This document shows, piece by piece, positions 1-64,000 of a stretch of DNA of 64,000 bases. Source of the DNA: Laetmonice hystrix (lineage: Eukaryota); the NCBI GenBank assembly GCA_965235115.1, contig OZ249436.1:16680001-16744000 (forward strand), given 5' to 3'. Position numbers and translations under genes: made by a program. The notes beneath the pieces were generated by a model that did not search any database, was not told the origin of the DNA, and saw nothing but the letters and a program-made list of their open reading frames with translations. Each line of letters opens with the position of its first letter. Position 1 is the stretch's first letter.

Positions 1-529
1 CGGATAAATAATTGCTTTTTAATCATCTTGCAATAAGTAGAATTTATTGAAATATGGTTAATATTGTTGCTCTGGACTAACACTCAGAAAAATTTTATTA
101 CCACTGTTGTACAGCATTATGGACAAATGGCAATGAAATAAATTTAAAATTTGGGTGTCGTACGGGACACTGAGGCTCGGCAAATTTCAAGCCAAATTTC
201 GGAAATGTGAAAAAGGTCCAAGTTCAATATACAAGTGATGGCATTGAGACCTTACTATAAACTATCAATTCAGGTTGGAAGATAGTTGCTATATCAATAC
301 CAATGAGAGACAGCCTATATAGCAAGTTATGCCAGATTAACCATTTGTTTTCCGAAATTAGGTACTAGCAGAGAAAGGGTTAAAAAATCATACATACAGG
401 ACTACCTGATCACAGATCTTTTGACTTTCTGAGAACAATAATGTAAACTTATGAAAATTATCAACAAATCATGAATTGGGGCATTTTGAATTTTTACTGA
501 TCATGTCCACATTTTCATGGAATCGCCCT

Positions 530-926
530 TACATACATTGGGGTATACTTTTCATTCCAATCTAACCGAGTCCTATAATGTTGATGGCTGTTGACTATGG
601 TGTTACATACATTGGGTACAAGTAACTTTTCATTCCAATCTAACCGAGTCCATGTTATAATGTTGATGGCTGTTGACTATGGTGTTACATACATTGGGTA
701 CAAGTGACTTTTCATTCCAATCTAACCGAGTCCTTGTTATAATGTTGATGGCTGTTGACTATGGTGTTACATACATTGAGTACGAGTGACTTTTCATTCC
801 AATCTAACCGAGTCCTTGTTATAATGTTGATGGCTGTCGACTATGGTGTTACATACATTGGGTACAAGTAACTGTTCATTCCAATCTAACTGAGTTCTGG
901 TTATAATGTTGATGGCTGTCGACTAA
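530..926. repeat. 82-bp tandem repeat (~5 copies) in the last intron of MRPL27
   Basis: Unit TACATACATTGGGTACAAGTGACTTTTCATTCCAATCTAACCGAGTCC...GACTATGGTGT recurs at 604, 686, 768 (period 82). Confidence 0.9.
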
Positions 927-991
927 GATGGGAACTATCCAATTGTCATGTATCTGCCATGTACCTCAGCATGTTATATTTCTGTTTGTAG

Positions 992-1186
992 GTTTGTTTC
1001 GGGAAGGACATGACACTAGTTGCTATGGAGCCTGGTCGTCTGATAATGTCAGCCGAGCGTTTGTGCCCCTACCCGAACAGCCCTCTCTACCCGGCCGTCA
1101 AGGCTGGACGTGTCTTCTACAAAAAGTTTTACAACATCATCCCAGAACCCCAAGAGCCTCGCTTCAAGCTCATTTCAAGGACATAG
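992..1186 (+). CDS. MRPL27: Last coding exon of mitochondrial ribosomal protein bL27m (upstream exons lie outside the window)
   Basis: Acceptor tttgtag|GTT at 991/992. Reads VCFGKDMTLVAMEPGRLIMSAERLCPYPNSPLYPAVKAGRVFYKKFYNIIPEPQEPRFKLISRT*, resembling the metazoan MRPL27 C-terminus (VGxGKxxxLxAxExG...YKxFxxxxP...FKLx). This frame is not in the ORF track. Assignment is from recalled motif similarity, not a search. Confidence 0.75.
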   Translation, partial: VCFGKDMTLVAMEPGRLIMSAERLCPYPNSPLYPAVKAGRVFYKKFYNIIPEPQEPRFKLISRT

Positions 1187-1378
1187 CTTTCAGCATCACA
1201 ATACATAACTTCAGTTTGTGGTAGAGAGAAAGCCAGTTCGCATCCATCATTTCGTGAAGGGTTATATGGGTTGTGAAAGGTTATATGGAAAACTAGGGGC
1301 AAATATGAAATGGAATGAACAGTGGTGGAGCTGTTACATTTGTACATAAACGCGCATAGGTGATTTGTACATAGTGGA

Positions 1379-1384
1379 AATAAA
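1379..1384 (+). terminator. Candidate polyadenylation signal (AATAAA) for MRPL27
   Basis: AATAAA about 190 nt after the stop codon, followed by T/GT-rich sequence. Confidence 0.5.
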
Positions 1385-2118
1385 AAGTTCAAAAATGTAT
1401 TATGCCTTAAGTATTTTAGTATTTAAAATGTATTATGTTGTAAGTATTTAGTTTTTAAAAGAAAATATTGATGGCGTGGATCCAGCCCAAAAATCCGTCG
1501 GAATTTCGTTTTAAGCGGGAGACGCCTTAATGTGTCAGTCGGCCACTAGGCGGCTCTCCCTACTAGATTTAGCACATGGTAATCTGTGGATTTAGTTATG
1601 ATGTCCGTCAACTGCCGCTAGAGTGCTGTCTAGTGGGGTGGTTCCAAAACAGCCTCTATGAGTAGACTCTGGGAGGCACACTTGTAATTCCCACACCTGG
1701 AGAAAATGATCAAACAGTGTCATTGTGTGTGCCGGGGGGGGGGGGGGGGTGAGTATGTACACGTATTTGGCAGGAGTCTAATAGGGGTTCATACTTAGGC
1801 GCTGTATTATTGGGCCTTTTGTTTTGCGACTCACTGACATGTGAAAAAATGCAACCCAGATAGCACACAGGCTGTCACAGCCAATGGCCCACTGTTGGGC
1901 CACCCATCCAAGCAGCGGCAGCCGTTGGTGGCCCACTGGTGGCGTGACCAGCTGGTATGGCGTGACCAGCTGGTAGCCTTTGGCCTATCTACACCGGTGG
2001 GCCAACGGCTACCAGCTGGTCACGCCACTAGTGGGCCACTAGCGGCTGCCGCCAGTGAGCCATCGGCTGTGCCTGCATGAAACATCGAGCAGGTCCCTGT
2101 CGTTCTACATGTATACCG

Positions 2119-3900
2119 GGTCCAGCCTGGACAGCTGTAGTGGTCAGCTACAGGGTCCAGCCTGGACAGCTGTAGTGGTCAGCTACAGGGTCCAGCCTGG
2201 ACAGCTGTAGTGGTCAGCTACAGGGTCCAGCCTGGACAGCTGTAGTGGTCAGCTACAGGGTCCAGCCTGGACAGCTGTAGTGGTCAGCGACAGGGTCCAG
2301 CCCGGGCAGCTGTAGTGCGGTCAGCGACAGGGTCCAGCCCGGACAGCTGTAGTGCGGTCAGCGACAGGGTCCAGCCCGGGCAGCTGTAGTGCGGTCAGCG
2401 ACAGGGTCCAGCCCGGGCAGCTGTAGTGGTCAGCGACAGGGTCCAGCCCGGACAGCTGTAGTGCGGTCAACGACAGGGTCGAGCCTGGGCAGCTGTAGTG
2501 CGGTCAGCGACAGGGTCCAGCCCGGGCAGCTGTAGTGGTCAGCTACAGGGTCCAGCCCGGGCAGCTGTAGTGGTCAGGTCCGGGGTCGAGCCTGGGTAGC
2601 TGTAGTGGTCAGGTCCGGGGTCGAGCCTGGGCAGCTGTAGTGGTCAGGTCCGGGGTCGAGCCTGGGCGGCTGTAGTGGTCAGGTCCGGGGTCGAGCCTGG
2701 GCAGCTGTAGTGGTCAGGTCCGGGGTCGAGCCTGGGCGGCTGTAGTGGTCAGGTCCGGGGTCGATCCTGGGCGGCTGCAGGGGCGTACGTAGGAAAAGGG
2801 GGAGCCAGGGGGGCCATGGCCCCCCACTTTGAAATGAGGGGGGGGGGGGCCAGAGTATCTTTTGCCCCCCCCCCCCCACTTTTTCCCTCTCCTTGACTTT
2901 TGCCATTGGAAGTGTAGGGACGTCTATGGGGGGAGGGTATTTTCTCATATTTCAGAGGCTTATTTTGTGCTCTAAGATGCACCAAATGTCACCAAATTAC
3001 ACTATAAATTTCAAACTTTTTCGGGGGGGCATGCCCCGGACCCTCTAGCATGGCTTAGCGCCTTCGGCGCTCGACCAGTCCCCCCGCCAAACTGTAATCC
3101 CCCTCAAAAAGTCCTGCGCATGGCCCTGTTGGCCCCCCCACTTTTAAAGTGCTTCCTACGCCTCTGGCGGCTGTAGTGGTCAGGTCCGGGGTCGAGCATG
3201 GGCGGCTGTAGTGGTCAGGTCCGGGGTCGAGCCTGGGCGGCTGTAGTGGTCAGGTCCGGGGTCGAGCCTGGGCAGCTGTAGTGGTCAGGTCCGGGGTCGA
3301 TCCTGTGCGGCTGTAGTGGTCAGGTCCGGGGTCCAGCCTGGGCGGCTGTAGTGGTCAGGTCCGGGGTCGAGCCCGGGCAGCTGTAGTGGTCAGGTCCGGG
3401 GTCGAGCCCGGGCAGCTGTAGTGGTCAGGTCCGGGGTCGAGCCTGGGCAGCTGCATGTAGTGGTCAGGTCCGGGGTCGATCCTGGGCAGCTGTAGTGGTC
3501 AGGTCCAGGGTCGAGCCCGGGCAGCTGTAGTGGTCAGGTCCGGGGTCGAGCCTGGGCGGCTGTAGTGGTCAGGTCCGGGGTCGAGCCTGGGCAGCTGTAG
3601 TGGTCAGGTCCGGGGTCGAGCCTGGGCGGCTGTAGTGGTCAGGTCCGGGGTCGAGCCTGGGCGGCTGTAGTGGTCAGGTCCGGGGTCGAGCCTGGGCGGC
3701 TGTAGTGGTCAGGTCCGGGGTCGAGCCTGGGCGGCTGTAGTGGTCAGGTCCGGGGTCGAGCCTGGGCAGCTGTAGTGGTCAGGTCCGGGGTCGATCCTGG
3801 GCGGCTGTAGTGGTCAGGTCCGGGGTCGAGCATGGGCAGCTGTAGTGGTCAGGTCCGGGGTCGAGCCTGGGCGGCTGTAGTGGTCAGGTCCGGGGTCGAA
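2119..3900. repeat. 35-bp minisatellite (two subtypes) between the convergent MRPL27 and C1GALT1 3' ends
   Basis: GGTCCAGCCTGGACAGCTGTAGTGGTCAGCTACAG grades into GGTCCGGGGTCGAGCCTGGGCAGCTGTAGTGGTCA; interrupted by a MITE at 2778-3166. Confidence 0.95.
2778..3166. mobile_element. Non-autonomous TIR element (MITE), family shared with 58174-58552
   Basis: Ends CAGGGGCGTA...TACGCCTCTG; duplicated flank GCGGCTG (2771-2777 / 3167-3173); second copy in opposite orientation at 58174-58552. Confidence 0.85.
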
Positions 3901-4441
3901 TCCGGTCTGGATAGACTGTCAAACTTGACGACAAGAGAAGGCATATGATGGGCAACAACCGTGCCTATTTATTTTGTGTTCAGATTAAATATACGTGAAC
4001 AAGGTAACCACGTTCTCTAAACTAAGGTTAGGAAGTTATATTCCTAGGCCTAAGTTTCATTTTGTCACTATTTCCGTTTACGTTGAGTGACCTTGTGAAT
4101 TAATCAATCAATTCAAAGTTAGGGACATTTTCGACGATTCATATCTCGAAAACACTTCAAGCTAACCTCTTACTACAAATGATAGATGAAGACATATGAA
4201 GTTTGTTTGTGACTCATATATCACGGATGTTGTCACAGGGACTATATCTTAAAAAATACAGATAATTAGTCCCTGCCCAGTTGGGGCTGTGACTCCGACA
4301 GGGTTGTTCTAATAGATCTAGGTCTAGTGGCGACTGTACTCCTATAGTCCGCTTGTACTGAGTGAGTCGGTGTTATCGGACCATGTGTCGTATACCCGGT
4401 CAGTGTGGCGGGTTCAACACATCCGGGACCTAGAGCGAAGG

Positions 4442-7400
4442 TCAGCTACCACCGCGCCCCCTGGTGGCGTTGGCCAGGCGCGCTCTCTCCAATGAGGCTG
4501 TGAGGTTGAAAGGGTTGCTCGCTGGCACCCCCTGTCGGAGACCGTAGACCTGAGTGCCGTAGATGAGATGATGCATAACTTTCATTGTGACGGGGTCGAC
4601 GAAATGGAACGAGATACTGTGGTCGCTGCAACAGTTGGCACCCTGAAAACAAAATAGCAGGGTACTTGAAACATGATCACTCTTCGACAGCTAGACCCAA
4701 AGGGATTCCGTCAATTAGTTTCTTCCGTGAGGAATGGCGGGGACTATAGGCTGACAGAAGGTGTGAGGACGAATGCGGTCGGGTGGAGATTAGGACAGGA
4801 GAGTGGGGGCTATGGCGGGAGTGTGGGGGCTATGGCGGGAGAGTGGGGGCTATGGCGGGAGTGTGGGGGCTATGGCGGGAGTGTGGGGCTATGGCGGGAG
4901 TGTGGGGGTTATGACGGGAGGGTGGGGCTATGACGGGAGAGTGGGGGCTATGGCGGGAGTGTGGGGCTATGGTGGGAGGGTGGGGGTTATGACGGGAGTG
5001 TGGGGCTATGAGGGGAGGGTGGGGGCTATGACGGGAGGGTGGGGCTATGACGGGAGGGTGGGGGCTATGGCGGGAGTGTGGGGGCTATGACGGGAGCGTG
5101 GGGCTATGACGGGAGTGTGGGGCTATGACGGGAGTGTGGGGCTATGACGGGAGGGTGGGGGCTATGGCGGGAGGGTGGGGGCTATGACGGGAGGGTGGGG
5201 CTATGACGGGAGGGTGGGGGCTATGACGGGAGAGTGGGACTATGACGGGAAGGTGGGGTTATGACGGGAGTGTGGGGCTATGGCGGGAGGGTGGGGGTTA
5301 TGACGGGAGTGTGGGGTTATGACGGGAGGGTGGGGGTTATGACGGGAGGGTGGGGCTATGGCGGGAGGGTGGGGGTTATGACGGGAGTGTGGGGTTATGA
5401 CGGGAGGGTGGGGGTTATGACGGGAGGGTGGGGGTTATGACGGGAGGGTGGGGGCTATAACGGGAGAGTGGGGGCTATGACGGGAGGGTGGGGCTATGAC
5501 GGGAGGGTGGGGGCTATGACGGGAGGGTGGGGGTTATGACGGGAAGGTGGGGTTATGACGGGAGTGTGGGGCTATGACGGGAAGGTGGGGTTATGACGGG
5601 AGTGTGGGGCTATGGCGGGAGGGTGGGGGTTATGACGGGAGTGTGGGGTTATGACGGGTAGGGTGGGGGTTATGACGGGAGGGTGGGGGTTATGACGGGA
5701 GGGTGGGAGCTCACAGGAGGGTGGGGACGCGGACGGGATGGAGACTATAGAGCACAATGGTGGGACTATGATGGGAGAGGTGAAGATTAGGGCAGGAGCG
5801 TAGGACGGGAGATTGGGACTATGGTGGTGACAAGGACAGTTCTAACTGTCCGGGTAAATACAACATGTCGATAAACTTGATAATAGGAGACGTCCTGCTT
5901 ACCTTCTTAACTGTGTACTTGCTGTAGGTGTAGTACCACTGGGGATAGGGTCCCGACAGGTGGGTGGCCAGGTTGAATGGGTGGAAAGTCTGCCTACCGG
6001 AGTCGTCCACCGACCGGGCCGTCTTCACCCCAACAGCCTCCAGGCACTTGGCGATGGCCACGTCCTCGGCCCCTCCCCAGCGGCGACACTGAGGCCGGGC
6101 CGGTCGGAGACCGTCAACCACCAACCTCCTCACGGCCTCTCGACTCAGGACATACCTGAAACATGACCGGCAGCTGGCATTATACATACCCCAATGTTAC
6201 CCCCTCCACACCCCTCACACCTGAACCTACCCCAACGTTACTCCTCCACACCCCTCCCACCTGACCCTACCCCAACGTTACCCCCTCCCACCTGACCCTA
6301 CCCCAACGTTACCCCTCCACACCCCTCCCACCTGACCCTACCCCAACGTTACTCCTCCACATCCCTCCCACCTGACCCTACTCCAACGTTACCTCTCCAC
6401 ACCCCTCCCACCTGACCCTACCCCAACGTTACCCCCTCCACACCCCTCCCACCTGACCCTACCCCAACGTTACTCCTCTACACCCCTGCCACCTGACCCT
6501 ACCCCAACGTTACCCCTCCACACCCCTCCCACCTGACCCTACCCCAACGTTACTCCTCTACACCCCTCCCACCTGACTCTACCCCAACGTTACCCCTCCA
6601 CACCCCTCCCACCTGACCCTACCCCAACGTTACCCCCTCCACACCCCTCCCACCTGACCCTACCCCAACGTTACCCCTCTACACCCCTCCCACCTGACTG
6701 TACCCCAACGTTACCCCTCCACACCCCTCCTACCTGACCCTACCCCAACGTTACTCCTCTACACCCCTCCCACCTGGCCCTACCCCAACGTTACTCCTCT
6801 ACACCCCTCCCACCTGACCCTACCCCAACGTTACTCCTCTACACCCCTCCCACCTGACCCTACCCCAACGTTACCCCTCCACACCCCTCCCACCTGACCC
6901 TACCCCAACGTTACCCCTCCACACTCCTCCCACCTGACCCTACCCCAACGTTACTCCTCTAATACCCCTTCCACCTGACCCTACCCCAACGTTACCCCCT
7001 CCACACCCCTCCCACCTGACTCTACCCCAACGTTACCCCTCCACACCCCTCCCACCTGACCCTACCCCAATGTACCCCGTCCACACCCCTCCCACCTGAC
7101 TCTACCCCAATGTTACCCCTCCACACCCCTCCCACCTAACCCTACCCCAACGTTACCCCTCCACACCCCTCCCACCTGAACCTACCCAATGTTAACCCTC
7201 CACACCCCTCCCACCTGACCCTACCCTAATGTTTGTACGTTCTGCATTTACATAAAAAGACTTCCACCTATACCGGTACGTACCCCGCACCGCCGCTCAT
7301 GTACCCCTGAGGGGTGTACTTCTGGTAGTGGTGGCCCAGATATAGGGGTTGTTTGGGGTCAAAGTGCGACAGAAGGTAGCGCAGGTTCTCAACAATGACG

Positions 7401-8901
7401 TATGTATCATCGTCCGCCTTCAGGAACCAATCAGCGTCGGACAAGTGGTGATCGTGGATGTATTTGAACGCCTCCGTCATCTTTGTCGTGAGTTTCTGCG
7501 CACCCTCGTAGTCGCCAAGAGAAATAGCGGGAAACGTGACGTCAGGAACAGACGACAGAAAGATGGCGCGGTTACAGCGGGACGCCCACGTGTCACGTAC
7601 AGCCGACGCTCGGCTGTGGAGACGTTGAAGGGTGGTGGGCACGATACATAGCAGGCGCACGGTCTTCTTCAGCTGGTTGGCAACAGACTCGTCACCTGAA
7701 GTAGATCAACAAGATGGAATCTGTCACAAGAAGAAGAAGAAGAAGAAGAAGAAGAAATGAAGAAGAAGAAGAAAATGAAGAAGAAGAAGAAGAAGAAGAA
7801 AATGATGAAGAAGAAGAAGAAGAAAATGAAGAAGAAGAAGAAGAAAATGAAGAAGAAGAAATGAAGAAGAAGAAGAAAATGAAGAAGAAGAAGAAGAAAT
7901 GAAGAAGAAGAAGAAAATGAAGAAGAAGAACATTGAAGAAGCAAATGAAGTAGAAGAAGAAGAAAATGAAGAAGAAGAAGAAGAAGAAGAAGAAGGAAAT
8001 GAAGAAGAAGAACATTGAAGAAGAAGAAGAAGAAAATGAAGAAGAACATTGAAGAAGCAAATGAAGTAGAAGAAGAAGAAAATGAAGAAGAAGAAGAAGA
8101 AGAAAATGAAGAAGAAGAAGAAAATGAAGAAGAAGAAGAAGAAGAAGAAGAAGAAGATGAAGAAAATGAAGAAGAAGAAGAAAATGAAGAAGAAGAAGAA
8201 AATGAAGAAGAAGAAGAAGAAGAAGAAGAAGAAGAAGAAGAAGAAGAAGAAAATGAAGCAGAAGAAGAAGAAGAAGAAAATGAAGCAGAAGAAGAAAATG
8301 AGGAAGAAGAATCCGTTCTGAGGTGTCCCAGTGCCGTGGTGACCCCTGATGGACAACCCTGGTGGTGCCCCCTGGTGATGGTCACCAAGGTCACCCTCCC
8401 ACAGTTTAGCCTGGGCCGAGCTCAATGGGCAGAATGCAGGATGCCCCTTGACAACTCAAGATGGGTCTATACACGCCTGCGACGGTTGCCTTACCTGCAG
8501 CAGGGGCGGTAACCCTCGTCCGGTGGGTACGGAACAGCTTCTCTCTGACGACCTTCAGCACTGTTAACAATTGGAAAATTGCAGCCTTATGGAAGGTCAT
8601 CGTCAACTGATAATAACGGCAACAGGTTAATGACAAGAAAACGCAATGATAAACTAAAATAGCGGATGCCTAACAGAGATATACTATGGCCAAAACAAAC
8701 ATCCTTTAACTTGTGCTTATAATATAGACATAATAAGAGGCTAGAAGCCATGACGCCCTTTATAAAAAAAAGTTGCCGACACATATAAAATATACAATGT
8801 ATCAAGATACCTGTGGGGGCACTGTAGTAACCAATCAACTGAGAGAGTAAAACCACGGAAACAATGACTAACAACACGGCGGCGTACTTGGCAGCTCCCA
8901 T
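4442..8901 (-). CDS. C1GALT1: Core 1 beta-1,3-galactosyltransferase (T-synthase)-like GT31 protein, 340 aa; complement(join(4442..4642,5903..6155,7284..7695,8495..8560,8811..8901))
   Basis: N-terminal TM anchor (MGAAKYAAVLLVIVSVVLLSQLIGY); motifs RLLC...TWASRCN, DWFLKADDDTY, YMSGGAGYVLSREA, AEDVAIAKCL, FHPF, CCSDHSISFHFV. All introns GT-AG with compatible phases (1,1,2,0); 1023 nt. The 66-nt exon 8495-8560 is the least certain. Orthology versus paralogy to C1GALT1 not tested. Confidence 0.88.
4797..5708. repeat. 19-20-bp G-rich minisatellite (GGGAGTGTGGGGCTATGAC variants) in C1GALT1 intron 4
   Basis: About 45 tandem units visible directly. Confidence 0.95.
6187..7232. repeat. 40-41-bp C-rich minisatellite filling C1GALT1 intron 3
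   Basis: Unit ACACCCCTCCCACCTGACCCTACCCCAACGTTACCCCTCC, about 25 copies. Confidence 0.95.
7727..8311. repeat. (GAA)n microsatellite with AAT/CAT interruptions in C1GALT1 intron 2
   Basis: Directly visible; source of the poly-E/K/S/F ORFs. Confidence 0.97.
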
Positions 8902-9599
8902 GACTTCCCGTCGATTATGTATTAGCCTAAAGGGAGCACGGGTTGATCTGGCTTGAGGCTAGGATGTCCACTGGAGGGGTGATAGCATCAGGCTGATTCA
9001 TTGGCCGATGAGATTTAGATGGCTTCGATATCCAGAACAGAGTCACCTGGCTTCAGATGAGGTCGTGCACCCAGATGTGGCTTCAGGACTGGTGAGGTCG
9101 TGCACATTCCGATGGTGACTTTGGACTCTATGACTCAACTGCCACCAACCCTCATGCCGGTGTAAAATTCCCGACTTGGGCCTTGCCTCAAACCTCAGTA
9201 AAATTTCCGACTTGGGCCTTGCCTCAAACCTCAGTAAAATTCCCGATTAGAACCTGTTAAAATGGCGCCCAAATACCAATCAGTTACTCGTGAAATAAAC
9301 GGCAGCATACGGGGCGATATTAGGTGAATCAGTCCAGGTAGGCCTACAGTACATGGGTTCAGAGGTGGATCTTATAACACAGATAAGGTCTCGGCGCACA
9401 GATAAGGTCTCGGAGCACTGATAAGGTTGATGCCCCGAGCATTAGGCATTAGCCTAGCTGATGTTTGTGGATATATTTCCTATCAAAAATAACTAGCCAT
9501 TCGGACGTATCTAGCCGGAACAAAGCCTGACGTAACCCTAAAGCGAACGTCATTATTCATAGCGTGAAAAGTGACTTAATATTTTAAGGCTATAGGCCT

Positions 9600-10350
9600 A
9601 CCCATTGAGCTCAGCCCAGGCTAAACTGCCAGAAGTTGACCTTGAGGTCAACCTTATGAATATTAATAGTACCTGGCATCGTCGTCATAGACTCACCACC
9701 CACACTAAACGGTCCTCGCCGAATGCTTATTTCTCACAAAAATGCCAGATAGCCTTGCCCAGTTCGCTGATAAACAATTAAATGTGTCCCTCCTTAACAA
9801 TAGCCCTATACAGTTTGTAGCACTCTGATTGGTACGGTTTAACACGCGAAATCTCTGATTTCAGCATCGTTGCTTCGCTTCCGCTTGCATCCAAAGACCG
9901 GCCTGCTCGGCCCGATACGTCTCGCCGGCGCTGGCTGTCGGTCTCGGCCTCTGCCGTACGGAAGCCCGTTGATGCCACAGTGTGAAATTATTTCATATAG
10001 GCCTAGCGGCCGCCACAAATTATGTGGCGGCCGCGAGTTATTATGTAGCGGCCGCCAGACAATTATGTTGCGTCCGCCAGATAATTATGTAGCGGCCGCC
10101 AGATAATTATGTTGCAGCCGCCAGATAATTATGTTGCGACGGCCAGATAAAATATATTTTGGCACTAACGGGCTTCTGTAGGGATTAAATGCCTATACCC
10201 GTTGCAGCAATCGTTGGCTTCGCCATATGCTTCGACAACAATAACTTTACTGGGGACGTTCCTTTTGGCTAACTAGAAAGGCAAGCTAATTTTTATGAAT
10301 CGCGCCTCAGGCAGTGCTGTAATCTGATTGGTGCTTGCAGTACTGCAAGT
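9600..10350. mobile_element. Dispersed repeat (second copy ~18350-18955) carrying a nested TA-flanked MITE at 9957-10180
   Basis: GTTGACCTTGAGGTCAAC...ACCTGGCATCGTCGTCATAGA...CCTCAGGCAGTGCTGTAATCTGATTG shared with 18350-18955. Nested element has ends TACGGAAGCCCGTT...AACGGGCTTCTGTA and internal GCCGCCAGATAATTATGT repeats. Confidence 0.7.
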
Positions 10351-11280
10351 AGGTGGAAAACAGGCGAAGTACTCGCTTGTGAGAACACTCTCCGCCGCAA
10401 GATGTCACTGCTGTCTGAATATAACATCTCTGCCACCACTTGATTTAAATATTCATGAGCTAACGACCTACTTAAATTTCATCCAATAACGGCTCTTGGA
10501 TTTTACGTGTTTTTCGTGATGACCCAGAAAACCCGGGCCGCGGTCATCCCTGCCATGTCTACCCGAGGCAATCCCAGCAAATTACGCCCACTGGATCGTT
10601 CAGTAAATAATATGTAGACTTGACAGGTGTCGAGTTTAACATGTTTTGCGACTATACAGCAAGTTTGAGGCATTGATCTTGTGTCACAGTGGCAAAATCC
10701 CCTTGTTTTGGTGACCCGAGTAAACACCCTATTACACCACTCGTAAACAATGGATAACGTCGCGCAAAAAATAGTTCCACTATCCTTTAATAGTTCCTTC
10801 CGTAGCCTATTTGGGGTAGATCTATATCTGAATTGTAAATCAATTTGTTGGACTCCTTAGACCTTTCTCTATTCAGATAGGGTAACTAGGCATTCCCATA
10901 AGTAGTAATTAAGAAAGCTGGAGAAAGAGTTTGATATGTATCAGCGCGTAAAAAGCCAGTGGTGGCCGAGATTGAAGCTACGCGCAATGTCTCATGGCAG
11001 AGTGTTGTGAGAATAGACGGGCTGTCGTGAAGGGGGGGGATCACTACACCGTGGATACAAAGTAGTGCGTGCCCGTCGGCAAGATGGCTGATGTTGTTGA
11101 ACAGGTCTTGAGGTCACGCGGGAAGCCATGTCTTCCATGTGCTACGGTGAAAGTAGTTCGCCCCGGTGTCCTCGTTACCCCCTGCAAATGGGCGCGAATG
11201 TAAGCGTGATTGGCGGGTTTACCTGTGCAAACTGGGTCGTTTATATGTCGACAGCTGCAGGTCAAGAAATGACGATATTT

Positions 11281-12292
11281 ATGTCAAGGACGAGATTGGA
11301 ATCCGGCCCGATTCCGAACTGGGCCGGCCCAGATCGGAATTCCAATCTGGGCCGGCCCAGAATGGGATTCCGATCTCGGCCGGCCCAGTTCGGAATCGGG
11401 CCGGCCGAGATTGGAATTCTATTCCAGGCCGGCCTAGAATGGGATTCCGAACTGGGCCGGCCAAGTTCGGAATCGGGCCGGCCGAGATTGGAATTCCATT
11501 CCAGGCCGGCCTGGAATGGAATTGACATAGGATTCCATTCTGGGCCGGCCCAGATCAGAATTCTGATTCTGGCCGGCCAAGATGGGAATCCTCTAAAGAC
11601 CTGGCCCAGATTGGAATTCTGATCTGGGCCGGCCCAGATCAGAATCCATCTGGAATTATAAAGTCAGTATATCCACTTTAATCACATATATATATAGGAA
11701 TCCTCGAGCGACAGAATGGATGTTTTTCTGATCTCGGCAGAGTTTTAGTTTAAAAATACACTTTTAGAAGTTAAAGGTATATATAGTAGTTTAGGACTGT
11801 GATAGGCCTAATATTCGGAATTATATGACCTATACCTCTGGATTCCTTCATATATCTACCTATACCTAAGTTCCCAGGCTCTAAACAGCCGAAAGCGTAG
11901 GGTTCCCTTTGAAGCCCCCCTTCAAACTATTATTAAACAGCCGGACAACAATAGTTTGCGAGTCCGCAAGTCTTGCGTGTGCTTTGTGAATCAGGCCCCA
12001 GGTCTTTAGAGGATTCCCATCTTGGCCGGCCAGAATCAGAATTCTGATCTGGGCCGGCCCAGAATGGAATCCTATGTCGATTCCATTCCAGGCCGGCCTA
12101 GAATGGAATTCCAATCTCGGCCGGCCCGATTCCGAACTGGGCCGGCCAAGTTCGGAATCCCATTATAGGCCGGCCTGAATAGAATTCCAATCTCGGCCGG
12201 CCCGATTCCGAACTGGGCCGGCCCAGATTGGAATTCCGATCTGGGCCGGCCCAGTTCGGAATCGGGCCGGATTCCAATCTCGTCCGTGACAT
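11281..12292. mobile_element. Foldback-type inverted repeat (arms 11281-11604 and 11998-12292) built of GGCCGGCC-containing subrepeats
   Basis: ATGTCAAGGACGAGATTGGAATCCGG...CTAAAGACCTGG is reverse-complemented by CCAGGTCTTTAG...CCGGATTCCAATCTCGTCCGTGACAT; spacer about 390 bp. Confidence 0.8.
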
Positions 12293-12399
12293 TTACATGA
12301 GCTTATAAAGGGAGAATGATTGAGTAGGTAAGGATGTCACTGAGCCTCAGACCTGTTCTCATACTGGAGCTCAAATACAATTATTGTATTTAAAAGGGT

Positions 12400-12732
12400 A
12401 AAAGAAAGCAAGCAAGAAAGAAAGAAAGCAAGAAAGAAATCAAGCAAGAAAGCAAGCAAGCAAGCAAGCAAGAAAGAAAGAAAGAAAGAAAGAAAAAAAA
12501 GAAAAAAAGAAAGAAAGAAAGAAAGAAAGAAAAAAGAAAGAAAGAAAGATCATTCCAGTACCATATTCAGCCGTGTCTGTAGTGGGCAAATATAGGAAAA
12601 TTCTAGTTAATATGTAAGGGGTTAGCAGGGGGTTTCGCAAAGATCATTCCAGTACCATATTCAGCCGTGTCTGTACTTGGCAAATATAGGAAAATTCTAG
12701 TTGATATGTAAGGGGTTAGCAGGGGGTTTCGC
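12400..12732. repeat. (AAAG/AAGC)n microsatellite followed by a 94-bp direct duplication
   Basis: AGATCATTCCAGTACCATATTC... at 12547 and 12641. Confidence 0.9.
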
Positions 12733-13167
12733 TAGGTCCCATTCAGGCTTACTTTATTCCAGACTAAGGTGAACTGTGTCATTTCTATGTACCATAAGAC
12801 TCCGCCAAAAGATGTGCGCAGATGGTGTAAATACCACAACCTACTGAGCTTACGATGGGCTAGACTTGGTGCGTGTTGATAGAAATGCCAGCGGTCTGAT
12901 TCTCTGTGTGTACAGATAGGGCGAGTATGGGTTTGGGATCCGCGCCAGGGCACGCATGGCCGGCGACCAGACACCGCAAACAATGGCTATTCAAACTCGG
13001 GGTAGTGGTGAGGGTTGGAGGGAATTACGTATGTCAGTGTTCACTGAAGCACAGGTGGGCCATGCATAAAGAGACTGCCCAGACATTGCTCAGAACGTTG
13101 GTAGACTTGGGTCAGGACCTGTAAGGAACGTTGACTGATTTTTTTCAATTTGTCTCATAGCCTCAAG

Positions 13168-16100
13168 ATGTCGAAAAGTAAGTTACATTTTAACATTTCA
13201 ATTTCAAATATTTTCTTCTTTCCGATTGTAGCTTAATATGATACAAGGAAGGCCTTTTTTGAAAAAAAATGTTGGCTGTGGATGAGGGAAATTGCCCTAG
13301 GATTTTGGTCACCTGGCGATGCAAGTACATTTTGTAGTTTATTTTTGTTGTAAGCGTTCGCTGAGTTGATCACCTAGCCAAGTCTGACTTATGTTTGTTG
13401 TAAGCGTCCCGCTAGTTGGTCACCTGACCGAGTCTAGTTTATCTTTGTTGTAAGCGTCCCTGTGTTGGTCACCTGGGGGTCTGTCGTACTAAGGATGATC
13501 CCCACAGCAAAATCCCCACCAAAGTGCCCAGATCAGGATTCCCCCGTTGTGAGGTATCTTACGAAAAAGTCCCTCCATTGAAACAGTGTTGGGGAGATGT
13601 GTCCGATTTGGGGATGTCCCTGATTTAGGGAGTGACATTCTTAATAAGACGGGCCCCAGGCCGAACCTGGCTTATGTTTGATGTAAGCGTCCCCTCAGTT
13701 GGTCACCTGACCGAGTCTGGTTTATGTTTGTTATATGTCTCATGGGAGATTGGACAGAGTCTAGTTTGTGTTTGTTGTAAGCGTCCCCTCAGTTGGTCAC
13801 CTGACCGAGTTTGGTTTAGGTTTGTTTTAAGGGTCCCCACAGTTGGTCACCTGGCCAGTTTGGTTACTCTTTGTTGTAAGCGTCCCCTCAGTTAGTCACC
13901 TGGCCGAGTCTCGTTTATCTTTGTTGTAAGCGTCCCGGAAGCGGCCCCTCAGTTGCCGGGAGACATCGATGATCGCCGCCATCGTGATCCTCATCCTGAT
14001 CGTCACTGTGCTCGTCGTCCTCGTGGCCGTGTTCGCCGGACGTTACCACAAGTCCCGCTCCAAAGAGTCCAAGCACACACCAGATGGCGTACGTAGCGAT
14101 GGGAAGATGGGAAGATTTCCAGGATTTGTCATTTTTAAGATCCATATTTTAGCCTGCCTTATCTTTCTCAATCGTAAAGCATATATTTCTGTTCACTCTC
14201 AGTTTGTGCGTGTTCACTTTCAGTTTTATTTTTATTTTTTGGGGGGGTGTTGGTGTTGGTTTGTGTTTACTGTCAGTTGGTTTGTGTTCACTGTTAGTTT
14301 GTTTGTGTTCACTGTTAATTGGTTTGTGTTCACTGTCAGATGGTTTGTGTTCACTGTTAGTTGGTTTGTGTTCACTGTTAGTTGGTTTGTGTTCACTGTT
14401 AGTTAGTTTGTGTTCACGGTAAGTTGGTTTGTGTAGGACCAGAAGTCGAGGGTTTGCGTGACGGCCGACTGTGTGGAAGTGGCGGGGAAGACCATCGCTA
14501 ACATGAACACGTCTGTCGATCCGTGCAAGGACTTCTATCAGTATGCCTGCGGTCGCTTCGTGAAGGACGCCCTTCTCAAACAGAATGAAGACATTACAGA
14601 TCTTGGAATATATCATATTAATTCCCAAACCGATGCAAAACTTGTCATGGTAACTTTGATTTAGACTGGATAAGTGAAAGCAATACATAAGACAGATAAA
14701 TTACGTACGCACACAGGCCTACATATAGGCCATCCGAAAAAAACGAATATAAATGTATAAACACACTTAAAGGGATGTACCTCCATGGAATGAAACCAGT
14801 ACCAGGGAAAACTTTAACATTTACAATGCGACTGTAGTTCCAGCAACTGCTTCAGTAAAAGAAACATCCCAAAACCTACAAAATGTATATTTCCCACACA
14901 TTTCAGGGATAAGCTACTCGTTTGCTACAAAAGAAATAGAAATCTTGCTGACACGTTAGTGTCCACCAAACTACATCTATTTGGACATTCTCGAAAACCT
15001 GATGCCAGGGCATTATTTTCAGATTAATTCTATCTATCATAAATATATAACTTATATAACCAGAACCTTTAAGCTCTTCCCCAAATATTTTCGGAGCAGG
15101 TATTGGAATCTCCAGGGGCGACAGTCAATGGAAAGAAATCGACCGCGGTCGAGAAAGCCAAACGTTTTTATGCTGCCTGCCGGAATGCTACATCAAAGAG
15201 AAACAATGGTCCTGCATTTTTACAAAAGGTGATTTCTCTTCGGTTGACCTTTTGTTTCCAATTTTGCTTGTTCTTAAGAGATAGCCACAACTCTATGAAG
15301 TCGGTCCTGCTGATGTTGGAATCTTCTCACTCCTCACCATGTGTTTAACCGACTCTGTTACAGAAAGTAAAGAAGGACCTTTTTCCGACATAACTCCTAC
15401 TTAGGCCTACACCAACATTAACGATGATTGGGGGTTGAATTAAATAAAGAGGCGGGAAATGAATTGATAGGATGTGTTTTATTAGATGATTGTATAAATT
15501 GTCGCTATTTTTATGCAGTATATTGACAGTCTGGGTGGATGGCCGCTGTCTGGGTATTTTGACTCCGGGCTGGCTGACGTAGAGCTTACGGCAGCCAAAG
15601 TGGCAAGGACTGGGAGTTCGGGTCTACTCACCGTGGACATGGGTGTCAACGATTTCAACAACAGCAGATACATCACAAGGTTCATATTGGTTGTATCAGT
15701 CCTCTCCAGGAGTAGAACCCTAACTAGTATATTTTTCCAGGTGCTAGTGCTCACTGCCCCCTCAGTGACGTAGCCAGGAATTAGTGAAAGGGGGGGGGGG
15801 CGTAAAGAGGGAGCGTAATTTTTTTTAAGGAAAATCTGACAAGCAAGCAAAAAAAAAGTCTTTAACAATGCAAAAACAGAAAAGAGAAGCGAAACGGGGG
15901 GCGTACGCCGGGTACGCCCTATGGTAGCTACGTCACTGCCCCTGTATACCCATGCACGGGCTTGCTTTTGGACTGACTATACTTGGTACTACTGCATGTT
16001 CTTCGATAGGGGGCCTATGCAACAATACGCTACATTCTTACAAGAATATATTGTTTATAGTCTGTTCGCTCTAAGAAGAGCTGGACCTCGGCCTCATTAA

Positions 16101-19100
16101 AGCTCTGACCTGCCCCCCTCTTCCCGTCTACCCACAGCTGGCGTAACACAAGTCATCGCCGCCTGTCATTCAAGAATATGACCAAATTTCACGTGGTTCT
16201 GTATTACCCCAAATGAACTAACAGCTTTAATGAGGCCGAGGTCGAGCTCTTCTTAGAGCGAACAGACTATAGTACAACATCTTTTGGATGAGCATACAGG
16301 AGCATAATGGGTATTATATTCCAGGGTACAGCCCGGCGTGTCCGCCCTTCGGAGTGCACGCCCCTACGACAGCACGGACACGATGGACAAGTATCGGTCT
16401 GTGATAGAGGGCGTGGTCAAGCTGCTGGGTGGCGACGTTACAATGAAGGCCTCTGTCATCAATGACGTCATCAACATTGACAAGGCCGTCGCAAAGGTTG
16501 AGCCGCAATGAAGGCCGTTTCGATATTTGGTCTTAGATATGACGTCGACTTGACGACCCGCATGTAGCACAATGTTATTCAATCGGATGTTGAAAGGAAA
16601 ACAGCGATTGCGTACGATTGACAAACATAGACTTCCTCGGGCTTGTGTTGTTGGTCTGACGTCACATTTTAACGAGATATAGGCTATACTGACATAATCT
16701 TGACCTGATGTCTGTTTCAGATCCGTCCACCTCCAAATATCCGTGACAACGTGACGCTCAGGAGTAACATGATGACCTTACGGGAGGTGGAGAACCGTGT
16801 CGGACCTAAGGTATTCATTTTGACAGGATTGCTGATTGGGGGAAGGGACCCTGACAGGCCTTCAGCTCCCACCCACAATTAAATGAAACGGGCATTTGGC
16901 TCATTTCAAAAGTTTTTCAGTCAGGATTTCAACAGAAAGAAACTTCATTCAACTGAGATATCAAATAGTTCCATGTAGGATGTAAGTGCATATCATTTTA
17001 CGGCGCGTTGCAAGTTGCATGCCTTGATGTTTTGTCAGCCGACGAGCTTTTACTCCAATGTACCTTACTGAGCACGGCTTGACGTGGCATTGGCACGCTA
17101 GAAACCCGAACGTGTTCGTGCACGTGTACGGGTACGAGCTACAAGTACACGTATGAACCTGTAATCTTGTACTTTAGATACACGTAAAATGACCGGACGT
17201 GTAGGCCTAGGTGTACGTGTAGAATCGGAAGTAGATAAAAAAAAACATGGCGTCCTTGCCACTCCACTGATGTGGTCTTTTTGAGATGGTCAGGTGCACA
17301 ATGTACAAAAACTATCCACTCTCCTAAGCGCCAATGTGAGCTGTCCCGCGTGCTGTAGGACTGTTGTTCGATAGGCGCATAGCCCGTGGAGAAAGATTGT
17401 CAAAAACCTCGCTCTAGTTAAAAGTATTATAGGGAAGACACATCTCAATTTAGTCAAGGACATGACAAAGAATGATAATGACTTGTTATTATACGGTCGT
17501 TCGGTTCCCGTGGCAGACATCTGTATGTTATGAAACAGGAGTTTTTGCTACACGTTTCATATTTACTGGTAGCGGACCGTCCACGCGTCGTTGACTTCTA
17601 GATGAACTTGTCGGGTTTGGGGAAATCCCCTATGGGTCGCGAAAATCTATGACGTATTACACGGGAATTCCGCTACGCCTACACGTAGGCGTACACGTTC
17701 GGGTTTCTAAACCTCAGTGTTGGCCATTTCTCGGGTTGATCCTAAGGAAATATTTCCGAGAAGCCAGTAGAGGTACAAAGTGTAGTTTAAGTCGCCAGTA
17801 GAAGTACAAAGTGTGGTTTAAGTTGCCAGTAGAGGTACAAAGTGTGGTTTAAGTTGCCAGTAGAGGGACAACGTGTGGTTTAAGTCGCCAGTAGGGGTAC
17901 AAAGTGTGGTTTAAGTCGCCAGTAGAAGTACAAAGTGTGGTTTAAGTCGCCAGTAGAAGTACAAAGTGTGGTTTAAGTCGCCAGTAGAAGTACAAAGTGT
18001 GGTTTAAGTCGCCAGTAGCTCTAGGTACAAAGTGTGGTTTGATGTGTCATAAGATTTTTCTTTATAATTTCTCTAGTTCATGATGGGAACCTTTCTCGAA
18101 AGATTTCTGGAGTCTTCAATTCCTCCGACAAGCAGTCTTCTGGTTGGGTTTCCCAGCTTCCTGCCTGGAATAAAAGTGATATTTGACGACTACTCCAAGG
18201 AGTAAGTCATGCCCTTCATTACTACAAGATCTCTTGACGGCAGTCTTTCTCCGTCTGCAATAACCATACTGATTGTTGATATTGCAGGTCGGCGATTGCT
18301 TACCTGGTGTCATCTTGAGTTGTCAAGTGGCATCATGCATCCTGCATTCTACCCCTTGAGATCAGCCCAGTCTAAACTGACGGAGGTTGACCTTGAGGTC
18401 AACTTCATGAATATTAATAGGACCTGGCATCGTCGTCATAGATTCGCCACCAACACTAAACGGTCTTCTCGCGAAAGTGCCCGATAGCATAAGCTTTTGC
18501 CTTGCCCAGTTCGCTGATATACAAATGTTTCCCTCCCTGACAATACAGTTTGTAGCACTCTGACTTGATATACGGTTTAACACGCGAAATTCCCAATTTG
18601 ATCTCCCCTGATTTCAGCGTCGTCACTACGCTTTAGCTGTCATCCGAACACCGGCCTGCTCGGCCCAGTGTCGCCGGCGCTGGCTGTTGGTCTCGGCCTC
18701 TGCCGCGCTCGGGGGTTAAGGTTAAGGGTCGGGATAGGATTTATAGTTATAGTGTGTGTTCTTGAAGCCCTGTCAACTCAAAGTTGCTCCTCCCACTGTC
18801 AGGATGTAATGCCTACCCGTTGCTGCCATCGTTGACTTCGCCATCTTGTTTCGACAATAACTTTGCTTGGGATGTTCCCGAAATGCAAGCTTATTTTTAT
18901 GAATCGCACCTCAGGCAGTGCTGTAATCTGATTGCTTCGCGCGGTACCGCAAGAAAAATTATTAGGTCGTAAACAGATGGCGATCTTTCTTCGCTGAAAA
19001 AAGCCTGGCTGTCGTGGTGGTGGGGAGGGGGGGGGGGCGCTCGAAGCGGTTCAACCCCGAAGGCGGGAGTATGACCAGGGCCCGGTTCTTAAAATCTTAA

Positions 19101-22100
19101 GATCTTACTTAAGTTTAGGCTTAACGCTTCTGATTGGCTGCTGGTCTAAGCAGACCAGCCAATCAGAAACGTTAAGCCTAAACTTAAGTAAGATTTTAGG
19201 AACCAGGCCCTGGTTTGGGAGGCAGTCTTTAGCCGCCTTTAATATCTGTTCAAATCGTTCACCGATATCTATAAATTTCTTTCATCCTTTGACCCCTGTT
19301 ACCTGGTGCAAACCCATTTTTATAACATTTTTTTATGGCACGATGGAAACTGGAAACTTTTATAACACGCCTTCGCTTAGTGCAATATCTTGTAAATTTT
19401 CATACTGCACTTAACCAGGTGCATTTTTGTATAAAATTGCAGGTCAGTGATTGCCTACCTGGTGTGGAAGGCAGTCTTTAGCCGCCTTCAATATCTGTCC
19501 AAACCGTTCACCGATCTCTACGCTGAGTTGCAACCAAAAGTCGACTTTTCTCCAGCTACCTGCCTTCGACTCGCCAAAACCTACTTCTCTCAGGCTCTCG
19601 GCTCAGTCTATTTGGAATTCTTCTACGACAAGAGGACGAATGCCGCTGTAAGTAGGCAGTTCGCAAAGCATCATTCAACAATTTATTAATTGAAACCCTA
19701 AAATATTATTTTGAAATCTGATGTTATGCAGATCGAGGAGATGCTGGTGCGAGTTCGCCAGGCGTTCCAGGACAACCTGCCCTCAGTCGACTGGTTGGAC
19801 GAGGCCGACCAGCAGACGGCCCTCGAGAAAGTCCGTGCCATGACGTACCAAGTCGCTTATTTTGACATCAGTGTGGACGCCGCGTCCCTCGACAGGGCCT
19901 ACCAGTTTTATGTGAGTTTATAACGTTACGGAAGCCCTTGACAGGAGCTACCATTTCTAAGTGAGTTTACAAACCCACGGGGGCCTTCGAAAGGGCCTAC
20001 TGGTTCTATGTTAGTTTACACACTCACGGGTCCTTCGACAGGGCCTACTTATTCTATGTGAGATTTCAATGTCACGGGGCCTTAGACAGGGCCTAGATCT
20101 ACTAGTTCTATGCGACCTTTCAATGTCACGGAGACCTTCGACAGGGCCTACTAGTTCTAAGTGAGTTTCCAATCCTCGTATTTCTCTATTCATATTTCTA
20201 CATAATTATGTAGATTAGCAGATTTTAAATGTCTTCCTGTTCTAGGGGCCTATCCTGGAGGACAACTTTTTCGCTACCATTAACAACCTCGAGCAAGGAA
20301 AGGTTAAACGTCAACTTACACTACAAGGGGAGCCCGCCACTGTCCCTTCTTACCTATTTGGGTACGTAAAACTGTGACGTCAGAACGTAAGGGGCGTGAC
20401 GTCAGTGCAAAACTATTTTAGGAATGCATTCAAACTTTCAGAGAAAGACAGGCAATGGGTGTGAGGGAGGCAGATGGATGTGAGGGAGACAATGGGTGTA
20501 AGGGAGACAGACAGGCAATGGGTGTGAGGGAGACAGACAGGCACTGGGTGTGAGGGAGACAGACAGGCACTGGGTGTGAGGGAGACAGACAGGCACTGGG
20601 TGTGAGGGAGACAGACAGGCAATGGGTGTGAGGGAGACAGACAGGCAATGGGTGTGAGGGAGACAGACAGGCACTGGGTGTGAGGGAGACAGACAGGCAA
20701 TGGGTGTGAGGGAGACAGACAGGCACTGGGTGTGAGGGAGACAGACAGGCAATGGGTGTGAGGGAGACAGACAGGCAATGGGTGTGAGGGAGACAGACAG
20801 GCAATGGGTGTGAGGGAGACAGACAGGCAATGGGTGTGAGGGAGACAGACAGGCAATGGGTGTAAGGGAGACAGACAGGCAATGGGTGTAAGGGAGACAG
20901 ACAGGCACTGGGTGTGAGGGAGACAGACAGGCACTGGGTGTGAGGGAGACAGACAGGCACTGGGTGTGAGGGAGACAGACAGGCAATGGGTGTGAGGGAG
21001 ACAGACAGGCAATGGGTGTGAGGGAGACAGACAGGCAATGGGTGTGAGGGAGACAGACAGGCAATGGGTGTAAGGGAGACAGACAGGCACTGGGTGTGAG
21101 GGAGACAGACAGGCACTGGGTGTGAGGGAGACAGACAGGCAATGGGTGTGAGGGAGACAGACAGGCAATGGGTGTGAGGGAGACAGACAGGCACTGGGTG
21201 TGAGGGAGACAGACAGGCACTGGGTGTGAGGGAGACAGACAGGCAATGGGTGTGAGGGAGACAGACAGGCAATGGGTGTGAGGGAGACAGACAGGCAATG
21301 GGTGTGAGGGAGACAGACAGGCAATGGGTGTAAGGGAGACAGACAGGCACTGGGTGTGAGGGAGACAGACAGGCACTGGGTGTGAGGGAGACAGACAGGC
21401 AATGGGTGTGAGGGAGACAGACAGGCAATGGGTGTGAGGGAGACATACAGGCAATGGGTGTGAGGGAGACAGACAGGCACTGGGTGTGAGGGAGACAGAC
21501 AGGCAATGGGTGTGAGGGAGACAGACAGGCAATGGGTGTGAGGGAGACAGACAGGCACTGGGTGTGAGGGAGACAGACAGGCACTGGGTGTGAGGGAGAC
21601 AGACAGGCAATGGGTGTGAGGGAGACAGACAGGCAATGGGTGTGAGGGAGACAGACAGGCAATGGGTGTGAGGGAGACATACAGGCAATGGGTGTGAGGG
21701 AGACAGACAGGCAATGGGTGTGAGGGAGACAGACAGGCAATGGGTGTGAGGGAGACAGACAGGCATTGGGTGTGAGGGAGACAGACAGGCACTGGGTGTG
21801 AGGGAGACAGACAGGCATTGGGTGTGAGGGAGACATACAGGCAATGGGTGTGAGGGAGACAGACAGGCACTGGGTGTGAGGGAGACAGACAGGCAATGGG
21901 TGTGAGGGAGACAGACAGGCAATGGGTGTGAGGGAGACAGACAGGCAATGGGTGTGAGGGAGACAGACAGGCAATGGGTGTGAGGGAGACAGACAGGCAC
22001 TGGGTGTGAGGGAGACAGACAGGCAATGGGTGTGAGGGAGACAGACAGGCACTGGGTGTGAGGGAGACAGACAGGCAATGGGTGTGAGGGAGACAGACAG

Positions 22101-25100
22101 GCACTGGGTGTGAGGGAGACAATGGGTGTGAGGGAGACAGACAGGCAATGGGTGTGAGGGAGACAGGCACTGGGTGTAAGGGAGACAGACAGGCAATGGG
22201 TGTGAGGGAGACAGACAGGCAATGGGTGTGAGGGAGACAGACAGGCAATGGGTGTGAGGGAGACATACAGGCAATGGGTGTGAGGGAGACAGACAGGCAC
22301 TGGGTGTGAGGGAGACAGGCAATGGGTGTGAGGGAGACAGACAGGCACTGGGTGTGAGGGAGACATACAGGCAATGGGTGTGAGGGAGACAGACCAACAA
22401 TCGGTGTGAGGGAGAGAAACAAACGTTTCTGATTGCAGAGAATACGGACCATACTTCCCCAACGCCTTCTACATGGCCATCAAGAATTCGATGGTAGCTT
22501 TGGCTGGTATCTTGGATTATGCATTTTACGACGAAGATTTCCCTGTGTGAGTGGAAAATTCCATTATTATATATGACAAATATGTAATCGACTCTCTCTT
22601 TTGACGCAGGAATGCAGATGTTAACCTCATTTCCGGTTCACATGTTTCCTCAGTTTCATAAAAACGACGTTTCAAATGGCAAAATATCTATTACATTCTC
22701 TTTCTTGTAAGATCTGGTTCCGAATTTAAATATATATATATATATATTTATATTTTAGAGTCATTAAAGCAAAAGAGAGTAAGACTTAAGATTTAAGACT
22801 TAAGAAATTATGAGTGTTTCTTCATTTTTCTTGGGGCAGTGGCATGAAGTACGGTGGTATCGGATTTGTGCTGGGCCATGAGATAACGCACGGATTCGAC
22901 AACAATGGCAAGTAATTTAAGTCCCCGTCACGCACACACGCACACATTTATACATGGGGGAGGGGAGGGGTGGGAGGTGACATCACGGGTAAGAAAAAAT
23001 ACATAATATCGCTCGGATGTGAACAAGTAAAGTCCATAGCACACTTTCGCCAGAGGTCCTTTTTGCTGAAACCTCCTTTGGTTGTGTATTGTTGGATAAC
23101 CCGGGACTATAGTGTCAGTGCGAGCAGTTACTTAGGCCTACATTTCTTTCATTTTTCTTAAGGATTTAAATGTAACTAATGTGACATGAAACAGTTTCAA
23201 TGCAAACTACTTTGTTGAACTATTTCTTACCTCTTCACTGCATTTCTGTCTCTTGGGTACTCCCTTTGACCGGCGTATGTCGTTACGATTGCATGTTGGA
23301 ACACGTTCTCACCATTCCAGACCGGCAGGGTCGTAGGCTCTAGACTACGAGCATGCGCAGTTCATAGCGTTATAGAAGGAAACCATCTCCTATCATGCAG
23401 AAGGGCTCGCTCCGCTTACCCTCTGCTACACATGACTTTTTACGGGCAAAATCGAACCCCTACGCGTTTAACCCCGTTTTTGCAAAGTTGGCCGTCCTGT
23501 ATGGTATCTGTAAAATGTAACGTACCTCTAAATCCCAAAAAAACTGAGAGTATATTAAGTGACATTCACCGTACAAGAGAAATATCTGATGAAATATTAG
23601 GAACTACATTTGCGGAGGGAAATCAGCTAGTTGCAAGTCGGTTGGCCAATTTCGGGATGATTCGAAATACTTCGGGTAGGTAGGCTACTTCCGTTCCAAC
23701 ATAGCGGCTGCAGATGATTTCTCCGAAGAACTGGATGTTTGCGTGACATCATAATCTGAGAGTCTGCTCCAAGTAACTAACAATAGTGCTTCAGCAAAGC
23801 CAAGGGTCACTCAAACTGCAGTACCCAATGTGTGGCAAAGATTGAACGAAGGGAACGATCTCTGTCCGGAGAGGGGGAAGGAAAGTGCCTACGCCCGGAC
23901 TATTCGGCCACCGGCTTTCGGTCACTTTTTTGTTTCTTCCTCTAGGCCTAAACATCGGCAGCGTCTTAGGTGACCATGTCATATTCTTACTTACTTCGAG
24001 CTCTGTATTTGCTTCATATCAGCAAATTTGGTTAGATGCGTGATGTACTCTGCTGCAGGCAAGAATTATGATAAGAATGGAAACTATAAACAGTGGCTGA
24101 GTGGCGCCTCCCTGGCAAGGTTCGACAAGAGGGCGCAATGTTTGGTGAAACAATATGGTCAATACGAGGCTCTGCCAGGGAATAAGGTTTGTCATGACAA
24201 ACCTCTTTATGTAATCGTACAGTAGTGCTGTTGTCCCAGAATCTTCTCCTAAAAACACTCGGGATTCTCTTTGAATGATACTGCAAATTCATACAAGAAT
24301 AGCAAAGCATGGTTTACAACAATGGGCTTTCTTTAAAACCGATTTTTAGTTTATTGCCATGTTCAAAGACTATTTCAGTCAGAAACATCTGAATAGTTGT
24401 TCAACGCAGGTGAATGGTGAGCTGACCTTGCCGGAGAACATCGCCGATAATGGGGGTATCAAGATGGCATATAACGCCTACCAGAGTTGGCGGAAGGCCC
24501 GCGGTGACAAGCCGGGCCTCGAACCCACACTGCCCGGCCTCGATCTGACACGTGATCAGCTCTTCTTCATCGCTATGGCAACGGTAAAGCTCAACGGCCT
24601 TTGTCCTTTTGTGTGTACTGTGCCAGTAATTTAGAAGATTTCGATGAGATCACAAATGAAATTGGTGGACTATAAGGATAGATATCGCAGATAGATTGTA
24701 CTTTGTTACTGTAAACTATCTGTAAGAATTAAAGTGGTACAAACATCACAATTACTATGAAATTTTGTACCAGAAACCGTTTGTCGTCGTTCTGTAAAGG
24801 AACGGTTGTTGTAGAACCACGTGAACTGTCTGTAATCCGTGATCGAAATGACCAATTCAGCCTGTTTCTCCTGGCCATCTGTCTGCCAGTCGCCTTCCCT
24901 TCAGGGCCCACGAGCCAGATTTTGCTTACATCACGGGCAGCTTGATTCAAAATGTCAATATCTTTACAAATGTTAATTTATCAGTAACACCTATCCCGAA
25001 CACGTCTACAACTCACAATGATCTTTCTAACGTGCCGATATTTGCAGCCCTGGTGTACCAAGGCCACAGATAAAACTACTAAGGAGCTCCTGACCTTGGA

Positions 25101-25521
25101 TAAACACTCGCCACCCAGATACAGGTAAAATAGACACCCTCCAAGCAGGTCGGCAACACACAGTTCTCTTGAAATTATTGTTTGGCCTCTTCAAGAACTA
25201 TGATAAAATATGCATCTCTCTATACATTTTTGAAATTTGCATATTTGCATGAAAACGTTTTGGGGGATTACATAGTACATGATAGTGGTTAAATCGATGA
25301 CCACGACATATATATCCATTGATTACTGCTACTAAGTTTTAAATTGTCATTCGAATTACCGTTATTCTTTATCCATGGTTCACTAACAGTTTTCACTGAC
25401 ACATAGTCTCTCTTGTTTCAGGATAATTGGTGCTCTGAGAAACTACAACAAATTCTCCGAAGTCTTCAACTGTCCTGAAGGCAGCTACATGAATCCCAAG
25501 GATAAATGCATCATCTGGTGA
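13168..25521 (+). CDS. M13 family (neprilysin/ECE-like) zinc metallopeptidase, copy A, 737 aa; join(13168..13177,13931..14088,14437..14649,15100..15228,15519..15679,16325..16496,16721..16810,18077..18201,19443..19647,19732..19911,20246..20361,22439..22546,22840..22907,24059..24186,24410..24583,25048..25124,25422..25521)
   Basis: Short cytoplasmic tail plus TM ([22 protein letters not shown]); CxTxxC...[41 protein letters not shown]...HSPPRYR; FNCP..YMNP..KCIIW*. All exon phases are compatible; total 2214 nt. Intron 13 needs a GC donor. Confidence 0.9.
13343..13955 (+). repeat. 50-bp tandem array derived from the intron1/exon2 acceptor junction (copy A), interrupted by a TIR element at ~13476-13657
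   Basis: Unit TTTGTTGTAAG|CGTCCCCTCAGTTGGTCACCTGACCGAGTCTAGTTTATG versus the true junction TTTGTTGTAAG|CGTCCCGGAAGCGGCCCCTCAGTTG at 13930/13931. Confidence 0.85.
14257..14436 (+). repeat. 21-bp array (GTTGGTTTGTGTTCACTGTTA) ending at the exon 3 acceptor, copy A
   Basis: About 8 units; the last unit is GTTGGTTTGTGTAG|GAC. Confidence 0.9.
15763..15938. mobile_element. MITE, TIR CAGTGACGTAGC, apparent 5-bp TSD CCCCT
   Basis: CCCCT-CAGTGACGTAGC...GCTACGTCACTG-CCCCT. Confidence 0.75.
16056..16271. mobile_element. MITE with ~48-bp TIRs
   Basis: TATAGTCTGTTCGCTCTAAGAAGAGCTGGACCTCGGCCTCATTAAAGCT ... AGCTTTAATGAGGCCGAGGTCGAGCTCTTCTTAGAGCGAACAGACTATA. Confidence 0.85.
17099..17709. mobile_element. 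TIR element, ~610 bp
   Basis: TAGAAACCCGAACGTGT ... ACACGTTCGGGTTTCTA; absent from the homologous intron 7 of copies B and C. Confidence 0.7.
17762..18040. repeat. 31-bp tandem repeat (~9 copies) just upstream of the exon 8 acceptor, copy A
   Basis: GCCAGTAGAAGTACAAAGTGTGGTTTAAGTC. Confidence 0.92.
18280..19271 (+). pseudogene. Degenerate duplicate of exon 9 (pseudo-exon) split by inserted repeats, copy A intron 8
   Basis: TTGCAG|GTCGGCGATTGCTTACCTGGTGT (18282-18310) and CTGGTTTGGGAGGCAGTCTTTAGCCGCCTTTAATATCTGTTCAAATCGTTCACCGAT (19210-19266) match the start of real exon 9 (19443 on); CAA changed to a TAA stop. Confidence 0.75.
19074..19214. mobile_element. Short palindromic MITE (GGGCCCGGTT.../...AACCAGGCCC)
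   Basis: Near-perfect 140-bp hairpin. Confidence 0.75.
19886..20170 (+). repeat. Degenerate ~48-51-bp array derived from the exon10/intron10 donor junction (copy A, ~5 extra units)
   Basis: CCCTCGACAGGGCCTACCAGTTTTAT|GTGAGTTT re-iterated, e.g. CCTTCGACAGGGCCTACTAGTTCTAAGTGAGTTT at 20135-20168. Confidence 0.8.
20445..22415. repeat. 26-bp minisatellite (~75 copies) filling copy A intron 11
   Basis: GGGAGACAGACAGGCA(A/C)TGGGTGTGA; source of the three 650-680 aa minus-strand ORFs. Confidence 0.97.
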
Positions 25522-26899
25522 TGGGGGATTTTATACACCAAACTGTAAATAAGGAATGGAAACACTCAATTAGAAGTGAAAACTACCGGTGATCAGCCTT
25601 TGAAAACATTGATTTCTATTTCCGACCTCAGGACATAACCTTGACCATAACACCAGGTGTTATGGTATAATCATATAATTAGCTCACAGCCAATGTACTG
25701 TATTTCCAGGTGTAGGTATAGGTAGTATGAGTATACACCTGTGGAGGGGGTCGTTCAAACTGGGTCATGTGAGTCACACGTCAGTGTACACAGTGAAAGG
25801 GGTGAGAATATCTGGGTCAGTTTCGTTACGATTGGCCTGGTGAGGACATTCGGTGAACTCGGGATGTCTGTGCAGCCAGCTTTGGACATGAGCCAGTTAC
25901 CATGCTGAATAGCCATGTCATGTGCATGCCGAGTGCAATTGGATCGCTCAGGCTTTGGCCAGCGTTCTTCATTCCACATTTGTTGTGATTTTAACCAGTC
26001 TCAAACATGGATCAGAACTTAACTGGCCCCAAAAAAGAATGATTTCTTGACACAGAAACTCTTGAGATTAATACTGATACTAATTAAATGAAGCCGGCAA
26101 AAAAATCAGGATTCCATCAATCTTGATCAAAATTGCAATCGCAAGCAAAATAACCGAATCTGATTAATAAGATATGTACACTCTACTGATTCTAGGACAG
26201 TCACCCCGGAGGACAATCGCACCGTAAGGCATTCCCCCGGCGGCAATCGGCCGGTCTACTGTAGTTTACAATTATTCAATAGATAAATCAATCGAATACA
26301 AAGTTCGTTGATGTATTATTACAGGCAAGGTATCACAATTTCCAAGCGATCTCATCAGTCATCGTTCGGGACCTTTTGCCAACTCCTAGAACCCCCCCCC
26401 CCCTCCTTAACGCTCATTCCCCGGCCCCTCCCCGTTTGTATAACCGAGCCTATAACCGTATCGACAACTCGAATACCCCAATCTTATATAAACCCCAATG
26501 TAAGTCTGTAATAACCAGCCGAACGTGCCTTCGCTGCGTATTCCCACAGTGACAATAATCATTGAGGGGATTGTCCTATGGAGCAGTTGTCCCCGGGCAG
26601 TTGTCCGCGGGGCAGTTGTCCCCGGGCAGTTGTCCCCGGGGCGTGAGGGGATTGTGCGTACGCCATATAGGATTAACATACAATTACTCCTAAATGATTC
26701 CAAGTTGTTCTGGTTTATGTACGGTTATGCATATTAACCAAGGAAGGGAACGTTTTCGGAACCACCTGGTCGGCACAAGGAAGCTAGGGAACGGCCGTGA
26801 CGGCACCAAAATGAGCGATAATGAGTGTTAGGTAAGGGTAGGGTTACGTTTAGCATCTTTTATCGCTCATTTTTATGACGTCACGACCATTCCCCGAAA

Positions 26900-27800
26900 T
26901 GTTTCTAGGTCATATCCGGAGGCGAACCAGGCCTCGAATGTATGAAGCCGCCATTTTCCCAGGATTTGCGCAGAGTCATGTGAATCATCATTCGGGAATC
27001 CTCGGCCATATCTTCGAAAGTAGCCTCGGGTGAAATAGGTGCCATTTTGAGCATTGCATCGCGGGTACATTTAGTCGGGACTCCCGACAGCATGGCAGTG
27101 CTTGCAGTATTTTGTCTGCATCAGGCATGGAAGCAACTAAAATAGGCCTACAATGCTTTCCCCGAAGTCAGTGGGCAATATTACGATAGTATCATGTCAT
27201 GATGCAACTTAAATTACAACATGATTACAAGTAGTCCTTCCATGTGTCGGGCCAGTGTCGTATATGGGCGCGGCCATATTGCTTCCCAGAATTTGATAAA
27301 TTACCGTATTGACGCCCATTTAGGTAAATTGGGTGATTTATTTTTCTTCTTCAAACGTTCCCCTTCATACCAGAAATTTATATTTGCACATACAACGCCG
27401 AAGGAGCAGGTGTCAATAATGCACTACTTCCTGGCTCGATGGGATATGACGGTTCACTCAGTGCCTCGCTACACACCTCCATTTGGCGGTGTATCTGGTT
27501 GCCAAACATGGCCGCTATTCCACCCGAGGGTATATTCGAATAGCAGGAAGTGACGTCATATGCCCGAGGGAGTCCCGAATGGTGAATCATGTGGATGCAG
27601 AGATGAGCAGTAAATAGTCGAATTTCCCCCTACGCACAGGCACATAGTTCAAATCTAATTTCTCAACATACCTAGCTATCTTTCTCGAATTTTCTATTTT
27701 AGAGGCAAATCAATCTCTTCACCTGCGAGCAAACCAGATATTAATAAAGGGAGTTTTCCATTTTCGGCAAGGCGGCACCCAATCGCAACATCTCGGGCTT
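26900..27800. mobile_element. Dispersed repeat family; related segments at ~46440-47160, 49302-49540, 49990-50348 and 51190-51310, in both orientations
   Basis: Shared blocks such as GGGAATCCTCGGCCATATCTTCGAAAGTAGCC and CCGAGGGTATATTCGAATAGCAGGAAGTGACGTCATATGCCCGAGGG. Class not determined. Confidence 0.6.
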
Positions 27801-29584
27801 TCCGTACGCAAAATACTTTGAATGTATTTCGGTCGCTGCCATGTTGAATCTACTTCCAGTCACATGATTCGATGGGGTCATGTGACCGGCGATTGCAGAC
27901 GCATAACACCAGCACTGTTTTGTTTCTAGACAACGCTCAGCTCCGTTACTGTATTTTTGTTGCCTGAAATTGCTGGAATTTGGTAGGCTAATAACAAATA
28001 TGTTACGCTTGAACTGAAATAGTCTGTAAACTTCGCAACATGTAGCCTATGCTTAGCCCGAGCCTGGAGCTCAGGCAGGCCAGACATGCTACAAGACGAA
28101 TTTGGGATTCCCTCGGGCGTCATGCCCGCGGGATTCCCGATTGGTATCGATGCTGAGGGCAACGATAAACATCTTCCGGATTCGCGGATTTCAACTTTTT
28201 TGAGACTGAAATTTGTGTTACTTCAATACTACCGGATACACCAAAATGCACTAATTAAATTAGTTTCAGATTCATCAGATTCATAAGTTTCCGCGATCTG
28301 TTGGAACTACTTAGCAGGGCGGTAGAACATGAGTGGTGATGTACCCTCACAGGCGTTTAGCGCTTGTAGCTTTCGGCCTGTCTTACATCCGAGGGTATTT
28401 CGCAACCGGAAATGAAATGACCTCGGACGTTCCGATTGGGCGGCACCGTGGGACTTTCAATTTGCTGTTGTCTACATCCGGGCCACTGATCCCGACCTAG
28501 CCACCAACCCACCCCAACCCCCAACATGGCAACGTCGGTCGTACAGCCGAGACGACAGTCAGTCGAACGGGTGTGCCGAGTGAAGCCACCTGGTCCATCC
28601 CTGGCTCCACATGGCGAAACCTTTCGGAACTACCTTGGTCATCCTCAGCGCCATCTCGCGAAAATATTTACAAATGCACAACTTCCTGGCGGTATCAAAT
28701 TTTCAATCGGCCGGATCAGAGACCACACCACACAACAGTGCTGCCGCCATGCGGATTTGCCTGGAAATCCCCATTGGGCATGCGTGTAATGTACCCCATT
28801 ATACCAGGGTCAATGTTGGGGACCCAGGCCCTGGTTTCATCTTAACCAGACTCTTGATCAGCAGTCACCTTTGATAAAACTTTACTTCTTTATTTCTATC
28901 CTCGCTTGACTTTCGACCTTGACAAGAATGACACAACATGAGCACAAAAAAAATAGACTTCCCGCCAGCTGCAATGTCAAACTAACTTTCGTCCCAGACA
29001 CCCGTAAACCTTGGGGGGTGGGCTTTTAGATAATCCACACATCGCTCTTATACTATAGTTGTCATAGGAACACGCCAGGTCTTAAGGCGTTAAGTGAGGA
29101 TGGACAAGACATACATCTTTTAGATAAATTTAATTATTAAACAGTCATTATCTTTGTCAGGCATTGTCTTAGGGGCAATATTAGCGGGGAACCGCGCCCA
29201 TCGGATCCCAACCGCACGACCATTACAACATGCAGTGACCGTGTTAGATCTGTGTCGTTCATATATACACTAAGGTTTTATTCCTAAGGACCCATATAGC
29301 TCAGGTAAATATCGCCATCTCCTGGCCTGAAACTAGACTTCTACTTCTACGTGTTGATACAAGCGACCCCATTCTACAAACATGTATTGAGTTCAGACCT
29401 GGTTTGAGATCCTTGGCACGGCACTGAGGGCACGCATGGTCAGGGATCAGACAGCGCCCAGCCCCAGCGCGTTATCAGGTGCCGTGGTCAGTGAGTCAGA
29501 TCGCAGGATTCCCACGGACGGCAAAGTGAGGAGGCGGCAGCAGGAGGTCGACTGAAGGATCCCAGTGTTACTCAATACATCAAG

Positions 29585-32500
29585 ATGTCGAAATGTAAGT
29601 AGTATTCTTTCACTTTTCGTTAGATTTCTCATTAACAGAATCACATTCAAAGTGTTTCTGCCGGCCAGGTTTAGCATATGCCACTAACCCTGGACGAATA
29701 ATGACACTTTTCGTTAATTTTCTCACATTCAAAGTGTTTCTGGATGCCCTTGATAATGACAGGGATGACCTTGATAATGGTTGTTTTTGCCAATTTACTG
29801 AGCTTTATGGTCGCCTCCACTGGACTGGCACGTGATGACAAAGAACACGCCCATATTTGTTTTCATCACTCTGCCCCGTGGGGCAGGGGTGTCTGATGAT
29901 CAATATAAACCGATGTAGACTGAGTAATCATGAAAAGTCTTGCTCAGGTACTGAAGATGGCTAACAGTTGCAGACGTAACGTAATGCCTTCCATCCACAC
30001 ATCCAGGCACACTGCCGATAGTGGCGGATGGGGATTCTGTCACGTACACCTTTCCAAAACTCCTGAACAATATGCAATGAATAATTTGGTATTTATGTAA
30101 AGTAAACACCCCCTGCAGTGGTCGCATAATTGGGAGAGACCTATGAAAAGGGGGCGTCAATATAATTAGGCTGGAACTTGTCTAAATTCGGTTAATTTTC
30201 GATGTTAACTTCTGAATTAATCTCTGAGCTAAAACACTTGGCTGGATGTATCGGGTGTCCCAGAAAAAGTGAAAATTTTCACACAATAACCTTAGGGTAT
30301 CATCAACAAGTCTGGGAAATAACTAAAAGATCTGACAGAAATTATGTGAGTATTGTAAAATTCAAAACAGCATGTCAAAAAATACGATATCAAAACTGTG
30401 CAAAGTAACCTACATCAGGTTCATGGATTATGCTATTATGGAACTCTCTGAAGGAGAAAGTTTACCGGGGCTGAGAGACAAATTGACCGAACAGGCGTTA
30501 AAGGACAAGATAATTATGTCATGGGAGAAGATATGGGTGGAAGAAATACGTAAAAGCATTTCTGCTTGGAAGAAACGGCTTCGTTTAGTCGTGAAGGAAG
30601 ATGGAGGCCACATTGAGCATAAACTGAAATAAGTGTTTTCCTTTGATATTGGATTTTTTGACATGCTGTTTTGAATTTGACAATACTCGCATAAGTTCTG
30701 TCCGATCTTTTAGATATTTTGCAGACTTCTTGATGATACCCTAAGGTTACTGTGTGAAAATTTCCAATAAATTCGGTTTATCTATCACTGAGAAACTACT
30801 TGTCAAAAAGCGGTTCACTTTTTCTGGGACACCCGATATAATTTATTGCAAGTGGATCCTGGCCGATTCTGCTTTATGTGTGTTCTAAGCGTCCCGAAAA
30901 CGTCCCCTCAGTTGGTCACCTGACCTAGTCTGGTTTATGTTTGTTGTAAGCGTCCTCTCAGTTGGTCACCTGACCGAGTCTAGTTTCTACTTGTTCCAAG
31001 TGTTCCCTCAGTGTGTAGGCTGTTACACGGCTCACTCCGCCTGGGGGAAGGAGAGAGTCCGTCACCACACAACAATCCGGTTAGGATTTCTACTGGATCC
31101 AAAATCTATGTTCCAGACCTTTCCTTCCAAGTTGTACAATATTATTAGGAAACACTTGAAAATAGAGCCAGCCCACTATATGTATATGGGACATTCGTGT
31201 ACTCTTTGAAAAAAGAATTCTCGTAAGTCCCGTCAGCCTTTTCGGTATTCGTAAACATCCCATGTGGAGAAGCTACCGCCCATGTTGCCGCCGCTCTCCT
31301 CACATCCTCTTACGTCCAAAGTTCCGACCTCCATATCAAGAGTGATTCTCCTCCTAGCTCCTTGTGACTGGGTTACCGCGAAGGAGTCGGCATCTGCGGG
31401 CGAAAGCCTCGCCAAGCACACCTCTTGATTACCGGAGGCTTCCCGGCGTGTAGTAAATTTAGAAACTGTCTTAATATGGAAAGATGACGTCATAGATCAG
31501 CGAGCCGATGATAGCGCATACAGTTTGTGTGTGGTGACGGACTCTCTCCAGCCCGCCGGCGAACTGAGTCGTGTATCCTCAATGTGTTACCTGACCAAGT
31601 CAGGTTTATGTTTGTTGTAAGCGTCCCCTCAGTTGGTCACCTGACCGAGTCTAGTTTATGTTTGTTGTAAGCGTCCCCTCGGTTGGTCACCTGACCAAAT
31701 CTGGTTTCTGTTTGTTTTAAGCGTCCCGGAAGCGGCCCCTCAGTTGCCGGGAGACATCGATGATCGCCGCCATCGCGCTCCTTTTCCTGATCGTCACTGT
31801 GCTCGTCGTCCTCGTGGCCGTGTTCGCCGGAAGTTACCACAAGTCCCGCTCCAAGTACCAGAAACTTGGCGATGCAATCAGTGTCAGTTCCCGTCATTAT
31901 ACATCTATGTTAATTGTCACTGACATAGCGGAGCCCGCAGCGTGTAGCCTATGATGGCTGATCACAGGCCCAGTCCAGCCTATGCAGCCTTGCTTGCGAG
32001 TTTCTAATTAATTAACATTTTTCGACCAATCACAATCGGGAAAATATTAACGCCCCACAAAACAAATGATTTGCGCACTCTCCGACAGAGATCGTTCACT
32101 TCATTCAATCTCTGCCACACGCTGGGCACTGCCGTTTGAGTGACCTGTCCTAGAAATCCCCGACTGGGACAGCCGAACATTGCCGAGCTTGAATCGTGTC
32201 TGCTCAATTTTGCTGAGGCACTCTTGTTGTTTACTTTTACAGTGCAAACTGTCAGAATATGACGCCACACAAACATCTAAAATCTTCGGAGAAATCATCT
32301 GCAGCCGCTATGTTGAACGTTAGACAGCGATTTTTCAAAGGTGTATAGGTCAACTTACATGAAACACAATGATCGAGGCGGTACTGAAGATAATGCACGC
32401 CAAACAGATTTTTGATATCATTCAAAATGGCCACTGGCTGGCCGTCACACATTTGGGAAACAGCCCAGAATAACGATCTATTTCGTTCAAATAGGCAAAT

Positions 32501-35500
32501 TTGTAAGGTGCAATAAGGTCATCGGTCACCCTGGGCCGCCGCCGAGTTTTGTCCTTATCTCCTATTTTCCGTATTTCAAGCTTACCTGATCTTGAATCTA
32601 TCCCACTGGACTGATAAAATAGTTTGTCGTATCTATAACATTGTTGTGCTAGGTCTGTTGTTGATTATAAACCATCATGAGGCGATACATCCCATATTTT
32701 TCATCTCATTGGACTGAGAACCTAGAACTTTGCCGCTCCGCGAGGCTAACGGCCATTGCGGTAGTTACTAAGCAACGGGATTGGACGCATGCGCTGCCTC
32801 GCACTGCTCCGCCCGCCCTCCCCCCATAATCCAAATAAGGGCATGATTTGAATCGCGTGCTCTCGTCTCTAGCCAAATAGGTAAACGCTTAATTAATTAA
32901 TTTAAAATATTGTCGATATGGACGCGCCATGGTACCAGACTGCTAGAAACCTCTTAACATAATTGTTTTTACTCAATTTTTGTTGAATTGACTGCGTTTA
33001 TTTCAATTTTCGGACAGATTTCCTTTAATCCCCCGCTTAGGCCTATCTGTCCTAGCCTACTCCCTAGCGCATGTCCACTGCATGTCAGTTGGTTTGTGTA
33101 GGGCCAGAAGTCGAGGGTTTGCGTGACGGCCGACTGTGTGGAAGTGGCGGGGAAGACCATCGCTAACATGAACATGTCCGTCGATCCGTGCAAGGACTTC
33201 TATCAGTATGTCTGTGGTCGCTTCATGAAGAACACCGTCCTCAAACAGGACGAAGCAGTCATGGATTTGGGGATATATGATATTTCAGGGGACACCGAGG
33301 CAAAGCTGATCAAAGTAAGTTTTCTAAGAGAGACTTTTCCTCCTCCGAAAGAAGTAATACACATGAAAACTCACACACATTTACGTATGTACCCCTATAG
33401 ATAGATACACACATAGATATGTGCACACATATTTGCAAACTTTATTAACAAGTTCCTTCGTATTCTTCCGGAACAGGCATTGAAATCGCCAAGCACGATA
33501 ATAAACGGGAAGCGATCAACTGCAGTTCAAAAAGCGAAAAGGTTTTTCGCCGCCTGTCTGAACGTTTCATCAAACACAAATAATGGTCCTGGAATTCTAC
33601 AAGAGGTAATTTTTGTCTGTCTATAATATGGCTGATCTCGTTATTCCATTACTTTTAAAAGTCTTGCGACACCACAGTAGACAATTTTACTGATACTTGA
33701 ATATTATTAATTGACTTCCTTGTAAGATAACATGGAGTAAGATAACATGCGAGGATAATTTATCCTCGTACCGTTAAAGGACCAGTTTATTCCTGTCGAA
33801 GACAGTGGCGCCCCCTGGATATCCGGCCCAAGTCTGTTTCATAACCTACTCCGCTTACCTGTTTCATATAATGCACGTGATATTATTTACAATGCGGCCT
33901 AGTTGCCCTACAATCTTTTTCGGGAATAGATGTGCAGAACTATGTTCTTTGCGGATTTACACAACAGCGCGAGCCAACACGGCGTTTCAACGAATACACT
34001 GGTCCTTTAAAGCACAATACTACTATTATTAAATGAAACGCTAAATTGACATGAATAATAACAAGATTATCTTGCATTATTACCTTCACTCTGATGGCCA
34101 ATTAATATTTTCCTTGGTTCCAACGGTTCTACCCTCTGTGCCCTTAGAGTAGGTATAGCGATACTTGTGTCCTCTGTACCCGTACAGTATATCCATACTT
34201 GTGCCCTCTCTATACCCGTACAGTACATCGATACTTGAGCCCTCTCTGTACCCGTACAGTATATCGATACTTGTGTCCTCTGTACCCAGACAGTATATCG
34301 ATATCTGTGCCCTCTCTGTACCCGTACAGTGTATCGATACTTGTGCCCTCTGTTCCCGTACAGTATATCGATACTTGTGCCCTCTGTACCCGTACAGTGT
34401 ATCAATACTTGTGCCCTCTCTGTACCCGTACAGTATATCGATACTTGTGCCCTCTCTGTACCCGTACAGTATATCGATACTTGTGCCCTCTGTACCCGTA
34501 CAGTGTATCGATACTTGTGTCCTCTCTGTACCCGTACAGTATATCGATACTTGTGCCCACTCTGTACCCGTACAGTATATCGATACTTATGTCCTCTGTA
34601 CCCGTACAGTGTATCGATACTTGTGTCCTCTGTACCCATACAGTATATCGATATCTGTGCCCTCTCTGTACCCGTACAGTATATCGATATCTGTGCCCTC
34701 TCTGTACCCGTACAGTATATCGATATCTGTGCCCTCTGTACCCGTACAGTATATCGATACTTGTGCCCTCTGTACCCGTACAGTATATCGATATCTGTGC
34801 CCTCTCTGTAACCGTACAGTATATAGATACTTGTGTTCTCTCTACCCATACAGTATATCGATACTTGTGCCCTCTGTACCCGTACAGTATATCGATATCT
34901 GTGCCCTCTCTGTAACCGTACAGTATATAGATACTTGTGTTCTCTCTACCCATACAGTATATCGATACTTGTGCCCTCTGTACCCGTACAGTATATCGAT
35001 ACTTGTGCCCTCTGTACCCGTACAGTACATCGATACTTGTATCCTCTACAGGTACGCATACAGTATATTGATACCTGTGCCCTCTCTACCCATACAGTAT
35101 ATCGACAGTTTGGGTGGATGGCCGCTGTCCGGGTATTTTGATTCCGGGCTAGCTAACGTGGCGGTGACGGCAGCCAAGGTGGCAAGAACGGGAAGTTCGG
35201 GTCTCTTCGGCGTGGAAATGGGTATCAACGACTTCAACAACAGCAGATTTATAACTAGGTCTGCTATATACTACCTGAGCTCCTTATATAAAACAGCACA
35301 AACTATTTTTCTGACATAAACAGCTCCTCCGGCCCGTACTACATTGTACATCTCTATTCCAGCCTAACGCCTACAATGCCACCGCTACAGAGCCCAAGCA
35401 TCTACAACAGTACAGACGCGATGGACAAATATAGGACTCTTATCGAGGGCGTGGTCAAACTGCTGGGTGGTGACGTCACACTGCGAGCCTCCATCATCAA

Positions 35501-38500
35501 TGACATCATCGACATTGACAAGGCAGTAGCAAAGGTGGGGTCGGATAGGGCTATTGCTCCTGCACATTTACCGTGACAGTAAATATGAAGGTGGACCATA
35601 ATGTGTGTGCCCTCTGTTACAGATCATTCCGCCTCCAGCCATCCATACCAACGTGACGCTCAGGAGCAACATGATGACAGTACAGGAAGTCCAAAACCTA
35701 ATCGGACCTAAGGTGCCCGTATGGTAGGGGGAGTTCAAATAAAGGGGGATAATTTCCATGGCCTTCATTGGGGCAGTTATGTCACACCGCCTTCTGCCAG
35801 GAACCAGTCAACTCCAAAGAGTTTTCTGAGGCTGAGCTGCTAATCTAAACGAATGAAAGGAAGCAACAATAAAATACCCAGCACATGATACCAAAGAAGA
35901 TGTCTGAATAAAAGTCTAGATGCTGCAATCAGTGTCATGAGCAGCACCAGCGTTTCTATAGGATCTCAATTTATTACTTACTTTATTACCCGTAATAAAG
36001 TGTGTAATTTTACGACGAATCATATTTCTGTAAGAAACTGACTTGGATTATAAGAAGATAAAAATAATATCTCTATTTTTTCAGTTTATGATGGCAAACT
36101 TCCTAGAATATATCCTGGGATATTCAATTCTACCGACAAAAAAAGTTCTGGTTGCGTTTCCTAGCTTTTTGTCTGGAGTAAAAGCGATATTAGACAAATA
36201 CTCCAAGGAGTAAGTAAAGTTTGCCATTATTAAAGATTATTGTAGAATATGCTGTTTGGTAGATGTAATTTCTGCGGAGACTCTAAATTGCCTAGTTGTA
36301 GACCACTCTACATGGCTTTATACCAGGCCTAGTGTGTTTGCTGTGCTCTGATTGGTCGGATTCAGGTCACGTTGTATGAAATGGGCATCACCCCCCCCCC
36401 CCCCCCAATTGACCTATTTCCCTGGTCAATGGGACGATGCCCTCGGGAAATATATCGATTTCGGGGTGATTAACCTGCCATCAGAGGCAAAAAACGTATG
36501 CTATTGCCCTCATGTCAATATTTGTATAATAAATTATGTTTATATTGTAAATCTTCCATTGCCCTCATGTCTAATCAAGGTTTGTATAATAAATTATGAT
36601 TGTTTATATTGTAGGTCTTCCATTGCTTATCTGGTCTGGACGTCAGTGTATCCCCGCATTAACTATCTCTCGGAACCGTTTACTGAACTGTTTGCTGAGG
36701 CCAAGCAGAAAGTCAACTTTGATCCAAACCTTTGTCTCCAACTGTCGAAGAAATATTTTACCCAGGTTATTGGTGCAATCTACGTCGAGCATTACTACGA
36801 CAAGAGTGCCACCGCCAAGGTTAGTGTCAGTAGGAATCGTAATGGCAGGTATTTCAGTAATGTTCAGGGCGATAGGAACCATTTCATTCAGCCACCTATT
36901 TACCCCCGAGTCCCAGGGAGTGGGTGGCGAGGAGGACGAAGTAAGAAAGAAACCTGCCACCGGGAGGCAATCCCTACTCTTCTCGAAAAATTGCAAGGGT
37001 GCTTTTACATGCCCAGTCGCACAGACACGGCTGGACATACCAAACCTTCGATGACCCAGTTGCAGAGCACTGGGGGGGGCAGTGAGAAAACGGTACTGGA
37101 AGGATCGAAATCCGTCTGTGCCACGCAGATGGTTTTGTACGCCGACACTCGACCACTTCCCCGCACCAGCCCTAGCTCCGTTTGTCGTCTTTTTACAAAC
37201 ATCCAGAGGTTGAGCTGAGGATAATTCTTACCCCTGATTCCCAACAGGGTTATTGGAGGGGTGCATGTGTAATTATGAATGTAAATGTGTCGTATGTATG
37301 TATTATGTATCATGCACTTGTGTTATATTAATCAGCGAGGTCAGTATCCGGAAAAATGTGGCTTTTTCCTTAAATATAAACTACCAGTTTTGTGCATTCA
37401 CTTAAGTTTGTTTCCATCAGAGAATCAAGAAAATTGAAAGGATAGTTACCTTACGTCTTTCCCCTCTGGACTGTTATGCCAAAACATCGTTATGCGTGAA
37501 CAAATACACCAAAGAAACATATTTATTTTTTGGAACATCAAATTGTTATGTGTAGATCGATGAGATGCTCGTGCGGGCTCGCCAAGCGTTCCGGGACAAC
37601 CTGCCTTCAGTGGAATGGATGGACGAAGTCAGCAAGCAAAAAGCCTTTGAGAAACTCCGCGCCTTGAAACACAAGGTTTCCTACAATGACATCAATGTGG
37701 ACGCAGCGGCCCTCGACAGAGCGTACCAGTTCTATGTGAGTTTACAACGTCACCGGGGCCCTCGACAAGGCCTATACTAATTTACGTGATATTACAACGT
37801 CACGGGGGCCCTACAACGTCACGGGGTCCTCGACAAGGCCTATACTAATTCTACGTGATATTACAACGTCACGGGGGCCCTACAACGTCACAGGGGGCCC
37901 TACAACGTCACGGGGGCCCTCGACAAGGCCTATACTAATTCTATGTGAGATGACAACGTCAGGAGGGCCCTCGGCAAGGCGTACACTAATTCTACGTGAG
38001 ATTACAACGTCACTGGGGCTCTACAACGTTACAGGGTGCCTCTACAAGGCCTATAATAATTCTACGTGAGATTACAACGTCACGGGGCCCTACAACGTGA
38101 CGGGGGGCCTCGACAAGGCCTATACTAATTCTATGTGAGTTTACAATGTCGCGTGGAACCTCGACAGGGCCTATACTAATTCTATGTGAGTTTACAACGT
38201 CACGGGGGTCCTTGACAAGGCCTATACTAATTCTGTGTGAGTTTACAACGTCACGGGGGTCCTCGACAAGGCCTATACTAATTCTGTGTGAGTTTACAAC
38301 GTCACAAGTCCATCGACAGGGCCCATACTAATTCTGTGTGAGTTTACAACGTCACGGGGGCCCTCGACAAGACCTATACTAATTCTGTGTGAGTTTACAA
38401 CGTCACGGGGGTCCTCGACAAGGCCTATACTAATTCTGTGTGAGTTTACAACGTCACAAGTCCATCGACAGTGTCTATACTAATTCTGTGTGAGTTTACA

Positions 38501-41500
38501 ACGTCACGGGGGCCCTCGACAAGGCCTATACTAATTCTGTGTGAGTTTACAACGTCACGGGGGTCCTCGACAAGGCCTATACTAATTCTGTGTGAGTTTA
38601 CAACGTCACAAGTCCATCGACAGTGCCTATACTAATTCTGTGTGAGTTTACAACGTCACGGGGGCCCTCGACAAGGCCTATACTAATTCTGTGTGAGTTT
38701 ACAACGTCACGGGGGCCCTCGACAAGGCCTATACTAATTCTGTGTGAGTTTACAACGTCACGGGGGCCCTCGACAAGGCCTATACTAATTCTGTGTGAGT
38801 TTACAACGTCACGGGGGCCTCGAGAAGGCCTATACTAATTCTGTGTGAGTTTACAACGTCACGTGGAACCTCGGCCTATACTATGTGAGTTTAGGCCTAT
38901 AACTTCACGGGGGCCCCCGACAGGTCCTATACTATGTGAGTTTATAACTTCACGGGGGCCCCCGACAGGACCTACTAGTTTTATGTTAGTTTATAACGTC
39001 ACCGATGCAGCATTAACCTCACTTTCCCATCAAATATCTTCGTTTTTAAACACGATTCTGTTTACTCTTGTGCGATGGTCGACTTTGTTGAATATATGCT
39101 CTATAACATCTTTCGTTTAGGGGCCTATCATAGAGGACAACTTCTTCGCTACTATTAACAACATTGAGCAAGGGGCGTTCAAACGTATGCTTTCACAGCG
39201 CGGGAAACCTGTCACCCTCATTTCAGCCATTTTCGGGTACGTAGATCCAAGTGTACGTATATGGTTGGTTCGGGGGTAAAACTTTATTCAGGTATGCCAA
39301 ATATACTAAACGCCAAAGGTAAACATTCCCAAAAGTACCAAACCAAACAATCGTAATTTCATAAAGTTTAAACAATCAAGTAACGGTGGGTTTGACCCTC
39401 GAATCAACCACAAACAACGAATCAGATCAAAGAGAACGCTACAGTTTTGTTTTTTAAGGGATGGTGCGCCAGATGCGGCCAACGCGGCTTACATGGCAAG
39501 CAAGAACGCGATCATAACGTGGGCAGGCATCCTTGATTATGCATATTACGACGAAGATTTCCCTATGTGAGTTAAACTTTTTATTGATGAGACAAATGTT
39601 AAATTCCGTTTACTTTGTATCGATTTAAATCACAAATATGGCTCTTAGAACCGAGGTGGATTGCTTTACTGAATATTGTCAAAGGTAAGATGGTACTCAA
39701 CGACACAAACAGCTAGGTCCAATACAAAAACCTGACGTCCTAATTATGAAAAATGGATGATCAACTTTAGATATGCCAACAAGTTGTTTGATGCGAACGA
39801 CATTCAAATCATAGTCAGAATACACAGGACCAATCATCCATGATGCAGAGGGTTTGTTCCTATGGGGCGCCGTTTTCACATTTATTCCTATTTAGAGATA
39901 TCATTAAATGAATTTTTGATATCTCTAATTCATTTCTTGATATCACTAAATCATTTCTTGATATCATTAAATATTTAATGATATCAAGAAATAATTAGAG
40001 ATATCAAAAAAGAATTAGTGATATCACTAAATGAATTAGCGATATCAGAAATAGAATTAGTGATATCAGAAATAGAATTAGAGATATCACTAATTCAATT
40101 AGAGATATCAAAAATTGAATTGCCGATATCAATAAATGGATTAATGATATCGCTAAATGCCTTTCTATTTTTGATATCTCTAATTCATTTTTTGATATCA
40201 TTAATTCAATTTCTGATATCGTTAAATCATTTAGTGATATCATTAATTCATTTTTTGATATCTCTAATTAAATTTCTGATATCTCCAATTCAATTAATGA
40301 TATCTCTAATTCTTCTATTTGCAGATATCAAAAATTGTTTTTTTGATATCGGAAATTGAATTTCAGATATCAGAAATAGAATTGCAGATATCATTAATTC
40401 AATTAGCGATATCACTAATTCTCTTCCTATTTTTGATATCTGTAATATAATTTCTGATATCTCTAATTGTATTTTTGATATCACTAATTCGTGACCCAGT
40501 TTAAAAATCCATTGGGATTTCGAACCGCTCCCCAGCCCAGCTCTGTCACCGGTCGGCCTCCCATCGCCTGTCCTACCGTCAACATGGTGCGTTACTTGGC
40601 GGTCTCCGCCATTTGAAGTTTTTCAAAGTGTGGACAGTTGACCTTGTAATACAGACAAACATTTCACAGTAGAGGATCTTATGAACATTTTCAAAACTGT
40701 GTGGAGTCGGGTGAATAGAATTTTGTCTCCAAATTGACGAGTAAAGAGCAGCGTGTTCCCTATTGAAATAGCATTGCGATCACGTCCTGACCCCCAATCT
40801 ACCGGAATATACCGAAATCTATCGAAATCTACCGAAATCAAGACACCATAGCCCATGACTAATTACCGATATCGACCCCCAGACTTACCGAAACCGACCT
40901 CTAATAGTGTTGGGAAGGCCCCAAACTTACCGGAATCGACCTCTAGTTGTCTTTGGGAGCCTCCAAACTTACCGAAATCGACCTCTAATAGTGTTGGGAA
41001 GGACCCATATTTACCGAAATCGACTTCTAATTGGGTTTAGGAGCCCCCAAACTTACCGAAATCGACCTCCAGTTGTGTTTGGGAGCCCCCAAACTTACCG
41101 AAATCGACCTCTAATTGGGTTTAGGAGCCCCCAAACTTACCGAAATGAACCTCTAATTGGGTTTAGGAGCCCCCAGACTTACCGAAATCGACCTCTAATA
41201 GTGTTGGGAAGGCCCCAAACTTACCGAAATCGACCTCTAGTTGTGTTTGGGAGCCTCTAAACTTACCGAAATCGACCTCTAATTGTGTTCGGTAAATCTG
41301 GGGCCTTCCCAACACTATTAGAGGTCGATTTCGGTAAGTCTGGAGGCTTCCTAACACTATTAGAGGTCGATTTCGGTAAGTTTGGGGGCTCCCAAACCCA
41401 ATTAGAGGTCGATTTCGGTAAATCTTGGGCTCCCAACCCCAATTAGAGGTCGATTTCGGTAAATCTGGGGCCTTCCCAACACTATTAGAGGTCGATTTCG

Positions 41501-44500
41501 GTAAGTTTGGGGGTCGATTTCGGTAATTAGTCATGGGGTGTCTGGATTTCGGTAGATTTCGGTAGATTTCGGTAGAGATCTATATTCCCACCGTGGGGAG
41601 CAGTAATTGTTTCGAAGAAGGGATACGCATGGCTAATTTCAGATATCAGAAATTCAATTTTTGATATCAAAAATTGAATTAATGATATCTCTAATTCTGT
41701 CAATTTTTGATATCACTAAATGAATTGGAGATATCAGAAATTGAATTAGCGATATCAAAAATACAATTGTAGATATCATTAAATGAATTAGAGATATCAA
41801 AAATTAAGGTGGAATTAATTATATCTCTAATTCAATTTTTGATATCAAAAATTGAATTAATGATATCTCTAATTGAATTAGTGATATCTCTAATTCAATT
41901 TTTGATATCAGAAAATCAATTTCTGATATCTCCAATTCAATTAATGATATCAAAAATTGACAGAATTAGAGATATCATTAATTCAATTTTTGATATCAAA
42001 AATTGAATTAGAGATATCATTAATTCAATTTTTGATATCAAAAATTGAATTAGAGATATCATTAATTCAATTTTTGATATCAAAAATTGAATTAGAGATA
42101 TCACTAAATAGGAATAAATGTTAAAACGGCGCCCCATAACCCAAACGGTGATCTCTGCTTAGAAAATGAGACCGAACATCTTGAGAAAGCGTGATTACTG
42201 ATTTTTTTTCTTGATGTTATTTGGGCAGCGGCATGTTGTATGGAAGCATCGGTTTCGTGCTCGGCCATGAGATAACGCACGGCTATGACACCATTGGTAA
42301 GGGTTTCCATAACCTAATCACATCCAAGGTTGGTGTTTCCATAACCTAATCCCAAGGTTGCTGTTTCCATTAGCTAATTACACCTACGGTGGGTGTTTAA
42401 ATAATCTAATCAGGTGGGTCTAATCACATCTAATGTTAATGCTCCCATTATCTAATCTCATCCAAGACTGATGCTCCTATTATCTAATCTCATCCAAGAC
42501 TGGTGCTCCCATTATCTAATCACATGCAAGGTTGATGCTCCTATTTATCTAATCTTCAAAGTTGGTGTTCCCATTACCAAGTCATCTGTTTCCTTTCCGT
42601 CCTTGGGTAAGAGTGACTCAAATGTGAAGAACGACTTCCGGTGGGGTGTTTGAGCCAAACTGTCCCGAACTGGAGATCGTGGTAGATCCTGACGCTTTGG
42701 CGCTGTGACATTACCAACGAAGTAGCTACGATCTACTACTAATAACTTATGAAGACCTACAAACAACCTACGATCATTTTCAGGAACCGTGGCGAACTAA
42801 TACCGAACTGCCAAGTTCATCATCTGTTAAAAGATTCTTTCATGTCAGTTCGTCATGTAACGTGCCCGTATGTGTTCGGAGCTGGGCTCGTGGCAATTTG
42901 TCACGGTTCGTATTACTTTGTACACCCTACGATCCCCTACGAATTGCCTACGAAGTCCTATGACGCCACCTATATATGAACCCCTATGACACAAAGTGGC
43001 GATCTCTAGCGAACTCAGGCGGAACCTTCACGAACCACTCGCAGAACTGCACCGAACAGCCAGCTCATGACAGTTCGGGATCAAAATCAGATAGGTGAGA
43101 ACAGGGCTGAACTTAAGCCATGATGAAAACCAGACGACGACTTTGTGACCTATTGCGACTTTTCGTGACTCCCCCGACTACATCTACAACACCCCCAAGA
43201 CGTTCCTACGACTTGTCATGATCTGACAATGTGGATCGGCGTAAAATTCATGACGGTGTTACAGGGTTTTAGAATGTCGTGTCGTTATATTTTCTTCGAT
43301 TCCTCAGATAGTCGAATATATTCGTAATATCAGCAATATTTGGTTACATGGATCATGCATTGTGCTGCAGGCAAAGATTATGACAAGGTTGGCAACTATA
43401 AACCATGGCTGAGTGAAGCCTCCCTGGCGGAGTTCAACAAGAGGGCGCAATGTTTGGTGAAACAGTACGGTCAATACGAGATTCTGCCGGGGGCGAAGGT
43501 TTGTAAATTATACTTTCGCCAAACATTCAACAAAACTTCTAATTCAACTATAAGTTCGATTCGTTCAAGGTATTCCTTCTTGTTTTTTTTTCTGAGGCCC
43601 CTTATTTAAATAATATTATCTATGGTATGTTGTTTATGTCTGCAACGTAGGTGGACGGAGAGCTGACATTGGCGGAGAACATCGCCGATAATGGGGGTAT
43701 CAAGGTGGCCTATGACGCCTACCAAAGTTGGCGGAAGGCCCGCGGTGACAAGCCGGGACTCGAACCAAAACTGCCAGGCCTCGATCTCACACATGAGCAG
43801 CTCTTCTTCGTCGCTATGGCAACGGTAAGATTCAACTGCTCTAGAAAGTGTTCCCCTTTAAGAATGGCCATCATGAAGGACCGTAGAATGGGTTCTCGTG
43901 ACCTTTATATGCAGTCAGAATGACCGTCGTGAAGGACCGTAGAATGGGTTCTCGTGACCTTTAAAGGCAGTCAGAATGACCGTCGTGAAGGACTGTAGAA
44001 TTAGTTTTTTTGACCTTTAAAGGCAGTCAGAATGACCGTCGTGAAGGACTGTAGAATTAGTTTTTTTGACCTTTAAAGGCAGTCAGAATGACCGTCGTGA
44101 AGGACTGTAGAATTAGTTTTTTTGACCTTTAAAGGCAGTCAGAATGACCGTCGTGAAGGACGGTAGAATGGGTTAGCCTGACCTTTAAATGCAGTCAGAA
44201 TGACCGTCGTGAAGGACCGTAGAATGCGTTATCCTGACCTTTAAATGCAGTCAGAATGACCGTCGTGACGGACTGTAGAATTAGTTTTTTTGACCTTTAA
44301 AGGCAGTATCTTGCACGGAATCGACAATCATGCTTACCTCCTGGCCGCTGACGTATTCTAGGACACTGAATGCACTATTTTATAGATTCTTTTAACGCAT
44401 AGTATAGGTAAACAGTAGTGATGGCCAAGAAAGCACAAACACTGTGGCAAACACGATGCATGGTCCCCAACATTCTGGTAGATGTCACAAATTGTGGGAA

Positions 44501-45175
44501 TATAAACAACTCTCAATGCATGGGAACGAGACCCAAATTGAGCCAGCAGAGAAACGCCATCCAAACATATTTTTGGTGAAAGGCCACGTATTGTTTTAAA
44601 TTTGCAAGACAGTCTCGAATTTCTTGTAAGAAAGTGTCAATGTTATAAACCAAACTTTATTCACTCTTCAGCCCTGGTGCACAACTGCTACAGACGCCGC
44701 CTACCGGCAGCTCCTAACAGCAGACGAACACTCGCCTGGAAAATTCAGGTACAGCAATCCTTACACTACTTGCCTGGAAAATACAGTAACACTTTCTCCA
44801 CACAACTTGCAAACACAGGTGACACTTTTTCTACACACCTTGCAAACACGGGTAACACTTTCTTCATACATGTTGCCAACACAGGTAACACTTAACCACA
44901 GGCACAGCACCCCTTACACTACTCTTCTGGCAAATTCGGGTTACACTTTAACCACACGCCTTGTAGACACAGGTAACACTTAGACCACACACCTCGCAGA
45001 CACAGGTAACACTTACACAACTCACCTGGCAAATACAGGTAACATTACACCACACATCTATTTGTACTCTTTCAGGATAATCGGGCCACTAAGTAACTAC
45101 GCCAAGTTCTCCGAAGCTTTCAACTGTCCTATCGGCAGCTACATGAATCCCAGAGATAAATGTATCATCTGGTGA
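29585..45175 (+). CDS. M13 (neprilysin/ECE-like) metallopeptidase, copy B, 738 aa; join(29585..29594,31722..31882,33102..33314,33477..33605,35098..35258,35363..35534,35623..35712,36085..36209,36615..36819,37556..37735,39121..39236,39459..39566,42229..42296,43371..43498,43651..43824,44672..44748,45076..45175)
   Basis: Same exon sizes and phases as copy A (exon 2 is 3 nt longer); [34 protein letters not shown]. The exon 2 donor (AGT|gtcagt) is inferred from phase. Confidence 0.9.
30251..30836. mobile_element. Internally deleted Tc1/mariner-superfamily element retaining the transposase C-terminus
   Basis: TA-TCGGGTGTCCCAGAAAAAGTGAA...TTCACTTTTTCTGGGACACCCGA-TA; empty site GGATGTATAATTT in copy C (52858-52870). 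ORF 30372-30632 ends MDYAI...[12 protein letters not shown]...[24 protein letters not shown], typical of the Tc1/mariner DDD/E C-terminus. Confidence 0.88.
30880..31745 (+). repeat. 50-bp exon 2 acceptor-derived array (copy B)
   Basis: GCGTCCC at 31621, 31671 and 31721 (real acceptor); more units at 30880-31012. Confidence 0.85.
31024..31575. mobile_element. TIR element inserted in the copy B exon 2 acceptor array
   Basis: TACACGGCTCA...GGAGAGAGTCCGTCACCACACA versus TGTGTGGTGACGGACTCTCTCC...TGAGTCGTGTA. Confidence 0.75.
33778..34006. mobile_element. TTAA-flanked MITE with AGG...CCT ends (Kolobok-like)
   Basis: TTAA-AGGACCAGT(T/G)TATTC...GAATACACTGGTCCT-TTAA. Confidence 0.75.
34160..35105 (+). 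repeat. 34/36-bp array made of the intron4/exon5 acceptor junction (copy B, ~27 units)
   Basis: TACTTGTGCCCTCTGTACCCGTACAG|TATATCGA repeated; the last unit is CCCATACAG|TATATCGACAGT, the real exon 5 start (YIDSLGGW). Confidence 0.93.
37709..39001 (+). repeat. ~51-bp array made of the exon10/intron10 donor junction (copy B, ~25 units)
   Basis: GCCCTCGACAAGGCCTATACTAATTCT(A/G)T|GTGAGTTTACAACGTCACGGGG versus exon end GCCCTCGACAGAGCGTACCAGTTCTAT|GTGAGTTTACAACGTCAC. Confidence 0.93.
39863..42136. mobile_element. 2.27-kb TA-flanked foldback element with GATATC-rich subrepeat arms and a second inverted-repeat element (~40798-41577) in its centre
   Basis: TA-TGGGGCGCCGTTTTCACATTTATTCCTATTTAGAGATATC ... 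GATATCACTAAATAGGAATAAATGTTAAAACGGCGCCCCA-TA. Inner arms consist of ACCGAAATCGACCTCTA repeats that invert near 41285. Confidence 0.85.
42297..42580 (+). repeat. ~32-bp array starting at the exon 13 donor (copy B)
   Basis: G|GTAAGGGTTTCCATAACCTAATC..CATCCAA re-iterated as GGTTGGTGTTTCCATAACCTAATC. Confidence 0.75.
43860..44307. repeat. 56-bp tandem repeat (~8 copies), copy B intron 15
   Basis: AGAATGACCGTCGTGAAGGACTGTAGAATTAGTTTTTTTGACCTTTAAAGGCAGTC. Confidence 0.92.
44728..45058 (+). repeat. Degenerate ~33-bp array derived from the exon16/intron16 donor junction (copy B)
   Basis: Exon end ACTCGCCTGGAAAATTCAG|GTAC echoed as ACTTGCCTGGAAAATACAGTAAC, ACCTCGCAGACACAGGTAAC and ACTCACCTGGCAAATACAGGTAAC. 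Confidence 0.75.
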
Positions 45176-47160
45176 TGAAGGATGGAAACGCCATTAATGT
45201 CAACAATACACATGTATATGGACAGACGTATAGTGTCAAATTTCACAGTCAGGCTGTTAGTTGTTTGACCAATGAACATGTTTAACAACCATGCTGTTAG
45301 TTGTTTGACCAATGAACATGTTCACCAATCATGCTGCTATAGTTCACCAATCAACATGTTAACCAATCATGCTGTCAGTTTTTGACCAAGAAACAAGTTG
45401 TATGCGTACTGCTGGTCAGTTAATTTGCCACAAAAATGTCATTGCTGTTAGATTTAAGACTGAAAGAAGTTTTTTTTAGAATCGCTGATGTTTCGCTTGT
45501 AAAGAAAGCTTCGATAATCACTGCGCATGGGTTTTAAAATGAATACGGTTAGGTCTGTGAAACATAAATAAGCTATAAAATTATTGTTGGTGTGTGGTAG
45601 ATTCAGGAATACGTGTCCAAATCACCGCTGTGATGTTCTCACGGCCAACAAAATGCAAACACAACCTGTATAGTCGGAGTTTTGTTATTCAAATAACTTC
45701 TGTGCTGAATAAAGATGTTCACTCAAAGTAGCCTCCTTCTGCCCCGACTTTCGCCAGCCATCATAGTGTCGGTAAATATTGAATAACCTCATTCTGATCC
45801 ACTGACTGGGGTGTTTTTGGTCTCCAACTCCAAGTTATGTTAACGCAAGTTGGTACGGTGTCCTATAAAGCACGGTATACATGAGTACTGGAACGACGCG
45901 ACGGAACCGTCCCTTTCTGCCGTGAAAAATCGCCACCCGTGTAACCACCTTTGCCACGACAGTTGCCGGTTGTTGCTGTTGGTCGCTAAATATACCCCTT
46001 TTCAATGCAGATTATTTAAAAGTAAAATTACATAGAAAATAAGACATGTCCGTCCCTTATATGACACCATAGATTGGGACTAGTACCAATCCCCCCCCCC
46101 CCCCATCCCCCTTCGCCACCCCCGTGTTTGTATTGTGTAGGCGGACTTGCCTGCTCCCAAGTGTTTGTTGAGCCAGGACGAACCCCAGCGCGTCGAATGT
46201 TGTTTGATGGTGAATCACACACCACTCCCTGATGACTGGATTCTTGGCCGGGACAGGTTTGGGGTGTATGATCTCATGGTAGCGGGAGAGATGTTGACCT
46301 AGGGAGGTTCCTCATGGTACAGGAATAGAAAGGGGAATATTTGAAATCGGGGACATAACAGAGATAATTACAGTCTGTTTATTGCCAAAGGGTTAGGGTT
46401 AGGGTTACCACATTCTCTGGGACACCACTCTGGAGCAATTGGGAATCCTCGGCCATATCTTCGAAAGTAGCCGCGGGTGAATTGAGCGCCATTTTGAGCA
46501 TTGCATCGCGGGTACATTGAGCCGGGACTCTGGAAATAATGGCAGTGCTTGTAGTGTTTTTTGTCTGCATCAGGCATGGAAGCAACTAAGATAGGCCTCT
46601 AGTGCTCTTCCCATAGCCAGTGGGCAATAATGCGATAGAATCATATTCATGATACAAGTAGTCCGACCATTGTAACATCATAATAATGTAAACATGTTAC
46701 TTGTTTGCTCATTATCAACACGTAGCCGGCGAAATCATGTTTATAATGCACACAACACCTAAAACAGTCGGTCAGTCGACTGCACTACATTTTCAATCGA
46801 GAGCACACCACATATCCGGCGGATTCACGGCATATGACCGTCAAATCCGTACACTTTCACTCTCCGAGTCCAGTTCCCGAAAGGAAAGTAAACCGGAAAT
46901 GGCTCGGTCGTTCCGAATGGCTGCACAGACGGGGTGGTGTCCCAGAGAATGGCACAGTGGGCGTTATATAGTCGGAGGGTCAGGGCGCACCTCCAGAGAG
47001 GTGTCCCACAAAATGTGGTAGGCCTACACTGAGTGCTATATGGTGGGAGGGCCTGGGTGCACCTCCAGAGTCCATTCGGGATTCCCTCGGGCATATGACG
47101 TCAGTTCCTGCGCTATTCGAATATACCCTCGGGTGAATTAGTGGCCATGTTGGCAACCAG

Positions 47161-49301
47161 GGTATCAGGACACTTCCCCCCTGGACATTTGCCCCCCGGA
47201 CATCTGCCCCCAGACTTCTGCCCCCTAGGACATCTGCCCCCGGATTTTCGCCACCCGGACATTAGCCCCCGTAGGACTTCTGTCCCCCTAGGACATCTGC
47301 CCCATGGATTTTTGCCCCCCCCCCCCCGGACATTAGCCCCCGTAGGACTTCTGCCCCCCTAGGACATCTGCCCCCCGGATTTTTGCCCCCGGACATTAGC
47401 CCCCGTAGGACTTCTGCTCCCCTAGGACATCTGCCCCTTTCTCGAAAATTTACCTCCGAACCTGAACTGACCTGTCGGAATCGGATTAACCATCCACCTC
47501 GTATTCAATGTGAAGGAGTGTCTAATTAAAGCATTGGGTCAACTTTCCACTTTTCTCTTGAAATTGAAGTGGAACAAAGTTAGTTGTCTCACTGGGACTG
47601 TTTGGCATTATGTGTCGTTGCTAACTGTAGTTGCACAGCTACTAACTGTAGCTATGCCTAAATTGAAGAAACCCACATCTTCTTGATATCTGCATGTACA
47701 CCTGGGACAGTCAAAGAGAACCTGGATGAGTCAGTCGAAGAGTAGCAGGGCCTGCTCTGGCCATAGTTTTGTGCATTAGTATTATGATATCCAGTTGTAC
47801 GATTAATTTCTCTTTAAAAGAAAAGACCATCGCCAGTCTGTATAGGCCAGGCACACATGCTGTGATATTCTAAGCAAGTTAAAAAATATTTGAACACAAT
47901 TGGTGCTCAGATGGTTAAGATATTATAGGCACTTTAGTGCCGGAGGCTTCTTACAACCTGCTCAGCTGGTGAAGGCCGCCATTCCTTGGGCTGATCTCAA
48001 AGTGCGCATGCTCGCCCTAGGCGAGCATGCGCAGCACGACTGCTCTTCAGTTTGGGAGGAACTGAAAGCTGACGCACCTGTTGCGTTGATCGATTTGGAA
48101 GGCAGCGAACGTTGACAGCTTATAAGCAAAATTTGTTAGAACATAGACGAAAACCATCGATAGTGATGAGGAATGGCTAGGAAAAGCCTACCGATGTCAG
48201 GGGACATATCAGGGTGGACACGGATCTGGGCAGCCGTGGGTTTCGGCCGCCTGCATTCGTCCCACTTGGATTCGCGCATGCGTCCGATGTTGACGGGAGC
48301 TCTGGCCTCTGAGGCCCGGCGCCACTCTGACTACGACCACGAGCAATGGCAGTGTCAGCATTGTCAGTACAGACCTGCTGCGTTTAGTTGTGACTGTGAC
48401 TGTGACTGTGGGACTGACTGATTTGCCACCCGCCTCGGCTGCCTTTAGCCTAGTATAGCCTAGCCCTGGCATGCAAAAGATTAGCCCTGGAACGTCACTT
48501 CCGGTCAGCCCAATAGCAACAAATGGCTGCGCTGCTGAAGCCAGTGATTTTGACACGGTTGTCGTGTTCAATATATGACTCTTGGAATAGGGGGACATTT
48601 ATTTCCAACCACTACTCTGAAAGGTGAGTATATATAGAGGCCTTGCAGCTGTTCAAATGTGATTTTTGACTGGTCTTCTCCTTTAAAAAGAAAATGTATA
48701 TTTTGCTATAATAATCCAGATTTCAACTAGCCCAATAGATCATAATGGACAATCCGTAAGGTCAAAGGTAAGCATGGTAAAGATTATTAGATTTCATTTG
48801 TAATGAAAATTATTGAAGGTAGCAGATACACGACAATGGCATTTGCATGTTCCTGCCCACCCTTCAGTAATTTTAAGGACAAAATAATTTAAATAATGCA
48901 GGACCCACACAATAACCAGTTAATGACACGCGCTGATGTAAAGAAACGAAATGTAAATACATGTATTTACAATTTAAATGTCTGTACCCCTTTAATCCTT
49001 TAATTTTCTGGGGGAAGTCCTACAGGAGCAAAGTTCGGGGGGGGTAAATATCCGGGGGGGGGGGCAGATGTCCTAGGGGGGGCAGAAGTCCTACGGGGCT
49101 AATGTCTGGGGGGCAAAAACCCGGGGGGCAGATATCCTAGGGGGGCAGAAGTCCTACGGGGGCTAATGTCCGGGGGGCAAAAATCCGGGGGGCAGATGTC
49201 CTAGGGGGGCAGAAGTCCTATGGGGGCTAATGTCTGGGGGGCAAAAATCCGGGAGCAAGTGTCCGGGGGGCAGATGTCCGGGGGGCAAATGTCCTAGAAT
49301 C
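47161..49301. mobile_element. 2.14-kb non-autonomous Mutator-like element with repetitive subterminal arms
   Basis: 9-bp TSD GGCAACCAG (47152-47160 / 49302-49310); inverted arms of GGACATCTGCCCCC repeats; empty site (CTGGTTGCC, single copy) in related repeat copies near 27494 and 51299. Confidence 0.82.
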
Positions 49302-50348
49302 GGCAACCAGATACATGGCCAAATGGAGCTGTGTAGCAAGGCACTGAGTGAACCGTCATATCTCATCGAGCCAGGAAGTAGTGCATTATTGAAACCTTGG
49401 CATCGTATGTGCAAATATAAATTTCTGATATGATCGAAGGGGAACGTTTGAAGAAGAAAAATGAATCAACTAATTTACCTAAATCAGCGCGTGATATGGA
49501 AATTTTTCAAATTATAAGAAGCAATATGGCCGCGCCCATGAACGACATGAACGACAACAACACGACACATATAATACGATTTTACGATGGCGATACCTAG
49601 TGCATGGCGTGTTCGATAGATTACGAATTCAATGGAGATTCCTTTGGAAGAATTTCTAAGTGCGGTAGGCCGACAATATGCGAGCGACAGCCTTTGTTTG
49701 CTCGTCACTTTAGCTGACATACGGACAGCATGTAACACTGGCAGGTGCACGCGTTGTGTCTTGTCTCGATCGAGCCCGCCGCCCCTCGGCTCGGGGGCCC
49801 CGACTGCCCGCAGTGAGCGAGTTGCTGTCAGCTGCTTTGACGGGATCTTCGCTGGGTTTAACCCGGCGGGCTGAAGTGACCGGCTCACATCGCGTCGACC
49901 GGGGCTCACACGCCCCCTATTCCCCTTAACACATGTCTGTGTTTACATTTTGAAAATAGTTTGGTGACCTCAGCAAAGCAAGATAGCGTTTTCACTGTCC
50001 GAGTCCAGTTCCCAAAAGGAAAGTAAACCGGAAATAGCTCGGTCGTTCCGATTGGCGGTGCAGCCTAAGCTTCCCACCAGTCGGAACACCGACGCTGCTT
50101 CTGATTGGCTGTTTTTAGGTCATATCCGGAGAAGAATCAGGCCTCGGATGTATGAAGCGGCCATTTCCCCAGGATTCGCGTAAAGTCGTGTAAAGCGGCA
50201 TCGCGGATGTAGTGATGAGCAGTAAATAGTCGAATTTCCCCTCTACGCACAGGCACATAGTTCTAATCTAATTTCTCAACATACCTATCCTTCTCGAATT
50301 TTTACCGTAGAGGCAAAGCAGTCTCTCCTTTACCTGCGAGCAAACCAG

Positions 50349-50981
50349 GGGCCGTATGCATAAAAATCCCCTAAACTGAGGGTAAAAACTACCCTTAAAT
50401 CTAAAGTATTCCACTTGCGAAAGTGCAATGCATAATGCATAGGAGTAATGCATAAAGACACTTAAGGGAGTACTTAGGCAAGTATTCCTCTGATCCACCT
50501 CAGGGGATCCCCTCAAAGTTCGAGAGACGTTGCATTATTATCAACCAATAGAAACATCCTTACAAGGCATGCAAATTGGGATTTCCCTGATCACATGGCA
50601 AGGTTTTCCCCAAGATATTCCACCAACCAGGTTAGAGCTTATGCACAAGTACAGCACACTGTTTAGAAGTTCACACCTTCCATGGCACTTTGAATGTTTA
50701 ACATCTATATTAGTATAATGTACATGTAATGTACATTATACTAATGTAATGTACATATAATATATATAATGTACATATAATGTAATGTACATAATAGTAT
50801 AGGATTCCCTTATCCCAGTTAGGTGTGGTGTTAGTACACTTAGACATGAGAGGAAAATTAGGGGATTCACTCATATTGAGGGGCATCTAGCATAGCACTT
50901 ACACTAGGAGTTTCATTCAAGTATACATTTAAGGGTCTACCTTAAGTTTCTCTGACTTAAGTGCTTTTATGCATACGGGCC
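50349..50981. mobile_element. PIF/Harbinger-like MITE
   Basis: TIR GG(G/C)CCGTATGCATAAAA; 3-bp TSD CAG; empty site AAACCAGATATT at ~27731. Confidence 0.82.
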
Positions 50982-52212
50982 CAGATATTCTAACTCTGTA
51001 AAGTCCGACACAGGCTAATTAAATGGGAAGTGTGGCTCAAGTCAGTGAACTGCCGTGACGTCACGGGTAAGACTATAGATATAGAATCCTCCACGGCCGT
51101 ATGACTCCCACACCATAGCGTTACGAAAACGGAAGTCCTTCCACCGGACTATTCGGCAGCCTACTGACTTGTGCCGGAAGGGTTCCATTTTCGGCACGGC
51201 GGCACCATGGGACTCATTCGGGACTCCCTCGGGCATATGACGTCACGGTCACTTCCTGCTATTCGAATATACCCTCGGGTGGAATAGCGGCCATGTTTGG
51301 CAACCAGATCCCCTTGCGACGGCCATGCGATTTTTGATTTAATGGTGGAATTTCATGCTGAATTTGTTTTATCTGGCTGGCCTTCCCTGTTGGGTTCCAT
51401 CCTTTAATCCAAAATAGCAGTAACATAAAACGGTGGTGTCAAAATCGCATGGCCGTCGCAAGGATAATCCCCGGCTGTCTTTCGTGAACTGGCTGCATGA
51501 AGGGAGCGTAAACGGTCATGGTCTGGTAAACTAGCAGTAAAGCATTCTGATTCATTGCTAATGACTATTTCTATTTGTTTGAACCCTTTGGGAACAATTA
51601 AAATAAAACGAGTACAGATACCCTTCCTGACCTCTGCCAGGATCCCCATAGAGTCGACCCAGTACACGAGTATGGACGTGAAAGGAAGTCATATACCGGC
51701 AAGGTTTAATCTACACCAGACTCTTGATCAGCGATCACCTTTTGTAAAACTTTACCTCTTAACTTTATCCTCGCTTGAATTTCGACCCTGGCAATATGGC
51801 ACAACAAGAGCACCAAAAGACCTGTTCAAACTAACTTTTGTCTCAGACACCCATAAACCTTCTCTTGGTCTTTTAGTTACCCTAACATCTCTTTCATAAT
51901 TGTCCTAGGAACTCGCCCGGTCGACTTTTGTTACCCATCAGATCCTAATCTGTGTCATTCAAATAGCTCTGGTAAATATCGCCATCTCCTGGCCTGAAAC
52001 TAGAATTCTACTACTGCGTGTTGATGCAAGGGACCTCGTTCTACAAACATGTATTGACCTGGTTTGGGATCCTTGGCACGGCGTTTGTGGAGCTACCCGT
52101 TATTAGGTGTCGTGGTCAGTGAGTCAGATCGCAGGATTCCCACGGACGGTAAAGTGACGAGGCGGCAGCAGGAGGTCGACTGAAGGATCCCAGTGTTACT
52201 CAATACATCAAG

Positions 52213-55200
52213 ATGTCGAAATGTAAGTAGTATTCTTTCACTTTTCGTTAGCTTTCTCATTAACAGAATCACATTCGAGGTGTTTCTGCCGGCCAGTTTT
52301 AGCATACCACTAACCCTGGACGATTAATAACACTTTTCGTTAGCTTTCTCACATTCAAAGTGTTTCTTGATGACCTTGATAATGACAGGGATGACCTTGA
52401 TAATGGTTATTTTGCCAATTTACTGAGCTTTATGGTCGCCCCCACTGGACTGGCACGTGCACGCCCATATTTATTTTCATCACTCTGCCCCGTGGGACAG
52501 GGGTGTCGGATGATCAATATAAACCGATGAGTAAACATGAAAAGTCTGCTCAGGTACTGAAGATGGCTAACAGTTGCACACATGTATCATGCCTTCCATC
52601 CATCCATCCATCCATCCATCCAGGCACACTGCCGATAGTGGCGGATGGGGATTCTGTCAGGTAAACCTTTCCAAACCTCCTGAACAATATGCAATGAATA
52701 ATTTGATATTTATGTAAAATAAACACCCCCTGCAGTGGTCGCATAATTGGGAGAGACTGATGAAAAGGGGGCGTCAATATAATTAAGATGGAACTTGAAA
52801 TTCGGTTAATTCTCTGTTAACTTCTGAATTAATCTCTGAGCTTAAAAAAACTTGGCTGGATGTATAATTTATTGCAAGTGGATCCTGGCCGAGTCTGCTT
52901 TATGTGTGTTCTAAGCGTCCCGGAAACGTCCCCTCAGTTGGTCACCTGACCTAGTCTGGTTTATGTTTGTTGTAAGTGTCCCATCAATTGGCCACCTGAC
53001 CGAGTCAGGTTTCTATTTGTTCCAATCGTCCCCTCAGTTGATCACCTGACCTAGTCTGGTTTATCTTTGTTGTAAGCGTCCCCTCAGTTGGCCACCTGAC
53101 CGAGTCTAGTTTGTAACCACACTCCTTCCCATGATCCTCTCCGTGCCTCGACTGTCACTGCCACAAGTGGCAAACTGGTTCCCTGCCTAGAGGAGTTAAG
53201 CAGGGACCCAGCCAGTGCCAGGCTGCCGGGACTATACTCCTCTGCTGTTTTCATGATGTCGTGAGCAATAAAGACTCCAAAAACCTTTTCTAATTTGTGG
53301 CTGAGGTTGTTACCTTGCCATCTCCTACCTCCTATTGTATCGTGCAAACAGCAAAAACATCCCACAGAAAATAATTTGACGGGCGATTTGTTGCCATGCT
53401 GTTTGCGCGGGATCCCCGCCCGGTGGAGTGAGCCCAACTTGGTGAGCCGTCTACGCGGAACGCGGAACGCGCGACCTGTTCACAACCGACAATGAAATAG
53501 TTCTTAAAATAAATGCGATGGGATGTATTCGGGATAGAACATATCGTGTTGATGCTGGTTTATTATGTGATATTTAAACATTTTAAACACTATTGGTGAA
53601 ATCTAGCTCATACGGTTCCTATTTTAGGTGTATATGAACTTTGTGGCTGTCGACCACCAAATGTGCAAGTTGTGGCAGTGAGACTTGAGAGAACCGAGAG
53701 GCTCATGGGAAGGAGTTTGGTTGTAAACATCTCCTCAGTTGGTCACCTGACCGAGTCTAGTTTATGCTTGTTGTAAGCGTTCCCTCAGTTGATCACCTGA
53801 CCGAGTCTAGTTTATATTTGTTGTAAATTCCCCTTCAGTTGGTCGCCTGGCCGAGTCTAGTTTATCTTTGTTGTAAGCGTCCCCTCAGTTGGTCACCTGA
53901 CCAAATCAGGTTTCTGTTTGTTTTAAGCGTCCCGGAAGCGGCCCCTCAGTTGCCGGGAGACATCGATGATCGCCGCCATCGTGCTCCTTTTCCTGATCGT
54001 CACTGTGCTCGTCGTCCTCGTGACCGTGTTCGCCGCAAGTTACTACAAGTCCCCCTCCAAGTACAAGAAACTTGGCGATGCAATCAGTGTCAGTTATCGT
54101 CATTATACATATAACTTTTTGTTTCTACGGCAAAATTAAAACTTTTGAATCCTTGTCGTTAGACAGTGATATTTCAAAGGTGTATGGATCAACTTCTATG
54201 AAATACAATGATCGAGGACGGTCTGAGGATAATGCACGCCAAACAGATTTTTGATTTATCATTCAAAATGGCCGGTGGGTGGCCATCTTGGATGTAAACA
54301 CATTTGGAGAAATAACCTGGAAAAACGATCTGGATTTCATTCAAATAAGGCAAATACTGTGTTAGTTGGTTTGTGTAGTGTCCGTTTCTGTTTACTGTTA
54401 GTTTGTTTCTGTTCACTGTTAGTTGGTTTGTGTTGACTGTAAGTTGAATTGTGTTCACTTTTAGTTGGTATGTGTTCACTGTCAGTTTGTTTGTGTTCAC
54501 TGTTAATTGGTTTGTGTTCACTGTCAGATGGTTTGTGTTCACTGTTAGTTGGTTTGTGTTAACGGTCAGTTGGTTTGTGTAGGGCCAGAAGTCGAGGGTT
54601 TGCGTGACGGCCGACTGTGTGGAAGTGGCGGGGAAGACCATCGCTAACATGAACCTGTCCGTCGATCCGTGCAAGGACTTCTATCAGTATGTCTGCGGTG
54701 GCTTCATGAAAAACACCATCCTCAAACAGGACGAACCGTTCATGGATTTGGGGCTAAAGTATATTGAAATCGAAACCCATGCAAAGCTCATCAAAGTAAG
54801 CTTGCTGAGAGAGACTCCTCCTCCTCCAAACGAAGTAATACACATGAAAACTCATTGATATTTACTGTACACCTATGTACGATTAAATACATACCTTATA
54901 TACGCACAAATATGACCATACTTTTTTTACAACTTCCTTCGTATTCTGCCGGAACAGGCAATGAAATCTCCAAGCACGATAATAAACGGGAAGCGATCAA
55001 CTGCAGTTCAAAAAGCGAAAAGCTTTTTCGCCGCCTGTCTGAACGTTTCATCAAACACAAATGATGGTCCTGGAATTCTACAAAAGGTAATGTTTCCCTG
55101 TTCTATAATATGGCTCATCTCGCGATTCCAAAACCTTTACTTGCGACATTACAGCAGCCAATTATTTCGCCGGTTTTACTGATACTTGAGTTGATTTCCA

Positions 55201-58200
55201 TGCTTTCGATACTTGTGCCCTCTGTACGCTTAGAGTATATCGCTTCTTGTTCCCTCTGTACCCATACAGTATATCGATACCTGTGCCCTCTCTACCCATA
55301 CAGTATATAGATACTTGTGCCCTCTCTACCCATACAGTATATCGATACTTGTGCCCTCTCTACCCATACAGTATATCGATACTTGTGCCCTCTCTACCCA
55401 TACAGTATATCGATACTTGTGCCCTCTGTACCCATACAGTATATCGATACTTGTTCCCTCTGTACCCATACAGTATATCGATACTTATTCCCTCTGTACC
55501 CGTACAGTATATCGATACCTGTGCCCTCTCTACCCATACAGTATATAGATACTTGTGCCCTCTCTACCCATACAGTATATCGATACCTGTGCCCTCTCTA
55601 CCCATACAGTATATCGATACTTGTGCCCTCTCTACCCATACAGTATATCGATACCTGTGCCCTCTCTACCCATACAGTATATCGATACTTGTGCCCTCTC
55701 TGTACCCGTACAGTATATCGATACTTGTGCCCTCTGTACCCGTACAGTATATCGATACTTGTGCCCTCTGTACCCGTACAGTATATCGATACTTGTGCCC
55801 TCTGTACCCATACAGTATATCGATACTTGTTCCCTCTGTACCCGTACAGTATATCGATACCTGTGCCCTCTCTACCCATACAGTATATAGATACTTGTGC
55901 CCTCTCTACCCATACAGTATATCGATACTTGTTCCCTCTCTACCCATACAGTATATAGATACTTGTGTCCTCTCTACCCATACAGTATATCGATACCTGT
56001 GCCCTCTCTACCCATACAGTATATCGATACTTGTTCCCTCTCTACCCATACAGTATATCGATACCTGTGCCCTCTCTACCCATACAGTATATAGATACTT
56101 GTGTCCTCTCTACCCATACAGTATATCGACAGTCTGGGTGGATGGCCGCTGTCCGGGTATTTTGATTCCGGGCTGGCTAACGTGGCAGTGACGGCAGCCA
56201 AGGTGGCAAGGATGGGAAGTTCGGGTCTCTTCGGCGTGGACATGGGTGTCAACGACTTCAATAACAGCAGATTTATAACTAGGTCTGCTATATACTACCT
56301 GAGCTCCTTATATAAAACAGCACAAACTATTTTTCTGACATAAACAGCTCCTAACGGTCCATACTACATCTCTATTCCAGACTAATGCCTACAATGCCAC
56401 CGCTACAGAGCCCAAGCGCCTACAATAGTACAGACGCGATGAACAAATATAGGACTCTTATCGAGGGCGTGGTCAAACTGTTGGGAGGTGACGTCACACT
56501 TCGAGCCTCCATCATCAATGACATCATCGACATTGACAAGGCAGTAGCAAAGGTGGGCCGCATAGGGCTATTGGAACAGCTCCTGCACATTTACCGTGAC
56601 AGTAGATGAAGGTGGACAATGATGTTTGTCATGTTACAGATGGTTCCGCCTCCAGCCATCCTGGGCAACGTGACGCTCAGGAGCAACATGATGACAGTCC
56701 AGAAAGTCCAGAACCTAATCGGACCTAAGGTGCCCGTATGGTAGGGGGAGTTCAAATAAATGGGGATAATTTCCTTGGCCCTGATTGGGGCAGTTATGTC
56801 ACACCGCCTTCTGCCAGGAACCAGTCAACTCCCCAGAGTTTTCTGAGGCTGAGCTGCTAATCTAAACGAATGAAAGGAAGCATTAATAAAATACCCAGCA
56901 CCTGATACCAAAGAAGATGTCTGAATAAAAGTCTAGTTGCTGCAATCAGTGTCATGAGCAGCACCAGCGTTTCTATAGTATCTCAATTTATTACTTACTT
57001 TATGACCCGTAATGAAGTGTGTAATTTTACGACAAATCGTATTTTTGTAAGGAACTGACTTAGATTTTAAGAGGGTAAAAATAATATCTCTATTTTTTCA
57101 GTTTATGATGGCAAACTTCCTAGAACATTTCCTGGGATATTCAATTCAACCGACAAGAAAAGTTCTGGTTGCGTTTCCTAACTTTTTGTCTGGAGTAAAA
57201 GCGATATTAGACAAATACTCCAAAGAGTAAGTAAAGTTTGCCATTATTAAAGATTATTGTAGAATATGCTGTTTGGTAGATATAATTTCTGCACAGTCGC
57301 ATATCACTCTATATGGTATTATAACAGATTGTTTCATGCGCTCTGATTGGTCGGATTCGGGTCACGTGGTATGAAATGGGTATCGAAATCGATCTATTTT
57401 CCCAGGGCATCGTCCCAAGGAAATAGATCGATTGTGGGTTGATTAACGTGGCATCAAAGGCAAAAGACTAATCCCCAATTGTACAGTCAACGTTTGTATA
57501 ATAAATTATGATTGTTTATATTATAGGTCTTCCATTGCCCTCATATCCAGTCAACGTTCGTATAATAAATTTTGATTGTTTATATTGTAGGTCTTCTATT
57601 GCTTATCTGGTCTGGGCGTCAGTGTATGCCCGCATCGACTTTCTCTCGAAACCGTTTACTGACCTGCTTGCTGAGGCCAAGCAGAAAGTCAACTTTGATC
57701 CAAACCTTTGTCTCCAACTGTCGAAGAAATATTTTACCCAGGTTATTGGTGCAATCTACGTCGAGCATTACTACGACAAGAGTGCCACCGCCAAGGTTAG
57801 TGTCAGTAGGAATCGTTATGGCAGGTATTTCAGTCATATTCAGGGCGATAGGAACCATTTCATTCAGCCACTTCATTTACCCCCGAGTCCCAGGGGGTGG
57901 GTGGCGAGGAGGACGAATTGAGAAAGAAACCTGCCACCGGGAGGCAATCCCTACCCTCCTCGAAAAATTGTAAGGGTGCTTTTACATTCCCAGTCGCACA
58001 GACACGGCTGGACATACCAAACCTTCGATGACCCAGTTGCAGAGCACTGGGGAGGGTCAGTGAGAAAACGGTACTGGAAGGATCGAAATCCGTCTGTGCC
58101 ACGCAGATGGTTTTGTACGCCGACACTCGACCACTTCCCCGCACCAGCCCTAGCTCCATTTGTCGTCTTGTCGCAGAGGCGTAGGAAGCACTTTAAAAGT

Positions 58201-61137
58201 GTGTGTGTGTGGGGGGGGGCAACAGGGCCATGCGCCGGATTTTTCGACGGGGATTACAGTTTGGCGGGTGCAGACTGGGCGAGCGCTGAAGGCGCGAAGC
58301 CATGCTAGGGGGGTCCGGGGGCATGCCCCCCGAAACATTTTGAAATTTATAGTGTAATTTGGTGACATTTGGTGCATCTTAGAGCACAAAATAAGGTCTG
58401 TAATGCGAGAAAATACCCCCATAGGCTTCCAATGGCAAAAGTCAAGGGGAGGGAAAAAGTGGGGGGACCAAAAGATACTCTGGCCCCCTCATTTCAAATT
58501 GGGGGGGCCATGCCCCCCCCCCCCCCCCCGGCCCCCTTTTTCTACGCCCCTGAGAGGTTGAGCTGAGGATCCTTCTTACCCCTGATTCCCAACGGGGTTA
58601 CTGGAGGGGTGCATGTGTAATTATGAATGTAAATGTGTCGTATGCATGTATTATGTATCATGCACTTGTGTTATAGGCCTTTTAATCAGCGAGTTCACTA
58701 TCCGGAAATTTTGGCTTATTTCCAGTTTTGTGCATTTACGTTTCCATCAGAGAATCAAGAAAATTGAAAGGATAATTACCTTACGCCTTTCCCCTCCGAA
58801 CTGTTATGCCAAAACATCGTTATGCGTGAACAAATACACCAAAGAAACATTTATTTTTTGGAACATCAAATTGTTATGTGTAGATCGAGGAGATGCTCGC
58901 GCGGGCTCAAAAAGCATTCCAGGACAAGCTGCCCTCAGTGGAATGGATGGACGAAGTCAGCAAGCAAAAAGCCTTTGAGAAACTCCGCGCCTTGAAACAC
59001 AAGATTTCCTACAATGACATCAATGTGGACGCAGCGGCCCTCGACAGAGCGTACCAGTTCTATGTGAGTTTACAACGTCACGGGGGCCCTCGACAAGGCC
59101 TATACTAATTCTGTGTGAGTTTACAACGTCACGGGAGCCCTCGACAAGACCTATACTAATTCTCTGTGAGTTTACAACGTCACGGGGGCCTCGACAAGGC
59201 CTATACCAATTCTGTGTGAGTTTACAACGTCACGGGGGCCCTCGACAAGGCCTATACTAATTCTGTGTGAGTTTACAACGTCACGGGGGCCCTCGACAAG
59301 GCCTATACTAATTGTGTGTGAGTTTACAACGTCACAAGTCCCTCGACAGGGCCTATGGATCTACTAATTCTGTGTGAGTTTACAACGTCACAAGTCCCTC
59401 GATAGGGCCTATGGATCTACTAATTCTGTGTGAGTTTACAACGTTACAAGTCCCTCGACAGGGCCTATACTAATTCTGTGTGAGTTTACGTCCCGGAGGC
59501 CCTCGACAGGGCCTATAATTCTATGTGAGTTTATAACGTGTTTATAACGTCACCGATGCAGCATTGGCCTCACTTTCCCATCAAATATCTTCGTTTTTAA
59601 ACAATATTCTGTTCACCTTTGTGCGTTGTCGACTTTGTTGAATGTATGCTCTATAACATCTTTCGTTTAGGGGCCTATCATAGAGGACAACTTCTTCGCT
59701 ACTATTAACAACGTTGAACAAGGGGCGTTCAAACATATGCTTTCCCAGCGCGGGAAACCTGTCACCGTCGCTTCAACTATTGCGTACGTAAAACCAAGTG
59801 TACGGATGGTTGGTTTGGGGGCATTTATAGTTAAGGTATGCAAAAAATAAGCCCTAAGATAAAACCATGGAACTATAGCTATAGTTCCATGGTAAAACTT
59901 TATTCAGGTATGTCAAGTTAATATACTAAACGCTAAGGGTAAACATTTCTCAAGTCTGCCAAAACGTTAAACTTTAAACAGGGATACCAAAACTACCTAC
60001 CCAAAGGTTAAACCTAAAACAGGGATACCAAAAATACCAAGGTTAAACTTCATACCAAAATACCAAATAATCAAGTAACCATGGGTTGAATATCGAATCA
60101 ACCACAAACAACGAATCAGATCAAAGAGAAAGCCAAAAGTTTTGCTTTTTAAGGGATGAGGCGCCAGATGTTGTCAACGCGGCTTACATGCCAAACATGA
60201 ACGCGATCATGACGTGGGCAAGCGTCCTTGGTTATGCAATTTACGACGAAGATTTCCCTATGTGAGTTAAACTTATCATTTATAAAACAAATGTTTACTT
60301 TTTATGGATTTAAATCACAAATATGGCTCTTAGAATCAGGTTGATTGTTTGATTAGATTAGTTGACTGTCAAGGGTAAGATGGTACTCAACGACACAAAC
60401 AGCTAGGGTAAATACAAACACCTGACTTCCAATTATGAAAAGTGGATGATCAACTTTAGATCTGCGCTTTAAAACTATGCCAACAATGCCTTTTTGATGC
60501 GAACTATATTCAAGTCATAATCAGAACAATTACACGGGACCAATCTCCCATGATCCTCGGTACACTCGTCTCTACCACACATGCCTTTTCACGGGCAGAA
60601 TCTGACCCCTTAATTTTGGCCATAGTGTGTGGTATTTGTAGATTTTAGCGTATCTCAGAATCCCCAAACCGAAAGTGTCAAGTGAATGTTTTTAACCGTA
60701 CAAGAGAAAAAATCTTGATGAAATATTAGTCGCAAGTTGGTGAGGGCCAGTTCGGCGCGATTCGGAATACTTCCGGTGTTTCTGACTACAGCTACTTCCG
60801 TCCCAATATGACAGATAATAGTGTTGAGGATTTCTTCGAAGACCTTAACAGTAAGCAACAAGAGTGTCTCAGCTATTTGTACATTTATATTGGAGCTCGG
60901 CAATGTTCGGCTGTGTCCATGTATTCGGGGATTTGTAGGTCAGTTCAGGGGGCACGCAAACGGTAGCACCCAATTTATGGAAGAGATAACGGAGTGCTTG
61001 GAAAATGAGAAAATGAGGGCATCTTTAGAAAGCGTGATAATTATTTTTTTCTTGATGTTGTTTGGACAGCGGCATGTTATATGGAAGCTCCGGATTCATG
61101 CTCGGCCATGAGATAACGCACGGCTATGACAGCACTG
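52213..61137 (+). CDS. M13 (neprilysin/ECE-like) metallopeptidase, copy C, 3'-partial (exons 1-13); join(52213..52222,53928..54088,54583..54795,54958..55086,56122..56282,56381..56552,56640..56729,57102..57226,57591..57795,58884..59063,59671..59783,60154..60261,61070..61137,...)
   Basis: Colinear with copy B, open through VNAAY and GHEITHGYD; exon 11 is one codon shorter. Exons 14-17 are not in the window, so an intact gene is not proven. Confidence 0.87.
52905..53950 (+). repeat. 50-bp exon 2 acceptor-derived array (copy C)
   Basis: Same unit as in A and B; the first unit CTAAG|CGTCCCGGAAACGTCCCCTCAGTTG keeps the full exon start. Confidence 0.85.
53116..53721. mobile_element. TIR element inserted in the copy C exon 2 acceptor array, apparent 4-bp TSD TGTA
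   Basis: TGTA-ACCACACTCCTTCCCATGA...TCATGGGAAGGAGTTTGGT-TGTA; imperfect TIR of about 55 bp. Confidence 0.75.
54362..54582 (+). repeat. 21-bp array ending at the exon 3 acceptor (copy C, ~10 units)
   Basis: GTTGGTTTGTGTTCACTGTTA; first and last units read GTTGGTTTGTGTAG. Confidence 0.9.
55205..56129 (+). repeat. 34-bp exon 5 acceptor-derived array (copy C, ~27 units)
   Basis: TACTTGTGCCCTCTCTACCCATACAG|TATATCGA repeated up to the real exon start at 56122. Confidence 0.93.
58174..58552. mobile_element. MITE (same family as 2778-3166, opposite orientation), copy C intron 9
   Basis: CAGAGGCGTAGGAAG...TTTCTACGCCCCTG; absent at the homologous position in copy B (~37190-37205). Confidence 0.85.
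59038..59552 (+). repeat. ~51-bp exon 10 donor-derived array (copy C, ~10 units)
   Basis: Same unit as 37709-39001. Confidence 0.92.
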
Positions 61138-61530
61138 GTAAGGGTTTCCATAACCTAATCACATCCAAGGTTGGTATTTCCATAACCTAATCACAAGGTT
61201 GCTGTTTCCATTACCTAATTACACATATGGTGAGTGTTTAAATAATCTAATCACATCCCTGGTAGGGGTTTCCATTATCATAATCTCATCCAAGGTTGGT
61301 GTTTCCATTATGTAATCTCATCCAAGATTGGTGTTTCCATTATCCAATCACATCCAAGAATGGTGTTTCCATGATCTAATCTCATCCAAGATTGGTGTTT
61401 CCATTATCCAATCACATCCAAGAATGGTGTTTCCATGATCTAATCTCATCCAAGATTGGTATTTCCATTATCTAATCTCATCCAAGGTTGGTGTTTCTAA
61501 TCACACCCAAGATTGGTGTTTCCATTACCG
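61138..61530 (+). repeat. 32-bp array starting at the exon 13 donor (copy C, ~12 units)
   Basis: GATTGGTGTTTCCATTATCCAATCACATCCAA, period 32. Confidence 0.85.
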
Positions 61531-61636
61531 ATATGCATTCCAGGTACATCTGTCCTTGGGTCAGAGTGACCCATGTGTGAAGAAAGAACTTCTGGGGCCC
61601 GTCTCACTAAAGGCTGGTTAATAACCAGATCGTTAA

Positions 61637-62155
61637 AGGGAGCCGTAAAATTCATTTTTTTCGATTTATGGCAGTCTTAGAAACATATGATTCGCATACC
61701 TAGGACTCCCAGTAACATCATGTGAGACTGTTATAGCCCAGCGACCAGTATTTAGTAAGGAAAATATGCCAAATCTCTCGCAAATACGTAGCTCAGAATT
61801 AGCGAGCGGCCCACAGGATATTTGAGTTGGCCGCGGTCGGGCGATGATGACGCGTGATCACGTGACTTCCGGGTGTACATGCGGTATTTAGGTCAACGCT
61901 AGACTAGAGGGAGATTCCCTTCCACACCCGGAAGTCACGTGATCACGCGTCATCATCGCCCGACCGCGGCCAACTCAAATATCCTGTCGGCCGCTCGCTA
62001 ATTCTGAGCTACGTATTTGCGAGAGATTTGGCATATTTTCCTTACTAAATACTGGTCGCTGGGCTATAACAGTCTCACATGATGTTACTGGGAGTCCAAG
62101 GTATGCGAATCATATAGACTGCCATAAATCGAAAAAATGAATTTTACGGCTCCCT
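61637..62155. mobile_element. TTAA-flanked near-perfect palindromic element (Kolobok-like AGG...CCT ends)
   Basis: Arms of about 240 bp (61637-61876 / 61924-62155) around a spacer of about 47 bp. Confidence 0.88.
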
Positions 62156-62434
62156 TTAAGTTAACATATAGGAGTGAATGGAAGGCTGCTGGTTACTGTA
62201 AATATCTGTAGCATAAGCTCCTACCTACAATAACTGCAAACTGTCCCGAATTGGGGATCGTGGTAGATCTTGACGCTTTGGCCTCCTGACCTCACAAATT
62301 GTTATTACCTACAAAGTAGCTACGAACTGCTACTAATAACCCACGAAGACCGATGGAAACCTGTGAACTGTGGCGAACTAATGCCGAAGATCACCATCTG
62401 TTAAAAGGCCCTGTCATGTCAGTTTGTCAAGTCT

Positions 62435-63685
62435 AGCCTTTTCCCAACCTTCACGATTTTTACGTTGATTCAGGCCGGTTTGGATCGTGAAAAGTCGTAG
62501 GGAAGTCTTGAGAGTGTCGTAGATGTAGGCCTAGTCGGGGGAAGTCCTGAACAGTCACAAAAGTTCGCAACCAAGTTGTCATCTCATTTCGTCGTGGCGC
62601 AAGTTTAGCCCCGTTCTCATCTGGCCGATTTTGATCCCGGAATGTCATAGTGGTTTGTATTGGTGGCGTCAGAGGATATCAGAGGGGTTCGTAGGCGATT
62701 CCTAGGGGATAGTAGGAGTGTTTACGAAGTAATAGAAAGGGTTACGAAGTCCCACGAACCCGGCTACGAACATCTATTATCGGCATGAGTTCCGCACGGT
62801 TCGTAGCGTAGTCGTTGGTGATTCGTATGTACATCATAATTTCTTAGATTCGAGCTACCAAGAACCGTTAAGGATTCCGTCGCGCTCTCACGAACTGTTC
62901 GGAAATTTGAGGAAGGGGTTAGCATTATGGTGGATCTACCAGGAGGCAAAAATTCCCTCGTTTGACAAAGATTCCACTCAATCAGGATATAAGAGAGGCA
63001 GTTCTGATCTGATATCTGGCCGCCGTGAGGGTTGTACTTTGCATGGGGATGTCACGTGGGCAAACGTAGTCTTAAAGCCTCGGTGCCACCAACGCCGATT
63101 GTTCTACGTCCTATGCCGTTCTATCAAAATCTGAAATTTATTTATTTATTCTAGAACTGCTACGACTGTCAAGGCTTGCTACGATCGTAGGCAGGATCGT
63201 AGCTATTTTTAGCAGATCGTAGGAATTCGTAGGTGAATCGCATGAATTCGGCATATTTTTTCTCTACGATTCATTACGAACAGGCACGAACCACCTACGA
63301 AGTCCTACGAACCACTACGATCTACCTACGAATAATTGACGAACTGCTACGATTTTTTTGTCTGACGAACTTCTTGACGATCTCCCTACGATCTCGAGAT
63401 CGTAGCAGTTCGGGACCCAATTCGGGAATGTGCCTACGAATATTTACGAACAATCACGACACTAACATGACATGACATGACTACGATATTGTTAAGACAT
63501 TTGACGATCCGTGACAAGTTCGCGAACTACCACGATTTTTTTGAACATTTTGAAACTTGCGCCACGACAAAACAAGACGACGACTTGGTTGCGAACTTTT
63601 GCGACTGTTCAGGATCTCCCCCGATTAAAACTACGACACCCTCATGACTGCGGCGTAAAAAAATCGTGAAAGTGGGAAAGGGGCT
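62435..63685. mobile_element. TIR element with TACGA/TCGTAG-rich interior; related sequence at 42650-43250 and from 63699
   Basis: AGCCTTTTCCCAACCTTCACGATTTT ... AAAATCGTGAAAGTGGGAAAGGGGCT; about 200-bp imperfect inverted arms. Confidence 0.6.
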
Positions 63686-64000
63686 TAACTGGGGCTTCAA
63701 GCCCCTTTCCCACCTTCACAATTCTTACGCTTATTCACGCCGATGTCAGATCGTGGCAAGTTTTAGGGAAGTCTTGGGGGTAAATTTAGTTTGGGGAAGA
63801 CCTGAACAGCCGCAAAAGTTTGTTGGTTGTCCCTTATGAAAATCCTGCATCCCCCACTATGGGGGATATCGCCCCGTCCCCCTCCCCCCTCCCCTCAGCA
63901 GTGGCGCCCCTGATTACATGGACCTTCGTAGTCACTTCGATGGCATATGAATTTTCAGGAACCCAGACCTGCCAAGTCCCCCGGTTTCACCGGGGGACTC

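Follow-up and report, generated by a model that had tools for sequence, protein, structure and literature searches.

Probable mirage minisatellites at the exon edges of three M13 peptidase paralogs

Three paralogous genes in the window, the whole stretch of 64,000 nucleotides analysed here, raise the question of how introns come to be filled with tandem copies of their own splice junctions and how the correct site is found among them. The predicted proteins possess a hydrophobic N-terminal segment and the motifs HEITH and ENIAD, which we take to be features of M13 (neprilysin/ECE-like) metallopeptidases. Matches to the Pfam M13 domains PF05649 (Peptidase_M13_N) and PF01431 (Peptidase_M13) were found in all five exons tested, two of which exceed the curated cut-off individually; when a 58-aa M13 exon was used as query in a weak homolog search, none of 97 candidates matched at E<=1e-10. 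The three genes are:

13168-25521, + strand: M13 peptidase gene A, 17 coding exons
29585-45175, + strand: M13 peptidase gene B, 17 coding exons
52213-67089, + strand: M13 peptidase gene C, exons 1-13 at 52213-61137, exons 14-17 past the window end

When the exon-side copies are used, each open reading frame is intact, comprises 17 exons and 737-738 aa and ends in a single terminal stop. Exon count and phase are identical in A, B and C, and all introns are GT-AG, except for one GC-AG intron (A intron 13). A spliced aligner that was given the protein of B found all 17 exons of gene A, in addition to two spurious 3-nt exons. Judged from reading frame and paralog homology, the exon-side unit would be the working splice site.

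To detect copies, each junction +/-30 nt was aligned to the intron it borders, with 60 randomly drawn segments for every junction as control. Junction copies score 35-79 and the control maxima are 15-30, which confirms the claim of an earlier note on this DNA that introns of the three paralogs contain tandem copies of their own exon edges. The following copies and arrays were located:

13337-13936, + strand: A exon 2 acceptor array, 50-bp unit (~44 intron + 6 exon nt), two blocks, 7 extra copies
14255-14434, + strand: A exon 3 acceptor array, 21-bp unit, intron side only, ends 2 nt short of the exon
18273-19272, + strand: A exon 9 acceptor and exon start, single copy (18273-18310 plus ~19211-19272), interrupted by a dispersed repeat
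19884-20172, + strand: A exon 10 donor array, ~50-bp unit, 4 extra copies
30860-31727, + strand: B exon 2 acceptor array, two blocks (30860-31012 and 31589-31727)
34153-35105, + strand: B exon 5 acceptor array, 34/36-bp unit (26 intron + 8 exon nt), 26 extra copies
36503-36626, + strand: B exon 9 acceptor, two-copy duplication of 64 bp, AG of the upstream copy lost
37708-39004, + strand: B exon 10 donor array, 51-bp unit (~26-28 exon nt), 23-24 extra copies
42297-42576, + strand: B exon 13 donor array, 32-bp unit, intron side
44730-45056, + strand: B exon 16 donor array, degenerate 33-bp unit
52886-53933, + strand: C exon 2 acceptor array, two blocks, 6 extra copies
54361-54580, + strand: C exon 3 acceptor array, 21-bp unit, intron side
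55206-56129, + strand: C exon 5 acceptor array, 34-bp unit, 26 extra copies
57497-57602, + strand: C exon 9 acceptor, two-copy duplication of 64 bp, AG of the upstream copy intact
59036-59539, + strand: C exon 10 donor array, 51-bp unit, 8-9 extra copies
61138-61522, + strand: C exon 13 donor array, 32-bp unit, mostly intron side

The units are 21-64 bp long and lie head-to-tail in 2-27 copies. At the acceptors of exons 2, 5 and 9 and the donors of exons 10 and 16, they span the boundary as had been described, each copy carrying 6-28 exon nt together with intron nt; the 5'-most copy of the B exon 2 array retains 25 exon nt. At exon 9, however, the term array does not apply, since each gene has just one extra copy. 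The arrays at the exon 3 acceptor (A and C; 0/4 copies crossing in each) and the exon 13 donor (B and C; 0/4 and 1/9) merely abut the junction, in agreement with the intron-side character ascribed to them; an exon 3 array is absent from B. The total copy numbers reported for A/B/C, ~5/25/10 at the exon 10 donor and 0/27/27 at the exon 5 acceptor, were upheld by alignment and motif counts. Extra copies in A/B/C amount to 7/5/6 at the exon 2 acceptor, 0/26/26 at the exon 5 acceptor, 1/1/1 at the exon 9 acceptor and 4/23/9 at the exon 10 donor. For the exon 16 donor, alignment yields 0/2/7 and motif counting 0/8/13; alignment is too strict for decoy counts in diverged M13 arrays, which were therefore counted by motif. 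Two further candidates looked junction-like by eye and were rejected: a 56-bp array after B exon 15 failed the alignment test against random segments, and both arrays of a neighbouring galactosyltransferase-like gene start 31-148 nt from junctions. The M13 genes also contain arrays without any relation to a junction (17763-18040, 20490-22415 and 43861-44307).

Arrays common to the paralogs are inherited, and the number of independent births in the M13 genes is therefore about eight, common by descent and not repeated in each gene. The earlier note had drawn its inference from the number of junction-anchored arrays; the three paralogs are not independent. The single exon 9 copy in A is a separate, longer duplication than those of B and C; the dispersed repeat inserted in it (~18312-19210) resembles 9616-10400 by eye. 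The junction units themselves are not a transposon-borne dispersed repeat: when 159 arrays were compared across 864 kb, no M13 junction unit matched an unrelated locus, and the 14 arrays that had such matches include a 21-bp and a 10-bp array in B intron 12. The M13 family is an incidental host of these arrays, because in the seven further M13 genes of the genome 3/16 arrays are junction-spanning, compared to 2.0 expected.

The structure itself is already known from amphioxus and from a human VNTR. According to the available portions of two reports (PMC3087553, PMC3902484), the mirages of amphioxus Adh3, the globins BflGb6 and BflGb9, troponin C and PGBD5 resemble the arrays described here in that the unit straddles the border between exon and intron at one end or the other; the units are 10-160 bp long, many copies keep GT/AG, and copy number varies. 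RT-PCR revealed no aberrant mRNA, and splicing was apparently unaffected, as stated in part of PMC3087553. In those portions the mirages are described at single loci, whereas the present analysis covers 49 genes and gives the frequency of such arrays, a null model and an asymmetry between donors and acceptors. The host also differs, being a spiralian and probably an annelid: the neighbouring INTS1 shows 45% identity to B. belcheri and groups with mollusc and nemertean sequences (98% SH-aLRT), and the neighbouring TMEM184B groups with Capitella (99%) in a tree without deuterostomes, which suggests that the host sits with annelids and not with lancelets (cephalochordates). In human F7, the real donor lies in the first unit of a 37-bp VNTR in intron 7, a layout shared with the exon 10 and exon 16 arrays, and the identical downstream pseudo-donors are functional yet unused (PMC1557585, in part). 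F7 is, however, one locus with donors only and 5-9 copies, whereas up to 25 donor and up to 27 acceptor copies are found here. Variable internal tandem repeats in human segmental duplications are likewise exon-border minisatellites whose number differs between recent paralogs; according to the part of PMC2812944 available, many of them give rise to new introns or to alternative transcripts that RNA data support, whereas exon count and phase are constant here. The available portions of PMC2632668 and PMC12783039 do not describe junction-spanning arrays.

Beyond the M13 paralogs, minisatellites are abundant and locus-specific in this genome. In 49 other genes with 922 introns and 1,844 junctions, 214 introns contain an array, and 55 of 145 independent arrays span a junction (34 donors, 21 acceptors). 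Random birth in repeat-collapsed introns predicts 31.4 (P<1e-5), an excess of ~1.75-fold. The spanning arrays correspond to 3% of junctions and occur on 13 of the 15 contigs sampled. The excess was seen in three separate gene sets (28/68 vs 15.5, 13/38 vs 7.0 and 14/39 vs 9.0 expected), the two later ones replicating it with P=0.008 and P=0.03. A null with uncollapsed intron length was rejected, as it inflates the enrichment (9.3 expected vs 41 observed). The size of the excess depends on the null chosen, that is, on intron length at birth, and geometry by itself predicts over half of the spanning arrays.

Selection seems to have left a trace in the form of two absences. No array was found inside exons in 70 kb of exon interiors, where 14-18 would be expected at the intronic rate; homology-based annotation may conceal exonic arrays and by construction prefers the exon-side copy. 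Acceptor units with fewer than 18 intron nt, which omit the pyrimidine tract, are scarce (2/21 arrays vs 8.1 expected, P=0.002), whereas donor units of this kind occur as expected (17/33 vs 16.4). The 18-nt threshold was set post hoc after the first 16 acceptor arrays, and in the held-out acceptor set the deficit is not significant (1/5 vs 1.9 expected, P=0.35).

The decoy copies are mostly well preserved. In 40 non-M13 arrays, GT/AG is intact in 435 of 482 decoys, and 349 score at least as high as the real site; two acceptors have very low scores and are possibly misplaced. Just 48 of these decoys are in frame without a stop. A stop is encountered from all exon 10 donor decoys tested (4/4 in A, 23/23 in B and 9/9 in C). 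The AG is kept in 26/26 exon 5 acceptor decoys of B and of C, and 9/26 of those in B are in frame and stop-free, as is a 72-bp cadherin donor array; in such cases, decoy use could be tolerated or real. The splicing machinery likely ignores the decoys. For donors, the choice of site has an experimental answer in one case: in part of PMC1557585, only the most upstream of 5-9 identical donors of human F7 intron 7 is used. This scanning result does not extend to the acceptor arrays. The acceptor step would rest on exon definition, because first-come scanning would predict the wrong, upstream acceptor. Under exon definition, an acceptor paired with a full exon downstream would be preferred.

Taken together, the arrays are probably mirage minisatellites, that is, 20-70 bp stretches overlapping a splice site and copied in tandem, which arose from ordinary local duplication and were kept where splicing finds the exon-side copy. 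The minisatellites that fill introns include junction-spanning ones, whose units overlap junctions more often than under random birth, to an extent that depends on the null. Selection would then purge exonic duplications as well as acceptor duplications whose last copy lacks its own pyrimidine tract. Position rather than strength would decide which site is used, a rule tested for a human donor alone, the winners being the donor that directly follows the exon and the acceptor next to the full exon. Rare use of a decoy would mostly lead to a frameshift or stop and thereby to nonsense-mediated decay. Arrays older than the gene duplications were passed on to the paralogs, as the shared arrays of the M13 genes indicate. 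Changes in array length would belong to normal minisatellite turnover. An adaptive function would be unnecessary.

How far the junction excess requires a bias of its own is a matter of intron length and base composition. Births may have been uniform, with the excess arising from geometry and survival in introns that were shorter when the arrays originated (later insertions, or decayed units missed by TRF). This reading is possible, albeit doubtful: geometry already yields 31.4 of the 55 arrays, and with collapsed length capped at 253, 200 or 150 nt the expectation rises to 41.8 (P=0.008), 46.7 (P=0.07; excess 1.18x) and 55.3, where no excess is left. The enrichment over random placement expected from the earlier note therefore stands under the collapsed null and vanishes if introns measured ~150 nt at birth. 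However, the median repeat-free intron length of 253 nt exceeds the lower caps, and the excess is kept in collapsed introns of <=300 nt (28/55 vs 17.8 expected). GC weighting raises the expectation from 23.9 to 27-29, with 41 observed, and the excess persists (P<=0.002 for all 106 arrays, P<=0.009 for short introns); GC bias thus accounts for part of it only. It would be somewhat less probable that a dedicated process at exon edges, such as breakage or slippage where nucleosome or methylation boundaries lie or where splicing occurs co-transcriptionally, drives most births. Array starts are denser at junction-spanning positions (0.71 per kb) than within introns (0.20-0.26 per kb), and donors show an excess (23 vs 10.5) next to a shortfall close behind the intron start (5 vs 12.2), but 90 of the 145 arrays are not junction-spanning, GC explains part of the excess, and donor units are uniform in phase instead of sharing one fixed position at the splice site (KS P=0.71). 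Because the units contain intron bases, spliced mRNA cannot have been the template. On a tentative reading, a roughly two-fold mutational bias might seed minisatellites at exon edges, the survivors recording the rules of splicing (any phase for donors, an own pyrimidine tract for acceptors). The suggestion of the earlier note that a mutational process favours junctions, or that selection tolerates solely duplications which leave an exon edge intact, is thus partly supported by the junction excess, the empty exon interiors and the scarce short-intron acceptor units, but over half of the spanning arrays need neither.

A functional role, in which decoys tune expression via unproductive splicing or give length-variant proteins, appears improbable. 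Intact, strong and partly in-frame decoys would suit it, and human exon-border VNTRs can produce alternative transcripts (PMC2812944, in part); however, the intactness follows from recent amplification (TRF match of 86-98% in most arrays), unit lengths show no bias to multiples of three (14/40 arrays), and arrays were gained or lost between paralogs with intact reading frames (0/27/27). That the arrays are inflated by assembly, or that B and C represent two haplotypes of a single gene, is hardly credible. The contigs of one sample, which may be the source of the assembly, reach the array edges and none covers a whole array, but the units carry ordered variants and the same arrays occur in diverged paralogs. 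B and C differ by 6.6% in coding sequence and 10% in introns, compared to ~0.3-0.6% between the sample contigs and the window (1.8-2.0 kb near A), and B-specific contigs have depths of 45/66/64 vs 31-45/58-68/55-72 for A, depth being a rough guide.

Read as mirage minisatellites, these arrays turn a set of single-locus reports from amphioxus into a countable, genome-wide class in a distant phylum. They mislead gene predictors: two cadherin arrays were misread as exons by a spliced aligner, and a public Branchiostoma INTS1 model contains a ten-fold repeat of 24 residues, which matches the first part of an exon found here. The asymmetry between donors and acceptors provides a footprint of selection on splicing that can be tested. 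First-come scanning does not explain the choice of the last of 27 equally strong acceptors, which makes these loci ready-made minigene substrates. If the bias reading is true, ~3% of junctions would be natural tandem-splice-site experiments, amounting to thousands of loci, and exon definition and scanning could be tested against each other within one invertebrate.

The three paralogous M13 peptidase genes carrying the junction arrays were annotated by hand and checked by script:

13168-25521, M13 gene A
29585-45175, M13 gene B
52213-67089, M13 gene C (exons 14-17 beyond the window)

Each gene has 17 exons, identical intron phases and an intact frame of 737-738 amino acids, and five of the five exons tested match Pfam M13 domains. 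Identity between B and C is 93% in coding sequence and 90% where introns can be aligned, compared with 80% and 73% between A and B. Contigs of one sample, possibly the assembly's source, diverge by only about 0.3-0.6% from the window near A, and the depth of B-specific contigs is, as a rough guide, similar to that over A; B and C thus appear to be genuine paralogs. The intron following exon 13 of A is of the GC-AG type (22907-22909); B and C have GT there, with a 32-bp array. Exon 2 (13931-14088 and 31722-31882) has 96% identity in A and B, against 65-90% for the other exons, and the exon 3 array is common to A and C at 85%, though most introns are unalignable. This may reflect gene conversion, or else tighter constraint towards the 5' end of the genes.

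Copies of a junction were sought by aligning its ±30 nt to the intron it belongs to, and 60 random segments per junction provided the null; copy numbers are as assembled, since no contig of the single sample spans an array. Extra copies in A/B/C amount to 7/5/6 for the exon 2 acceptor, 0/26/26 for the exon 5 acceptor, 1/1/1 for the exon 9 acceptor, 4/23/9 for the exon 10 donor and 0/2/7 for the exon 16 donor (0/8/13 by motif), in agreement with the copy numbers of the earlier note. Its placement of the exon 3 and exon 13 units is also borne out, as the exon 3 acceptor arrays (A, C) and exon 13 donor arrays (B, C) copy the intron side only; however, the exon 3 array is absent from B, and exon 9 carries a two-copy duplication rather than an array, which in A is a separate event interrupted by an insertion. 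The acceptor of C exon 8 gave one weak match (score 24 versus a null of 20). The junction arrays are real, but they are not independent across the three genes: arrays common to paralogs align with each other and were inherited, so that the cluster holds about eight array births. In the exon 2 acceptor array, the 5'-most copy in B (30890) and C (52916) keeps 25 exon nt, and a stretch of 11 nt flanked by short runs of C is missing from later copies, which suggests a single duplication, followed by deletion and then amplification.

For a genome-wide test, genes were annotated with a purpose-written spliced profile aligner, which recovered all 17 A exons from the B protein, plus two spurious 3-nt exons. 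INTS1, TMEM184B, ABC transporters, seven other M13 genes and a cadherin were covered; junctions were kept only where the flanking alignment was confident, giving 922 introns of 49 genes on 15 contigs with A, B and C excluded, and 214 of these introns contain an array. Two low-scoring genes and five cadherin introns above 2 kb were omitted, and two cadherin exon ends were manually placed at the first copy of the repeat. The first two gene sets yielded 251 arrays including those of A, B and C, of which 45 between-paralog duplicates and 25 dispersed arrays were dropped; removal of the A, B and C arrays, periods outside 15-200 and arrays with fewer than three copies left 106. In the third set, four duplicates and four dispersed arrays were dropped from 66, and 39 passed the same filter. 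The null placed one unit randomly along the intron with its arrays collapsed.

Arrays whose unit crosses the exon-intron junction numbered 28 of 68 in the first set (15.5 expected), 13 of 38 in the second (7.0; P=0.008) and 14 of 39 in the third (9.0; P=0.03), or 55 of 145 pooled (31.4; P<1e-5). They occur on 13 of the 15 contigs and at 3% of the 1,844 junctions; with 4 of 32 junctions each, genes B and C are towards the top of the range. How large the excess is depends on how long the intron was when its array arose: capping this length at 253 nt, the repeat-free intron median, raises the expectation to 41.8 (P=0.008), at 200 nt it is 46.7 (P=0.07), and at 150 nt it reaches 55.3 and the excess is gone. 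With GC weighting, 27-29 of 41 are expected instead of 23.9. Geometry therefore yields more than half of the spanning arrays, and a modest excess over random intronic placement, the enrichment that the earlier note proposed to test, probably remains.

Two patterns look like marks of selection. Exon interiors (70 kb) contained no arrays, compared with 14-18 expected at the intronic rate, although homology-based annotation could hide some. Donor units are cut by the junction at uniform phase, and 17 of 33 carry fewer than 18 intron nt (16.4 expected; one array whose exon overlap exceeds its period was excluded), whereas only two of 21 acceptor units do so (8.1 expected; P=0.002). For the first 16 acceptors, thresholds of 15, 18, 20 and 25 nt were tried and gave P=0.017, 0.003, 0.005 and 0.001; the five held-out acceptors gave one below 18 nt against 1.9 expected, the same direction but not significant (P=0.35). 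Acceptor units in A, B and C carry 26-52 intron nt. An acceptor unit lacking the pyrimidine tract would leave the full 3' signal at the first copy only; the exon would then lengthen, and such an allele would be eliminated.

In 40 non-M13 arrays, GT/AG is intact in 435 of 482 decoys, the intronic copies of the splice site, and 349 score at least as high as the real site with matrices built from repeat-free junctions, in line with the earlier claim of a choice among near-identical sites. Judged from these sequences, position and not strength must pick the site. Only 48 of the 482 are in frame without a stop; in the M13 genes, all exon 10 donor decoys tested reach a stop (4/4, 23/23 and 9/9 in A, B and C), and use of an exon 5 acceptor decoy would do no harm for 9 of the 26 in B and for none of 25 in C. 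Reed and Maniatis reportedly found in 1986 that, among duplicated splice sites, the one next to the complete exon is chosen, and acceptor choice may likewise favor the copy beside the full exon. Mis-spliced transcripts would be expected to decay. Donor choice by position is shown in human F7, where the most upstream of 5-9 identical donors alone is used (PMC1557585).

Of the 264 kb surrounding the window, 32% is masked by Tandem Repeats Finder. An inverted-repeat element in B intron 12 (39892-42109) has two arms that carry mirror-image arrays of 21 bp and 42 bp units; its 21-bp unit recurs at another locus, and similar mirrored arrays lie at 11303-12270 and 47184-49295. A near-perfect palindrome of about 260 bp (by eye) in C intron 13 (61781-62040) is probably a MITE. 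In a Fringe/galactosyltransferase-like gene (4445-8900, minus strand), presumably of the core 1 type, 40-bp and 20-bp arrays fill two introns, next to an intron with a 580-bp AAG tract. The cadherin gene (minus strand), which lies outside the window, has a donor-spanning array of thirteen 72-bp units at about 136700-137650, counted in window coordinates; this array is in frame and stop-free and could thus be read into protein; a 51-bp array at about 112270-114210 behaves in part similarly.

The neighboring INTS1 gene, with 44 predicted exons, is 45% identical to that of Branchiostoma belcheri. In a quick tree of 18 rows, it groups with snail and nemertean (98% SH-aLRT), and Branchiostoma INTS1 with shark and hemichordate; TMEM184B groups with Capitella at 99% (27 rows, no deuterostomes in the tree), and no deuterostome is named among its best 120 matches. 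A lancelet affinity was ruled out by these groupings, and the host lineage is spiralian, probably annelid. The public B. belcheri INTS1 model contains a 24-residue block ten times (residues ~710-950), which agrees with the beginning of one INTS1 exon in Laetmonice hystrix and is probably an acceptor mirage, a minisatellite whose unit overlaps a splice junction, modelled as exons.

Mirages were named in amphioxus, where units span either boundary, copy number varies and splicing is undisturbed by RT-PCR (PMC3087553, PMC3902484). Variable repeats at exon borders are also described for human segmental-duplication paralogs (PMC2812944). No annelid or lophotrochozoan mirage or genome-wide enrichment test was found in the literature searched, mostly papers outside subscription journals. 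Taken together, the junction arrays of A, B and C are real and their structure is already known; the junction excess and the asymmetry between donors and acceptors are the parts that specialists might find useful.
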